A stretch of 64,000 nucleotides of DNA from Laetmonice hystrix (taxonomy: Eukaryota): contig OZ249436.1 in NCBI GenBank assembly GCA_965235115.1, positions 7,690,001 to 7,754,000 on the forward strand. The letters are read 5' to 3'. This document shows positions 1-64,000 of the stretch, in pieces. Under the pieces are notes generated by a model. That model searched no databases. It had not been told where the DNA came from and saw only the letters and a list, made by a program, of their open reading frames with translations. The translations under genes were made by a program, and so were the position numbers. Within the stretch, counting starts at the first letter, position 1. Each line of letters begins with the position of its first letter.

Positions 1-600
1 TATGAGACTGATTGGTACTGATGGTCAGACACATTAGATTTGAGTGGAAACGGGTCAATTTCTCAGCCACCACGCGGTCTTTGTTGTCGCGAATGACCCG
101 TGTTATAGAATCTAGGCCAGCGGCAGCAAATCCCATTGAGGCCCGCGACCACATCAACACTGCGTTACGGCTTCAGCTCTCTTCACGCAACCAAACACAA
201 TTTCTCACCAGAAAGGACACGCCCCATGACAAACTTTCAATTCTACCATGTATATTCGACCAAAGTTGTTCAGGGACTTCCTCCATCGAGAACGTACGCC
301 TGGCTAAATAGAATCGAAAATGAGTGTCCGCCATATTTGTTTACAAGATGTCAAACGGAGCATTCCCAACAAACTGAAGCAGAGGTTGAAGACGATTTTA
401 GCGTTGACGTTCGGCGACTGTCATTAACCCAAATGTATATTCGAGTGTAACAGAACCTCCTTTAACCAGTTAGGCAAATAGTTTCTGCAAAAACACTGAA
501 AACAAAGAATAACTGGGGAAAGACCCGTATGGGTTGTGCCAACTTCCCACCAAAATTTGAATATGGAGGGAAATTACTAGAAGTTGAAAGGAACACTCAC

Positions 601-969
601 TCGTCTCCCTCGGGGCAAAGTCCTGTTGTCTCATCATATTTCGTACAGTATACATCCGGGCTATAATTAAACACACCATCCCTCTTCCGTACTGGCCTCC
701 TTCGCCTTTGATTTAGAAAATGCCAATGAAAGCACGTGTAAGGCCTATGTTGGGTGCACTTGTGCTGGAGGAATTGCGGGCACTGCTGAGTGCGAAACTC
801 CTTCAAATACCTGCAAAACAAATGACAAGGTCAGCATTGGGCATTTTTTGTGTGATCTGCCATATGTGTAGATCATGGAATTGTTAATACACGTGACAGT
901 CGGTGCTACTTACGTGTAATGTTTAGGTTTTTCCGTTTGCGTGGGAAGCACAGGGGCCTCCGACGGCAT
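601..969 (-). CDS. UNK: RING finger/CCCH zinc-finger protein unkempt homolog, first two coding exons; gene continues past the left edge
   Basis: Exon 1 969-914 (MPSEAPVLPTQTEKPKHYT, donor GTAAGT) and exon 2 810-601 (YLKEFRTQQCPQFLQHKCTQHRPYTCFHWHFLNQRRRRPVRKRDGVFNYSPDVYCTKYDETTGLCPEGD, acceptor TGCAG, donor GTGAGT) join in frame. The peptide is the highly conserved N-terminal CCCH finger region of unkempt/UNKL. Confidence 0.95.
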
Positions 970-2439
970 CTTGGATGTCAATAAACGTCGAGTGCGCACC
1001 ACTTCATGCGCAAATCTGTCATCTCTGTTGGATCGACTGTGGATTGGCTCAAAACAGGTCACGTGGCCGGGCTTTCCCCTTTGTGTTTAATTTCGATCAT
1101 CCTGAGCCGGTAGATGTCGCTTCTTCTCAAACACTGCCCCAAGACGAAGCCCGAAAGCCGAGTATTGCATATTATGTAACAGCGCCTGATAATAAGTAGA
1201 ATCATCTAGATTTTGGTAGCCTAAGTCCCTTTCAGAAAACAAGAAAAATGTGTTCCTCGTGCAGTCGAAAAGATATGGAAACAAATATAAAAACCCATCT
1301 CTAAAATAAGTTATAAATAAAAATGCCACATGACATTTGAGCTTGCCCGGGGTATAGGCCTACCGGGTAACTTTTGATTTTCATTGTAAAAACGCTGCTG
1401 ACTGCAGTATTGTCCGGCCACAGGTTGAGTTATTGACACGTCATTATAGACTTAAATAGAGGGCCTACTAAATACCGTTCACATACATTCACTAAATGTA
1501 TGCAGGGCCGAATAACAAAAATCACTGGGACAGACGAGGCTGATAAAGACTGAACTGGCCCAGTAGACCTATAACCCTCCAAGAATCTGACTATGTCTAT
1601 AGCAAACTGAAAAAGTTTGTGGGGGGACGATCCCCCCTCCACCTCCCTGTCCCCTACTCTGAAGCCAGTGGGCAGATTTAAATCCTCTTTTTGGGGGCGC
1701 GGCCGGTTCTCCCCTGAAAAAAAAAGATTAAACGCATGCAATCTACGTGTATTTTGTGAAATAGTAGGCCTATATAGGCTTATATCTCTATTTAAATATT
1801 ACAAACATCTATTAGCAGGGAAGATTATTGTAAGATTATCGGCTAGGGCTCTCACAGATACAGGCCACGTGCGTGGATTGCTTCCAGTTGCCCCTCTTGT
1901 CCCGCTTTCATCCGTTAGTTCGGTCTAAATAATGTTCCTCTCATGCCGCAAACAAAACACGTTTCTCTTTTGGCTTAATTAAATTCCTACTGAAACATCA
2001 TGCCTAATTATAAACAAACGTATGTTGCATCTAATTGGTATGAAAACTTCGGCTATTTATGAATGCGCGCGTTAATACAGACTGCAGTATAAGGGGCTCT
2101 ATGTTGAAAGTGTCCTTGGTAGAAACTTGAGTGCTCTAAAAATATTTGCTAATCCCTGAAACACTGTACCCTACAGCACTTATATAGTAGAGTGGCAGAG
2201 AGTAAGGGCACTGCCCGCCCATTATCTATATAGAATCTATAGGCACACGCTTATATACAATTATCAACTACTGAGGCACACCGATTTACATCAGAGAAAC
2301 CACGCTGCCCATCATTATGACATCACATTATATGTTACTTCAATCCTACCAATATAATGTAATAATACCATAATAATGATTAGATTGTGTACGGTTTATT
2401 GTATGGCCATTATAGGATTAGTGTTTTATTATCGTAAGT

Positions 2440-2967
2440 CGTTGAATCCAATGTGTTTCCAATGGGTATTTTAACGCTCGAGTGGTTAGAAGGACATAGT
2501 CTACCCATAATGTTCAAACACAAAGATGATATGGTTTACCGTGACTTAAGGGAGATCCACACGAGGCAACATGATAGTATAGTTTTAACTATCATCAAAC
2601 CCAAGTGTGAAAGCTTTAAAAAAGTGTTTGCTATAAAGGTGCCCCAAATCCTGAAAATTGAATTACCACATCTAGAATACATTTAATAGTAAGTGATCTA
2701 CTGATGTGTGCATATATAACTTCTGTCCCTTGTGCTTGTCTGCTAACAGGCTTGTGATATCCATGCGATCCCTAACGGCCATATGCAGGCCTACAATATA
2801 CATGTATACTAAAAATTCATGTTATGTGTATGTGTGTCTTTGTTTTTTAATTGACTCATGTAAATCTGATTATACTGTATATGTGTATACGATGTAAACT
2901 ATTCAGCAGGCTGCTGTGGAAGATAGATGAACAGTGTATTGCCTGGATAAATAAATTAATAATAAAT
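2440..2967 (+). mobile_element. Degenerate 3' fragment of an L2/CR1-group LINE
   Basis: Frameshifted peptide HTRQ...LTIIKPKCESFKK.F..KGAQI...LP resembles the C-terminus of L2/CR1/Crack ORF2. It is followed by a TG-rich tail ending in AATAAA repeats (2949-2967). Confidence 0.4.
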
Positions 2968-2975
2968 GATACATG

Positions 2976-3044
2976 ATTAGCTGTCATTAACTATTAGCTA
3001 TTAACTACATTGTAGTTAATAGCTAATAGTTAATGACAGCTAAT
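2976..3044. repeat. Perfect palindrome, 34-bp arms with a 1-nt spacer
   Basis: 2976-3009 attagctgtcattaactattagctattaactaca is the exact reverse complement of 3011-3044. Confidence 0.95.
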
Positions 3045-3664
3045 TATCTTACACTAACAGCGTATAATATGAAATACAAAAAAAAAAAAAAAACTGCAGC
3101 GGCGTTGAACTGTTGAGAATGCTAGTCTACCATACGACAAACCTCATAATAATCTCATGAAAAAACATTATTGTAGACAATATCTCTACAATTATAAGTC
3201 GGCCCACCCACTCATTATCATGACGAATTGTGACAGGTACTCTATATGTGGCGACTGCATGATGGCATCTAAGGCACAGTGGATGTATAGGCCTATAGAT
3301 TCGAGAATACAGATACTTGTCTAAAAGTCGTGTTTAATTTGACTTTCCGCCAATACATTCTTGTTGGCAAGAAAAATGGCAAAAAAATGCAATTTACTCG
3401 TGAAGAGTAGAAGAGTTGGAGGCGGAAGTGGAGTGGATGGAAAGATATGCAGGCCCGGCTAACACTGAACCTGACGCCAAGCTTAGAGGATAAACCCCCT
3501 ATAGCATGCCATGCTGAGGGGGGGGGGGGGGTCAGCCCCCTTGCCCCCGTTATGGCGCGACATGTATACATGTTATTCGGTTTGTATCCAATATAGGCCT
3601 ACAATGTCTTGGGACTGTCTTTTCTGGATAGATATCCCATGAACTGTTGAATATAGTCCGCATG

Positions 3665-4326
3665 AACTGGAGATACTGGACAATATTAAGTCTGAGTTGA
3701 AGTTATTTCGAGCTGATCACTCCTACACGTAGCGGTGGCTGCCTATAACTGGAGATACTGGACAATATTAAGTCTGAGTTGAAGTTATTTCCGAGCTGAG
3801 CACTCCTACACGTAGCGGTGGCTGCCTATAACTGGAGATACTGGACAATATTAAGTCTGAGTTGAAGTTATTTCGAGCTGATCACTCCTACACGTAGCGG
3901 TGGCTGCCTATAACTGGAGATACTGGACAATATTAAGTCTGAGTTGAAGTTATTTCCGAGCTGAGCACTCCTACACGTAGCGGTGGCCGCCTATAACTGG
4001 AGATACTGGACAATATTAAGTCTGAGTTGAAGTTGTTTTCGAGCTGATCACTCCTACACGTAGCGGTGGCCGCCTATAACTGGAGATACTGGACAATATT
4101 AAGTCTGAGTTGAAGTTGTTTCCGAGCTGATCACTCCTACACGTAGCGGTGGCAGCCTATAACTGGAGATACTGGACAATATTAAGTCTGAGTTGAAGTT
4201 GTTTTCGAGCTGATCATTCCTACATGTAGCGGTGGCCGCCTATAACTGGAGATACTGGACAATATTAAGTCTGAGTTGAAGTTGTTTCCGGGCTGATCAC
4301 TCCTACACGTAGCGGTGGCCGCCTAT
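3665..4326. repeat. 82-83 bp minisatellite, 8 copies, overlapping the ACSM stop codon
   Basis: Unit aactggagatactggacaatattaagtctgagttgaag...cggtggctgcctat; the last unit's cta (4323-4325) is the ACSM TAG stop. Confidence 0.95.
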
Positions 4327-7300
4327 TCTCGACTCCATTCCTTATTACGAAGCTCTACGCGTCGAGTTTTCAGGCTCACAGTTTTCGGGAGGCTTTCTAC
4401 AAATTCTATCTGTAAAACGAAAAAAATATAACATGAGTAGGATTTTATGATAATCTGCTATTTAATAATTTGTCAAAACGTTGTATAACTTTTACTCTTT
4501 TTCTTCTTATACCGTGAGATTTGACGTATATAATAAAATATATACTAGCCTTGCGTGGATACTTGTATGGGGCGGTGACTTTTTTCACATGGTCCTGTAT
4601 GTCCTTCTTCAAACCTTCTTCATCTGCCTCCCTGTATGCCGAGGCCAGGACGACGAAAGCTTTCACAACCTGAAATGTGAAACCGCATGTCACTTGCATA
4701 TAAACTCTCTTCATGGATCATCCAGCTCTAGGCGGATCCACAGGGGGTGCGCCCCCTTGGGAACATTATTTCCTCTTTTGGCTTGTGTTTTTGTTTGTGG
4801 TATTACTTTTTTTTAATAAGTAAAGTTTCACCCCAAGGATCCACATACACAACAGTCGTTTGAGCTAGGACCTGGGTATGCAGATTCATGAGACATGACA
4901 TTGCAATGCCTTAACTGGGATCACTCCAGACCCATACACTAACCTCGCCTCGGATCCGGTCAGGACTGCTGACCGCTGCAGACTCGACAACCTTAACTGG
5001 GATCACTCCAGACCCATACACTAACCTCGCCTCGGATAGGGTCGGGACTGCTGACCGCTGCAGACTCGACAACTGCTGGGTGTTAGTTACTAACCTCGCC
5101 TCGGATCGGGTCAGGACTGCTGACCGCTGCAGACTCGACAACTGTTACTAACCTCGCCTCGGATCGGGTCAGGACTGCTGACCGCTGCAGACTCGACAAC
5201 TGTTACTAACCTCGCCTCGGATAGGGTCAGGACTGCTGACCGCTGCAGACTCGACAACTGCTGGGTGTTAGTTACTAACCTCGCCTCGGATTGGGTCGGG
5301 ACTGCTGACCGCTGCAGACTCGACAACTGCTGGGTGTTAGTTACTAACCTCGCCTCGGATAGGGTCAGGACTGCTGACCGCTGCAGACTCGACAACTGCT
5401 GGGTGTTAGTTACTAACCTCGCCTCGGATAGGGTCAGGACTGCTGACCGCTGCAGACTCGACAACTGCTGGGTGTTCCAGGAGGGCATTCTCCACCTCAA
5501 ACGGTCCAATACGATATCTGACAACAATGGACACAAGCAGGCTAGAGAACCACTATAGTGCATGAGAAACATAGACTTCAATTTCTCTGAGTTATTGGTA
5601 TTTATATTGGAGTATTTGTACGCATGCACATGGTAAATTCCAGGTCATTCTCACGCTGTATCTGTAAGTTATAGACATATGTATTCAGGTGTATGCCGGT
5701 GGGTGGGGAGGATGAGGCGTCAATTTTCTTTCTCATAGCGCTTTCTTACTTGATCCCGTTGGATCCCCTTACGGCTCTTGCCAGATTTTCCCATTGGATC
5801 CGGCTCTTCAAATCCGCTCGTGGTACTGTGACCCACACATCTGATGGGGGATGCGTGAAAAGTGTGGGAAAATTGAGAGTTGAGTATGCGCATGTTTACT
5901 TATATAATAATGGTTTTGTGACTGTACTTACCCTGCTGATAGGATAACATCGTCGGCACGTCCAACGAACCAAAAATAGCCTTCCTCATCTTTCATTGCG
6001 CGATCTCCAGGAAGGTAATAGTCACCTTTATATGTGTCCGCTGTCTTCTGGGGCTCATCCTAAACAAAATATTCACTTATCAATCTCTAGGAAGGTATGT
6101 GAGTCATTATTATACCTTTCATAACCTGTTGATCTCCAGGAAGGTAATAGTCACCTTTATATGTGTCCGCTGTCTTCTGGGGCTCATCCTAAACAAAATA
6201 TTCACTTATCAATCTCTAGGAAGGTAATAGTCGCCTTTATATGTGTCCGCTGTCTTCTGGGGCTCATCCTAAACAAAATATTCACTTATCAATCTCTAGG
6301 AAGGTAATAGTCGCCTTTATATGTGTCCGCTGTCTTCTGGGGCTCATCCTAAACAAAATATTCACTTATCAATCTCTAGGAAGGTAATAGTCGCCTTTAT
6401 ATGTGTCCGCTGTCTTCTGGGGTTCATCCTAAACAAAATATTCACTTATCAATGTGACACATTATTATACCTTTCATAACCTGTTGATGGGGTTTACCGG
6501 TACTTCAAGTAAGACCTTTAGACCGGTTAGAGAATGTAACGTTATATATAAATTTGTTTGTACGTTTCTGCACATACATACCACATATCTGCTGAAAAGA
6601 CCCACAGGTCGATTCGGGTTGATACGAAGTGCAAGGTCTCCCTCCTGTCCGGCGGCTACCTCATTACCACCTTCGTCAATAACCTGGTACCAGATACACA
6701 ATCAATGAAGCTGGCAACAGAATCACTGCCATAACAATAATGACATGTATGCACAGTATATATTGTGCATTCTATATTTCAAATTGCCGATATATACTTC
6801 AAGTCTGACAATAAAAATAAATATGAGCCTATAGTATTTATAAGGGCATTCATATCTCTAGTGAACTTAACTTGAGAATTCTAAGACTTGCGTCCTAATT
6901 GGTCTTAAACATCTTTCATTAGATCTATATTTATTAGATCTATATGACCTAGGTAAAAAGTCTATATTATTGGACATGCTGAAGCTAAATGGGTCTGAAG
7001 ATATTTTCTATTTAGGATTCACGTTTTCAATGTAAACCAGGTATAAGGTGTCGTTTCTCCTAGACGTGCCGTGGAACACTCACAGTGAGATCCATTCCCG
7101 GGGCAGGTTTCCCCATCGACCCCGGCTTGTTGGGGATACAGCGGAATGACGCACACTGCAGGACCTACAATTACATGGAAGTGATCAATCTGACTCATTC
7201 ATTTATGAATCATGATTGGTCGTATTTATCCTATTTTCTCTTTCTTGAACTGATGATAATTTGACTATAGCTATACAGTAGCGTACCCGGAAGGGGGGGG

Positions 7301-10300
7301 GGGTGCTTTGGGTGCTCAAGCACCCCCCTCAATTTTCCTCTCTTTTTTTTTGGGGGGGGGGGGGGTGTTTTTTTGAGCGCCTACGACGTTGGTTATTTCC
7401 AGCACCCCCTGGGTCCGGTTTCTGGGTACGCCACTGCTATAGTATATATGTAGTATCCGATTTGGAAGGTCATCCTGAACTCACCGTCTCCGTCTGACCG
7501 TACCCCTCTCGGATCACCTGACCAGTACTGCCACACCAGGCGTCAATCACCTCAGGGTTCTGATGGGGCACAATATTGTACAGAAATTACGTAATGAATG
7601 TATGTGGGAGTTTGGCATTAAAGAAGATATGATTGCGTAATTACTTGTAAGGGACAGTTGGAAACTTTTTAGTGGGTTCCTATAGGCATCAAAGAATAGG
7701 ATGGGAATATCTAATATATAGGCCTATACATTATAAAAGTCTCAGGGTATACCGATGGTAAAACAACGAGAAGAAAACATGTGCATAAAATGTCTTTTAC
7801 TGCATGAAGAGAAATGGAATAACTAGACGGTAATGAAATACTATGTGCCTGTAATAAGGATCCTGCAGGAGCTTGGCCACATGATAAACAAACGTCTAAT
7901 ACATTGTACTTATACACCTACCAATGGTTCCCCGGCACTAACAACATGCCTCAAGTTTCTCAGGTTGTATTGAGTAAAGTTCTCCTGAACGAACATACGG
8001 AAGGCCGTTGGAGCCGCGCAAAACGTAGAGACCGGGTATTTCTCCATGGCCTATTCACAGAAAATAAGATTGAATAATACCGCACATCAGATCCTCAAGG
8101 CGTCATTTATAACTCTCGGCGCTGATCGGGGCGCATTGTGTGGCACACTGTAGAGTTCCTGCTAACATTAGTCGTTCTCGTTATTGTAGTTATCGGGTAT
8201 TCTCTATGACAGCGATTTGTTCTGACAGGCAATCATAATAAGGACGAATTGTGCAGGAATGTATACAACACACCTCCATTACTTGCTGAGGTCGGAAAGA
8301 CGTGGTATTCTGGATGAAGACACACGCTCCTTGAATCCAAGGGGCAAACAACGAACTCCAAGCCGACTTGGCCCAGCCAGTATCTGACAGATTCCAGTGG
8401 ATGTCATCATGGTGCAGGTCGAGCCAGAATCTGTCATCAAAGTGATATTCTATATTCGGATCATTTTAATAATCATTTTGAACAAAATAATTAGGCTAAA
8501 TAATATTAGAGCACTGACAAATAAAATTGTCTATTATTCGTCAACGAAACTCTATACACAACAAACACAGAAACTACCTCTGTTAGAAAAATCTATAATT
8601 TCAGGATGGGAGCTTGGAATTTTCTAAGTACGGTCCCTGTTAGCGGCGGTACCTGCCGGTGATGACAGAAGCGAGTCCGTAGCTGGCATGGGTGTGCTCG
8701 GTCATCTTGGGGTCGCCTGTCGTACCACTCGTGAAGAAAATCGTCATTGGTTCGTCACTCCTCGTCTGAACAGCCTGCCATTACAAAACGATGATTTGTA
8801 ATTAATCATAATTATATCCTCGCCGGTTACACCAAAAATTCAAACATGCATAGTCATAAATCATATGTTCAGTGATTAACTGTTCCTCGTGTTTAAAAAT
8901 AATTCTCTGAGCATTTCCTTAAAAGGTAAAGTAAACATGGCCAAAACTACATAATTAAGTGTAGCGTCTGCTACTTGTATATTTTCTACATGTCTTATAT
9001 TTTTACAATGCGCGAGTAGTTTGTACCGTGTGCCCTGGACTCATCTGGTTGTAGAGTTCTGTAAAGTTCTGCCATCCAGGTCTGTCAGAAAATGAAAGAA
9101 AAAAAACGGAAGTTTACGTAATCTGTAAAACTGATATATTAATGACACGTTGTCCATATTTTAACCCTCGACAAATCGAGTTATGATTCTTCTTCATATT
9201 TCTGGTAGGATTTTCCAAAGGATGGCCTGGCAATTACCTTTTCAGGTACGAGTCCTCTGTCACAAGTAGTTTGGAGACAAGGCTCGGGCAGTCTTGCAGT
9301 ACCTGCAGGATAGGGTCATGTTGGGGCTATAAGTCTATTACACCCAATAATTTTCTAATTTTAAAAAAATTAAAAAAAGTTTACACGTGATCTGTACGTG
9401 TCACGTATAAATGATGATTCAGGTTTACAACTGGCACAGTGCATGGGAGAGTTTACACGTGAACTGTGTCACGTATACATGATGATTCAGGTTTACAACT
9501 GGCACAGTGGGAGAGTTTACACGTGATCTGTGTCACGTATAAATGATGATTCAGGTTTACAACTGGCACAGTGGGAGAGTTTACACGTGATCTGTGTCAC
9601 GTATAAATGATGATTCAGATTTACAACTGGCACAGTGGAAGAATGTACACGTGAACTGTGTCAAGTATAAATGATGATTCAGATTTACAACTGGCACAGT
9701 GGAAGAATGTACACGTGATCTGTGTTACGTATAAATGATGATTCAGGTTTACAACTGACACAGTGGGAGAATTACACGTGATCTGTGTCACGTATAAATG
9801 ACGATTCAGGTTTACAACTGGCACAGTGGGAGAGTTTACACGTGACCTGTGTCACGTATAAATGACGATTCAGGTTTACAACTGACACAGTGGGAGAGTT
9901 TACACGTGATCTGTGTCACGTATAAATGATGATTCAGGTTTACAACTGGCACAGTGGAAGAGTTTACACGTGATCTGTGTCACGTATAAATGATGATTCA
10001 GATTTACAACTGGCACAGTGGGAGAGTTTACACGTGATCTGTGTCACGTATAAATGATGATTCAGGTTTACAACTGGCACAGTGGGAGAGTTTACACGTG
10101 ATCTGTGTCACGTATAAATGATGATTCAGGTTTACAACTGGCATAGTGGGAGAGTTTACACGTGATCTGTGTCACGTATAAATGATGATTCAGGTTTACA
10201 ACTGGCACAGTGGGAGAGTTTACACGTGATCTGTGTCACGTATAAATGATGATTCAGATTTACAACTGGCACAGTGGGAGAGTTTACACGTGATCTGTGT

Positions 10301-11501
10301 CACGTATAAATGATGATTCAGATTTACAACTGGCACAGTGGGAGAGTTTACACGTGATCTGTGTCACGTATAAATGATGATTCAGATTTACAACTGGCAC
10401 AGTGGGAGAGTTTACACGTGATCTGTATCACGTATAAATGATGATTAGGACCACTCACTGCATCAACCTTTTCGGCCGTCGTCTCATCTGTAATGATGCA
10501 CTTGGTGTCTGACTTTACAATACGCTTGAGAATGTCTCCTTCCGTCAGCAAGGTTGTGCCAGGAATCAGGACCGTGCCTACCAGTAAATCAATCAGATTT
10601 ACAGTGCATGTCTTCACATAAATGACAGTGCGTACATTCCACCAAAGAAAAACAGATTTTTTTCTGTTACTGCTTATCGCTCTAATGTCCACCAACTGAC
10701 CTGTACGTATTGCAGCCAGGTTGACAAGCCACCACTGAGGGATTCTGGGTAGAAGGACTATGACCCTGTCCCCACGGGTAAGCCCACACGGTCCTGTCAT
10801 GATGTTGGCTACCCTGACAAATTTTATTATTAAGAAATCAGTGGTTCCTCAAGATTGAATGTTGCGCAAGTATAGATGCGTAGATTCATAGTAACAATGT
10901 GTATATACAATGTATGAATCTTCTTGAATTTATTTGTACACATTTCTGTAAAGTCAGAATTCTTTAAGCAGAACCTTTTAGTCTTTTCCACGAGATCGGC
11001 AAAGGTCCATTGTAGTTCATGTCCTGATTCGTCCATCCACCAAAACGCGGGTGTGTTTTTCTTTATATAAAATATATAAAAACAAATGTGCAGACAGTCC
11101 CGACGCCATCGCAAGAGAGTAGAAAATAAGGGCAAAAGCACTTTTACGAAAAGGCCAATTGCCTCCAATTGCAAAATCTGATGAAGCCTGTATTATTATA
11201 TCAAACAGAAAGCCTAATGCATGTCTAATTGGTTCACTCCAAGGAATCGGTACACTATGTAAGATAACAACTGGCTGACCTTGTCATACTGGGCCCATCG
11301 TTCCACAACATCGGTCACAAAGTTAAAGTAGTCAGGTACATCAATCTTAAATGTAGCCTTCTCAGCCTCATAATTATTGAAGCCGATGGCTGAGGGTGCG
11401 GTGGAGTATGGCGAGGCTACCGTTCTGAGAAACACATCATCAATTCTTCTGTTCAAAGTTCGAAGAAGAGGAATCCTCTTTGTTAGCAGTTTCCTAAACA
11501 T
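4323..11501 (-). CDS. ACSM3: Mitochondrial medium-chain acyl-CoA synthetase (ACSM3/ACSM4-like), 16 coding exons, 586 aa
   Basis: Exons (minus): 11501-11280, 11060-10975, 10813-10701, 10577-10459, 9302-9238, 9081-9027, 8774-8653, 8430-8274, 8050-7922, 7559-7485, 7164-7084, 6683-6582, 6059-5932, 5517-5418, 4669-4550, 4409-4323. They total 1761 nt and all splice phases are compatible. Motifs: Arg/Lys-rich presequence [30 protein letters not shown] (P-loop), [65 protein letters not shown]. The paralog number cannot be resolved; an alternative in-frame ATG lies at 11534. Confidence 0.93.
4911..5475. repeat. 58-82 bp (mostly 69 bp) tandem copies of the 3' end of ACSM exon 14 plus its splice donor, 8 copies
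   Basis: actaacctcgcctcgg (minus strand CCGAGGCGAG|GTTAGT) occurs at about 4938, 5020, 5089, 5147, 5205, 5274, 5343 and 5412. Confidence 0.95.
6002..6453. repeat. 80-bp tandem copies of the ACSM exon 13 splice acceptor plus exon start (4 extra copies and the real one)
   Basis: catcctaaacaaaatattcacttatcaat (minus strand ...TTTAG|GATGA) with the acceptor G at 6060, 6189, 6269, 6349 and 6429. Confidence 0.95.
7276..7436. mobile_element. Short hAT-like MITE with G/C homopolymer interior
   Basis: Imperfect TIRs cagtagcgtacccggaa / ttctgggtacgccactg; no clean TSD. A related element lies at about 29465-29605. Confidence 0.55.
9378..10447. repeat. 64-bp minisatellite, about 17 copies, filling ACSM intron 4
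   Basis: Unit agtttacacgtgatctgtgtcacgtataaatgatgattcaggtttacaactggcacagtgggag; the array stops about 11 nt from the donor at 10458. Confidence 0.95.
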
Positions 11502-11916
11502 CCTTGCTTGAGACTTAGAAAGATCGAGGATCATGAACGTCAAGCCTGTAGCATTCTGAAAAATAGATTTCAAACAATAACTTTGAATAAGGAAAAAATT
11601 GGTAGAGCCTATAGACCTAGACTATACGCAATGCATTAGGCCTATATAAAGTTGCACGGCAGTCACGGCAAATGCCGTGACCCCCCTTTTTTGCTGTGAT
11701 GCAAGTTTTGCCTCTAACCACATTTTTGTGACAAAATGTGACAGGGGGTGCTGTCATCGTGAGGTCACTAGAAATAGTGCCCTAATCGGGAGGGAGGGAG
11801 GGACGGAGGGAGGGTGGGTCTCCGGAAATTGTTAAAAATTAGAAGTTGATTCTTCGCTCAACGGGTTCAAAACGGCGGGAATGCTTAGAAAATATCGCTC
11901 CACGGGTTCAAAACTA

Positions 11917-12170
11917 CGGAGCCCTGTTGGGGACATGAAGAGAAAAAAAACTGTGGTGATCTCGAAATTACCACTTAGTGACGTCATTAACTCGTTATTA
12001 CGACTCAATGATATCACTAAGTCGTTATTATGAGTTAATCGCGTTCGTTTCAGAGAAAAAAAATTCGTGGTGATCCCGAAATTACCACTTAGTGACGTCT
12101 TTAACTCGTTATTACGACTTAATCACGTCACTAAGTCGTTATTGCGAATTAATCGCGTTATTTTACGCTA
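11917..12170. mobile_element. Truncated copy (left TIR and internal repeats) of the MITE at 13091-13385
   Basis: ta|cggagccctgttggggacatgaag followed by the same gtggtgatctcgaaattaccacttagtgacgtcattaactcgttattacgac subrepeats; no right TIR seen. Confidence 0.75.
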
Positions 12171-13090
12171 AATATTATAACCGTGTCATTACCTCAAGTG
12201 GGAGATTCTCCCGCTTGGTGGCCAAAAGGAGTTGGCACGTCTACTAGAGTGAGTGACATAAATGTGTGCTCCCCTCAAAAGTTGTCATGCCACCCGTGCC
12301 CCTCCAGCCCGGACCTTCTACGCCACTGCGCGGTGAAATGCAAACCCGGCACTATGTATTGTGCGGACAGGTTCAACAGGCGCTTCTTGGACTGGTCTTA
12401 TTAGGCCAAGGGAGTTTCGGGGGAGGCCTGTCTCCAAAATAAAATAGGTGTATAGGCCCATTACGGACATTCCATTAGCTGCGTGCATCATCGAGGTGGC
12501 TGCATGAGTCGCTGCCGAGCCCAGGAGTGGATGCATAGGCCTATATACATGTATATTATTATTCCATGTGCCGTATACCTATAGCGCGGCAACTGATAGG
12601 CCAAGGCCTTGGCCCAGGCCTTGGCCTACTGCATGAGCATAGATCTGAAGGGTGGCCCCCAGTCGTAGACACAAACTCAAGGCAAGCCTGTCCGCTTGTC
12701 TTAACCCTCATTAACTTCAGGGGGCCTATATATAGCCGTATAGAGTTCGTCTTACCTGTAAGATTTCCTCGGGTAGATATGCACCACGATTTCCTGCTCA
12801 ATTTTAAAGGGGGAACAACTCTAGGATCAGCGCAATTTGTAGGGAACCGCATGAATTGGGTCACGCACATGAAACTCGGCCAGGTAATTGACACGGTCAG
12901 CGAGTGTAGAAAATTTACTACACACACGGTCCCAAAGCTGCGGTATCGTATCGCACACAAGCCGGAGAGACTATAGGATTATAGCGAGTTCATTTCAGGA
13001 CAAAGGTTTGAGCAGGGCATTTCCGTATACAAAGTGGCCATATGTAACCTGAAAACTATTTATGTGATAAGACTGCACAGCGCTTTAATA

Positions 13091-13385
13091 CGGAGCCCTG
13101 TTGGGGACATGAAGAAAAAAATTGTTCTGAGATAAAAGACTGTGGTGATCTCGAAATTACCATGCACTTGGTGACGTCATTAACTCGTTATTACGACTTA
13201 ATATGACGTCACTAAGTCGTTATTACGAGTTAATCGCATCCGATTCAGAGAAAAATTTTTGTGGTAATCTCGAAATTACCACTTAGTGACGTCATTAAAT
13301 CGTAATAACGAGTTAATGACGTCACTAAGTGGTAATTTCGAGATCACCAAAAAAAAATTCTCTTCATGTCCCCAACAGGGCTCCG
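13091..13385. mobile_element. MITE with about 25-bp TIRs flanked by TA
   Basis: ta|cggagccctgttggggacatgaaga ... tcttcatgtccccaacagggctccg|ta; internal direct and inverted subrepeats contain TGACGTCA. Confidence 0.85.
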
Positions 13386-14602
13386 TATCCTACTTTAACG
13401 ATGAATTCCATTATTTGGGGAACGGAGCAGGGGCGCGGATTCAGGATTTTGAAAAGGGGGGTGTGGGTCTGAGTGGGGAACTGTGCGATGTGCAAAGTAT
13501 GGGTGCAAGCCATTTTTTTTTCATTGAAAATGTAATGTAATATAATGTAATACGTTATTTCAGACTTATTTTTCCAATACAAAATGTTCCGGGGGGGAGG
13601 TGCATTTAAATTTTGCTAAGTAGGCCTACTGTTTGTTTTTAGGATTATAGGCCATAATAATTGTTTGGACACACACACCTACGCCTGATGCCCGTGCATT
13701 TAAAAAAAAAACCAACACAATTAGCCATGCCAGGATGACCTTGCAGCGGAATGTCCGTAGAAATCATGTGTATAGTTCTTTCTAGAAAAGCATGGATTCC
13801 GTGTCAATTCGGAAGATGTAGATGTAGAGGGGAGGGTCCATTGTCCTGCTCGACCTAAAGCTTACTTTATGGGGAAGTGGCGCGCTGGCCGAGTGGCATT
13901 GGGGCCGGGGTTCAATTCCGCTAGAGGACTACATGTATACAACTTTTCTCTTTCTGGACATTCTCAAAGTAGGCCTAACTGGGTTATGCCTGATGCCCGT
14001 GCATTTAAAGAAAAAAAAATCAAACAACAAAAAATCTGGCAAATGACAGAAGAGGCATTAGCCTCGTCTGATCACATAGGCCTACCGAGGCCTAATTATA
14101 TATGTATACGGCCCTGGGCCTAATCATGGTTAGCAGTAGGGGTAGGCATATAACTAGGGGTCTATAATTATATTGGGGGGGGGGGGGGCTGGGTGTTTTT
14201 GGAAATAGGCCTAAATAATTTCTGGTGGAAAATTTGTGAAATAAATAAATTCTCCCTGGCTAGGCCTATGCCTGAAATAAATAGAGTCTAGGCCTAATGT
14301 GTTATTAGTGTCTGGAAATATTAATGAGTCTCATGTAGAATAAATATTATTTTGCCATGAGGGTTAGAAAAAAATAATTGAGGCAACCCACTCTTTGAAA
14401 AAAACAATATAAATATTCCCAAGAAAAAACCCAGCCCCCCCCCCCTCCTAAATATCTAATGGTCGCCTCCTAACACACGCTGGCACTAAAACGTTTAAAG
14501 CATGCTGGTTTGGAGCTGCCTGCTCCGAAAAGGGGGTTGGTTTATTTGCTTCGCTCCCCTCCCCTCCCCTTTAGTCGAGTAGACGTCCTTACCATTTCTA
14601 TT

Positions 14603-17600
14603 AGGGACCCAGAAATTTTTAGACCCGTAAGAGATTATGATTGATTTGTGTCCACATACTCTCTGTGAAGATTTTCAGCTTTGTTGGCCGAAGTTGGCTG
14701 TTGAGGAATTTTTTTTATAAGCTAATTTGCATAAATTAGCATAATTAATAACAAATCGTCAAAAGCTCAGGTAACTTGAAAACCATTTGGCCTAGAATCA
14801 TATGTAATAGCACTTTTCCATACAATATCAACACGGGGAATCCATTTTTGACATTTGTTTTGTGATTCAAGGTCAAGGTCAAGGTCAAATATCAAGGTCA
14901 AGACCAAAAATGGCAAAAATACTGGGGTTTCCAGGACAGTTGGCCTAAAATCACATTTAATGGAGTGTTTCCTTACAATATAGAGGCAGGCAATCCAACT
15001 GTGGCATACGTCTTGTGATTCGACATTAAAGTCAAGGTCAAATGTCAAGGTCAAGGCCACAAATGGCACAAATAGTCGGTCCGAAGTCCTTCCTTCCTGT
15101 AGTATCAGGGACATTTCAGCAGGAAACAAGCTCAAATTACGGACTACATGACTGGGGGCGGGGTGTGGGTGGGACTACATGACTGGGGGTGTGGGTTAGT
15201 GAGGTGTGGGTGGGGCTACATGACTGGGGGTGGGGGTTAGTGGGGTGTGGGTGGGGCTACATGACTGGGGATGGGGGTTAGTGGGGTGTGGGTGGGACTA
15301 CATGACTGGGGGTGTGGGTTAGTGGGGTGTGGGTGGGACTACATGACTGGGGGTGTGGGTTAGAGGGGTGTGGGTGGGACTACATGACTGGGGGTGGGGG
15401 TTAGAGGGGTGTGGGTGGGACTATATGACTGGGGGTGGGGGTTAGTGGGGTGTGGGTGGGACTACATGACTGGAGGTGTGGGTTAGTGGGGTGTGGGTTG
15501 GACTACATGACTAGGGTGTGGGTTAGTGGGGTGTGGGTGGGACTACATGACTGGGGGTGCGGGTTAGTGGGGTGTGGGTGGGACTACATGACTGAGGGTG
15601 TGGGTTAGTGGGGTGTGGGTGGGACTACATGACTGGGGGTGGGGGTTAGTGGGGTATGGGTGGGACTACATGACTGGTGGCGGGGGTTAGTGGGGTGTGG
15701 GTGGGACTACATGACTGGGGGCGGGGGTTAGTGGGGTGTGGGTGGGACTACATGACTGGGGGGTGGGGGTTAGTGGGATGTGGGTGGGACTACATGACTG
15801 GGGGTAGGGGTTAGTGGGGTGTGGGTGGGACTACATGACTGGGGGTGTGGGATGTGGGTGGGGCTACATGACTGGGGGTGTGGGTTAGTGGGATGTGGGT
15901 GGGGCTACATGTCTGGGGGTTTGGGTTAGTGGGGTGTGGGTGGGGCTACATGACTGGGGGTGGGAGTTAGTGGGGTGTGGGCGGGACTACATGACTGAGG
16001 GTGGGGGTTAGTGGGGTGTGGGTGGGACTACATGACTGGGGGTGGGGGTTAGTGGGATGTGGGTGGGACTACATGACTGGGGTGGGGGTTAGTGGGGTGT
16101 GGGTGGGGCTACATGACTGGGGGTGGGGTGTGGGTGGGACTACATGACAGGGGGTGTGGTGTGGGTGGGACTACATGACTGTGGGCGGGGGTTAGTGGGG
16201 TGTGGGTGGGACTACATGACTGGGGGTGTGGTGTGGGTGGGACTACATGACTGGGGGCGGGGGTTAGTGGGGTGTGGGTGGGACTACATGACTGGGGGTA
16301 GTGGTTAGTGGGGTGTGGGTGGGACTACATGACTGGGGGTAGGGGTTAGTGGGGTGTGGGTGGGACTACATGACTGGGGGTGGGGGTTAGTGGGGTGTGG
16401 GTGGGACTATATGACTGGGGGTGGGGGTTAGTGGGGTTGTGCTGCAAGGTGTGGGTGTGGGGTGTGGATGGGTGTTCTGCAGGGTGTGGGGTGTGGGGTG
16501 TGGGTGGGACTACATGACTGGGAGTGGGGGTTAGTGGGGTGTGGGTGGGACTACATGACTGGGGGTGGGGGTTAGTGGGGTGTGGGTGGGACTACATGAC
16601 TGGGGTGGGGGTTAGTGGGGTGGGGGTGGGACTACATGACTGGGGTGGGGGTTAGTGGGGTGTGGGTGGGACTACATGACTGGTGGTAGGGGTTAGTGGG
16701 ATGTGGGTGGGACTACATGACTGGGGGTGGGGGTTAGTGGGGTGTGGGTGGGACTATATGACTATATGGGTGTGGGTGGGTGTCCTGCTGGGTGTGGTGT
16801 GTGGTGTGTGGGTGGGTGTCCTGCAGGGTGTGGGGTGTGGGTGTGGGGCGTGGGTGGGTGTCCCGCAGGGTGTGGGGTGGGGTGGGGATGGGGGTCCTGC
16901 AAGGTGTGGGTGTGGGGTTTGGGTGTGGGGTGTGGGTGGGTGTCCTGCAGGGTGTGGGGTGTGGTGTGGGGTGTGGTGTGGGGGTGGGTGTCCTGCAGGG
17001 TGTGGGGTGTGGGTGTGGGGCGTGGGTGGGTGTCCCGCAGGGTGTGGGGTGGGGTGGGGATGGGGGTCCTGCAAGGTGTGGGGTGTGGGGTGTGGGTGGG
17101 TGTCCTGCAGGGTGTGAAGTGTGGGTGGGGGTAGGCCTATGGGTGGGTGTCCTGCAAGGTGTAGGGTGTTAACGTGGTGATTAACGTGGTGATTTTACGT
17201 GATTATTATGAGGATTAATGTGATGCTTAACGAGTAACGTGAGGATTATTGTGAGGATGGCGATGAAGATGGTGATGTCAAATGTACTGATATTTCATGA
17301 TATCCATTAAATGTGATTTTAGGCCAACTGTCCTGGAAACCCCAGTTTTTTTGCCATTTTTGGTCTTGACCTTAATATTTGACCTTGACCTTGACCTTGA
17401 ATCACAAAACAAATGTCAAAAATGGATTCCCCGTGTTGATATTGTATGGAAAAGTGCTATTACATATGATTCTAGGCCAAATGGTTTTCAAGTTACCTGA
17501 GCTTATGACGATTTGTTATTAATTATGCTAATTTATGCAAATTAGCTTATAAAAAGAATTCCTCAACAGCCAACTTCGGCCAACAAAGCTGAAAATCTTC

Positions 17601-17664
17601 ACAGAGCCTATGTGGACACAAATCAATCATAATCTCTTGCGGGTCTAAAAATTTCCAGGTTACC
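14603..17664. mobile_element. Foldback-type non-autonomous element with about 350-bp inverted arms enclosing a G-rich satellite
   Basis: 14613-14964 is a near-identical reverse complement of 17303-17654; the arms contain TCAAGG/TCAAGGTCA multimers. No transposase ORF; outer ends are approximate. Confidence 0.85.
15141..17170. repeat. G-rich 41-bp satellite (about 39 copies, to about 16765) followed by degenerate GGGTGT/cctgcag repeats
   Basis: Unit gggactacatgactgggggtgggggttagtggggtgtgggt; extreme G/C strand skew. Confidence 0.95.
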
Positions 17665-17831
17665 TGGGTTGGCTACCCGACTACTTGCCTATCTGACATC
17701 AGCCTGGCCCAGGTAGCGCACAGCGCGGTGAACACCTGTTGAGAGCCCGCGTTATTTTTACTGTTAGAAGCGCCATCTGTTGAAGGTAAGGTGCCCCCCC
17801 CCCCCCTGGCGACCAACATTGGAACTACGTG

Positions 17832-17843
17832 GTTGCTAGAGAC
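17832..17843. promoter_or_regulatory. Candidate RFX X-box just upstream of the EVG1 start codon
   Basis: gttgctagagac (reverse complement GTCTCT-AGCAAC) fits the degenerate X-box GTHNYY-N0-2-RRNAAC, 10 nt before the ATG at 17854. Confidence 0.35.
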
Positions 17844-17853
17844 TAGCGTCAAA

Positions 17854-20379
17854 ATGGCGGACAGGCCGAGGCAGCCCGTCGCCCAGGGCGGTATGTGGAG
17901 CACTACCAAGGCTACATACAGCAAAGAAACTCAAAATTTACTGAAAGGTAAGATGTCAGTATAGGATAGGAGATTAGATAAGTTGTAGATATGTCATATC
18001 AGTTTCAGAGCCGCCGTAGTCATGGCGCACGGCCTCGGCCGAGATGGTCCTCGCCTTGCCCCCCTTGCAGGCTTGCTGCTTGCACTGACTGGCCGGCGGC
18101 ATCGGGGCCGCCCATCCATGGCGCATGCCCTGCCAGTGGCAGTGAGGCCTATATCTGGATCATTCTGACGGCAGGCGAGCATTGCTATTAGATTCAGTGG
18201 CTGATCCAGAATTTACCAAAGGGGTGGCGCATCAGTGGCAGTGCCGTCAGAAGCCCCCCCCCCCCCCCCCCAAAAAAAAAGTGTGGGGGGGGGGGGCAAT
18301 GCTAATGCCATGGAAATTATATTAGCAGGCCTAGCCCTAGCCTAGGCTAGGGCCTAGGCCTACTGAGTACTGTACTGTACTGTAGACAGTGTAGTCTGTA
18401 TGGTGAACGAGCTGTGCCGTGGCATGCATGCGGAAATTTTAAAAATGTTGTCACGTTTAATTTTGAAAGCCATTTGAAAACACTATTTGCTGACATCTGG
18501 AGATAAATATTCTGACGTGTAAGGGGGGACATGCCCCCCCCCCCCAAATTAATTCCATCACTGACGGCTAAGTGTTTAACTGTTAACTCCAGCAGCAGTT
18601 AAACTAGGCCTAGGCCAGGGCTAGGCCTAGCCTAGCCTAAATCATTCATAGTAAATTATCCTTTCACATAGGGCTATTTCAATGATAAACCCAATGTCTT
18701 ATTTTTTATTGCAGAAATGATGAAAGAATCAAGGTTAACAAACTTTCAGCAGAGAGAATTGAACAAAACTATGGCAGGTAGGATGTAAATTGTTTTTCAG
18801 TTGGCAGAAGCCTGTTCCATTTTGCCCTGTGTCAGAGAAGTTTAAAGTCTACGTAGTTCCATGTCACAAAGTTCAAACTGGACGTTTAACTAGTTTAAAA
18901 TCAAAAGACATAAAAGTCGACACAGTAATTTTTTTGGTGATATTAAGTGCAGTGCTTACCATTATTTTAGTTTTACATAATAAAATATCTTCTGCACTTT
19001 CAATTAGGTGGCGGATCATTGCCAACAGATGTAAACCCAACATCAAGTGCACGCCCTCGTCCACCACCTTCTTCTAAAAGTAAAGCACAAGGCAAAGTCC
19101 TGAATCCTAAGTATGTACGTTACTTGGAAAATATTTCATGTACAAACCATGTAACAATTAATACTAATACGCAGTCCATAATTCTATCATATGATCTGTA
19201 TAATAGACTCACAATTGCCTAATTAAATGTTTTTCTAAAAAGAAAATTACTGAACACTGTATTATTACTAGTATTACCGGTAAGTCATTCTCAACATTGC
19301 ATGTATCTTAAAATTTGCATATCATTTTATGGTCTTCAGGAACACCCCGTCACACATCAGGACAAAAGATACAATTGAGTCTAGTGGTGCATATGAGAGG
19401 CCACAGTTTGTACCAGCAGGTCCAAGTAAGTGCTCAGTTTCATTTTCATTTTTATTTTATTGAAAGTGAAACACTTTATACCCACCGTTAAGCTTAAGTT
19501 ATGGTGAATTCAAAGTATTAGTGACACTCAAAGTTCTTTAGTTACCAGTATCCAGTTGATGCATTACTAGCTTGCATAGGTCCTGGAAGTATACGCTCCA
19601 GCATGAAGGACGGCAAAGTTTCAAGTGTTCAGGTAAATGTCATTTTGAAACTGGAAAATATTATTTTCTTCATGACAATTCCAGGTTACTATGAAGCAGA
19701 CAAGGAAAAGTTTGTAAACATCATGACATATGGAGAAGATGTACCACCACCAGATTGGCACAAATTGATTGAGAGGGTTGACCCAGAACCCGTGCCTGAG
19801 AAGGATCGATTTGAAGAGTGTATGTATTTACTTTAAGGGTTTATGATCACAGAATACAATGGTAATGTGGTAGTAAATTTGCATTTGTATTATTGTTAGA
19901 CTACACAAATACAAAAATGTATGGACATATGAAAAGTAGGCATCCAACTTTCCTTCTTTCTTTTATCCCAATGTATTTTAATTATGTATTTTTTTAAACA
20001 ATACAGTGCAAGATGAGGTGAATGAAAGGAGACGTTTTCTTGATGAAATGTACAGCCTCGGGCAGGGGAAGAAATACCAGACTATCATCAACACAGAAAT
20101 ATCTCAGGTAAGAACTTAAAGAAGACAAGTTTCACTTTAAATAGACATAAAATGGGTCCGGTACAACTACAAAAATGTATTACATAGGAGAATTTGTGCA
20201 TGCATCATGGTTTTTTACCTGTTAGAGATTAAAACTAAAGAGATTTTTATGGTTGGGTTTTTCAGAAAGTGCGAGAGATGGAGTTGATTGACAAAAAACG
20301 AACTGCAGAATTGGAGAAACTAATTGCAGCCGACAACAGGAAACGACAGGGAGATGGAATCCCTACAAGTGTTTCTTAA
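17854..20379 (+). CDS. EVG1: UPF0193 protein EVG1 homolog (C22orf23-like), 7 exons, 231 aa
   Basis: Exons 17854-17947, 18715-18777, 19008-19110, 19340-19425, 19685-19819, 20007-20107, 20266-20379 (696 nt, all GT-AG, phases compatible). Peptide has [81 protein letters not shown], which is typical of UPF0193. Not in the ORF track as a whole because the exons are short. Confidence 0.92.
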
Positions 20380-22854
20380 ATTCAAACAGATGTCTATTTC
20401 GGCTATGTTATAAGCAATTAACACATTCGTAAGTGGTATGCATTGTGTAGGCCCAAATCATGTAGTGTGATGGATACATGCTTTCAAGACAGGCTTGTGG
20501 TGCATCACGTACAATTGGTTCATCTTTTCTAAGTGTTGACTGATAAGTTCAACTTAGGCATTTTAATGTTCATGTCTTAAAGAACGCTTTCTTTCATATC
20601 ATCATAGGAAATGCAGAGCAGATTCGTACCCGTGTATTAATCCTAGAGGGCACATTTGTGTTGAAAGTTTACCAGGGGTACGGTTTAGTCACCTTTAGTA
20701 CCGGAGTCTTTCTACCCTCTGATAATATCAAATAAAGAGGTAAATGGAGCAAGCATCTTCTTCCCTTAAAAAAAGGTGATACAGTGCACATTTGCATGAA
20801 CTGCGTAGTGTTGGAATGGAAAATTATTAGCTCTGAACACTGCCAAAGATCACCAAGATTTCAGAATAAGCTTATCTTTAATAGCTCCTTGAATAATTAT
20901 TTAAATATTATACCTGTATCAAATTATTCTAAGGCTTTTATTCCCAAGCTGTACAAATCCCTCTTGATATCAAAGCAAGGTGTTTACATAGCTCTCCTGT
21001 TAATGACGTTTCCTGTAAATTACATGTGGTGTGATCTAGTTGCAAAAGTCAAGAACGTCATATTTCATGGCATCTCCAGTGCTAAACGTGGCAATCCTTT
21101 CATACTCACTCTGCATTGGGGAGAGACATTGGCTCCTCCAGTACATGCTGACATTTTAGGACTAGCATTAACCCTTACACCGTCCAGCTGCTGGTTAATA
21201 ACAGTTGTCCAGAGTTTCAGCTTCTACAAATTTTCTGCATGGTCCAATTATTTATGCAGTTCCAACGAGGTGAACTAGGTACCGAGATAATCTGGTTCAT
21301 AGAAGAAATAAATGTAATTATAAAAGAGAAAAACCGACTTGTCTTGCTGCTTCCATCGCTCCTGAGTGAAAAATAACTCTACTGAGGATAGGAATCTGGC
21401 ATACACAGTAAATAGAAATACGATCTTCCATGGACAGCTTAGCTGGACTGACACATTGTGTGACTTGACATACCCAAAATATTTACAAAGAACAATGGCA
21501 GTGGAATGATTACAAGCATTTATTCAGCATGTTGTAGATGTGACGTACATACCCCGGGTACGAGGTAAACCATGGGATAGAGTAAACTATATACAAATGC
21601 CACATGTGACCATTTTCTGGTTGCAACGATTATCTTAAAAAGGGATCGACTCGTGTGTCAAACATAAATAGAAATTTCATAAATTAATAGTTTGTCTAAT
21701 TCAAATTAAAATGTGAAAAATATTCACAAGGAATGTGATCACATCTGCAGTCATTGCATGGAATGATTTCATATCGTTCTTACATGCCTGCCTTGCACCC
21801 TCGAAACCTATGAGGCACGCAACACTTAAAAACACCTCAGGTGCAAATAGCTGCTACCTGATGTAGGCAATGGTGTGTGACCTTGGTGGTAGGAGACACT
21901 TACCGCGTCATGTCAATCTTTAAGATAAGGGGTTCCTTTACAGACACTTCAGGTGAATAGGAAAATGGAACTGGAACATAATACAATGTATTGGAGAAAA
22001 ATTCAAGTAGTATAGTTGATCTAGAGATCTACTGTCATAACTACCGCCTAGGAATACTGGCACACCTTTTGAAAGGTGGTTTACAGTCACAACTACATTT
22101 TGTACTTGATGGGCAGAAACTGGGTTGTTACAATATGTCAAGTACCTGTAATACCGGACTCTCCTGATTACCTTTGACAAAGTTTGTAAAATCTTGAATA
22201 TCTTAAAAGCAACAGAGTGCTACAGGTGTAGGAATGCTATAGGTGGATGTTCCAGGGGACACGCTCTGACCGTAGTTTGTTACTGCCTACGTGTGGTCTA
22301 TAGAACACGTGTGCGGTGTCAAACTGCTGCACACCTGCTATCAGCAACTGTCATATAACATTACAAACCTTTCAAACACGCCTTGGCCCGTGATATTTTT
22401 CTTATTTTGTAAAATGGGCTCATAAGCCTTGACATATCTTGACATATCTTACGGAATTAATTCATTAATTATTAATCTCAATCTTGGGACTATGGGTTAC
22501 TGATACAACATGGTACTAATCAAAGGTATACATGTCGTATAAGACTTGCATAAATCTAGTGAAAAAGTGCATCATCCCTCAGTAAACTAGCACACAAAAA
22601 CTGGTAAAGTGACTAGGGATGTTTGTTGTGGGAATTTAAATTGGATTACCGGTATTGTACGAAACGAACTATATCATTCTACGAAATACTGAGGTTCCGT
22701 TTAAATGTTTCAAACCCTTAAGTCTTATCAAGACGCTACCGTATACTTTGTAGCTAAGTGCCTAGGCTAAGGTGTAAATGTGATTGGTCATTTTTGCTAT
22801 AATAAGTAAGTCTTAGTTTGGTTAGGAAACATTTCTGGCCTTCGAAACAAGTTT

Positions 22855-23266
22855 CATACTAGCATTATAGTGGGATCACACCTTTCAGTGACAATCCACC
22901 ACTGAGAGAAATGTCATACTAGTATTATAGTGGGATCACACCTTTCAGTGACAATCCAACACTGAGAGAAATGTCATACTAGTATTATAGTGGGATCACA
23001 CCTTTCAGTGACAATCCACCATTGAGAGAAATGTCATACTAGTATTATAGTGGGATCACACCTTTCAGTGACAATCCACCACTGAGAGAAATGTCATACT
23101 AGTATTATAGTGGGATCACACCTTTCAGTGACAATCCAACACTGAGAGAAATGTCATACTAGCATTATAGTGGGATCACACCTTTCAGTGACAATCCACC
23201 ATTGAGAGAAATGTCATACTAGTATTATAGTGGGATCACACCTTTCAGTGACAATCCACCACTGAG
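22855..23266. repeat. 60-bp minisatellite, about 7 copies
   Basis: Unit tcatactagtattatagtgggatcacacctttcagtgacaatccaccactgagagaaatg, visible as line-to-line identity. Confidence 0.95.
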
Positions 23267-25041
23267 GGAATAGAAAACATTTTGGCTATTACTGGGCAGC
23301 GTTCACACAATAGTAAGAAAGCCACACTTTCCTTGAAATGATTGAAGGGGCCAGTCCATGAGCTGCGTTCACACTGACATTGACATAAGAATCTGAATGG
23401 TCTGCGACTACAGCGATATCTACCGTTACTGGCAAGACCTTGAAGACGACTTGTCGACACGATTACATTTGTTCATTTTGTGCAGCGGTTTCCATGTGCC
23501 ATGTGAAGGCAGTGGGCGCCATGGAGAAACCTTTAAGACGAGCACCCAGGTTCCGGACTCGTATATATCTCCGGCTATTTTGCACAAAATCAAGTGAACT
23601 TTTTCGTCGTCTACTCAGTTGCGTTAGGCTTATCGTTTATGTGTATACAAAACACAAGCATAAAATGCACAATAGCAAGGACGGTACAATTGGAAGTACA
23701 GTGAGTAGCATGATTCAATTGCCTTTTTAAATGCACATAAGCTTGAAATCCTCTGCCTAACCTGCAAATGGCATATCGGATCGTTAAGCCAGACTGTAAC
23801 TCCAAAACCTGGATACTGTCACCATGTCTGCCAACTGGTAGATGACGATCCTCTAATTGGAGGGAGCATGTATGGGGGCGATCTCTACCCGCAGGTTGTT
23901 GTACCCATACTAAATCCAAGGTACAGATTAATGCGACACGTGTAGCTAGCAATATCCCGGGAAGTAGGTATTGCTCATAGCCAGTAATGGCCCTTGATAA
24001 AATAACTATGGCTACCAATTATTACGTACTCAAGTGATTTTCGAATTGCTTTGCGTTTTTTAAGGGACGATTCCAACCCATTCAACTTCAACATAACCCA
24101 GAAACCATACCTACAATAGATGTTGTATAGAATAGAAACCTGCCACACATTATGCACAGTCCATATTTCCATGCATGTACATTACATTTATTGTTGGCAT
24201 TAAAAAAATCAGATGATTCTGTCAATACGAATCATTACGAATCCATTTGCTATTTTCAAACATCAGGGATACAGTTTACATAACTGATTAGTACATCATT
24301 ATTATAATGAAGATTTTACATGCACTAAGCATGAATAAAATGTTCACAAGTCTTACTTGGTTCCAGCGAAGGTGTCATTTACAACCGGACTCCCATAACT
24401 TTGACTCACCTTTTCAGAATGAACCTACAATTGACAACGACTGGTAATATGAGTTGATCAGCACCATTTACGTCAGATTATTTGTTTGGTAACACTGCCA
24501 GCAGTAATAGGGTCCTTCCCCTAACTATTGGTCGGAGTTGTGGACATTTCAGATTGAACTAACCCGTATTGAAGCAGGGCAATGTAAATCATTTTGTAAT
24601 CTCATCTTTCTTTTCAACCTCCTTATTACTCACTACTATCTCTCCTCAAAAACTAAACTGAAGGTCTTCCTTTCATTTTTTAATATGTGTTTTGTATAAA
24701 TAACGGGCACTATTACAATGTTACAGTTTTTAAGATTAAATACTTTATACAAAAGCTTGAAAAGCATGTAGTTTTGAAAAACCACTGAGGCAACTCGAGT
24801 AAGGTAATATAGCGTTGTGAACGACTTGCTGTGGAACTTCAATTTCAATGTACAACATGTTATACTTCAGTTAACACATTTCCAACAAGCCATTCTTCCG
24901 TCTGATTCATTTCCAACTAGAATAAGAACAAACCATGATGCACACTTTATCACAAACATCACAAGGTTTGGGCAACATTAATCCTCCAACAATATTGCTT
25001 ACTGCACACATCATCTGTGCCATGAGGGATGACACCCTCAG

Positions 25042-25375
25042 AAGTTATACCATTCTCAGCTGGACGAGCTTCTCCATAGTCATTGAAGTAAAATAGAACT
25101 GTTAATTCAAAGTGCCTCTATCGTCAGAGTGCAGGTAGCACAGACTTTTAAAAGTTATACCATTCTCAGCTGGACGAGCTTCTCCAAAGTCATTGAAGTA
25201 AAATAGAACAACTGTTAATTCAAAGTGCCTCTATCGTCAGAGTGCAGGTAGCACAGACTTTTAAAAGTTATACCATTCTCAGCTGGACGAGCTTCTCCAT
25301 AGTCATTGAAGTAAAATAGAACAACTGTTAATTCAAAGTGCCTCTATCGTCAGAGTGCAGGTAGCACAGACTTTC
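25042..25375. repeat. About 111-114 bp tandem triplication
   Basis: aagttataccattctcagctggacgagc...gcaggtagcacagactttt repeated three times. Confidence 0.9.
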
Positions 25376-25807
25376 AATTTCCATTCACTACGAAGCATTA
25401 TAGAGCTTCCTGGTGATAGTTGGACACATTGTTAAATGACAACATCCACTCATGTTTGCAAACAAATATGTATCAATATATTATATTGATACTCCACCAA
25501 TCAATTTCTGTTCATTGACTGCACGTAGAGACGATGAAGAAGCCGTTGTCCATTACTAATTGCTGTAAATGACGTTACTGTATAAAATAAAATAAAAAAG
25601 AAATGGCAATACTGTATGTTTTAACAAAATAATTTTTGGCCAAATATGGGATTCGTTTAGAAATTTAGAGTCATGCATGAGTAAAAAGAAATGTTTGATT
25701 TTTACCCCATGAATGTGTAGCCAGTTTTAGAATCATTATGTACTTGATGACACACGTACACAGAATATCTCGAGAACAATCTGTGCTCATAATTCCTGCA
25801 AACATAT

Positions 25808-26022
25808 TCTCAAAGTTTCCCTTGGATTTAAGTTTCCTTGACTTTGACACAACTCTTGATTTCTCAGAGTTTCCCTTGGATTCAAGTTTCCTTGACTTTG
25901 ACACAACTCTTGATTTCTCAAAGTTTCCCGTGGATTCAAGTTTCCTTGACTTTGACACAACTCTTGATTTCTCAAAGATTCCCTTGGATTCAAGTTTCCT
26001 TGACTTTGACACAACTCTTGAT
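25808..26022. repeat. 54-bp tandem repeat, 4 copies, spanning the MICAL-like stop codon
   Basis: Unit ttctcaaagtttcccttggattcaagtttccttgactttgacacaactcttgat; the rightmost copy encodes [10 protein letters not shown] with TGA at 25992-25990. Confidence 0.92.
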
Positions 26023-29000
26023 GCCAACACGACCCTTCGACTTCCTCTTCTCCTCTTTCTTCTTGTCCTTGCTTGTTTTTCTCTTTGGACTTTTTACAAT
26101 GTTGTTCTTGGAAAGCACATCTTCATTTTTACCGCAGAAACCTGTCAACGAATATGGGGAGACTTATTGGGTGGAACATGGTACGGCAAACAGCATTGTA
26201 GAGGCTCTGGTAAATAACATGATCATTATAGATTTAAATAAATCATGGCAACTTATTCTTTATAAAGTAGGTGACTTGTGACTTTTTAAAAATCTATTAC
26301 GGGTACCTTAAATTCGCCAATAGCTATTTTCGTTGTTCAATCGGCGTTGTGGATACTATTATATATATAAATTGTTAATGTGATTTAATATCTTCTTTAT
26401 ACTGTTATAGATTATCATGTTAGATCCAAGCATTTCCCCATTTCTACTTTCTAGAGACATTCTTCAATCCATCATCGTTTTTGCAATTTTATCTACGTTT
26501 TAGTACTGACAGGGTTTGCCGCAGGCCTGTTTTTTTCTAGCGGGGAGGGGGGACGCCCTTCCAAAAATCAGTTGCCCCAAAAAAGCTTTTATTTTTGTTT
26601 GAAAACCCCAACCCATAGATATAGCCTCCCCTGCAAAGTGTTTCAAGCCCCCCACCCCCCAACCCCCCAAAAAAGGGGGGGAGATCCTGCAGGAAACCCT
26701 GACTCTGATCCAGAGTAGTGATATTCTACATGGTCTACACTGTGATAACTCAATCACTAAGTACCCAGCAACCAGTTCATTGAGTAAGTATAGGCTCACT
26801 GATCCCGAGTAGTGATATTCTACATGGTCTACACTGTGATAACTCAATCACTAAGCACCCAGCAACTAGTTCATTGAGTAAGTATAGGCTCACTGATCCA
26901 GAGTAGTGATATTCTACATGGTCTACACTGTAATAACTCAATCACTAAGTACCCAGCAACTAGTTCATTGAGTAAGTATAGGCTCACTGATCCAGAGTAG
27001 TGACATTCTATATGGTCTACACTGTGATAACTCAATCACTAAGTACCCAGCAACCAGTTCATTGAGTAAGTATGGCTCACTGATCCCGAGTAGTGATAGT
27101 CTACATGGTCTACACTGTGATAACTCAATCACTTAGTTCCCAGCAACCAGTTCATTGAGTAAGTATGGCTCACTGATCCCGAGTAGTGATATTCTACATG
27201 GTCTACACTGTGATAACTCAATCACTAAGTACCCAGCAACCAGTTCATTGAGTAAGTATAGGCTCACTGATCCAGAGTAGTGATATTCTATATGGTCTAC
27301 ACTGTGATAACTCAATCACTAAGTACCCAGCAACTAGTTCATTGAGTACCCCGGTAAGTATAGGCTCACTGATCCCGAGTAGTGATATTCTATATGGTCT
27401 ACACTGTGATAACTCAATCACTAAGTACCCACCAAACCAGTTCATTGAGTAAGTATAGGCTCACTGATCCAGAGTAGTGATATTCTACATGGTCTACACT
27501 GTAATAACTCAATCACTAAGTACCCAGCAACCAGTTCATTGAGTAAGTATAGGCTCACTGATCCCGAGTAGTGATATTCTACATGGTCTACACTGTGATA
27601 ACTCAATCACTAAGTACCCAGCAACCAGTTTATTGAGTAAGTATAGGCTTTCATATCTGATACTGAAGTTATCAAAACGGATTATTGTGTTCACGCAGTT
27701 CTAATACACCCTGTTTTCATTTTAAAATGTTATGAAAACTTTTTTTAATTCCTCAAAAAAACACATTCATGAGCGTAATATTAAGATCTTTCTACTCTTT
27801 CATGACTAGAGCAAGGGAAACAAAATTTCGATGAGTAACAGATAAATATAGGCCTACTGGGATTTTCCCCCCAACACCGCTGTGTCTTGTTATCTGTTGA
27901 TGTTAAGATTGCACGAAGCACCACACTACACAAGCTGAATGCCTACAAATTGCACAAGAGTCTCCAAAGTGGTAATAAAGACTTGATTTGATGATGTAGG
28001 TGTTGCTACTGTCTTGCCTGAGTAACGACATTACTGCAGCAACAACTGCTACCTCTACGCAAACGCTAAATGTCATATTCTATCTCCCTTCCTCACCCAT
28101 TTTCTGATTATGACAGCTGATTTTTCTGAAACTCTCTTTATTTAACTGATTAAAACTAAAGTTTCTTACAAAGATTATCTTCAGGCAAGGATATTTTGTA
28201 TGTGAATACAGAGCATGCAGACAAATTAAACAAACTTCTTTCCACACTGGAGAAAACTCGATATTCTATAACTAAGAAATCCACTGGTATCTTTGGTAAA
28301 TTGTCATGCAGTGAAAACCTGTCAGTGGCATTAATTCAACAGCAAGATAGCAGACTAGATGATGGTCAGACTGTGGAACAATGTCTAAAATTACCTTTGG
28401 TCTCATTTCCCCCCCCCCCCCCCCCCCCCGAACACCTTGAGTCCTACAGAGTTCAGTTCCCATATATGTGACCTTATAAATGATCTGACCATACCATACG
28501 TCTGTCAGCTTGCTGTAAAATTTAGTCTCTGCCTGTGGTGCCACTATTATCATGCATATCTCTAGTACTAGCAATGCATCTAATGTCTAAGGTGAGTGAG
28601 CTTATCATTATTGTACAAGGCTAATCAAAAGGTTCAGTGTTTACCATAATTATACACTGGAGGAAAATTAAAAAAAAACATGATCATCAAACTCAACATG
28701 TAACGCAGCATCCAAAAATCATTAAACACACTGAGAATAAAATAAAGGGATAATCAAACAACTGAGTAATCTAGGACTACAGCTAATATATATAAGGAAG
28801 GTAATATTTGAATGGGGAACTGTCGCTGTGATACAATCATTGCAAATTTGAAATTTTGACTCGATTCCACATTTTTCCCAACACTGAAGCCTTGTACTGC
28901 AGTGTACTAATTGTTGATACCTCTACACTGTATTAACATTGCCCACCGCTGGGAGCACCCTTACGATTTCAGCTTGGCCACCTAAAAACTGTACAAACCA

Positions 29001-29859
29001 TTCTTATGAAACTACATCAGAATTACTGCTAACGGCATTATAATACAAGGGTTCAGAGTGACAGAGAGGCTATTAGGTCGCCGTTAATAGGTCAGTCACG
29101 GTGATGTCAAATGTGTGCAGCCGGCACGGAGAGAAGGAACCCAAGCCATGAGGTCAAAACGGTACAAAAAGGTCAGACACATACTTTGGAATGTATACAC
29201 AGCAACAGTTCCACCATAAGCCGGTCAAGATCGGAGTCTTCCTGAAATAGTAGGGTGTCATACCTTTGGATGCCATCATCTCAGCTATCTCCTGGTCCTC
29301 TTCCAGGTACCTGTAGGGAGACAAGAACAGGGTTGCCATAGAAACCAAACTGTGTTTTATACTATATTTTCCTGTCTTGAAAAAGAAGCAAAACAGAAAT
29401 GTAAGTATTTATTTACCAGTATACATCTATTTATTTACGACCGAAAAAAAAATCTTATTTAAAGCAGAGGCAGATCCAGTAAGGGGGTGGTGACAATTTG
29501 CTTGGGGGGGGGGGGTTCAGCATGGTCAATTCTTACAGTTCTGTGGGGAAAAAAGAAAAATTGGTTACCGGGAGGGGGTTACACCAACCCCCTGGATCTG
29601 CCACTATTAAGGATAAGCTTGCATGTATTGCTAATGAAAATCAGAGGTCTCTTTAGCAAAAGACCTATTTCTATACAACTTAGTATTAGATGATTTTAGA
29701 ATATTTTGACCTACCTAATTCTGTCCTCCTCAATGGAGTCAACAATGTTGTTTCTAAGTGAGACAGTTTCGATCAGGTTCTTCAGCAATGCCTCTTCACG
29801 CACACGTTCAGATGATGTCTTCTCAGTATCTGGGAACAAAACCACATGACCAATCAAAC

Positions 29860-29892
<33 letters not shown>

Positions 29893-32800
29893 ACTTCAAC
29901 CAATCAAACTTCAAGACATGCCAGGCCCGGGGTTCTTGAAAGAGTTTGAGTAGGAATTTCGGACAAAAGAGAATACCTGGATCATTGAATACCAGGAGAA
30001 AATTTTTTTTTTCGGGTTTTTAAAATGAGATAAAATTGCAGGGAAGGAAAACATAGCCCCCCTCTCCCTTAATATAATATGGTCTGCCACTTACTGGCCA
30101 ATATGAACCGGGGATCAATTACTGACCTGGTTTTTCCATGAGACACCTGAGCTCATACTCGAGCTCCTCGTGCTGGTCCTCGAGCTCCTGCTGCCGCTGC
30201 CGGTACATGAGGTCCGTCTCCAGGCGTACAAGATCATTCTTCTGGTTGACCAACTCAAACCACTGTACCATCAACTCTGCCTCATCCATCGCCTCGTCTG
30301 ACTCTGGCAAACAGGAACAGCACAAACACAACTATAGTCTCAAAATTAGTTCTAACAAAAACAATTAAATGATACGATAAAACTAAAGCCTCCTTTATGA
30401 TGGACTCTTGGGTATGGAATTTTTAAGGCAGACTGTTGAAATAACTAGACAAATGACAAATTTGATCCAACATTTGCTGAACTAGGCCTACCACAATACT
30501 CGTTGGTTTCACTTAGTAGTATGGTAAGGCTTCTACTGACTTCCACAATAACTACCAGTATATAAACTGGCAGAGGTCATGAATAAATTAATTAATTTGA
30601 ACAATCAAGGATAGATTCGATTAAAAGAAGCATTATTAAGATATACATACATGGCCCAGTCTATACCTGGATGAATGAATGCTAGCAGCGAATCAAATGC
30701 CATATATACTGATAAAGCGCAAACAGTTCTCACAGGTAAGTTTGCTTGGCTAAGCAAGCTCTCCTCACATAACAATACCATGCAGAATTTCACAAGATAG
30801 AATGTCTCCCTCTATATAAAGGCCTTCACTATACACTAACTGCAGTAAGAACCCTTCAGCCTATATCCACTTTGTGGGGCAGAATTCTGTAAAACCTATA
30901 CCGGGAACGCGATTTCTAGCATTCTTGATGAAGACCTATACCGGGAACGCGATTTCTAGCATTCTTGATGAAGATGTACGGAATCAAACAAGACACTTGG
31001 GTGAATACATAGAATGCAGCATAGAGTGTGGACGAGGCATGAAATATAAACGTTACTCTCAGGTTAGTGTCACCTACTATAGGTGGGCGATTCTTAAAAT
31101 GGGCATCAATAAAGTAGGTGAAAGCTATGAGTGGTGCGTCGGGACAGGGCAGGTAAAACAGTCTGCAAGGTGTGTGCTGCTCTCAGCTTTTAATATATCA
31201 TTCCAATAAAACGTGCAAACAGTCTCTTACTCTTGACTTCACATAAACTCTGGCCTACAAAAGATGAACTAAGAGATTTAATTTAATATATTAAAAAGTA
31301 TTCATTTAAAGAATTTGAAAAGCATTCATTTAAAGAATTCGATCTCCACACATCACATGCAATAACGTGTCATACCTGTTTGCAACAGCGCATCACTGCA
31401 TCGAATTGTTACGACTAGATCTAAAACCAAATAATCTTTACAATAACCTATAAACTACCAACATGAAACGAAACAAACACTAACACTTCTTTACATTGGA
31501 CCAAACTAAACTACAACAGAAGGGAAGCAGAGTTGGGGAGAAGGCCTAGTTGTTGGTGAGTGTTCATGTGGAGGGCAACAAGAGGTGCTCAGCCTATTTC
31601 TGGTTTTTCACACGCCAGTCAGTGAGGTATGAATGAAGCAGTGAAGGCAGCATTATGAAATGATTACCTGGCTACGGCTAAGTCTGACTTTTTATAGCCA
31701 TCATACTGGCATCAACTGCAGACCATTCTCTCAACTCTCCAGGCTGATGCACACTTCTGTCTGTCTCCCAAATCCTCTGCAGCTGGTATTCCATACAAAG
31801 TGTGGCCTCTTTGGTCAGTCAAACTCCTGGACTGACTTTCAATTAGTTATTCACAGTACAGTGTACCTTCTTCAGCACTGACACTAAGACGGGCAATTCT
31901 ATGTATGGGTTGGAAGCCAAAAGGCCCTGGTAGACTGGGATGGTCTATAATGGTTTTCAGTACACGTGTTTTGTATCTTATTAGCTCATGTTGTTAGACT
32001 AGTAACCGAGGGTATATCATAACGAATTTGCAAACAGAATATACGTATTTCTTCAGGCATTACAATTTTCTGTTTCGGAGTAATGGGATAGATATGCCAA
32101 AGACAGATAATATTATGTTATGTAGCTGCCCACATTTGACGTGTGAAATTTCAAAACAGGCTGGCCATCTCTTGTCTATAATTTTTAATTCTAGTGGCAT
32201 GATGGAATTTGTATCGATCTTCATAAATCGGTCCGGGGGCATGCAATCAGGCAGCAGCTGGTGGGTCAGTGACGTGCTGCCACCTACTGCCTATAGTTTC
32301 TAAATCGGCCACCAGGTGGCAGCAAAGTAACTGAAGAGAAGACCAACGCAGAGAGTCACAGCTATAAGTATAGTTATGGTGTTGGGGGCTGACTCGGAGG
32401 TGCTTGGAGGAGGTGCTGGGTGAAAGGGTGACGATGAACGAGTCATACCACTTCGGATTTTCTCCTCCAGTACCCTGCCCTCCTTCTCCAGCTCCTGGAG
32501 GTTGGTGTCGAGGTCATCAAGCCTTTGGATGATGGTGATTTGAGAGATTCGGGCCTCGGCATTGACCTGGCAAAACAAAATTCAACTTACTGCTAACCTT
32601 TTCAAATGAAATATACATTCACAAACACAACGGCATGCTTAAAAACTGACATGTAATTGCAAATAGATGTTTCTACTTAGATGTAAAGTAGTAAAATTTT
32701 TGACATGTGACTGTCTATGTGATGTTAGACTCACTCGGCGTTTCGGTGGGCTGTCCTCACTTTGACTGGCTGGGACAGGAGGCAGCGGCCGGTTGGCCAT

Positions 32801-35800
32801 CTTGCCGGGACCGTCCGCAGGAAGAGCTCGTGGTGGTCGTGTTGGGGGACCGATCTCTGCATACTCTCTCTCCTTCTTCACGTTAAAACCACGACTCTCA
32901 AAGCTCGTATCTGGATTCACTGGCGTTTTTCTTGTCAAGGTCAGAGCAGGAGAATTCTTTGGCCGTGGAGGAGCAGGCGATTTCTTTCTCTTCTGGAGGT
33001 CTGAAAGCTCTTGGCTTCTCGGTGATAATTTACGGCCGCTGTCTGTAGCTATACTCGGGCCTGATGTCGGTCTGGCTGGTTTGGGGCCCGGTTGATTTGG
33101 ATTGGAATGTGCGTCAGTTTCATACATTGTTGCTCTGGTTGGTAGTGGACTTCTCAAAGGTTTTGGCGGAGGCATGGTACTGTGTGGCCTGGTGGCTGTA
33201 GTCTCTAAACGGTTGCTCCTGTCTCTTGGTGTAACCCGACCTCTGCTGGCAGAATCAATGTTTTTCACCTTGTCCATCGGTTTACTGGAGGCTGCAAGGC
33301 CTCCATACGAAGGACCACCCAGACGGTCCTGTGTTACTTTCGACATATTGGAAGGTTTATTGGGTACCTTTTCTGGGTCTGGATAGTTCCCTTTTCTGGC
33401 GGCCTGGCGTTTTTCAGCTTCGATCTGCCACTGAGGCCGGTCATCGACATCCATTGGAGTGGTTTCAGGAGACATAGTTTTTCTTGTACCAAACCTGTTA
33501 GCACCAGCCATAGTGCTGGAGACCCCATTAGAATGTATTTTTGGCCCTTCCACTTTGTTTTTACCAGGAAGGGTGCAGCTAGACCTAGGTTTGGGGACGG
33601 GTCGTACTCCCGGTGAAGTATTAGGCCGAGCTGGTTTTGTTAAATCACTAATATTTTTGGTGTTCGGCTCTTCCTTTTTGTTTGGCTTTATATACGCCTT
33701 TTCTGGATCCTTAAAGTTGCCAGCACGGGCTGCTTGACGTTTTTCTGCCTCGACCATCCACTCGGGTTTATTTTCTTGAGGAGGCGGTAAGATCGTGCCT
33801 TTCTTCCTCATTTGAACAGTCGTTCCTGAACTTAACTTTGGGTCATATCTTTCAGCAACTGACACTTCTGGAGTAAAGGTTCCTTTAATAGTTTGTTTTT
33901 GCTCTTTTCTTTCACGTTCAGCCATGTTTAACTTGGCCACTGCTATGGAATCTTCAATATTAAAAGCGTTCATGTTATTTACAGGCTTGTCGAGTTCAAG
34001 TTCCACTTCTGTGGGTGAGACAGGCGTATCACCTTCAAGGCCATGGCTACTGGAATGGTAGCTTTTGGTGGTGGTTGACTTCCTAAAGGCAGCAAAAGAA
34101 GAGCTCAAGTGTGGCAGACCATCCGATTTCTCAGCCCTCAGTACTGAAGGGCCGCTGGGAGAGGTGACTGGCTCGGGTTTGTCCGTGAACATCGGGGTTG
34201 GGGTGTGTATACCTTTCTTTAAAATCGGCTTTGTCGGCTCGGCCACGTGCAGAGGTGAAGCCACGGGGGCGGGAGACGTTTCACGCGACTTCAGAATTGG
34301 TTTTGGCGAATCTCTTACAACATTGTCCGTTCTGGCAGTACCTTGTGACAAAGTCTTCGATTTCAATATTGACTTGGGTTCAGCGGTTGGCGATACCTGG
34401 GCTTCAACTCTTGGAGGAGTCTTGAGGATGGGTCGAGGAGTCATTTCCTCCGAGCTCAGCTCATCGCCGGAAGAACCCAGCAGGCTGTCTGCTGAGGACT
34501 TCCGTGTTTTCAAAATTGAACGGAATGGTTTGGTGTTGTCTTCACTTGTAATACTGTTGGTGTCAAACGCGTTCGTAGTGTCCTTGGTTTTTAGAATTGA
34601 CCTTGGCACAGCAGACGTTACTGGATCACCTAAGGTATCGTTGTTTGAAGCCAGATCAACTGACTTCAATATACTATGACTGGTCGATTTGTGGTCATCT
34701 TCTCCATCATCGTGGTGTTTCAGTATTGACCGCGGCGAAGTCTCTTGGCTGCTGGTACCAGACTCAGCATCTAAACTGCTCTTGAGAATTGACCTTAATG
34801 GCCTTCCATCGGAGGCCTCTGCTGTCGTTCTGACTGGTGTCATGGGTTCTTTGTGTTTTAATATTGGTTTGGGTCCATTTGAGATTGTGTCCCGGTTTGT
34901 ATCACTACCATCTGGACCAGACTTCAAGATAGACCGTGGACTTGTTTCGTTAGCCTTCGTGGCAATGAAGGGTTTCTGGGGTTCTACCTCGCTATCACTG
35001 CCTGCGGCTGCGGCGAATGGTGGCGGGGAGAAAGGGCCAACTTCTGAGGATCTCTTGAAGTCACTCCTCGTTCTGATGTTAGCTAAACTCCTCAACAAAC
35101 CTAACTTGATAGATGCGCCACCGCCATCATCCGGACTGAGGGGACTGGAAGGAGACGCTGATGTTCTACTACTAACAGTCTCTACGGAAGACTGACTCTC
35201 TGGTCTTGAAGTCTTGGGCTGAGAAGTCTGAGGCCTTGCCCGGTCCTCAGCCCCAAACCCGTGACCATTTCTAGATTCAACTGAACTTGGACTGGTAGGG
35301 GAAACCCAGGACCTTTGAGGGGGCTGGTTTACAGTATTACTAGCACACTCATCATTGTCAACATCCATTTTTTCCACAGGTGCTGAAGGAATGGTTCTTG
35401 TTTGGCTATCACCAGTAAAATGAGGAAAGAGTCCATGTGCGACAGGAGACAATGGAGCTGAGGCTGACGCCCCAGGGGACGGAGGCGTGTAGGTAGGGGA
35501 GGAGTCTCTAAGGTTAAACCTCGGTCTGGGGGAAGGGGTGTCAGTAGTAGATGTGGGTGACCACGGTTGTGGGGATCGAGGTTTGTCGGGTTCCCGTGGC
35601 GACCAGAGTGGTGGGGAGACTGGTTGCTGCTGGGCGGCAGACTCGGGTAGAGTTTCTCGTGCTGCAGCAGCTGGTGATGTGATGGTTGGTGATGATTGGG
35701 TGTTGACCCGTGCTGTTCGAGGCGAGAGGGGCCGTGGGGTGCTAATTCCTGACGACGACGGTGATGAAGATGATGAAGATGGTTGAACAGTTGACGGGGC

Positions 35801-38800
35801 TCTCTTTTCCTCTGCAATTTTGGTGTCCCACATTTTTGCCATTGATTTTGCCGACGTTACGGATCCATTAGATGTGGAGCCATTTGATGTGGTTGTGTTA
35901 GTGTTGTAGGATGGGGCTGTGTTCTCCTTGCCCACCTCATCCATACTACGAGCTGACCTGAACGCCCGCGACGTCGACTTCTGTGACTCTCTAAAACAAT
36001 GGCGATGGTAGAGTTTTCCTCCCTCCAGGTGGCGCTCCATCAGGTAGACCTTTTTGTGACACAGGTGGCATGTATCACCAAGAGAGCCCTTCGTTACCAA
36101 TCCTCCACCACCTACAAGGGCCCTCTTCGGCTGGCTCGGACCCTGCAATGTAAAGGAGTCATTTTTTTGCGTCATCGTTTGCGTTTTGAGAGATGAATGG
36201 ATGCCAGCTGACGGCTTGCCCTTGAAACCTTCGTTCCTTACCAGACTGCATGGATACGCCAAGCTAAATCTTAGCAACGAAAGATATCCCCCTTCTCGCA
36301 GATGGAATGCATGGTCAAATTATAACGGACTGCAGGAACAGATTTGTTCGTTTCCTACAAGTTTTTTTTCTATAAATCCGAGCCGAGCCCGCATAAATAA
36401 TACAGGGAAGCATTAGTGCACGGCCTTACAGCTCTGTGACTACAAAATGTGAACTTTTTTCGTGTAAATCATAGGAATGAGGAAGATTTCTTTAAACATT
36501 GTCCAAATTTCAATTTCTCAAACTCTCTTGAATCTTTTCTCATAAAATTACAAATTTCACTGCGATAAGACACTTATTACTATCTGCATCGCCTCACCAC
36601 ATTATGTATCTTAAAGTGCTTGTCTGTCAGAAAATAAAACTTTCAACAAATGACTAGAGTAGTCTTCATGCATGCAGTTTCTCTATGCATCTAACCCTTA
36701 TCTTGCCAGTCAATACAGATGTACTATAAAAAAGCAGAGAAAAATCTTTTACTTTCAAATTCTTAACACGATTTTGTTACCAAGAAGTTGTTTGTTTTCC
36801 AACAATTTACACGATAAGTACAGAATAACACAAGACAACAATAAGACATGCATCTACTTGGTGACAAGCATCAAACTACTGGAAATGAGCCAAACTGGGT
36901 GAGAGTTGTGAAAATAACTGAGGATGATAGTCTCAGTCATATAGCTTTTGTATGAGACATAGCACATGATGCAGCATGATATGTTGTAGAGTTGTTCTTA
37001 TAGCGACACTACATCCACAGTAAGTTCATAATAGTAACTGAGGTCCACTGCAAATAAAAGAGAAGTTAAACTTTTTGTTGTGATGTCCTCCTTGGGTGTT
37101 GTATTCCCTATCTGGAGATGAAAATAAAATCAGTTGTGATGGTGTTCTACAGCCACTTCGGTCTGCATGCTGTGTATTGTGAAATTATAGTGTCACATAC
37201 CACAGAGAAAGATAGCAGTAGTCGTAATATAGAGCTTCTTTATGTGTCACTGTGTGTCCAAACTAACACTATGTAACCCCAGAGAAATCTCAAAGTCCTA
37301 TGCATGTGTGCATTTACTTTTAATACTGATCAAAGAAAAATCTCTTTTAGTGATGACCTACCATGCAGTGGCACTAAACTCGTATTATATGTTAATAATA
37401 AGAATCAAGGTTTGATATCTGGGGGCACTGTCCATTAAATCTGAATGCCTTATCCTGTTCATGTTCCAAAATTTCAAGGTGTAATTAAGACTTAAAGCGC
37501 CAATCACAAAAACAATGTTTGGGAGTCTACCCTGAGCACTAAGACCGTGCCGCCCTGATATATCACTTCAGAATACAAACCTCCGGGAATGGTTCCCTTC
37601 ATAACATCAGCACATTTAATAATGACGTTAACAAGTGGAGCAAGAGGTACATGTCTGGGATACAGCTTCACGCTATATCCCCGGGACTTTTCGTTAAGAT
37701 TTCATGGTTTAAGTCATGTGTTAACTTCAACATCCGAACTTTCTGCTGTCATGTTAGGATAAAGATAAAGATATAGCTTTTGGCATTGTTTTTATGAAAA
37801 TATGTCTTTTTTACTTGAATCTCCCCATTCTTGGCACGCTCCTGTATGTTTTGTATGATGTATCTGAATATATCTGCATCATTAAACAAAACGAAATCTG
37901 ATAACAATTGAAACGGATTCTAACCAATTGAAGTTTAAGTCAGAAAGCACCTAAAGTACTCACAACGCCGCCTATCAACACTCCATTTACGGTCAGATTA
38001 AAATCGCTATCTTTTAGAAGCACATGGGTGCTTTTATTGAAAGACACAGCAATGCACACATCGTGCCAATCATTCAAAGACGGCAAGCAATTCATACGCA
38101 GGCTTTGATGAGGGGAAATCAAGTAACACAATGTGCAGCCAAAGTAGGAATTTACCCAGCTCTACAAAACCTGCTGCCTATGCGGGAAATTAGAATTGGT
38201 GTCTGAGTAACAAATGATTTCGTCATCAGAATCTCAAACCAAAACATGTTCAGCCTTTTTTTTCCTATAGTAAAGTAGGTAGTGTATCTATAGATCTACA
38301 TTTTAAGAGACAGAAAAAAAACTATGGACATCCACCGAAAAACCTACATTTCAAGTCGCGTCTGTATCATCTGCAACATTTGCCTTAGCTACATGATGCC
38401 TCTCCAGTATAAGGTGTCCTCAAAGTACAAATTTTAATACGTCCAAAGTAAGGGCACACAAGGCCCTCGTATGATGAGTTAAACCCCGAGCCGAACTGGT
38501 AGGACAAATAATTCCGTCTCCCCCAAAAGATAATGAATGTGTATGTTGAAACTCAGTATGCTGTAACTTTTTCAAACCAGGTTCAGGCCACCAACAGAGT
38601 TTCATTTAAATCCTGTTTTAAACTGTTGCAATACCCCGTAATTTCAATGTGCCAAAATTGATATTGGTTGGCCGTATATAACAGTTCTACAGCAAACCAA
38701 GATCATAGTACAAGAACAGAACCCAAATCCAAGCATTTAACAGAGTACTCGGTAGGAAACTCAGGAAACTCGGCATACAGAAGTATGTCGGGTATAGGGG

Positions 38801-41800
38801 TCAACACACTGCCAGAGAATATAGAAGGGCAACATAAAAAGGTTCTACTTCCCGTACTGCATGCCATTTCTTTGAAAAGGGCGTTTGCAGTAGCCAGCTT
38901 CAATAAACCCAAAACGTATTGGAAGTGGTAACAAAATATATTGAATGATGAGAAGATAGTTTGAAAGTGATAATCCCTAATTCTGCTGGACACCCTTGCT
39001 ATGAATGAGTCGAACATTCTGATTCCCCTCACCAAAGACCCAGCCCTTGCTAGTGGCTCCACCTAGTACCACCTCCACTCACCATCCTTCCTACAGTTCC
39101 AGCTGCTGCTACATACGGTAACAATGAGGCGTTCAATGAGTGCACATTTTCAATGGGCAGAGCTATAACCCTGTTACAGCATGTAGGCCGGACATTCCGA
39201 CAGCTAGAAGAAATTTTCTGGTTAATGAACAACAGATGTGACCACAACACTTGTGTTTCAGTCTCTACACGTAACATTAACATCACCAGGACGTAGGCGT
39301 TCGAGTACCTGTCACTCGGACGTAAGCGTTCCAGTCCCTGGTCTGGACGACAAGAATCAACTTACAACTTTGGCAATACCAGTCCTCAAAAATACTTGTT
39401 TCCCTAATTATAATTCTTCCCTCTCTCCCCCCAAAATAAATAAATTTAATCTTTCCCACCATTACTTACAGTACACATACGAGTAAGTAGGCCTAATGAT
39501 CGGGCCATTTTGAATGTAAAGTACTTACAGCACAATCTAACCCCGAAAGTTCCCTGCGGAGCTGACATATATGCGTCTATCCCCCAAATATCTTCACGAG
39601 GAGTATACTATAACTACTCTAAGTTTTTCAAAATAAATGCATTTAGAGCCACGTCGACTTTGAGTTCATCTTCTGACCATAGCAGTTACCAAGGGTCTAG
39701 AAGAAAACCCCACGGGTTATACCCCCACCCTCCTCCTTCACTCCAGTTTACAACCCAAAGATTCAGTTATCAGCTCGCACCAGTCACTGATAAACATTGA
39801 CACTAACCTGAAACTGTTTGTGAATCGTGTCAGGTGTGATACGTTTCGCCTCTGGTGGTGGACTAGGTGGTGATTCAATCTGGGGACGTTTGATGGCTGT
39901 CCTCTTCTCGCCAGCTCCACCTGCTGTAACCAATTTAACACACAATTGTAATCATAATGTAGCAGTAGTACTCAATCTGCTCCATCGGAGGATTTTTCTA
40001 TAACCTCTTCCATTTTCCTATCAAATCTTGTGAGTCACTAACAGGAATCCGTTACTTTCAGTATGATAGTGGATCGCATTACGAGTATAAGGAAGGGTTA
40101 CTGATTGCAAAATAATTAATAACAGTATTTCATGAGATCTCGCATTGACACTGGCAAAGAGTGCCAAATTAAACCCCAAGTTTTATTCTTTTTTCCTTGG
40201 CAAGTTTTGCTACCTAATCTCTAATCCATGTGAGTAATTTCTACTCCATAGGTGAAGAGTCGTCAGTTAAATCTAAAAGATTCTGTCAGGGATATCATAT
40301 ATACATTTGGATATAATACTTCTCAGAGCATCTCGCATCATCCAGAAATATAACATTCGTACGACATGTTTGTACTTAATGACACGAGAAGAATCATTCT
40401 ACATCAGTGTACTAATTTCTGTGGAATGCAGAAAATGTTCTTTGTTACTGCATACATAAATTTAAAAAAAAAATCTAATGACTCAGCCTCCTGACGAAGA
40501 CACATACTCATGTCTCATTCCTCTCCAGCGTTATCATTGTAAAAAGTTATTTTAAGTGGTTTGACATTTCAAGTAAGTTTATGTCGACTAAAGGAGATCC
40601 GAGTCGTTTTCACCCTAGACAAAGGTCTGGTTTGTCCCAATGGGCCTAGAGAATGGCGTGGGTACTAATGTGTTGTGAGTATATCGTTATCTTATTGTTG
40701 GGAACACTCCCTTCACAAGACAGTAATCATTAATGTCAGTATTGACTGATAGTCAACGTTCAATGATTAAACCACTCATCTACAGCCTTCCGGGAGCAAC
40801 CTAATAATATCTATGGCACTACTCGGGCTCACTCCAATATCTTCAATGTTGAGTAGTGACATCACTGATCAAACCACTCATCTACAGCCATCCGGGAGCA
40901 ACCTAATAATATCTATGGCACTACTCAGGCTCACTCCAATATCTTCAATGTTGAATAGTGACATCACTAATCAAACCACTCATCTACAGCCTTCCAGGAG
41001 CAACCTAATAATATCTATGGCACCATTTGGGCTCACTCTAATGTCTTCAATGTTGAGTAGTGACATCACTGATCAAACCACTCATCTACAGCCTTCCAGG
41101 AGCAACCTAATAATATCTATGGCACTACTCGGGCTCACTCCAATGTCTTCAATGTTGAGTAGTGACATCACTGATCAAACCACTCATCTACAGCCTTCCG
41201 GGAGCAACCTAATAATATCTATGGCACTACTCGGGCTCACTCCAATGTCTTCAATGTTGAGTAGTGACATCACTGATCAAACCACTCATCTACAGCCATC
41301 CGGGAGCAATCTAATAATATCTATGGCACTACTCGGGCTCACTCCAATGTCTTCAATGTTGAGCAGTGACAGAAAGTTACATATGGCAGGAAACCACTTT
41401 ACAATACTGCTATAGTTAATGATCTTCACCCTCTCATTGGGAACTCCTTCCTTCAAACTAGCATGGCTTTGGAGCAGCTCCTCAAGGGATTGCTGTCCTT
41501 TAAAAAACCAGCACCATCAGCCAGCCACAGCAGACCTAACCGTGACATCTGAAGTAGGGACAGCGGCAGGGTCATACCTCGTGACACATCCGCCAAGGTA
41601 ATATCTCCACCAAATCTGGTCAGGATGTCCTAAGAATATAATATCACTATTCTACTTCGGTACAAGGTCTGCCTCCCCCCCCCCCCTAAAAAAAAACAAA
41701 CTTATCCCTAACCATGGCCCTGTGCCTAACCCGAACCCTCATTTGATGGGAATGTTAAAATGGTGGACTAACACACATCTCAGACACGTTTCACCTCAGC

Positions 41801-44800
41801 CAGCCATAGACGGGGTCTGTGACCTTGAAACATCCCTGTGTTAGGACCAGGAGTCCTCTCCTGGGTCATTCCATGTGAAATCACCCAATTTTCAGACAAA
41901 TCCCATAGTGATAGTCTTGGATTTGCTTCAAATTTTTTTGACATGTTGCCTGTGGTGCCAAATGAAAACATGCCAAGTTTACCTCATTTTCATTTATAGT
42001 TTTTTTGTTATAGGGGGTCAAAAAAGTGGGCGTGGCTCCTTTTATCGCGACAAAAATGCTGCCGACAGATTTACTCCCATCTTTAACAAACCATAGCTCA
42101 GGAGCTATCAAGGATATCAACTTGATTTTTTCAACATAGATCCTTCATCATGTACTCTCTTGTTGGCAGGTGTCAGATTAAAATTTAATCAAGTAGGAGT
42201 CAAGCAATTATCTGCTACATTTAAGCATTTTTCTGACGAAAATGAAAAATTGTCACATTTCAGATCAGCTTTCCCCCATACCTCATAGGATGAATTGAGT
42301 TTAGTTGTTTCTAAATGATACTACAACTAAAGGGCTTCCTACAGTAACAAATGCAGTTACTTAAGATCAGTAGTTTTTTGGCAAGAATAGCAGGTACCGG
42401 GTCTCAGCAGGAAAAAAACCCTATTTGGGCCCCTTTTTTGAAGATGTGGGTATCCTTCGATTTTGATAATAATTATATCATCAGAAAGCCCTTGATGTGT
42501 ACCATCAACCTACCTATTTTCATTGTTAAACTAGGACCCTTTCATCTTGAAAAAAAATATTGATTTTTAAAAATAATGACACATTTCGGACGTCATCATG
42601 CCCACCATGATCTTTCAAAGATAATACTGAAAACACATTACTATATGCCTATTTTCAGTGTGCAACTAGTACTCTTTCATTTTGAAAAAAAAAATTACTG
42701 TATTTAAAAATTTTGACATTTCGTAGGTCAGGTCTGATAGTGATACCCTGTAAAGAAAATTCCAATGCACTGCTAGATCAGCACTATTGTAGTTCATTCA
42801 TATTTCACTAGGTGGCAGGCCAATCAACAGAAACTGGCAAAAAAGTGGGAGCACATTCTAATTACAGGGTTGCCAGACAGATTCCAGATTGAAAATAGGC
42901 ATGGTGACAGTACACATCAAGGGAGCACCTTCTGATGATATAATTATTATCAAAATAATTTGCATAGGAATGTGTTTTCAGTATTATCTTTTGAAGATCA
43001 TGGTGGGCATGATGACGTTCGAAATGTGTCAATATTTTTAAAAATCAATATTTTTTTTCAAGATGAAAGGGTGCTAGTTTAACAATGAAAATAGGTAGGT
43101 TGATGGTACACATCAAGGGCTTTCTGATGATATAATTATTATCAAAATCGAAGGATACCCACATCTTCAAAAAAGGGGCCCAAATAGGGGTTTTTTCCTG
43201 CTGAGACCTGGTACCTGCTATTCTTGCCAAAAAACTACTGATCTTAAGTAACTGCATTTGTTACTGTAGGAAGCCCTTTAGTTGTACTATCATTTAAAAA
43301 CAACTAAACTCAATTCATCCTATGAGGTATGGGTGAAAAGCTGATCTGAAATGTGACGATTTTTCATTTTCGTCAGAAAAATGCTTAAATGTAGCAGATA
43401 ATTGCTTGACTCCTACTTGATTAAATTTTAATCTGACACCTGCCAACAAGAGAGTACATGATGAAGGATCTATGTTGAAAAAATCAAGTTGATATCTTTG
43501 ATAGTTCCTAAGCTATGGTTTGTTAAAGATGGGAGTAAATCTGTTGGCAGCATTTTTGTCGCGATAAAAGGAGCCACGCCCACTTTTTTGACCCCCTATT
43601 AAAAAAAAAACTATGAATGATAATGAGGTAAAACTTGGCATATTTTCATTTGGCACCGCAGGCAACATGTCAAAAAAATTTGAAGCAAATCTGAGACTAT
43701 CACTATGGGAGCCCTGGGTGATTTCACATGGAATGACCCTCCTGTCATCATCACGAACTGCAGACTTAAGCCGCTTTCACATGCATACGGTGTGCGGCGT
43801 GCGGCATGCGGCGTGCGTTTTTGTTAATAATGTAGCCAATGTAAATCGCCGCACGCCGCAAACCGGAGACATGTGAACGGTTATATCTATTTTCAGTTGT
43901 TCCATTTTTGCAAAAACGCACGCCGCACACCGCACACCGCACACCGTATGCATGTGAAAGCGGCTTAAGAGCTGTAGTATCGTGCGGGCCCCCTACATTT
44001 ACTAAGATTGGCGTCTTGCCTGATCTAGGATTTGCCTCCACTTCAATGCAGCTATGTGACAAGCTGGCGAGGTTAGGTTCCTGGTTGTCAATTTCAGAGA
44101 GACTCCGAAAACACTTATATTATATTAATGGTCTGGTACTGAGGTATTAGAATTTAGGCATTAATATTGTCACTAAGGCTCACACACACCAGGGTATCGA
44201 TTGTGATGCCAATGGTAACGCCTTAGTAAATTCCTGTACAAAGACCTCTTTTTTCACTTCATGAGTCACATCAAAGTATGGGCTGCTTTATGAACTCATC
44301 ATTTTAGCTATACATAAAATGGGCATTTCCATGAGTGAAAATAACAATCATCTAATTGGAATGACTATGGCCCTTAGCGCTCATTGACCTTTCCATGGGT
44401 GACTACTAGCAACACTATAGTGTTTCCAGTTGCCCGTGGCAACATGACGACCTGTGTGAGAGTACGATCCTGCCGGATACAAATGGCCCCCTGTCACGGA
44501 CCCCTACATAACACCGACTTGACATATTGAACTACTTACCTGGGGTCATGGAGCGGAACTTGTTATAGTACTGAGACACATACGTCACAATGCAGAGCTT
44601 GTCCGGCACTGCCATGGCAACCATGTCCTCAGCCTCCAGCAGGTCGGGAATGTCCAGCTCCTCTTTGGCGACCTCGAATGCCTGCGAGCAGAATCACCAC
44701 ATCTGATGATGAAAAAAATAGAACCAAGGCAACAACACCTTGGGCTACTGAGTGTAAGATTAAATATATATCGTACTGTCTCCGGCCTACGACAGATATA

Positions 44801-47800
44801 TGGCCTGAAGGTCATATTAAACACTCGGCTTCCTTCTGAGGCTGCACGGGGTGGGTGGGTGAGGGGTGGGTGGGGCTGGGGTGGGTCATTGTCAATAGGG
44901 TCGATAATCGGGGGAAGAGGTACCTACGGCAGGGTTTCTTGCAGGCCCTTTTGTGGGGGAGACTCCCCTACTATTCAGCTACTCCCCCAAAAAAATTTCT
45001 CGGGAGAAATATTTTGCATTACTCTCTCCCCCGCCCCCAACTCGCACCCCCCCCCCCCAAGTCGAAAATCTCCAGGAAACCCTGCATGGTCTACTTCCAT
45101 CAGAAACTTCAGAATGGAGAAAATGAAATACATTTTGAGGGGCAGTTCATATACTATGATGTGTTGGTGGTGGGTGAGGTGCGCATAGGTACACAGTGGA
45201 AGACGAGCCAGCTTTTTTACATGATGAGATGCATGGGCAGAGCCAGGAATTTTGGAGGTGGGGGGGGGTTACCTGCTACAAGGGGGGGGGGGGGGAGGAA
45301 CCTACTCCTGCCTCTGGAAACGTTTGAATCTATCAGTAATCGTCCAATTTTAAGTTAGTCTGCAGAAAGAACGTGGGGAGGTTAGAGGGGGGGGGGGCGC
45401 CTACGAGAAGGCAAACAAGTAGGTTAGCTGTACATTATTGAGTCCTCAAACAACTAAGTCAGTTTTATGAGGTGGGAAGTCAAACAAACAGGTTCGCTGT
45501 ATGACGGAAGGGAAAGTAAACAAGTAGGTCATTTATGTGGTGTGACCGACCAGCGATTATTTATGTGGTGTGACCGACCAGCCATTATAGAGTTGTACCG
45601 ATGCTGGGGAGATATCGTTGTAATCAGGCAGGATGATATATGGTCTGTTGCCTGCAGATTTATTACTGGATTGGTAGAGAATGATACGGATGTCGATTGC
45701 CACTATATTATTGTATGACCCATTATGATACTGTGGAGGATTATGGCTACTGCCATTCAATTACCACACTGACCAAGGGTACGCCAACCTATAACAATAC
45801 GGGTATGTGATATCATACACTGATCACCTGACCCTGCAGATAACCGGAATCATATGTTTTCTTACATCACGGTAATTCTGACTGACATTCCGCAGCTAAA
45901 TGTCATTCCAGCTTGCCAGGTTCAATAATCGTTGATGATCTTCTAAATGATCTCAAATGGCGGAACAGTTTTAAAACTTTCATCATCAGATAGTAATAAT
46001 GTAATAAAACAAACGGTCGTCTTAAACAGAACCATTTCATTTGAATCGCCTGGGACAGCAACTCCATAGATTTTAATGTCTTTTTACTCAACAAACCCCC
46101 CTTAATGTTTTATCTGCAGCTGCAAAGTTTCTCTTGCCCGACACAGAACACTAAATAATGCTACAGTAGGCCTTAATTCACTTACCAGTTTATTATTTTC
46201 GTAGACATTCTCTTTGGACAGGGAATCATAATCTCTGGAAAAAAAAATTATGTCTCATTAATACGATAACATAAAACAAATACGACCAGTGTCAGTGTTA
46301 GTGGTCTAATAAATTATACGCCTGCCTGATAATGCCCCTTCTGGGGTCACATGTTATAAACTGTGGTGCTACAGTAAGTTCTAAGTCGTATGACGCACAC
46401 ATTCTCAATCACAGGCAATTATTTAACAGCCTTATCAACCACCGTATCAAGGAAAATAATCATGATACTAAAAGCGGGGAAAAACAGCAAACAAGAAGAC
46501 AATAAAGAAATATCAATTCATAGTAATAAATCAGGATGAAAGAACTGGAAGTACCCCCGGTAATACTTGGGGGTACTTGCAATGAGTGAGTTGTGTAAGG
46601 ACCGTACATGAGGTTACATGTATTCTCATGTGCCAAGTACTTGCAGTGAGTGAGTTGTGTAAGGACCGTACATGTGGTTACATGTATTCTCATATGCCAA
46701 GTACTTGCAGTGAGTGAGTTGTGTAAGGACCGTACATGTGGTTATATGTATTCTCGTGTGCCAGTACTTGCAGTGAGTGAGTTGTGTAAGGACCGTACAT
46801 GTGGTTACATGTATTCTCGTGTGCCAGTACTTGCAGTGAGTGAGTTGTATAAGGACCGTACATGTGGTTACATGTATTCTCATGTGTAAGTATAACCTGA
46901 TTGGTTGATTGTCAGGTAATTGAACGTCTATTATGGGCGGTCCTGCTTAATGGCCCTGTGAACGACTGGTATTTCCATGTTAATGACAGCTCACAATCCA
47001 ATGACGGTCATTCGATCACAGTTGGGGCACGTTATGTAATGTGGCCCCATGGCAAGCTTTAACATCAACACGGAAACAAATAAAAATACCCGGACAATCA
47101 CACTGAACAATTCCTGCCCTAGGAAATGGAATTTTTCTTTTTCTTATGCAATTATATACTGGCCACAAAACATGTACGGGTAATCATCTCTTTTTTTCGT
47201 TTTCTTTAGGATTTAGTTTATCAAACCAGGATTAACAGAAGTGTTACTCCAAAAAGGTTTGTTTGTCGCGGCTGGTTAACAAAATGACCAGTTCTCATCC
47301 ATAATGCATGATGTACAAGAAAGAGTTAACCAATGCACTCCCTAGAATCCTGGTAGCAGTCTAATCAAGGAAAGATCTGATTATCCCATATCAGATCACC
47401 ACGACAAACAAAACATTGAGCCACAATTTCTACCATGCCAATCCTGCCTTTCACAATGCGGGACGACAGGAGACCTGAAGGATATACAACTACCGACCCT
47501 TTCTATGGATTAATCAGACCTTTCATAAAGTTGCAATGACTTGGCGTGTACTTTGACCCGTCTCTGCGAGGAAGTTGATGATAGCGCAGCTCCTGCCTCC
47601 GTTCTTCCAATATGTTCACCTTTCCGGCAGTACACATGACGTATACACGACCACCCCACCTTGACAGTTATTACATGTTCCCTTTACATTTATTGGCAGG
47701 CAGAAATAAAAATGGCAAGAGTCTCGCAGAGTGTGAGCAGTACAGAGTAAAGAACCTGGAGCTAATTCCAAGATGTTTTTATCGAGACTGCAGTCAGAAG

Positions 47801-50800
47801 TCTATATCGCACGGTGACCAATTCTCACGATGCGGGCAGAGGTCACCCAGCTTTGACCTCTCTGGCATACAAGTATCCCCTTTGGCTCGCCAATGCGCCG
47901 CTTTCCACAGATTCAAGGGACACACAGAAATCCATGAACCCAAGAACATGATAGTTAGACACACGGATCACGCTGACGCCTGGGCTTCAAAATAAAATAA
48001 AATTTTCAATCTAGGATTTGGACAGGGCCAGAAGTGATTTTTCTGAACAGATACCATTGAGAAATCAAAAGATGAATCATGATATGCTACATGTTTTCGG
48101 ATGAACCACGTCAGGGCTTAGTTTGAAAAAAAAATTACGATCTTGCTTAAGCTTATGCTTAAAGCTTCCGACTGGCTGCTTGCAGGAAACCCGGCTATCA
48201 GAAGATTTAAGCTTAAGTTTACGCATGACCTTAAAGTTTCAAAAACTGGGCCCTGGTGTACTGTGAAACCTTGGCGTCATCCGCCTGGATCCATACACCA
48301 TGAAACACAACCTCCGCTCGAGGCCACGGTCAGGCAGACCACCAGCCGAGGCTGGAGGCACAGACACCTCATCACTGGGTGACTGAGCCCTGACCCTGCA
48401 CTGACCGGAGGATTGGTCACGCACTGGGTACGTACGTAGGCGGTAACTGTAAGCCCACCGTACGAGGGTAGCGGCCAGACCTCATGAATAAACCTCCGTG
48501 GGCACATTTACATTAGTTCTCTACACGTAGACTCATGTCAAAAGTCTCATGTACCATAACACCTTCTTAAAGGGGCACCAGGAAGAATCGCACTTTCCAA
48601 CGGCTTTTTAAAACATAAAAAATTAGGGTGAAACCCGTTGTCTTGGCCGAGAAATGGCATAACTTCCAACGGGGTCACTTGGGGTCACGCCAGTCACTCG
48701 AAAAAGTGTACCCCTTTAAAGCAGAGTACGGTGGGAGTGTTGTTCCCAACTTCAGTTCCACTCCAAAATAACTTCCTGCCGTTCTATAATTTCCTGATAA
48801 ATTGGTTACTTTCTAGTACCCCGCTTCCTATTGTAACACAATCCGTTGACACGACATTCTCGGAGTCTGATTTAAGGATCCAACTGACGTGCGGCAGGAA
48901 CATCCGACAAGAAAATCCTTTCACTGTTTCAGGAACTATACCAGTCAAAAACAGCAACCAGAATAAATCACTAGAAAAGAAAGTCGATACTTGTACCTAA
49001 TCTTGGCCTGCAATATAAGGGACTGAAATCGATGTGGCCACGTAGAATTCTAAAGACCTCTAGGGGAAAAGTGGTTTGTGACCAACTCAAAGCACTCTAT
49101 GGGGATGAGAATGGGCGGTGGTGGGACCATGAAAGGGTTGAGGTGGCTACAGACTTACACCCCCTCCGGCAGATGGCGCTGCCCTCGGCGGTAGACATAC
49201 CGATACAGTGACCGAGACTCGGTCCAGTGATTGGTAGTCCGCCTATGGTCTCAGCCAGCGTGACTCACCCTACCATCGATACACCCCATCGTCGGAAGTT
49301 CATCTTGATAGAATTTTAATTTCCTGAATTAATAAAGATACAGATATCTAAAAATGACTTTGCTGCACTAAAAATGGCATAACTTTTGATTCGCTTGACT
49401 GATTTTGATAAAATAAAGACTGTTTTTCATGTAAGAAGATTCCCCATCAGGATCCCCGGAAACATAGATTCTTAGGTTGTGTTCATTTAAAGTCCCTTTA
49501 AGGGTATCGATTCTTAGGTTGCCTGGTTATTTTGAGAATATTTTCATCAAAATACAGACGGAATGAATGGGTTGATGTTATCCTTTACACTGATTACAAT
49601 TCACAGCATCACCACGTGAAACAGAGCAAATAATCCCTCAATAATACTGATCAGTTTTTGTGACACGCTAATCAAAATGGTGCCCCCCTACCGCATAAAC
49701 CGCTTTACCATGTTTACTACCGCCAGTAAAATTTCCCATGTCACTGATATTGAACAGCGGGAGCCTCAGGCCTGAATTATGTCAGTAATTGAAGGTGCAT
49801 TAGCGATGTTGTGAAGGTCACGTTCAAACAGCACTTGCGCCTTCATACATTTGAGGTCTCCCATCAGCATGTTATAAATTGATTATCACAAGGTTCAACG
49901 GTAAAAGGTTTGATGATTTTTTAAATCTGTCACACCGGGCCTCTGTAGTTCCTCATCCTGAAATAACACAATCACTTTCTCCTAATAGAGTTCGTGATCC
50001 AAATCAGCAGTTCGACTTGGTCAAGAATACACGATGTGCCATACGATGATACAGGGAGCTTGGGGCCCACACATGAAGCAAGGGTAACTGGTCAAGAATA
50101 CACGACGTGCCATACGATGATACAGGGAGCTTGGCGCCCACACATGAAGCAAAGGTAACTGGTCAAGAATACACGACGTGCCATACGATGATACAGGGAG
50201 CTTGGCGCCCACACATGAAGCAAGGGTAACTGGTCAAGAATACACGACGTGCCATACGATGATACAGGGAGCTTGGCGCCCACACATGAAGCAAGGGTAA
50301 CTGGTCAAGAATACACGACGTGCCGCCATACGATGATACAGGGAGCTTGGGGCCCACACATGAAGCAAGGGTAACTGGTCAAGAATACACGACTGCGTGC
50401 CATACGATGATACAGGGAGCTTGGGGCCCACACATGAAGCAAGGGTAACTGGTCAAGAATACACGACGTGCCATACGATGATACAGGGAGCTTGGGGCCC
50501 ACACATGAAGCAAGGGTAACTGGTCAAGAATACACGACGTGCCATACGATGATACAGGGAGCTTGGCGCCCACACATGAAGCAAGGGTAACTGGTCAAGA
50601 ATACACGACGTGCCATACGATGATACAGGGAGCTTGGGGCCCACACATGAAGCAAGGGTAACTGGTCAAGAATACACGACGTGCCGCCATACGATGATAC
50701 AGGGAGCTTGGGGCCCACACATGAAGCAAGGGTAACTGGTCAAGAATACACGACGTGCCGCCATACGATGATGCAGGGAGCTTGGGGCCCACACATGAAG

Positions 50801-53800
50801 CAAGGTACTGGACGAGTGGTCCGCCCAGGGCGCAGACATACCCCCCCCCCCCCTCCGCCCTCGTCATTGACGTCAGCGGTCAACTTATCGGAGTGGTCAT
50901 CTTACAGATTTTGGCCATCTCACAGCCACTTGAAGCCGAGTACACCTATACCGATACGACTCAACCAGACAACTAGGTTTTATGCCTTAAAAACTGCCCT
51001 CGACTTCATTCAACTGGACTTTTGAGGCAAAAGAAACTGTTGATTTGATTTGAGTCGAGTCGGATCGGTACGTATATAACTCCTTCCCCGTCCTTCTTCG
51101 TCCTGAGGCCTTGACACACTGGCCATCTTACAATTAGGTCAAGTGCTGCAAGTTTCTGACAATTTCACAGGCTTCGCTCTCATTTCGCAAGTCACGCAAT
51201 GCTGCACTTCCCAAAATGCGTGCTTTCATTATCTGCCTGCAGCATTATGGCCTACATTTCACCAACAATTAATTAATAAATTGTTGAAAGAGAAAATAAT
51301 AAAATTCTCCATTTTCGCATTTTCTGAGCATAATTCTTCATGCTTCATTTCGTCCTCTGGCATCAGTCTTAATTAACTGGCATTATCGAAGAAGCTGGCA
51401 ACATGGCCTTAATGTTATCCGAATAAATTACCGGGTAGATTTTTCCCTTATCCTGGCTATTGGCAGTGGGATACGTCTTCGTTTGGTTGCTGGCATATCA
51501 CCAAAAATCCTAAAGGATCCGTATGAAATCTGTGTCATGAATACCATTACCAGGTTAACTCTTGACGAATAATAATCCTATTGCTGAACTCTACAAGAAT
51601 CATATACCAACAAAACAAGTTTTTTTTTTAAATTTAAAAGTGAAGTTAAATCGGTCGACAGCCAGCGCCAGACAGGTCTTTAACATTTTCAGACTGGAGA
51701 TAAATAACCCGGTTATTTCCTTCCATATATTGTTGGCATCAGTCATATCTGACAGGCGAGCGCTTCCTGAACTGCAGACTGTGGAGCTGCCTCCATTAAA
51801 GTAAATCCGCCTGATTCCGATGATAGTCCATCCCTGGGATCACCCCCTTCCTCCTGGCCTGCTGTTTTTGTGTGCGTGTCTGGTGTTGCCTCGTCTGGAG
51901 CTAGGACGTTGATTACATCACATGGTATGTTGATCTCGAGGAGATATCAAAATGCTACCTTTCTTTTTTTGGCTCTCAGTCTCAATGTCATGCGGCTAGA
52001 CAGGGACGGCTGCACGATGCGGCATACCAACACAAACAGCCATGCTCATTAGTAACAGTATTTCAGTTGGCTAGACAATAAACGCATGACAGCACAATGC
52101 AACATCATTGTATTCATTCCATATTGTCACTCCGGTCACAGGCGAACAGGTTCTTTTACTGCTACTGCCATCATCGCTACCGCTCTCACATAACGTCAGG
52201 TTTGTTACGATTATAAGTCATAACCTGGCCGCCCCCATCGACCTATTTTACTTCACTATTCATTTCTATTTTAATTTAAGAATTGAAGAAAGACGCACAA
52301 CGACATGCAGTGCCAGTTGATGTTTCCCTTCCCTATAGCCTGGAGTCACCCCAACCTGCCCGTTCTGGTGCCCAGAGCTGGTTTTATTCCAGTGTTGGTT
52401 ATCCCCAGATCTCAAACACGTACAGACACACCACGTGATCCTACCCTATATTATTACTAAAAATGTATCTCTATTTCTAGATCCAACCCAACTTTAACCT
52501 CTAACAGCAGACCCTTTGAACAAAAAGTTCGCTATCACTGTCCCGACAAATATCTCCTACCCTGACTCCAAATTTCGTGGTTAAGTTACCATGGGGTTAT
52601 ACCCCCACAGTGCCCTTATTGAGATCAGTGACCTAGCAACATGTCATGTGTGACACGCTGGAGGTCGTGTGTCAAACACGGAGATATATACAGCCACCTC
52701 GGAGCCCGACAGTGCCTTCCCGCCCCCCGTCCCACCGGCCGCCCGCCTCCCGTCGCACCGGCCGGCCGGCCGCCAGCCTCCCGTCCCACCGGCCGCCCGC
52801 CCGCCCCCGTCCCACCGGCCGCCCGCCCGCCTCCCGTCCCACCGGCCGGCCGGCCGCCCGCCAGCCTCCCGTCCCACCGGCCGCCCGCCTTCCGTCCCAC
52901 CGGCCGGCCGCCCGCCCGCCAGCCTCCCGTCCCACCGGCCGCCCGCCCGCCTGGCGTAGTATGCGTGCCTCCCCGGGTCGGGGGGAAATAGGGCACTCAC
53001 GGACAGACACACATCACCTCACGTCATAAATAATTCTACGCAAGATCCAAGATCTAAACTGGGGTCTTAACGCTAACACCACACCGAAACAGGGGGGAAA
53101 CACCCGTGATTCCGCATCTTTCAACACTGCATAAGAACCCTTAGAAGAACTAATATTTGAAAAGGCCAAGCTTTTTTTATGGCATGCCATCGGCATGGCA
53201 ATGGGCACCAGCGAAAGTAAAGTTAGATATATTGATCAACAAAGGATGCAGTGTAGCGTGGTGAAATAGGAGAATCTGGTGTGTTTATAGGATATGAACA
53301 CGTCACCTGCTGTCTGTTTGATGTGCAAGTATTGCTGAGTGGTGATAGATGTCCCACGTCTAAGGATGTACCAGATCCTCTAACTTAGCCTGCATGTCCT
53401 GACTGCATGGATCACAGGAGTTCCAGGTAAGGATGCTACATTTGAAAGGGAGGAGGCAGGGGAAGCTGGAGAACCGTGTGTTCATCAATGGGCAAGGTTA
53501 TTCGATCAGAACGACTAAGAATAAATGGTACTATGGGGCCTGAAGCCCCCCCCCCCCCCCGCCGCAACCCAGCAACCCCCCCCCCCCTCCCCCGCCGCCA
53601 CCCCCACACCCCTTCCCCCGATTTCCCGCTCGCCATAATTCTACAGTGATCTGGAAAAACCTATATATAGTACGTTAAGTTTTTGTCCAATTTGAGTTAG
53701 TCCCATTTTTGGACTTACTAGGTTTTGCCCTTTCATATAGTCCTATACAAGTGATCAGAACTCTAGGCAATTCATAGTTCTTGACCTGGAAAAAAACTAG

Positions 53801-56800
53801 CGTTTGCAGCACCTCAATGCCAGGGATGGTTTGTTTGTCTCAGTTTTCTGAAAATGAGGGAAAGTGGACTTGCTAGGTTTTTCCCGATCACTGTAGATAT
53901 GTCCCAGATAATGTCATTTGTGCACGCTCAGCGTTACAACTCGTAACAGCTATTTATCGTGGTAGAAGAACGTGGCTGCCTCCGGACATTTACCAGAATA
54001 ACCACTAGCGGGGGGGGGGGGGGTGTCATGTCAAAGAATGAAGTCTCGGTAAGGCCGGCGTTAACAATCTGCTTATCCTGCAGGTCTCGGGCGTTTTTTT
54101 AACATTTCCCATTTACAATAAATTTTTTAACTACAGATGATTAATGCCAGGGTACATAAGAAACGAGCGTCGTCCCTCCTCCCGTCTGAGGGCGGTGGGA
54201 ACCATACTAACAGAATGCATGCCAGACATCGGATGATGTTTGAACATAGGCGTACCTTAAAGTCATTCTCCTGGCACCGATCACATCGATTTTCCTCACA
54301 CCTGCCATGAGAAGACCGCGGTGACATTCTCACAGATCGTGGAGGAGGTCGGTCTACAAAAACTGACAGGAGTGGAGGGAAACAAGAGAAACGCCGCCAT
54401 TCTGGCATGTCGCGAATCTAAGCAAAACTCGCCTTCAAAAGTTCCTTTGCCTATTGTATAAGATTGTTTTGAAACGAACTCCCTGTACATATATTGTCTC
54501 GACCTGGCCCAAGGCGGTATCATTGTTCAGTGCGGGGCGCTTATTGAACGCCACTCACACAGTCAACTTTATGGCCCTTCTCTACAACTTTATGGTAACT
54601 GTTGACACGACATGGAACATCTCCAGTATACTATCAGATTCTTCAGGCTTCCTTGTTATCATTCCATTCTGTGAGAATGTTTGAAGGTACCAACATAACT
54701 GATATGAATGACGACACTTGCAGACTGACAGACAAAAGCCTCTGATATATATATGGATCCAATAAAATGGCATGCACTGCCTCGGAGATTTGTAAGACCG
54801 GTAAATGCGTAGGTGTTTTTCACTATTCAACTGTTACTAGTACTGATTCGCTGCTTCACGTTGTGTGGAGATTTGCAGAATCAGCTAGACGGTCTTGGTG
54901 ACCCTGATTGGGTGTGACCAACACGTCATGTGACTACCGGTAATTTTCAATGAGTTTCAGTTTCATATCATCCGCGTGCGTGTGACTCGCCACATGTACT
55001 CTCCCATGTACCGCGTGCTGACATTGAGGATCTGGGACAGAGCAATATACAGGTTCCACACAGGTCGCTGCGTCCCGTGTTACATGATCTTGACCACTTT
55101 TTGACCAGGGGTAAGAATGATCCTTAGCTCCACACCTGGCTGTTCGTAAGAGGCAACGAATGGGATGAGGGCTGGTTGAGTCTTGGATCCTTCCAGTACC
55201 ATTTCTCGTACTGGCCCTCTTCAGTGCTCCGTAACTGGATCATCAAAGGCGTGTCTAAAACAAGCATGTCCAAGCTATACCTGCGCGAATGGACATAGAA
55301 CCCTGCTTTTCCAATTTTCGAAAAGAGTAGGGGATTGCCACCCGGTGGAGGGTTTCTTTCCCCCTCCGTCCTCATCACCTCCCCGGGACTCTGGAAGGAA
55401 GTTATCATGAGTGAACGAGTGTGACGGTTTTATTCTTCCTCACTCACTCTTGACCAATCTCCAGTGCCCATCTCCATGCAGCAGACAGTAACACCATACT
55501 GATGAAACCAGGCTCCTGTTTCTAAAACATGATGTCCGTAATCAGCGAGCTAATTCGTCTCTCTGCTTAGTTAACCCTAGAAATGAGTTATTTTTAACCC
55601 ACTTGGACTTTGAGGAAGAGCCTTGCTGACACAGCACCGTTCAAAGAGAGACCTATCCTATTTTTGGGAAACTCCGCTATGGAAATCACCAGGATACAGG
55701 CACGATAAACCAGTGGCTATAAACTGGTGGTGGTGGGGGTTGGGGGAGTGGGGGAGGGACGAACACTAGCCCATAGCCTCCTCCTTTTAGTCGACGAACC
55801 TACATAAAACGGTCTTACTTGACTGCCCAACCCCTTGACAGATTTTCCATTTCACTGCATTGCCCCCGACCCCATCGTACCATTCCCTTTGTGACTTTTT
55901 AAATACCTGGTCTGAACAGTTTTGGTGCCATGCTGGTTGGAGCTAGCCATCTAGACTGACCTTTGATCCCAGTCCGGACACACTGAAACCAACATTCTTG
56001 TTGGTATTGAACATATAAGTTGAAGCAAATATTGGTAGTCAGATCAGCAGTGTACCCGGTACCTTTCGAAGCTGATCTTAAATATATTACAACTTGGCAA
56101 TAGCTAAAGTATTAATACAGCAATCAAGTAAATATGCCACCACAAAAAAAACAAAAAAGAAAAGAAAAAGGAGGAAAGAAAAAAACCTGTATCTCTCACA
56201 GGTGGAAGTTCTTCCAGATAGTATTAGTAGAATGCTAGATGAGTATTGCAGTGTCATTGGCCACTCACATGAGGTCAGGACGGTATCGGTGTATCACTTA
56301 CATGAGGTCAGGACGGTATCGGTGTATCACTTACATGAGGTCAGTACGGTATCGGTGTATCACTTACATGAGGTCAGGACGGTATCGGTGTATCACTTAC
56401 ATGAGGTCAGGACGGTATCGGTGTATCACTTACATGAGGTCAGGACGGTATCGGTGTATCACTTACATGAGGTCAGGACGGTATCGGTGTATCACTTACA
56501 TGAGGTCAGGACGGTATCGGTGTATCACTTACATGAGGTCAGGACGGTATCGGTGTATCACTTACATGAGGTCAGGACGGTATCGGTGTATCACTTACAT
56601 GAGGTCAGGATGGTATCGGTGTGTCACTTACATGAGGTCGGGACGGTATCGGTGTATCACTTACATGAGGTCAGGACGGTATCGGTGTATCACTTACATG
56701 AGGTCAGGACGGTATCGGTGTATCACTTACATGAGGTCAGGACGGTATCGGTGTATCACTTACATGAGGTCAGGACGGTATCGGTGTATCACTTACATGA

Positions 56801-57041
56801 GGTCAGGACGGTATCGGTGTATCACTTACATGAGGTCAGGACGGTATCGGTGTATCACTTACATGAGGTCAGGACGGTATCGGTGTATCACTTACATGAG
56901 GTCAGGACGGTATCGGTGTATCATGGCGCAGAATGCGAGCCCACTCTTCCAGGACGACGTCATGTTGGTGACGTTGACGTCCCGGTAACCCTCCACCTGC
57001 GCCTTGCACCATTGTTGTAACGCTTTCACCTTATGAGCCAT
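25990..57041 (-). CDS. MICALL1: MICAL-like protein (MICALL1/2 family): CH domain, half-LIM, Pro/Ser-rich linker, bMERB coiled coil; 10 coding exons, about 1488 aa
   Basis: Exons (minus): 57041-56896 ([13 protein letters not shown]...[24 protein letters not shown]), 46234-46186 ([16 protein letters not shown]), 44681-44540 ([42 protein letters not shown]), 39920-39808, 36142-32735 (3408 nt), 32566-32449, 30303-30127 ([22 protein letters not shown]...[13 protein letters not shown]), 29829-29715, 29310-29264, 26141-25990. They total 4467 nt in frame. CH + LIM + bMERB without a monooxygenase domain defines MICAL-like. An acceptor at 57084 implies an upstream non-coding exon. Confidence 0.9.
26510..26701. 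mobile_element. Short hAT-like MITE; second family member at 44930-45084
   Basis: TIRs cagggtttgccgcagg / cctgcaggaaaccctg; the related copy has cagggtttcttgcagg / tccaggaaaccctg. Confidence 0.55.
26705..27650. repeat. About 94-bp minisatellite, 10 copies, in the last MICAL-like intron
   Basis: Unit ctgatccagagtagtgatattctacatggtctacactgtgataactcaatcactaagtacccagcaaccagttcattgagtaagtataggctca. Confidence 0.95.
29154..29263 (-). CDS. Candidate alternative C-terminus of MICAL-like by intron read-through (Trp/Cys-cluster tail)
   Basis: Frame stays open past donor G|GTATGA at 29263: [36 protein letters not shown]. Confidence 0.4.
32300..32448 (-). CDS. Candidate alternative C-terminus of MICAL-like by intron read-through (tail-anchor transmembrane helix)
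   Basis: Frame stays open past donor G|GTATGA at 32448: [49 protein letters not shown]. Confidence 0.5.
40770..41370. repeat. 102-bp minisatellite, about 6 copies
   Basis: Unit aaccactcatctacagccttccgggagcaacctaataatatctatggcactactcgggctcactccaat...gacatcactgatca; it explains the repetitive ORF at 40813-41415. Confidence 0.95.
41863..43739. mobile_element. Non-autonomous DNA transposon with about 775-bp inverted arms, GGG...CCC termini and 4-bp TSD TCCT (Sola2-like signature)
   Basis: tcct|gggtcattccatgtgaaatcaccca ... tgggtgatttcacatggaatgaccc|tcct; arms 41863-42639 and 42969-43739 are near-identical inverted copies (mirror ORFs 42351-42563 + and 43045-43257 -). Confidence 0.9.
43770..43964. 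mobile_element. Palindromic MITE flanked by TTAA, Harbinger-like termini
   Basis: ttaa|gccgctttcacatgcatacggtgtgcgg ... ccgcacaccgtatgcatgtgaaagcggc|ttaa. The superfamily is uncertain because the TSD reading is ambiguous. Confidence 0.85.
46573..46886. repeat. 63-64 bp minisatellite, 5 copies
   Basis: Unit gtacttgcagtgagtgagttgtgtaaggaccgtacatgtggttacatgtattctcgtgtgcca. Confidence 0.95.
50017..50806. repeat. 71-74 bp minisatellite, 11 copies
   Basis: Unit ctggtcaagaatacacgacgtgccatacgatgatacagggagcttggggcccacacatgaagcaagggtaa. Confidence 0.95.
52715..52952. repeat. GC-rich degenerate tandem repeat
   Basis: Variable-length units built on ccgtcccaccggccgcccgcc; source of several overlapping Pro/Arg/Gly-rich ORFs. 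Confidence 0.85.
53644..53893. mobile_element. Tc1/mariner-type MITE with TA TSD
   Basis: ta|cagtgatctggaaaaaccta ... taggtttttcccgatcactg|ta. Confidence 0.8.
55125..55400 (+). mobile_element. Nin/Deu-domain SINE remnant
   Basis: catagaaccctgcttttccaattttcgaaaagagtagggg...gggtttctttcc resembles the conserved Nin/Deu SINE central domain (recognised from memory, not searched). Confidence 0.4.
56263..56922. repeat. 33-bp minisatellite made of the end of MICAL-like coding exon 1 plus its splice donor; 20 donor copies
   Basis: Unit tcacttacatgaggtcaggacggtatcggtgta, which reads ...CCTGACCTCAT|GTAAGTG on the minus strand. Donors recur every 33 nt from 56895 to 56268; the last one is GTGAGT. Confidence 0.96.
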
Positions 57042-57434
57042 GGTGAGTCTGGCAGGCGACGTTCACTTCACATGTTTGGTATCCTGAAACCGGCAACATC
57101 ACAGTTAGTCAATAATCGCAATATTCTCACCATCTCTATAAGGTAGAAGTGTCATGTGTTACTATTCTTTTATCATTGTCAGCTCGGTCATAGGCTTTCG
57201 TCTGCTCCACTATAATCATTGACATCAAAAACATGTCTTCTGTGTAAGCTGAGATGGTCTAAGTTATTCAAGCGTTTTCATCCGGTAGACCTGTCTGTGG
57301 TCTACTCTAGCGACAGCCCCACCCTGCAGTACAGGTAACACATACCGGTAGTAACAAAGTCCCGTACAGTCAGAGTGAAACTGACTGAGCATCTGTCATT
57401 ACCAGGGAGTTTAGCTCCATTTGGGTTGGAATTG

Positions 57435-58247
57435 GGATTTGAATTGAGGTTTTATGCCTTCACAATAGCCAGGGTCACATCACGGCGGCCAGTTTTACTG
57501 GTAGAGAAAACCGGCATAACCGGTGAAAACCACCGACCTTACAGCAGGTAACTGACAAACTGTCTCATATAAACCACCGACCTTACAGCAGGCAACTGAC
57601 AAACTCTCTCATATAAACCACCGACCTTACAGCAGGTAACTGACAAACTGTCTCATATAAGCCACCGACCTTACAGCAGGTAACTGACAAACTGTCTCAT
57701 ATAATAAACCACCGACCTTACAGCAGGCAACTGACAAACTCTCTCATATAAACCACCGACCTTACAGCAGGTAACTGACCTTACAGCAGGTAACTGACAA
57801 ACTGTCTCATATAAACCACCGACCTTACAGCAGGTAACTGACAAACTGTCTCATATAAACCACCGACCTTACAGCAGGTAACTGACAAACTGTCTCATAT
57901 AAGCCACCGACCTTACAGCAGGTAACTGACAAACTCTCTCATATAAACCACCGACCTTACAGCAGGTAACTGACAAACTCTCTCATATAAACCACCGACC
58001 TTACAGCAGGTAACTGACAAACTGTCTCATATAATTATAAACCACCGACCTTACAGCAGGTAACTGACAAACTATCTCATATAAACCACCGACCTTACAG
58101 CAGGTAACTGACAAACTGTCTCATATAAACCACCGACCTTACAGCAGGTAACTGACAAACCTTCTCACATCTGGCTCAAAGGGGAATCGATGGCGAAAGG
58201 CCCCGTGGTCACGAGCCGGAGGATTAGACCACTGACTGAGACGCCCC
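57435..58247 (-). mobile_element. Meta/MESC-type tRNA-derived SINE with its core amplified into a 44-bp array (about 14 copies, 57527-58168)
   Basis: Minus strand reads a tRNA-like head GGGGCGTCTCAGTCAGTGGTCTAA, core GTTTGTCAGTTACCTGCTGTAAGGTCGGTGGTTTTCACCGGTTATGCCGGTTTTCTCTACCAGTAAAACTGGCCGCCGTGATGTGAC, and tail GGCATAAAACCTCAATTCAAATC. Confidence 0.7.
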
Positions 58248-60720
58248 AGGTCCATTTGGGAGACGCTCTCTTTAACTCCATCTCCCTTCCCCATGTTGGC
58301 AACTTACACACAACTTAAGTGACTTCTAGGTACATACAAATAAATTGAGAGCTTTATGATATTTACTGATATTATGATAAACATTCGCAAAGAAACAAGC
58401 CACATTCCTGACAAATCCTCCATACCTACTTATAGCAACTGCCAACACTGATACATAATGTCCGTTTGATCCCAGCTAACTGTGAGTAACAAACAGAGAA
58501 TGGGCACCCCGCCATCATTATACCAGGACATGGCATATATAGGGCCTATAGCATTGTCAACCGTAACGGAACCAAGATATTTAGGGCAACGCATGGTAGA
58601 TACGCTCCCTGGCCTTTCACTGGCCTATAACAGGTTAAATGGGCCACAACTGGTGCTAACAGTTCACCCCCTCACTATATATCACGACCTCAAAAATATA
58701 GAATCAAGCACTACCATTTACGGTTTGATAAGTAACTTATGGTAGGTGTCTTTCAATGATGTTACATTCTTTGTTCAGGATAAATTGTGCATGGAGCCCT
58801 GCGCCTGCTCTGCAGCACCTAGCGGATACAGGGCACCAGTTCCAATGTCAGTTCACCTGTACTGATGATATCAGATGGAGGCCTTGCTATAAACAGCTCC
58901 AAGTCGGGAATTTCATACAGATTCCTGACAGTGTACAACTTCCGCCACTTCCAGCTACACATAGCATCATTCTTCTCGGTGACAGAACTCACACATCTCA
59001 GATGTCTGAGTTCATACTCATACATACCGGTATATAAGGTCAATACTATACCAGTGATTACAAAGGTTTTACTTTTAGTCTAGTATCTATAATATATCTG
59101 TCTAACGGCAGAAAATAACAAATTCATACATTTACTACAGCAAAAGGATCTAATAGCGCCATTTCAGAATTTTTACATTCCGTATTTTAAACTTAACGTT
59201 TCTGATTGGTTCGTCTACTTAGGCCAGCCAATCAGAGCAAGATATTTACGAACTCTTCCCAGAAGCATTAAGTTTGAACAAGATAGTTTTATCAGACCTG
59301 GCACAGGCCTTGGTCTAAAATCCTTGCGGTTAGGTATGCGACCCTTTCGTGTCCACCGCTCATGAGACTCACAAATCAGGTTAATCCCTTCAAGACCAAC
59401 GTCCAAAGTACAGAATAAATCCACGTCTTTGAGTGGTTTGGGCGCCTTTAGAAAGTCCAAGTTGATTAAGTGAATCAGAGTCCGTTAACTGAACCAAGCT
59501 TCAAGTATACGACGGTTAACTACGCATACCATAACCTCACAGATGTGGTTAGATGGACTAGGGTATATCGTCCACTCTCATTGAACTTCTCGCAATGATA
59601 AATGGACAGGAGGCTTAATATCCGTGTACCATATTTGCTAACCATCTCTCGACTTACAAAGTTAGGACTCCTTTCAGTATCCTAAACATAACCTACACGC
59701 CAGTTGAACAAGTCTGCCTCGGTCAATCTATACAGTTGTACTTGGAACAATTACAGATAAGTACTCTTACCCGGTAGTCCTACTTCTCGACTATCACATG
59801 AAACAGACACACGATCTGACAGCAGACGTAATTTTGAACAGACCAACGACAACCCATCCCGGGGTAGTCCGAGAGGCTCTGACCTATCTAACGATTGGAG
59901 GGCACCGGAGTGGGATAGAGTGTCAGGAGTGCCATTTATACTTTTATACTTTACAAATGTTTAAGGGCATATTGTTCATTACACTAACCGCATACATACC
60001 AGTATCCTTTAAGTAATGTTTCATGTTTAAAACAACCAAATACTCGCACACACCTAACTAGAAGGACATATTATTATACAAGAGCATCTCGATCTAATCA
60101 CGGGGCGGGCAGCTATAACTCGATGTATCTCTAGCGCAGAACGAATTTCCAGATCTTAAGTTCGTAAAAATCTGTGCAGAACTCAAAGTATAGAGTCTAC
60201 TGTTTGATAACAAAACCTCAAGTCAAGGTTCTGTACTGCGCCTACAGTGACCATAAAGCGCCACAACCTAACGCCAAATTACAGTTGGCGAGTGTTAAGG
60301 TCTACGTTTTCCATGATTCCCGACCATACAGATCTACATGTCAATGATATGCCCTAATTACACGGCCTAGTTGTAAAGTGGTATGGTCTAATGTAATATT
60401 ATGTTACCAATGATGACTCTGGGAATATACGATTGTTTGTGACCTATTGAAAATGTACCCCCAGGATAATCTATAAGTCGGAAGCCCTAATGATATATAC
60501 AATTATAAACCACCTAACGTTGCTGACCGTTCGGATCAGCTGTCTAGACAAAAGCGAAGGTCAAGATGAAGGCCTCCGGCTGGGAGTACGGTTAGGAACA
60601 TCTCCCGATGTTTTCACAATAACCTTGACGACATGCCCAGACTTCTCTATCGATTCCAGGATTTTATTGGCTGATCTTAGGCTTTGGGACTTGTCTGCGA
60701 CAATCTATGGCTCGTTATAT

Positions 60721-62649
60721 GGGCCATTTTCACAGAAACGTGCCAGTAACGGTGAAGACAATTAAAAAATAAAACTTATTTTGTTTTTGGCCAAAGACAG
60801 GTGAATCCCTCTCCTTTCAATGATATATAAGATTCTACGGAGCTGCAACACTGGAAACTGCAAATTTTTCATAAAGATTGAAAATTAAGTTTTACACGGA
60901 TGTCTTTACCGTTACCATAGTAACAGGAAAGACAGGTGTGTCTTTACCGTTACCATGAAAAGTTAACAAACTTTAGTAGGCCTAGAAGGGAGGTCAAATG
61001 AAACAACTATGAGGTTATTCTGACCTGTTAGAGGTAATATAATACTGTGTCAAGTTGATTGATGCCAAGGCTTTGCATTGAAACAGTAAGAAACTTAACA
61101 TGTAACGTAACCAGTAACGGTAAAGGGATGTCTTTACCGTTACTGAATAACGGTAAAGACATGTCTTTACCGTTACTCTCATTACCTGGATAAAATATTA
61201 ACTACTAACTTCATGAATATTATAAAACTTTTTTATTTAAACACAAATAGGTAAAAGGAATAATCATAACAGGACTCCCTGAATGATTAAAAATTAATAG
61301 AAGGAGCATACTGGCATAATATCGCCTGCATGACCCTCATCATTTCTGCTTTTGATTTAGGTTTTGAACCACCGGCACGAGGGCATCCTGGATAACTTTA
61401 ATCTGGAAAAGATAGGAAATTTAAAAGTTACACCATGTGATATTTTATATTTTGTTATAATTTTTTTTTACAACATATACATTTCTTATAATTTCAGAAA
61501 TACAATGACGATGAATAAGTTGTTTACACCTGGAGATGGGAATACTAACTTTTAAAAATTATCATTTAGCATTTGATAATGATAAACCTCCAAATAAGTG
61601 GAATCATAGCCTAGAAAATTAGTCAGAATTACTTTCTAACAATCCTGTTGGTCTACTCATTTAACATTTTTAGCACATGGAAAAGACCTAAATTCTAAAG
61701 TTCTGAATCAATTTGCCCTTTGACCTTGAAAATTTTTGTTAATGTGCCTTTATCAGTCCACCAGTGTTTTCCAAGATCATACACTGATCCAGAGTCCAGC
61801 AATGTTAAAAAAAAATCTGGATTATATTAATTATGTCTTCACCGTTACCATCTTGTCTCTGCCGTTACCTCTGAAAGGTAATGGTAAAGACAAATTTCAG
61901 TAACGGTAAAGACACCTTTTGAATTCTACAAAATGACTTTTTGCCATGTGCCCCCTAAATTTCTGTTCAGATAAGGACAATAAAACCTGTTTAATTGATA
62001 AATGTTTGTTACAAAGATTCTATGAGTTTTCATACATTTATTGATGGTAACGGTAAAGACGATTAATTAATGAGACATAATAGATTACGTAAACTTACCT
62101 GACAGATTCTTACAACAGTTTAAAACATAAGTTTGACTTTGAAGACAATATGGCTTCCTTATATCCTGGTCTTGTTCTGTGTACTGTAGCAGTACCATCT
62201 GTTGAGTTTAGGTGAAGTTATCTTGTAGCTTGTTGTTTATGGTAACGGTAAAGACATGGGTCTTTCAAAACTCCGGCCAAAGTATCCATGGCAGCAAAAT
62301 TATGCAATAATCGCAAGAGAGTAATAAATATTCCTTTTCGTGAAGGCATAAGTAATTGTTATTATGGAAACAGAGATTATAGTTCCACCAATAAAGCCAA
62401 TTGCGACATTGCAAAGGTTTTGTAATGGAGGTTCCACTTTTGCCAGGTAACGGTATGGACATTTTTGCCATGTTAATATCTGGCATTTGTGTTTGGTATA
62501 GCAACGAACTATAAAACAATTTTCTTTTTAGTGGAAAAGTCATTTTTTATTAATTTCTCCCCCAAAAATTATGTTATGATGCTTCAGTTGACCAAAAAAG
62601 GCATGGACACTTATTACTTATAATGTGCACACTTTGCTGAAAATGGCCC
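60721..62649. mobile_element. Non-autonomous DNA transposon with GGG...CCC termini and 4-bp TSD ATAT (Sola2-like), inserted in a 39-bp satellite
   Basis: ctcgttatat|gggccattttca ... tgaaaatggccc|atatcattggg; removing the element and one ATAT restores the satellite junction ctcgttatatcattggg. The interior carries roughly a dozen gtaacggtaaagac/gtctttaccgttac motifs in both orientations. Confidence 0.88.
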
Positions 62650-63548
62650 ATATCATTGGGACTTGTCTGCGACAATCTATGGCTCGTTATATCATTGGGA
62701 CTTGTCTGCGACAATCTATGGCTCGTTATATCATTGGGACTTGTCTGCGACAATCTATGGCTCGTTATATCATTGGGACTTGTCTGCGACAATCTATGGC
62801 TCGTTATATCATTGGGACTTGTCTGCGACAATCTATGGCTCGTTATATCATTGGGACTTGTCTGCGACAATCTATGGCTCGTTATATCATTGGGACTTGT
62901 CTGCGACAATCTATGGCTCGTTATATCATTGGGACTTGTCTGCGACAATCTATGGCTCGTTATATCATTGGGACTTGTCTGCGACATCTATGGCTCGTTA
63001 TATCATTGGGACTTGTCTGCGACATCTATGGCTCGTTATATCATTGGGACTTGTCTGCGACATCTATGGCTCGTTATATCATTGGGACTTGTCTGCGACA
63101 TCTATGGCTCGTTATATCATTGGGACTTGTCTGCGACATCTATGGCTCGTTATATCATTGGGACTTGTCTGCGACATCTATGGCTCGTTATATCATTGGG
63201 ACTTGTCTGCGACAATCTATGGCTCGTTATATCATTATTGGGACTTGTCTGCGACATCTATGGCTCGTTATATCATTGGGACTTGTCTGCGACAATCTAT
63301 GGCTCGTTATATCATTGGGACTTGTCTGCGACATCTATGGCTCGTTATATCATTGGGACTTGTCTGCGACAATCTATGGCTCGTTATATCATTGGGACTT
63401 GTCTGCGACAATCTATGGCTCGTTATATCATTATTGGGACTTGTCTGCGACATCTATGGCTCGTTATATCATTGGGACTTGTCTGCGACATCTATGGCTC
63501 GTTATATCATTGGGACTTGTCTGCGACAATCTATGGCTCGTTATATCA
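62650..63548. repeat. 38-39 bp minisatellite, about 23 copies, with one stranded unit at 60684-60720
   Basis: Unit atcattgggacttgtctgcgacaatctatggctcgttat. Confidence 0.96.
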
Positions 63549-64000
63549 CTGTTCCATAATACTACAGACTGACTGATCATTTAGGATCAGAACTAAACTC
63601 TCTGGAGATATTCTGTACTGCTAATAACCGGATATATATGAAAATCATTCATTACATTCCGCCACATTCCGGTAAACACGTTTTGACGATGCCTTAATAA
63701 TAAGTGAGCCAGAATGATCAATACGCGCCCATTTGACATGAATTAGTATTTGCTAATGCGTTATCATATGAACTTGATAAAGCGAGATTAGGGCCTGGCT
63801 ATAAACACCTTGACTGATTCCAAACTGGACCACATCTTTCATATTTGCCGAAACAGTAAATCTTTCTAACATTCACACAATATAAACACATTTATCAGTA
63901 ACTTATCTGGATATGAACCTAGCCGCACACATGATCACTGAACATTATCAGACTGGAATGATTAATAATATTGTAATCTATTTTAACCATCTGGATAAAG

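Follow-up and report, generated by a model that had tools for sequence, protein, structure and literature searches.

Why should tandem repeats inside animal genes come to lie across the very sites at which coding sequence ends, and does such a position serve gene expression or reflect what selection lets pass? The question is raised by a stretch of 64,000 nt from Laetmonice hystrix (GenBank assembly GCA_965235115.1, contig OZ249436.1, positions 7,690,001 to 7,754,000 of the forward strand; called the window below, with position 1 as its first letter), in which five arrays in two genes straddle a splice site or a stop codon. Most likely they are neutral exon-edge minisatellites which a genome dense in repeats produces and a survival filter has shaped; a duplication bias toward coding edges, a regulatory use of the duplicated sites and an error of assembly are the alternatives that have to be weighed. 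Four animal genes lie within the window:

601-969, minus strand: unkempt-like gene, two exons (PF18384)
4323..11534, minus strand: gene for an ACSM-type medium-chain acyl-CoA synthetase, 16 coding exons, 597 aa (gene model with open frame)
17854..20379, plus strand: UPF0193 (C22orf23-like) gene, 7 exons (gene model and profile match)
25990..57041, minus strand: MICAL-like gene with CH and bMERB domains, 10 coding exons, 1489 aa (model with open frame; PF00307, PF12130)

None of the gene models contains an internal stop; all acceptors are AG and all donors GT, save for a single GC donor at ACSM exon 15. ACSM exon 8 shares 71% identity with proteins of Ridgeia and Lamellibrachia, the matches being named ACSM3, and the joining of exons 13 and 14 in one read-derived contig supports the model of this gene. 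A bMERB exon of the MICAL-like gene gave nine matches, the best named relatives being from Capitella teleta (83% identity) and, at 69%, from Ridgeia piscesae; such matches point to an annelid as the probable host. A Pfam search with an 81-aa piece of this gene that carries a LIM-like motif returned no match.

Arrays were detected by running Tandem Repeats Finder on the window, which returned 80 rows. Set against the gene models, they place five arrays across coding boundaries at the sites, and with the copy numbers, given in an earlier note on this DNA: 8 at the ACSM stop, 8 at the exon 14 donor, 5 at the exon 13 acceptor, 20 at the MICAL-like donor and 4 at the MICAL-like stop. They are listed here together with a sixth array close to an exon:

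3665..4326, minus strand: ACSM stop array, 83-bp unit in 8 copies of 82-83 bp (Tandem Repeats Finder and gene model)
4909..5476, minus strand: ACSM exon 14 donor array, the real donor and 7 copies, with units of 69, 58 and 82 bp (repeats, model and contigs)
6003..6486, minus strand: ACSM exon 13 acceptor array, the real acceptor and 4 upstream copies (repeats, model and contigs)
9378..10446, minus strand: ACSM intron 4 array, 64-bp unit in 16.6 copies (Tandem Repeats Finder)
25807..26022, minus strand: MICAL-like stop array, 54-bp unit in 4 copies (Tandem Repeats Finder and gene model)
56262..56923, minus strand: donor array of the first coding exon of the MICAL-like gene, 33-bp unit in 20 copies (Tandem Repeats Finder and gene model)

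The ACSM stop unit consists of the last coding base, the TAG and 79 bases of 3′ UTR, its coding part thus amounting to just 4 bases; the MICAL-like stop unit takes in about 10 last codons with the TGA and runs on into the 3′ UTR. At exon 14 the real intron starts at 5417 and the donors are spaced by 69, 69, 69, 58, 58, 69 and 82 bases, the array being composed of a 69-bp unit, a 58-bp deletion form of it and a separate 82-bp unit. Exon 13 starts at 6059, with decoy acceptors at 6188, 6268, 6348 and 6428 (spacings 80, 80, 80 and 129); here an 80-bp unit of 23 intron and 57 exon bases is accompanied by a second, longer duplication of about 114 bp. The outermost acceptor copy is set apart by a difference at exon base 6. 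Both ACSM splice arrays thus hold two unit types with differing breakpoints. The MICAL-like donor unit has 26 exon and 7 intron bases and a spacing of 33 throughout. The splice arrays have units of 33-82 bp and young copies that match at 92-98% (Tandem Repeats Finder). The intron 4 array is a near miss; it begins 13 bases from the exon and its unit contains no splice site. A 2.8-kb stretch of short introns contains all three boundary arrays of ACSM.

Repeats of this type have been described before. In the available part of one report, “mirages” are tandem repeats across exon-intron boundaries in the amphioxus genes for Adh3 and the globins BflGb6 and BflGb9, with units of 10-160 bp, normal splicing and allelic length differences; their origin is there termed unclear, and a model of intron gain is drawn (PMC3087553). 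The accessible portion of another adds troponin C and PGBD5, again with undisturbed splicing (PMC3902484). As far as these sources can be compared, the arrays at the splice sites resemble mirages in having a unit over an exon-intron boundary, on the donor or the acceptor side, and in occurring in several genes per genome. Three of the arrays have a head-to-tail unit across the exon-intron boundary of the host gene, a repeated GT or AG and highly identical units of minisatellite size, and at the two ACSM junctions one contig, likely of RNA, is spliced regularly at the authentic site. The host is different, Laetmonice hystrix instead of amphioxus, and while allelic variation in copy number is a feature of the amphioxus mirages, the arrays here are known from one sample. 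The units of both stop arrays span no splice site, which places them outside the definition of mirages in the text at hand; we file them as 3′ UTR-edge minisatellites.

The other published precedent is human. According to the part of the source that was at hand (PMC1557585), the minisatellite of F7 intron 7 has a 37-bp unit of 4 exon and 33 intron bases, and its pseudo-donors are functional yet unused, the most upstream site winning by a scanning that was demonstrated in mammalian cells; pseudo-sites are likewise unused in LMNB2 and PDGF, where only the first donor serves, whereas two pseudo-sites are used as well in 6-16 and in CBS intron 13. The donor arrays described here share with these cases, as that source presents them, a first unit that spans the donor and is followed by identical pseudo-donors, and ACSM exon 14 uses its first donor in the contig, as do F7, LMNB2 and PDGF; F7 units are mostly intron, whereas the units here are mostly exon. 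In the features tested, the three splice arrays fit a published kind (mirage or exon-boundary minisatellite). Intron gain from tandem arrays has reportedly been treated by Zhuo et al. 2007 and Gao and Lynch 2009; the likeness lies in duplicated splice signals as raw material, while in the present case there is no new intron or exon and each decoy path ends in a stop. That such arrays may feed intron gain, as had been suggested for this locus, is plausible and already published for mirages, as the available part of that report shows (PMC3087553). A literature search for genome-wide enrichment of repeats at exon edges or stop codons, which left most subscription journals outside its reach, found no paper by title or start of the abstract.

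The claim that only the copy beside the intact exon keeps the frame holds. GT or AG is intact in 30/30 decoys (7/7 at exon 14, 4/4 at exon 13, 19/19 in the MICAL-like gene), and upon translation all seven exon 14 decoys and all four exon 13 decoys met an in-frame stop; in the MICAL-like gene, where 4 of 19 decoys were translated, the stop sits at the first donor and hence on the path of every decoy. Reading through the first exon 14 donor adds three codons before a TAA at intron positions +10 to +12, and at the MICAL-like donor it halts at once, as the phase-2 donor itself gives TAA. Among donors of the window, a stop is found at the first read-through codon in 6/9 phase-2 donors and within 12 codons of read-through in 19/32 donors. 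Stops on decoy paths therefore need no design: they follow from array geometry, donor consensus and intron composition. When a donor is duplicated, the first copy sits on the whole exon and intron bases lie ahead of each later copy; when an acceptor is duplicated, it is the last copy that retains the whole exon. The copies of a stop codon lie behind the real stop and have no decoy role. At donors the units include 6-10 intron bases; the acceptor unit includes 23, among them a word, some 21 bases away from the exon, which we take to be branch-point-like. Such lengths would be close to the minimum that the original site needs in order to work, as a survival filter predicts.

Read-derived contigs bear on both the reality of the arrays and the choice of splice sites. 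They came from four runs (X1-X4) of one sample, whose animal may be the one assembled, and the comparison covered positions 5385-6160, a stretch with exons 13 and 14 in which both ACSM splice arrays are represented by their edges. In the three genomic-type runs (X1-X3, intron covered), contigs have loose ends at the copy junctions, at 6003 in 3/3 runs, at 5465 in 2/3 and at 5409 in 2/3; both ACSM splice arrays are present in the reads. It is extremely improbable that the arrays are artefacts of the assembly. In favor of an artefact one may say that the contig comparison reached two of the five arrays in a single sample, possibly the assembled one; these loose ends argue against it, and so do the substitutions and deletions by which the copies differ in nested patterns. 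At 6113-6160 there was contig cover in 0/4 runs, but such a hole proves nothing, and summed contig depth climbs over the duplicated units, contig depth being no measure of copy number.

Run X4 is likely RNA, judged from its spliced contig, the run record carrying no RNA label. This contig (863 nt, depth 24) contains exons only and skips the 414-base intron 13 exactly. Beyond 6060 it continues into letters of exon 12, so it was joined from the acceptor at 6059, and before 5415 into letters of exon 15, so it was joined from the first exon 14 donor; the loose ends were matched by eye. The majority ACSM message thus likely uses the innermost exon 13 acceptor and the first exon 14 donor. No decoy isoform appears at the two ACSM junctions of this single spliced contig, in which rare forms would be invisible: contigs drop them, decoy products would be masked as their stop-bearing messages decay, and low decoy use is compatible with the data. 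The 230 letters of X4 before 5415 fit exon 15 to its GC donor, exon 16 and a contig end that falls exactly 30 bases into the first stop-array unit; if the stop array lies in the 3′ UTR, this would be the expected branch point of a 31-letter assembly graph. The exon 13 piece of X4 differs in one letter.

These data bear directly on the proposal that decoys are used and that copy number sets how much of the message goes to nonsense-mediated decay. The decoy sites are intact and identical to the real ones, splicing to any of them would place a premature stop ahead of later junctions, and minor use of pseudo-donors in human 6-16 and CBS, as recorded in the accessible part of that source (PMC1557585), favors such a role and by analogy counts against neutrality. 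Yet the sole spliced contig runs unbroken through both junctions with the original sites, the stops are those expected from donor consensus and intron composition, and arrays over stop codons are unable to act as decoys. We regard the regulatory role, as put forward in the earlier note, as unsupported and very unlikely, while a bias at stop codons is possible.

How far the positions themselves depart from chance was asked in the window. Merging of Tandem Repeats Finder rows by hand, with periods below 20 dropped, left 23 arrays of 11,378 bp in total, or 17.8% of the window, which bears out the very active local duplication that had been proposed; one period-24 row off any boundary (31294-31339, 1.9 copies) was excluded, and a “clean” set of 15 arrays was picked after the data had been seen. 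Within the window no array lies at the edges of the UPF0193 gene, which was counted as part of the background. The companion proposal, that only straddling events survive inside genes, fails, for 11/16 arrays in the spans of the ACSM and MICAL-like genes cross no boundary. For the tests, each array was collapsed to one unit, and it was counted how often the unit contains any of 70 coding boundaries (63 splice sites, 3 stops and 4 starts) under four nulls (uniform, gene-conditioned, circular-shift and local-jitter). For all kinds of boundary together, five were straddled versus 1.25-2.4 expected (P 0.004-0.047 across nulls). For splice sites alone the numbers are 3/63 versus 1.1-1.9 (P 0.10-0.28 under the four nulls), for stops alone 2/3 versus 0.05-0.19 (P 0.011 or lower, post hoc and with three sites), and for starts 0/4. 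All these P values are optimistic, since it was the pattern that led to the choice of this window and the kinds of boundary were separated only later. The excess over all boundaries is due to the two stops; at the scale of the window, an enrichment over random positions is seen for boundaries taken together and is not significant for splice sites, and of the suggested bias of duplication to exon edges there remains the post hoc result at stops. Taken singly, ACSM has 3/4 straddling arrays (P 0.27), and any array in this exon-dense gene has a 42-51% chance of crossing a boundary; the MICAL-like gene has 2/12 (P 0.10). Two other properties of the units gave nothing: in units that straddle no boundary, GC is not in excess (P 0.25 with one G-rich unit excluded), and hidden donor-like words occur in 3/10 of them versus 2.9 expected (P 0.60).

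It may be that coding exons and their borders receive more founding duplications than introns do, and that these become visible only at the edges, mostly at stops, where there is no cost to splicing. The contrast between stops and the splice sites and starts points that way, as do the start of the sixth array 13 bases from exon 4 and the fact that each ACSM splice array was founded twice. Set against this are the mere three stops, the post hoc split in a window picked for its pattern, the overlap of the ACSM stop unit with those 4 coding bases, and the lack of a significant excess at splice sites or in either gene by itself. We hold such a bias to be unlikely; a preference of new duplications in this genome for coding edges, with minisatellites at stops many-fold above chance, is correspondingly doubtful.

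The junctions between copies share 2 bases in the 80- and 33-bp units, 1 in the 82-bp unit and 0 in both stop units, the ACSM one being blunt; in the 69-bp unit the junction holds a filler of 4 bases which, read with the three bases after it, is the donor hexamer inverted (by eye). Short or absent microhomology and a filler agree with repair of breaks in which a templated filler is now and then inserted, unequal exchange coming afterwards. For neutral arrays under a survival filter, a history of the following kind may be proposed. A stretch of 30-115 bp would first be duplicated by break repair, with 0-2 shared bases or the 4-base filler, and then be amplified by unequal exchange, probably between alleles too. 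Units entirely within coding exons would be purged. A donor array would survive if its unit has the whole donor (6-10 intron bases here), which leaves the first site intact, and an acceptor array if its unit reaches from branch point to AG (23 bases here), in which case the copy beside the whole exon would work; an array over a stop would cost nothing. The original sites would be chosen by first-donor preference, as in human F7, together with exon definition, and leakage would be removed through decay of stop-bearing messages.

The neutral reading as a whole is probable on the strength of the array density, the overlap with splice sites near chance, the splicing seen in X4, the short or absent microhomology, the lack of an excess of GC or donor-like words in non-straddling units and the like behavior of published cases; since the contig that is likely RNA was spliced at the original site in either junction examined, the arrays are likely harmless. 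Against it count the excess over all boundaries under every null, driven as it is by stops, the double duplication of each ACSM splice site with differing breakpoints, the preservation of GT or AG in every decoy (though the copies are nearly alike and young), and an RNA support that comes from one contig of one sample and two of the three splice arrays.

The locus thus offers clean extra examples of a published type of repeat with a small piece of transcript evidence, a donor and an acceptor array each spliced at the original site. The acceptor array is the more useful case, as four intact upstream acceptors are bypassed for the one beside the whole exon, a choice that would be easier to reconcile with exon definition, or with removal of decoy products by decay, than with scanning for the first AG. 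If the excess at stops were true genome-wide, duplication rate would be tied to gene structure and the origin of mirages could be tested by counting; a true preference for coding edges would amount to a mutational bias as yet undescribed for mirages, and the genome would provide hundreds of natural duplicated-site experiments on splice-site choice in an invertebrate.

The copies also hold a hint of their exchange. The comparison of variants took in 45, 57 and 26 exon bases per unit, and of the exon-derived substitutions 6/11 are synonymous, with 5/7 in ACSM (P 0.03 at an expectation of 24% and 0.12 at 33%). The copy variant 5430 A>T has about half the single-copy depth in 2/3 runs of the one sample, contig depth being no copy number, and intron 13 is clearly heterozygous in the contigs. 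Given the synonymous substitutions and the heterozygous intron, copies may carry alleles of the real exon through exchange between homologues.

In the gene model of the ACSM-type medium-chain acyl-CoA synthetase, exon 15 is closed by a GC donor (GCTAGT) at 4544-4550, and the length of the contig from X4, a read run that is likely RNA, agrees with splicing at this donor. Comparison of the last exon (4323-4409) with the Lingula and Ridgeia proteins places SLKT where these have SGKI, the lysine being retained; the motif is, we assume, the lysine motif of the adenylation step, and the activity of the enzyme may be changed.

Read-derived contigs from the same gene separate two haplotypes, between which approximately 120 bases (5498-5620) contain 5 substitutions as well as one deletion of 4 bases; heterozygosity is high in this stretch. 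At 5988, a contig of the genomic-type run X3 is common to part of exon 13 and then continues into letters absent from the window, a search of which for these extra letters returned one two-mismatch match only, that is, chance level; the contig is a piece of exon 13 either from elsewhere or from the other haplotype. One array lies beside exon 4:

9378-10446, 64-bp unit in 16.6 copies, starting 13 bases past ACSM exon 4, with the donor outside the array

The Ridgeia piscesae matches to ACSM and to a bMERB exon of the MICAL-like gene carry locus tags four apart and lie on contigs of equal size, which suggests that the neighbourhood of the two genes (4323-57041) is conserved there; in human, too, MICALL1 presumably lies close to C22orf23 (UPF0193).

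Within a MICAL-like intron, a long inverted repeat seen by eye (41850-43730; approximately 41850-42720 mirrored at approximately 42900-43730) is probably a foldback-type transposon. A 44-bp array (57450-58167) expands from a stretch that may resemble a short interspersed element widespread among invertebrates. A 39-bp unit occurs as a single isolated copy 2 kb away from the 23-copy array of this unit (60685-60720 and 62650-63548); short motifs recur in this region, giving it a mobile-element-like look. By eye, the G-rich arrays are bracketed by an inverted pair, similar to the inverted repeat of the MICAL-like intron, at approximately 14600-14960 and 17320-17660.

Follow-up and report, generated by a model that had tools for sequence, protein, structure and literature searches.

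A candidate tail-anchored isoform of a MICAL-like protein encoded by read-through into an intron in Laetmonice hystrix

Proteins with a bMERB domain reach membranes via a CaaX anchor, via lipids or via Rab proteins, whose binding in addition relieves their auto-inhibition, as far as the accessible parts of the literature searched report. A MICAL-like gene on the minus strand of contig OZ249436.1 from Laetmonice hystrix raises the question whether such a protein may also be made as an integral membrane protein, i.e. whether skipping of a single 5' splice site yields an isoform that ends in a membrane anchor. We analysed the surrounding stretch of 64,000 nt (assembly GCA_965235115.1, positions 7,690,001 to 7,754,000, here called the window; all positions refer to it) and consider it rather probable that the gene has a second, tail-anchored and lineage-restricted isoform that arises from intron read-through in the manner of the TC48 form of PTPN2.

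By its predicted domain order the gene is MICAL-like, with an N-terminal CH domain, a C-terminal bMERB domain and no monooxygenase domain in the frame of the start Met; the absence of the FAD monooxygenase from the N-terminus is described as a trait of the MICAL-like family in the available text of PMC3305314. The exons coding for CH, the LIM-like region and bMERB show 56-94% identity to P0009 from Paralvinella palmiformis and P0010 from Capitella teleta (tblastn of the window), both of which are annelid and full-length relatives. The start Met at 57041 is aligned to residue 1 of both proteins (tblastn with residues 1-49 as query), and in-frame stops lie upstream of the first coding exon. Pfam recognizes CH on the first coding exon (E 1.8e-11) and on the third CH exon (E 2.5e-6), and bMERB on exons A and B of the spliced product, the joints being seen in RNA run X4. 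The spliced X4 contig has a loose end that matches the microexon and, behind it, the last exon. In the resulting gene model (Table 1) the spliced product has 1492 aa, 167 of which follow exon A, and the read-through product has 1374 aa.

Several features of the locus stand beside this model. The Pfam LIM match in the window comprises only positions 1-28 of 58 and is below the cut-off (E 0.059), P0009 and P0010 are without LIM match, and the window (about 35975-36070, minus strand), P0009 (177-215) and P0010 all appear to have kept no more of LIM than the first zinc finger. The spliced protein has eleven short [SP]ILK motifs, which cluster in the part encoded by the long exon (about 34200-34950, minus strand), and many are found in P0009 and P0010. 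A conserved, Trp-containing motif of 26-27 residues occurs twice in the disordered region (33769-33689 and 33445-33368, minus strand) and matches one copy in P0010 by ~60%. The canonical stop is located in a ~60-nt tandem repeat (about 25790-26000, minus strand), across which another frame stays open. A neighbouring gene for an AMP-binding enzyme is indicated by an exon at 10351-10848 (minus strand; Pfam PF00501, E 3.4e-6, below the cut-off).

Table 1. Features of the MICAL-like locus in window coordinates
Feature	Position	Strand	Basis
First coding exon, with the start Met and the first (N-terminal) half of CH	56896..57041	-	tblastn, Pfam CH, boundaries
Second CH exon	46186..46234	-	tblastn; sole frame-keeping GT-AG combination of 4
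Third CH exon	44540..44681	-	tblastn, Pfam CH, boundaries
Linker exon	39808..39920	-	sequence; frame kept
Long exon: first LIM zinc finger only, then Ser/Pro-rich region	32735..36142	-	tblastn, sub-cut-off Pfam LIM; X4 contigs cover parts
Exon A: putative bMERB helix 1, common to both isoforms	32449..32566	-	Pfam bMERB 2-29/134, MICAL1 alignment, AF2 helix
Weak 5' splice site GTG/GTATGA, used in the canonical transcript	32443..32448	-	consensus score; X4 joint 30303/32449
Ser/Pro/Thr-rich spacer, about 24 residues	32378..32448	-	translation; coil in AF2 model
Predicted transmembrane helix, 21 uncharged residues, mean KD 2.19	32315..32377	-	translation; AF2 helix 61-85
Uncharged end WWPI and stop TAG	32300..32314	-	translation; deduced X4 contig straddles 32310/32311
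Proximal candidate poly(A) signal ATTAAA	32184..32189	-	sequence
Intron stretch in X4 contig, candidate 3' UTR of the read-through transcript	31455..31824		contig match
Distal poly(A) signal candidates (ATTAAA): 31287 and 31282 in tandem, and 31194	31189..31287	-	sequence
Exon B: bMERB core, canonical isoform only	30127..30303	-	Pfam bMERB 32-87/134, E 8.8e-19; spliced in X4
Exon C: remainder of bMERB, canonical only	29715..29829	-	X4 contig, tblastn
Exon D, canonical only	29264..29310	-	X4 contig, frame
12-nt microexon between exon D and last exon, canonical only	28645..28656	-	loose end of spliced X4 contig
Last coding exon, canonical: Lys-rich end, stop ending at 25990	25990..26141	-	translation

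Exon A (118 nt) ends in phase 1 at the GT donor 32448. Past this donor 49 further codons, beginning with the split Gly codon, can be read before a TAG at 32302-32300 closes the frame, and translation confirmed all elements that the first-pass annotation had described for it, i.e. a Ser/Pro spacer, an uncharged hydrophobic stretch and a Pro-Ile end directly before the stop. The best 19-residue Kyte-Doolittle (KD) window of the tail reaches 2.36 and the last 30 residues are without any charge. A single-sequence AF2 model of the read-through end (mean pLDDT 72.8) contains a helix at residues 3-39, a coil and a second helix at 61-85. The earlier suggestion that this is the layout of a tail-anchored protein is supported by these predictions, with one hydrophobic stretch of 21 residues, helical in the model and located 4 residues from the C-terminus. 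Scored against the donor consensus of nine positions, donor 32448 has 5/9 matches, the lowest value among the gene's 8 donors, shared with the microexon donor; donors in 7 of the 23 related loci are equally weak (5/9 or less). The donor of exon D, 29263 (minus strand), has the same GTATGA start and is followed by a 36-codon read-through that is rich in Cys and aromatic residues (KD 0.91, GC 0.48) and has too little hydrophobicity for a helix.

That read-through costs the protein most of its bMERB domain, as had also been proposed, was borne out by the Pfam matches, which leave CH intact and only positions 2-29 of 134 of bMERB, all covered by exon A, and by a weak alignment (E about 3) of exon A to residues 16-43 of the MICAL1 bMERB construct. 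As the Mical-1 construct from residue 960 onward is described as being without helix 1 (PMC5026484, accessible text), exon A would represent bMERB helix 1. According to the same source, Rab site 1 is formed by helix 1 and half of helix 2, and site 2 by the rest of helix 2 and helix 3 (PMC5026484). Both Rab sites thus need helix 2, and since the read-through form keeps helix 1 only, neither site would be present in it. Judged by its predicted domain content, the read-through product is no bMERB Rab effector, helices 2 and 3 being gone. Membrane localisation of MICAL-L1 is reported to depend on the C-terminal coiled coil (PMC3667729), and in EHBP1 helix 2 carries most of the contacts to CH (PMC7442826). 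Closed forms have been reported for MICAL-L1 and MICAL-L2; with isolated domains they were undetected in PMC7442826, as far as its accessible text goes.

The weak donor 32448 is probably skipped in part of the transcripts, which would then be polyadenylated within the intron, an end that would avoid nonsense-mediated decay. The 1374-aa product would be composed of CH, half of LIM, the long Ser/Pro scaffold, bMERB helix 1, a flexible spacer of 24 residues, a 21-residue helix and an uncharged end of 4 residues. Its insertion would be post-translational and follow the tail-anchor route, the ER/secretory system being the most likely target, with the whole scaffold in the cytosol. We propose this target because the helix is hydrophobic and the tail lacks positive charge, and ER targeting is favoured by a hydrophobic helix whose tail carries little charge (PMC5450235, accessible text; mammalian rules, carried over by inference). 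Without helices 2 and 3 the protein would neither bind Rabs nor fold back on its CH/LIM end, and the result would be a scaffold that is independent of Rabs, always bound to the membrane and probably always open.

Four sequencing runs match the stretch, none of them recorded as RNA; all come from one sample and one study, which may be the source of the window itself, and their contigs carry no strand. Run X4 is spliced RNA with three GT-AG joints, including 30303/32449, and this joint shows that the canonical isoform is expressed. Between 32050 and 32600 a fraction of 0.36 of the 55 sampled words (~20) is present in X4 vs 9.3 predicted from exon A alone (P=1.7e-4), which is best fitted by ~130 extra bases. 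Moreover, after eleven of the 12 contigs have been accounted for, the bins 32064-32310 and 32311-32557 still have 459 and about 394 depth-bases left over, respectively, pointing to one further contig across 32310/32311 that is deduced and has no listed sequence. It is at least 99% alike and shorter than ~183 nt, occupies, depending on its length, anything from about 32268-32347 up to about 32214-32393 and overlies the last part of the helix together with the stop. By word count and depth sums we deduce that X4 contains tail sequence. Among the X4 contigs listed, none bridges donor 32448. The depths in X4 (21.4 for the spliced contig, 27.3 as the sum of the exon A alleles, about 5-11 for the tail contig that was deduced, and 17.7 at 31455-31824) serve placement only and do not rank the isoforms.

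X4 cover is absent at about 30304-31454, at about 31825-32210 and from most of the neighbouring introns. This pattern fits a transcript end within the intron, yet it is no evidence for one, as parts of the long exon are equally uncovered, and unspliced pre-mRNA could be the source of the intron cover. The contig at 31455-31824 has no repeat within the window and no Rfam match. As the contigs are strandless and this one has no visible link to the tail, it and the tail DNA may also stem from another transcript located inside the intron, e.g. an antisense or noncoding RNA, which would render the MICAL-like read-through incidental. We regard this as very improbable, since 30300-32460 yields no Rfam family (0 matches at E<=1) and contains only short ORFs, and since a nested transcript would leave the tail of a relative, P0002 (see below), unexplained. 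The first-pass annotation had suggested the ATTAAA at 32184-32189 as poly(A) signal of the read-through transcript. The motif is present, but another one may be used: if 31455-31824 is a 3' UTR, the ATTAAA motifs at 31287/31282 or 31194, which lie just past it, would be better placed than the one at 32189.

The frequency of such tails was assessed by counting uncharged 19-residue stretches of a set KD after donor-like sites. With KD>=2.0 the introns of the gene give no case among 492 GT sites, the window gives 2 among 632 donor-like motifs, the related loci give 9 among 948 such motifs, and the rate in 40,000 Markov simulations is 0.28%; with KD>=2.3 the values are 0/492, 2/632, 1/948 and 0.095%, respectively. 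Helix and Ser/Pro spacer together are found at 0 of the 948 donor-like sites of the related loci. Such tails occur at 0.1-1% per donor-like site, i.e. they are rare at any one donor, and a sufficiently large scan should come across a few of them. Since a scan of many donors meets them by chance, the sequence alone is no proof of function. The GC content of the tail is 0.52 vs 0.39 in the introns, three other introns of the gene start at 0.46-0.50, and the DNA coding for the helix is 40% T. An exon-like codon bias of the tail was considered as support and rejected, as GC explains the synonymous codon use (shuffled tail DNA, p=0.48).

Gene callers on raw contigs run through this donor, so that protein clusters from other species show how their intron begins. 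The layout of spacer plus helix is found in one of seven read-through protein clusters, P0002 (from a 4.4-Mb ENA contig), which on exon A alone is the closest relative (28/39 identical; 21-24/39 in the other six). Its read-through of the same donor comprises 93 codons, with a 44-residue Ser/Pro spacer and the helix FWVVLLVVLLVVVVVVVLHAL (KD 3.56), behind which 28 residues with a charge of -3 form the end. The tail of another cluster (P0004) is short, hydrophobic and charged and has no spacer (KD 1.88), and the remaining clusters are short or polar. Of 24 metagenome loci one is spliced (L004) and stays outside the read-through count; the other 23 (17 distinct at 95%, 15-24/39 identical) have an intron at the same position and read-throughs of 1-57 aa, none with spacer plus helix. 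P0009 and P0010 end in a normal bMERB.

Apart from their composition, the tails of the window and P0002 show no alignment (p=0.85 in a block shuffle; 0.075 and 0.29 for the helix end). The P0002 helix is Val-rich and of low complexity (1.84 bits vs 3.14 in the window helix), and in two related loci (L009, L010) a Val-coding repeat lies on the opposite strand immediately behind the same donor; for these two reasons the P0002 tail may be a microsatellite accident. The probability of one chance helix is 6-20% among about 22 lineages and 0.3-1% for a single named relative. Altogether, P0002 provides moderate support for a lineage-restricted feature, and, on comparative sequence grounds, the isoform looks lineage-restricted rather than ancestral to annelids. 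Lack of transcripts together with lack of conservation had been named at the outset as grounds against the isoform; RNA contigs do cover part of the tail and P0002 has the layout, whereas conservation concerns the layout only and does not extend to the other six clusters or to any of the 23 loci.

Further searches around these relatives gave the following picture. A separate downstream transmembrane exon was seen in the introns of 2 of the 23 related loci (L002 and L012); the two are unlike each other, 13 of the 23 introns are partial, and the matches were judged to be chance. ESM Atlas matches were all under 0.9, and 14 stretches of viral contigs contained no relative. One of 44 candidates from prokaryote genomes (L025) is a bacterial look-alike with 12/39 identical residues and was left out of all counts. 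In a Logan contig (P0001) exon A directly follows the exon upstream of it, and the next donor is read through for 22 codons without helix, representing either partly spliced RNA or a genome without the small upstream intron.

Two other explanations bear on these data. The tail may be a chance open frame at an ordinary intron start, with RNA contigs that stem from precursor, genomic DNA or an unrelated transcript and with P0002 as a microsatellite coincidence. Events of 0.1-1% are often met across many donors, donor 29263 of the same gene also opens a frame of 36 codons at GC 0.48, related introns contain hydrophobic frames (L002 and L012 after acceptor-like sites, L015 after the donor), and none of the 23 loci has the layout. 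We nevertheless think this quite unlikely, as it requires two independent coincidences, namely spacer plus helix in P0002 (0/948 in the null) and RNA contigs both on the tail and deeper in the intron. Alternatively, the intron may sometimes be retained or polyadenylated and the unselected tail may act as a degron, so that the product is destroyed by BAG6 triage or the RNA is removed by nonsense-mediated decay, which would lower MICAL-like dosage and yield no membrane form. Tails derived from noncoding sequence are often hydrophobic and degraded via BAG6, as the available text of bioRxiv 10.1101/2022.07.20.500724 describes; the T content of the helix DNA, the lack of a codon signal beyond GC and the unconserved tail sequence agree with this, and the RNA cover of the intron is explained equally well. 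We hold a degron to be unlikely all the same, because the tail is ordered (polar spacer, 21-residue uncharged helix, aromatic end) at a GC of 0.52, unlike a U-rich random run, and because the closest relative P0002 repeats the same order.

Taken together, we favour the tail-anchored isoform, and would go one step further only tentatively: an annelid lineage may have evolved and kept a switch in splicing by which MICAL-like, a peripheral adaptor gated by Rabs, becomes a Rab-independent, constitutively open actin/membrane scaffold that is integral to the membrane, with the layout being under selection across species while the sequence drifts. If this holds, the splice-switch form would be the first transmembrane member of the MICAL/EHBP proteins in the literature searched. 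The tail-anchored isoform, if real, would uncouple location and activation from Rab control by trading both Rab sites for a transmembrane helix, would offer a ready test of a permanently anchored, open MICAL-like protein on actin and recycling tubules, and would provide a clean case in which a hydrophobic tail of intronic origin has turned into a genuine membrane anchor; bioRxiv 10.1101/2022.07.20.500724 has proposed such a route, as far as its accessible text shows. Its reach is limited in that the splicing mechanism is known and the isoform is apparently lineage-restricted. Full-text literature searches, including searches for intronic polyadenylation with tail anchors, gave no transmembrane or tail-anchored MICAL-like or EHBP isoform among the listed matches and the openings of their abstracts; within this literature the novelty is the transmembrane anchor in a MICAL-like protein, not the splicing mechanism, which is known from TC48.

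The spliced form resembles MICAL-L1, MICAL-L2/JRAB, P0009 and P0010, i.e. it has an N-terminal CH domain, no predicted monooxygenase, a long Pro/Ser region and a C-terminal bMERB. It differs from MICAL-like proteins in that only the first LIM zinc finger is recognisable and no NPF motif is present from the linker exon through the stop, and the read-through form differs in keeping bMERB helix 1 only and ending in a predicted transmembrane helix. EHBP1 and EHBP1L1 are CH scaffolds of the bMERB family whose location is set by a C-terminal CaaX lipid anchor, as it would be by the anchor proposed here (PMC5026484). Their prenyl group is placed behind an intact bMERB and Rab control is kept according to the accessible text, whereas here the helix would replace the Rab sites. 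The noncoding tails triaged by BAG6 likewise provide an intron-derived hydrophobic C-terminus that enters the tail-anchor pathway (bioRxiv 10.1101/2022.07.20.500724). In the available text these tails are mostly degraded and show no ordered layout; the tail described here has a spacer and a helix of full length, and a relative may carry its counterpart. The closest precedent for the splicing is PTPN2, where in TC48 the penultimate exon is extended into the intron, resulting in a 34-residue end with 19 hydrophobic residues and in ER localisation (PMC10475599, accessible text). TC48 vs TC45 follows the same splicing logic and has the same anchor outcome as proposed for the MICAL-like gene, although the proteins are unrelated. 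In TC48 the exchange concerns 6 residues and leaves the catalytic domain in place, whereas here 167 residues and both Rab sites would be replaced, altering both recruitment and regulation of the scaffold.

Follow-up and report, generated by a model that had tools for sequence, protein, structure and literature searches.

On the reverse strand of the 64,000 nt stretch of Laetmonice hystrix DNA analysed here (the window), the donor end of the first coding exon of a MICAL-like gene is repeated 20 times in tandem. The repeat is a junction-spanning minisatellite of the type described from intron 7 of the human F7 gene (F7-IVS7) and from the mirages of lancelets, whose defining features it shares as far as these were testable, and it is most likely a tolerated, neutral by-product of a minisatellite-rich genome. 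The MICAL-like host gene is intact, and in one contig it is correctly spliced at the authentic, most upstream donor. The gene and the array consist of the following parts:

25,990–57,041, minus strand: whole MICAL-like gene model, ten coding exons, 1,489 aa, a single terminal stop (model, Pfam and tblastn)
57,042–57,083, minus strand: probable 5′-untranslated exon part, proposed from sequence only, with a candidate acceptor (TTTCAG/G) at 57,083
56,896–57,041, minus strand: first coding exon, 48 codons and 2 further nt, encoding the N-terminal portion of the CH domain (Pfam and protein matches)
56,263–56,922, minus strand: minisatellite, 20 units of 33 bp, the unit being the last 27 nt of the exon plus the donor hexamer
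56,890–56,895, minus strand: first donor, CAT/GTAAGT, the one used (a contig of public run X4 runs into exon 2)
56,263–56,268, minus strand: last donor copy, GTGAGT in unit 20 (G at 56,268), followed by unique intron (unit listing)
46,235–56,895, minus strand: intron 1, 10,661 nt, phase 2 (gene model; junction position conserved in relatives)
46,186–46,234, minus strand: coding exon 2, 49 nt (tblastn with the Capitella protein; joined to exon 1 in the X4 contig)

The coding sequence begins with an ATG at nt 57,041, and the last 27 nt of the first coding exon are unit 1 of the array. Pfam recognises a CH domain (PF00307) on exons 1 (E = 2.4e-11) and 3, and a bMERB domain (PF12130, E = 2.7e-18) near the C-terminus, in the exon at nt 30,301–30,128. 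MICAL-like proteins carry a LIM domain after the CH domain; no Pfam family was found on the large exon of the gene at an E-value of 0.01, and a Cys/His stretch aligns (tblastn) with its counterpart in the MICAL-like proteins of Capitella and oyster. Five relatives matched this large exon. Exon 1 matched eight proteins, the best named of which was CAPTEDRAFT_229206 of Capitella teleta (90% identity), which points to a probable annelid host, and showed 79% identity to two oyster MICAL-like 2 proteins. The ATG follows 42 nt after the candidate acceptor, which, if real, would make the first coding exon an internal exon of 188 nt.

The array is a head-to-tail minisatellite, the unit of which holds the exon end and the splice signal of a real, conserved junction. 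Tandem Repeats Finder gave a period of 33 with 20.1 copies and 98% matches (nt 56,262–56,923), and together with the unit listing this bears out the earlier note, which had described 20 units of 33 bp made up of the last exon codons and a donor. The donor hexamer GTAAGT is present in units 1–19, the first G being at nt 56,895 and the spacing 33 nt. Matches to the exonic 27-mer numbered 20 in the window (17 exact, three with 1–2 mismatches) and none in 100 shuffles. Private changes mark units 9, 10, 18 and 20, and a 2-nt TG microhomology bounds the array on both sides (nt 56,923–56,922 and 56,263–56,262). The unit has a donor but lacks a plausible acceptor; it has no pyrimidine tract, its junction is AT/GT and it contains an in-frame stop. 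The array does not correspond to an intron gained through the tandem duplication of a proto-splice site, as it lies inside a pre-existing, conserved intron. A coding role of the repeat was rejected, since the exon frame and both other frames of the unit carry stops. On the opposite strand the unit is stop-free, and the long ORFs found there are repeats of it. An Rfam search over nt 46,000–64,000 returned no matches.

The array was sought in four public runs (X1–X4), which derive from one sample and none of which is on record as RNA; all four were compared over nt 56,857–57,520, which comprises exon 1, the upstream region and the first two units. A 63-nt contig made up of the unit alone was present in X1, X2 and X3 at depths of 577, 721 and 588, and the neighbouring flank contigs of these runs had depths of 39–90. 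Depending on the yardstick contig, the unit is thus 8–24 times as deep as its flank, where the assembled allele alone predicts 16.2, although depth is not copy number. In X2, a loose end of a contig passes from a unit straight into the unique intron beyond the last donor copy. The array is therefore multi-copy in the genome and more than a product of the assembler, while the count of 20 rests on the assembly, of which these runs may be the source. That the genome really carries one donor and the array arose in assembly is extremely improbable: the four runs represent one sample and, as the possible assembly source, would be non-independent, but a unit-only contig requires a unit-to-unit junction, it occurs in three of the four runs at far more than flank depth, and the private changes likewise speak against an artefact. 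The earlier note had allowed for reads showing a single donor; the assembled contigs examined from X1–X3 contain the unit contig instead.

Evidence on donor choice comes from X4, which was taken as RNA-like because its one contig is spliced and no flank is covered. This record, the only one of the run on the compared stretch, is 151 nt long (depth 7.7), matches nt 56,896–57,004 and then continues into 40 loose letters, the 30 shown being the start of exon 2 at nt 46,234. It starts at 57,004, short of the candidate 5′-untranslated part. Because the contig extends without a break into unique exon sequence, the junction 56,896 to 46,234 is unambiguously that of the first donor, in agreement with the expectation of the earlier note that proper splicing must take this site. 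The contig documents presence only, since rare forms of a splicing ladder drop out of contigs and decay may hide mis-spliced ones.

The reading frame is consistent with this choice. Splicing at donor 1 leaves the CH frame open, whereas the three later donors that were computed (2, 3 and 20) lead to a product ending in PDLM and a stop after 49 aa. Since the stop sits within donor 1 itself, truncation applies to all 19 later donors, and the earlier claim that they cut the CH domain at about 49 aa holds. Its companion statement, that only the first donor avoids a stop, is true of this locus but unremarkable, as was seen in relatives. Exon 1 was aligned with four relatives, which yielded 76 loci in metagenome contigs with 63–88% identity. 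At the equivalent junction, 70 of these have AT/GT, and the other six run on without an intron. Reading past the donor meets an immediate stop in 60 of the 70 single-donor loci (47 of 53 distinct ones), which is normal because any phase-2 GTRA donor gives it. A second copy of the exon end was absent from all 76 loci over up to 1,500 nt, and no tandem array lies over the donor in the 70 loci with an intron, 50 of which have at least 700 nt downstream; as these are distant relatives and metagenome assemblies may collapse arrays, the absence is weak evidence. At donor position +3, 41 of the 70 loci have A and 24 have G. The earlier note had taken the GTGAGT copy for the ancestral junction. The original intron flank is indeed retained beside the last unit, but a single A/G change in either direction fits, and the relatives, which carry both letters, agree with either ancestry.

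The description of the donors as strong also stands in part. The intronic hexamer of donor 1 follows the consensus, whereas a T occupies position −1. Its U1 duplex energy, crudely estimated, is −6.3 kcal/mol; of 23 other donors scored in the two main gene models, 16 have a stronger one, so a middling U1 affinity is predicted. Three units folded together gave −7.9 kcal/mol for 99 nt, a weak fold, scored without a shuffle control. Structural masking was discarded as the reason for the use of donor 1, given this fold and a downstream context common to the first 19 donors.

The earlier note also saw the array as a dense U1 snRNP landing pad. In that reading the 19 spare donors would recruit U1 snRNP where the 10.7-kb intron begins and, as in telescripting, would protect against premature cleavage or raise transcription. 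The intron is indeed long and the array stands at its 5′ end, and in complex E two separate 5′ sites with 174 nt between them can both be occupied by a U1 snRNP, according to the part of PMC3413131 available; the same text suggests steric interference between close U1 snRNPs. One donor suffices in relatives, the predicted affinity is middling, and similar arrays occur in introns of less than 1 kb and at an acceptor in the neighbouring gene, where such a role would be senseless. No result obtained here supports this role, which is very improbable.

The reading of a tolerated, neutral minisatellite entails the following course of events. A 33-bp stretch bounded by the TG microhomology would have been duplicated by slippage or unequal exchange, and the near-identity of the units suggests subsequent amplification and homogenisation to 20 copies, with the edge copy left differing, just as homogenisation bypassed the edge unit in lancelet BflGb6 (PMC3087553, as far as its available text goes). 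With the first donor in use, as in the one contig, the other 19 units would leave with intron 1 and the protein would be unchanged, comparable to lancelet mirages, which leave splicing undisturbed in the accessible portions of PMC3087553 and PMC3902484. Mammalian experiments suggest that donor 1 may win by position, being transcribed first and nearest to the upstream exon signals, so that upstream-first selection or exon definition would be the basis of the choice. Any leak to later donors would give a stop at codon 50 with eight junctions downstream, and such transcripts would probably be substrates for decay. The decay of mis-spliced forms is a general phenomenon. Junction arrays may persist where the copy beside the exon body still defines the exon. 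Use of the first donor is not automatic: where two strong human 5′ sites competed, both in vitro and in HeLa cells, splicing favoured the intron-proximal one, which lies downstream, and this preference rose beyond about 30 nt of separation to near 100% at 45 nt or more (PMC3413131, in the text available), and units two apart in the present array are 66 nt apart.

A regulatory alternative is that the array acts as a copy-number rheostat, in which some transcripts, in a proportion that would grow with unit number, use later donors and are then destroyed, so that the number of units tunes the level of MICAL-like protein. The later donors are identical in local sequence and all lead to the stop at codon 50. 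In human 6-16 and CBS, two later pseudo-sites are employed besides the first (PMC1557585, available portion). The unit depth in X1–X3, 8–24 times the flank against 16 expected, would fit a shorter second allele, bearing in mind that depth is not copy number and that the runs are of one sample. The sole X4 record, however, takes donor 1, conservation of the array is not seen among the 76 related loci, and in F7 later sites with an improved U1 match (consensus value up to 91) stayed unused (same portion of PMC1557585). This alternative is unlikely. If it were true, junction arrays would be natural, heritable expression tuners, that is, length-variable dosage switches, and a test bed for the choice of the spliceosome among 20 identical donors.

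Elsewhere in the window, two further junction arrays, which the earlier note on the MICAL-like array had missed, lie in a neighbouring gene:

4909–5476, minus strand: sister donor array, eight copies of exon end plus donor, of which the intact model takes the first (5418)
6059–6453, minus strand: sister acceptor array, five copies of intron end plus exon start (6428 to 6059), of which the last (6059) alone leads on into the remaining exon

The model of this gene has 16 exons and is intact with the first donor and the last acceptor. One exon carries an AMP-binding match (E = 1.6e-5, below the curated cut-off), and the gene is presumably acyl-CoA-synthetase-like, as we have labelled it. The use of the first donor and the last acceptor fits exon definition better than one-way scanning, the acceptor case being based on reading frame and not on RNA. 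A 44-bp array at nt 57,527–58,167 was considered as a second donor array and rejected, as contigs from many other places match beside it and have unit-like ends; it may be a piece of a dispersed repeat, which is not proven.

To place these arrays in context, 60 Tandem Repeats Finder rows were merged by overlap and 15 arrays with a period of at least 33 and about at least three copies were kept by hand, a set that leaves out two-copy duplications, microsatellites and two degenerate G/C-rich tracts. The 15 arrays occupy 10,052 of the 64,000 nt, making the window 16% minisatellite. Splice sites are covered by three of them, against 1.17 expected (P = 0.10 for at least three), when one unit per array is placed randomly in the collapsed window; this null drew on 66 splice sites in four gene models, of which the third is approximate (not stop-free) and contributed boundary positions only. 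Arrays thus cover splice sites about as often as chance. When stop codons are included as boundaries, four or five of the 15 arrays touch one (P = 0.028 or 0.005). This count was made post hoc; it is a hint of non-random placement and speaks against the neutral reading. It is also a ground for supposing that the lineage preferentially duplicates splice junctions, for example through transcription- or splicing-coupled DNA lesions, as three junction arrays and two stop-codon arrays then share one window. Splice sites alone give no more than the P of 0.10, and ten of the 15 arrays touch no coding boundary, and two arrays appear to derive from mobile-element sequence or its flanks. This directed form of mutation is decidedly unlikely.

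The architecture has been published before, a point omitted from the earlier note (PMC1557585 and PMC3087553, in the parts available). The best comparison is human F7 intron 7, where the architecture of a 37-bp VNTR was experimentally dissected (Borensztajn et al. 2006, PMC1557585); the available text of that paper also names arrays in 6-16 (25 pseudo-sites), CBS (15–20 repeats), LAMIN B2 and PDGF. As in F7, the first unit spans the exon-intron border, identical donor copies follow the true donor at a spacing of 33–37 nt, and the most upstream donor is used (here from one contig). Unlike F7, with 5–9 units of 4 exonic and 33 intronic bases, the present array has 20 units of 27 exonic and 6 intronic bases and its host is an invertebrate. 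Exclusive use of the first site and length polymorphism are features of F7, set here beside one contig and one sample. Lancelet mirages are known in Adh3 and the globins BflGb6 and BflGb9 (PMC3087553) and in PGBD5 and troponin C (PMC3902484), as given in the available text of these papers. They resemble the present arrays in the tandem duplication of an exon-intron boundary on the donor or acceptor side, in the occurrence of several per genome region, in near-identical inner units with a divergent edge unit, and in that normal mRNA is still made; the host here is probably an annelid and not a cephalochordate. Tandem-repeat intron gain and gene remodelling (PMC3087553 and PMC2812944, again as far as available) likewise involve tandem copies with splice signals inside a gene, but neither a new intron nor a coding change is seen here. 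A literature search for annelid cases listed no paper that, by title or abstract start, deals with such arrays, which is weak evidence that annelid cases are unpublished.

As a single case the array matters little, since both its architecture and its splicing outcome have been published for human F7 and lancelets, and it would matter more only if unit number altered expression. It is of modest value as a natural example outside the chordates in which the most upstream among many identical donors is chosen, and it is notable for its unusually exon-rich unit and its 20 copies. Taken with the adjacent donor and acceptor arrays, it allows exon definition to be tested symmetrically against simple 5′-to-3′ scanning.

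In the acyl-CoA-synthetase-like gene (a neighbouring 16-exon model on the minus strand, provisionally named, its AMP-binding match below the curated cut-off), tandem arrays were found at a donor, an acceptor and the stop codon, and an array also lies at the stop codon of the MICAL-like gene.

Arrays and array-free genes (window positions)
4909–5476, minus strand: donor array, exon end plus GTTAGT donor in 8 copies, unit length 58–82 nt
6059–6453, minus strand: acceptor array of the acyl-CoA-synthetase-like gene, 5 copies
3665–4326, minus strand: 83 bp x 8 array, beginning at the stop codon and overlapping that of the acyl-CoA-synthetase-like gene by 4 nt
25807–26022, minus strand: 54 bp x 4 array, beginning at the stop codon of the MICAL-like gene and containing that codon together with the 10 before it
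9378–10446: 64 bp x 16.6 array, starting 13 nt downstream of a donor
17854–20379, plus strand: small 8-exon gene, array-free
969–601, minus strand: first two exons of a gene extending past the window start, array-free

In the intact gene model, the first copy of the donor array is the one used. At the acceptor array only the last of the five copies is continued by the exon; ahead of this copy lies a longer stretch of upstream intron that has been duplicated again. The same model requires a GC-AG intron at 4550 (minus strand, AAG|GCTAGT). The 64 bp x 16.6 array nearly fills its intron, accounting for 1,069 of 1,156 nt.

Elements with inverted repeats are also present.

Inverted-repeat elements and a bordering array
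60717–62653: 1.9-kb element, inverted ends of 27 nt, a short motif in many internal copies
62650–63548: 39 bp x 23 array, bordering the 1.9-kb element on one side
41863–43739: fold-back element, long inverted arms (97%)
14607–17660: fold-back element, long inverted arms (97%), with a G-rich 41-bp array inside

On its other side the 1.9-kb element has one further partial copy of the 39-bp unit (near 60685–60720); it is as if the flank next to the insertion had been amplified.

A high-copy dispersed repeat adjoins the 44-bp array (57527–58167; region 57448–58167), and at 57478–57500 its contig depths, which are not a copy number, add up to more than 2,000. Ends resembling the 44-bp unit were found on contigs from elsewhere, and the array may be an amplified portion of this repeat.

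Around MICAL-like exon 1 (57020–57408), runs X1 and X3, two of four public runs of one sample that were examined as contigs, carry five substitutions and a 23-nt insertion relative to the window, and the sample is therefore heterozygous there. The junction-spanning 33-bp array of this exon, assembled with 20 units, may differ in unit number on the second allele.
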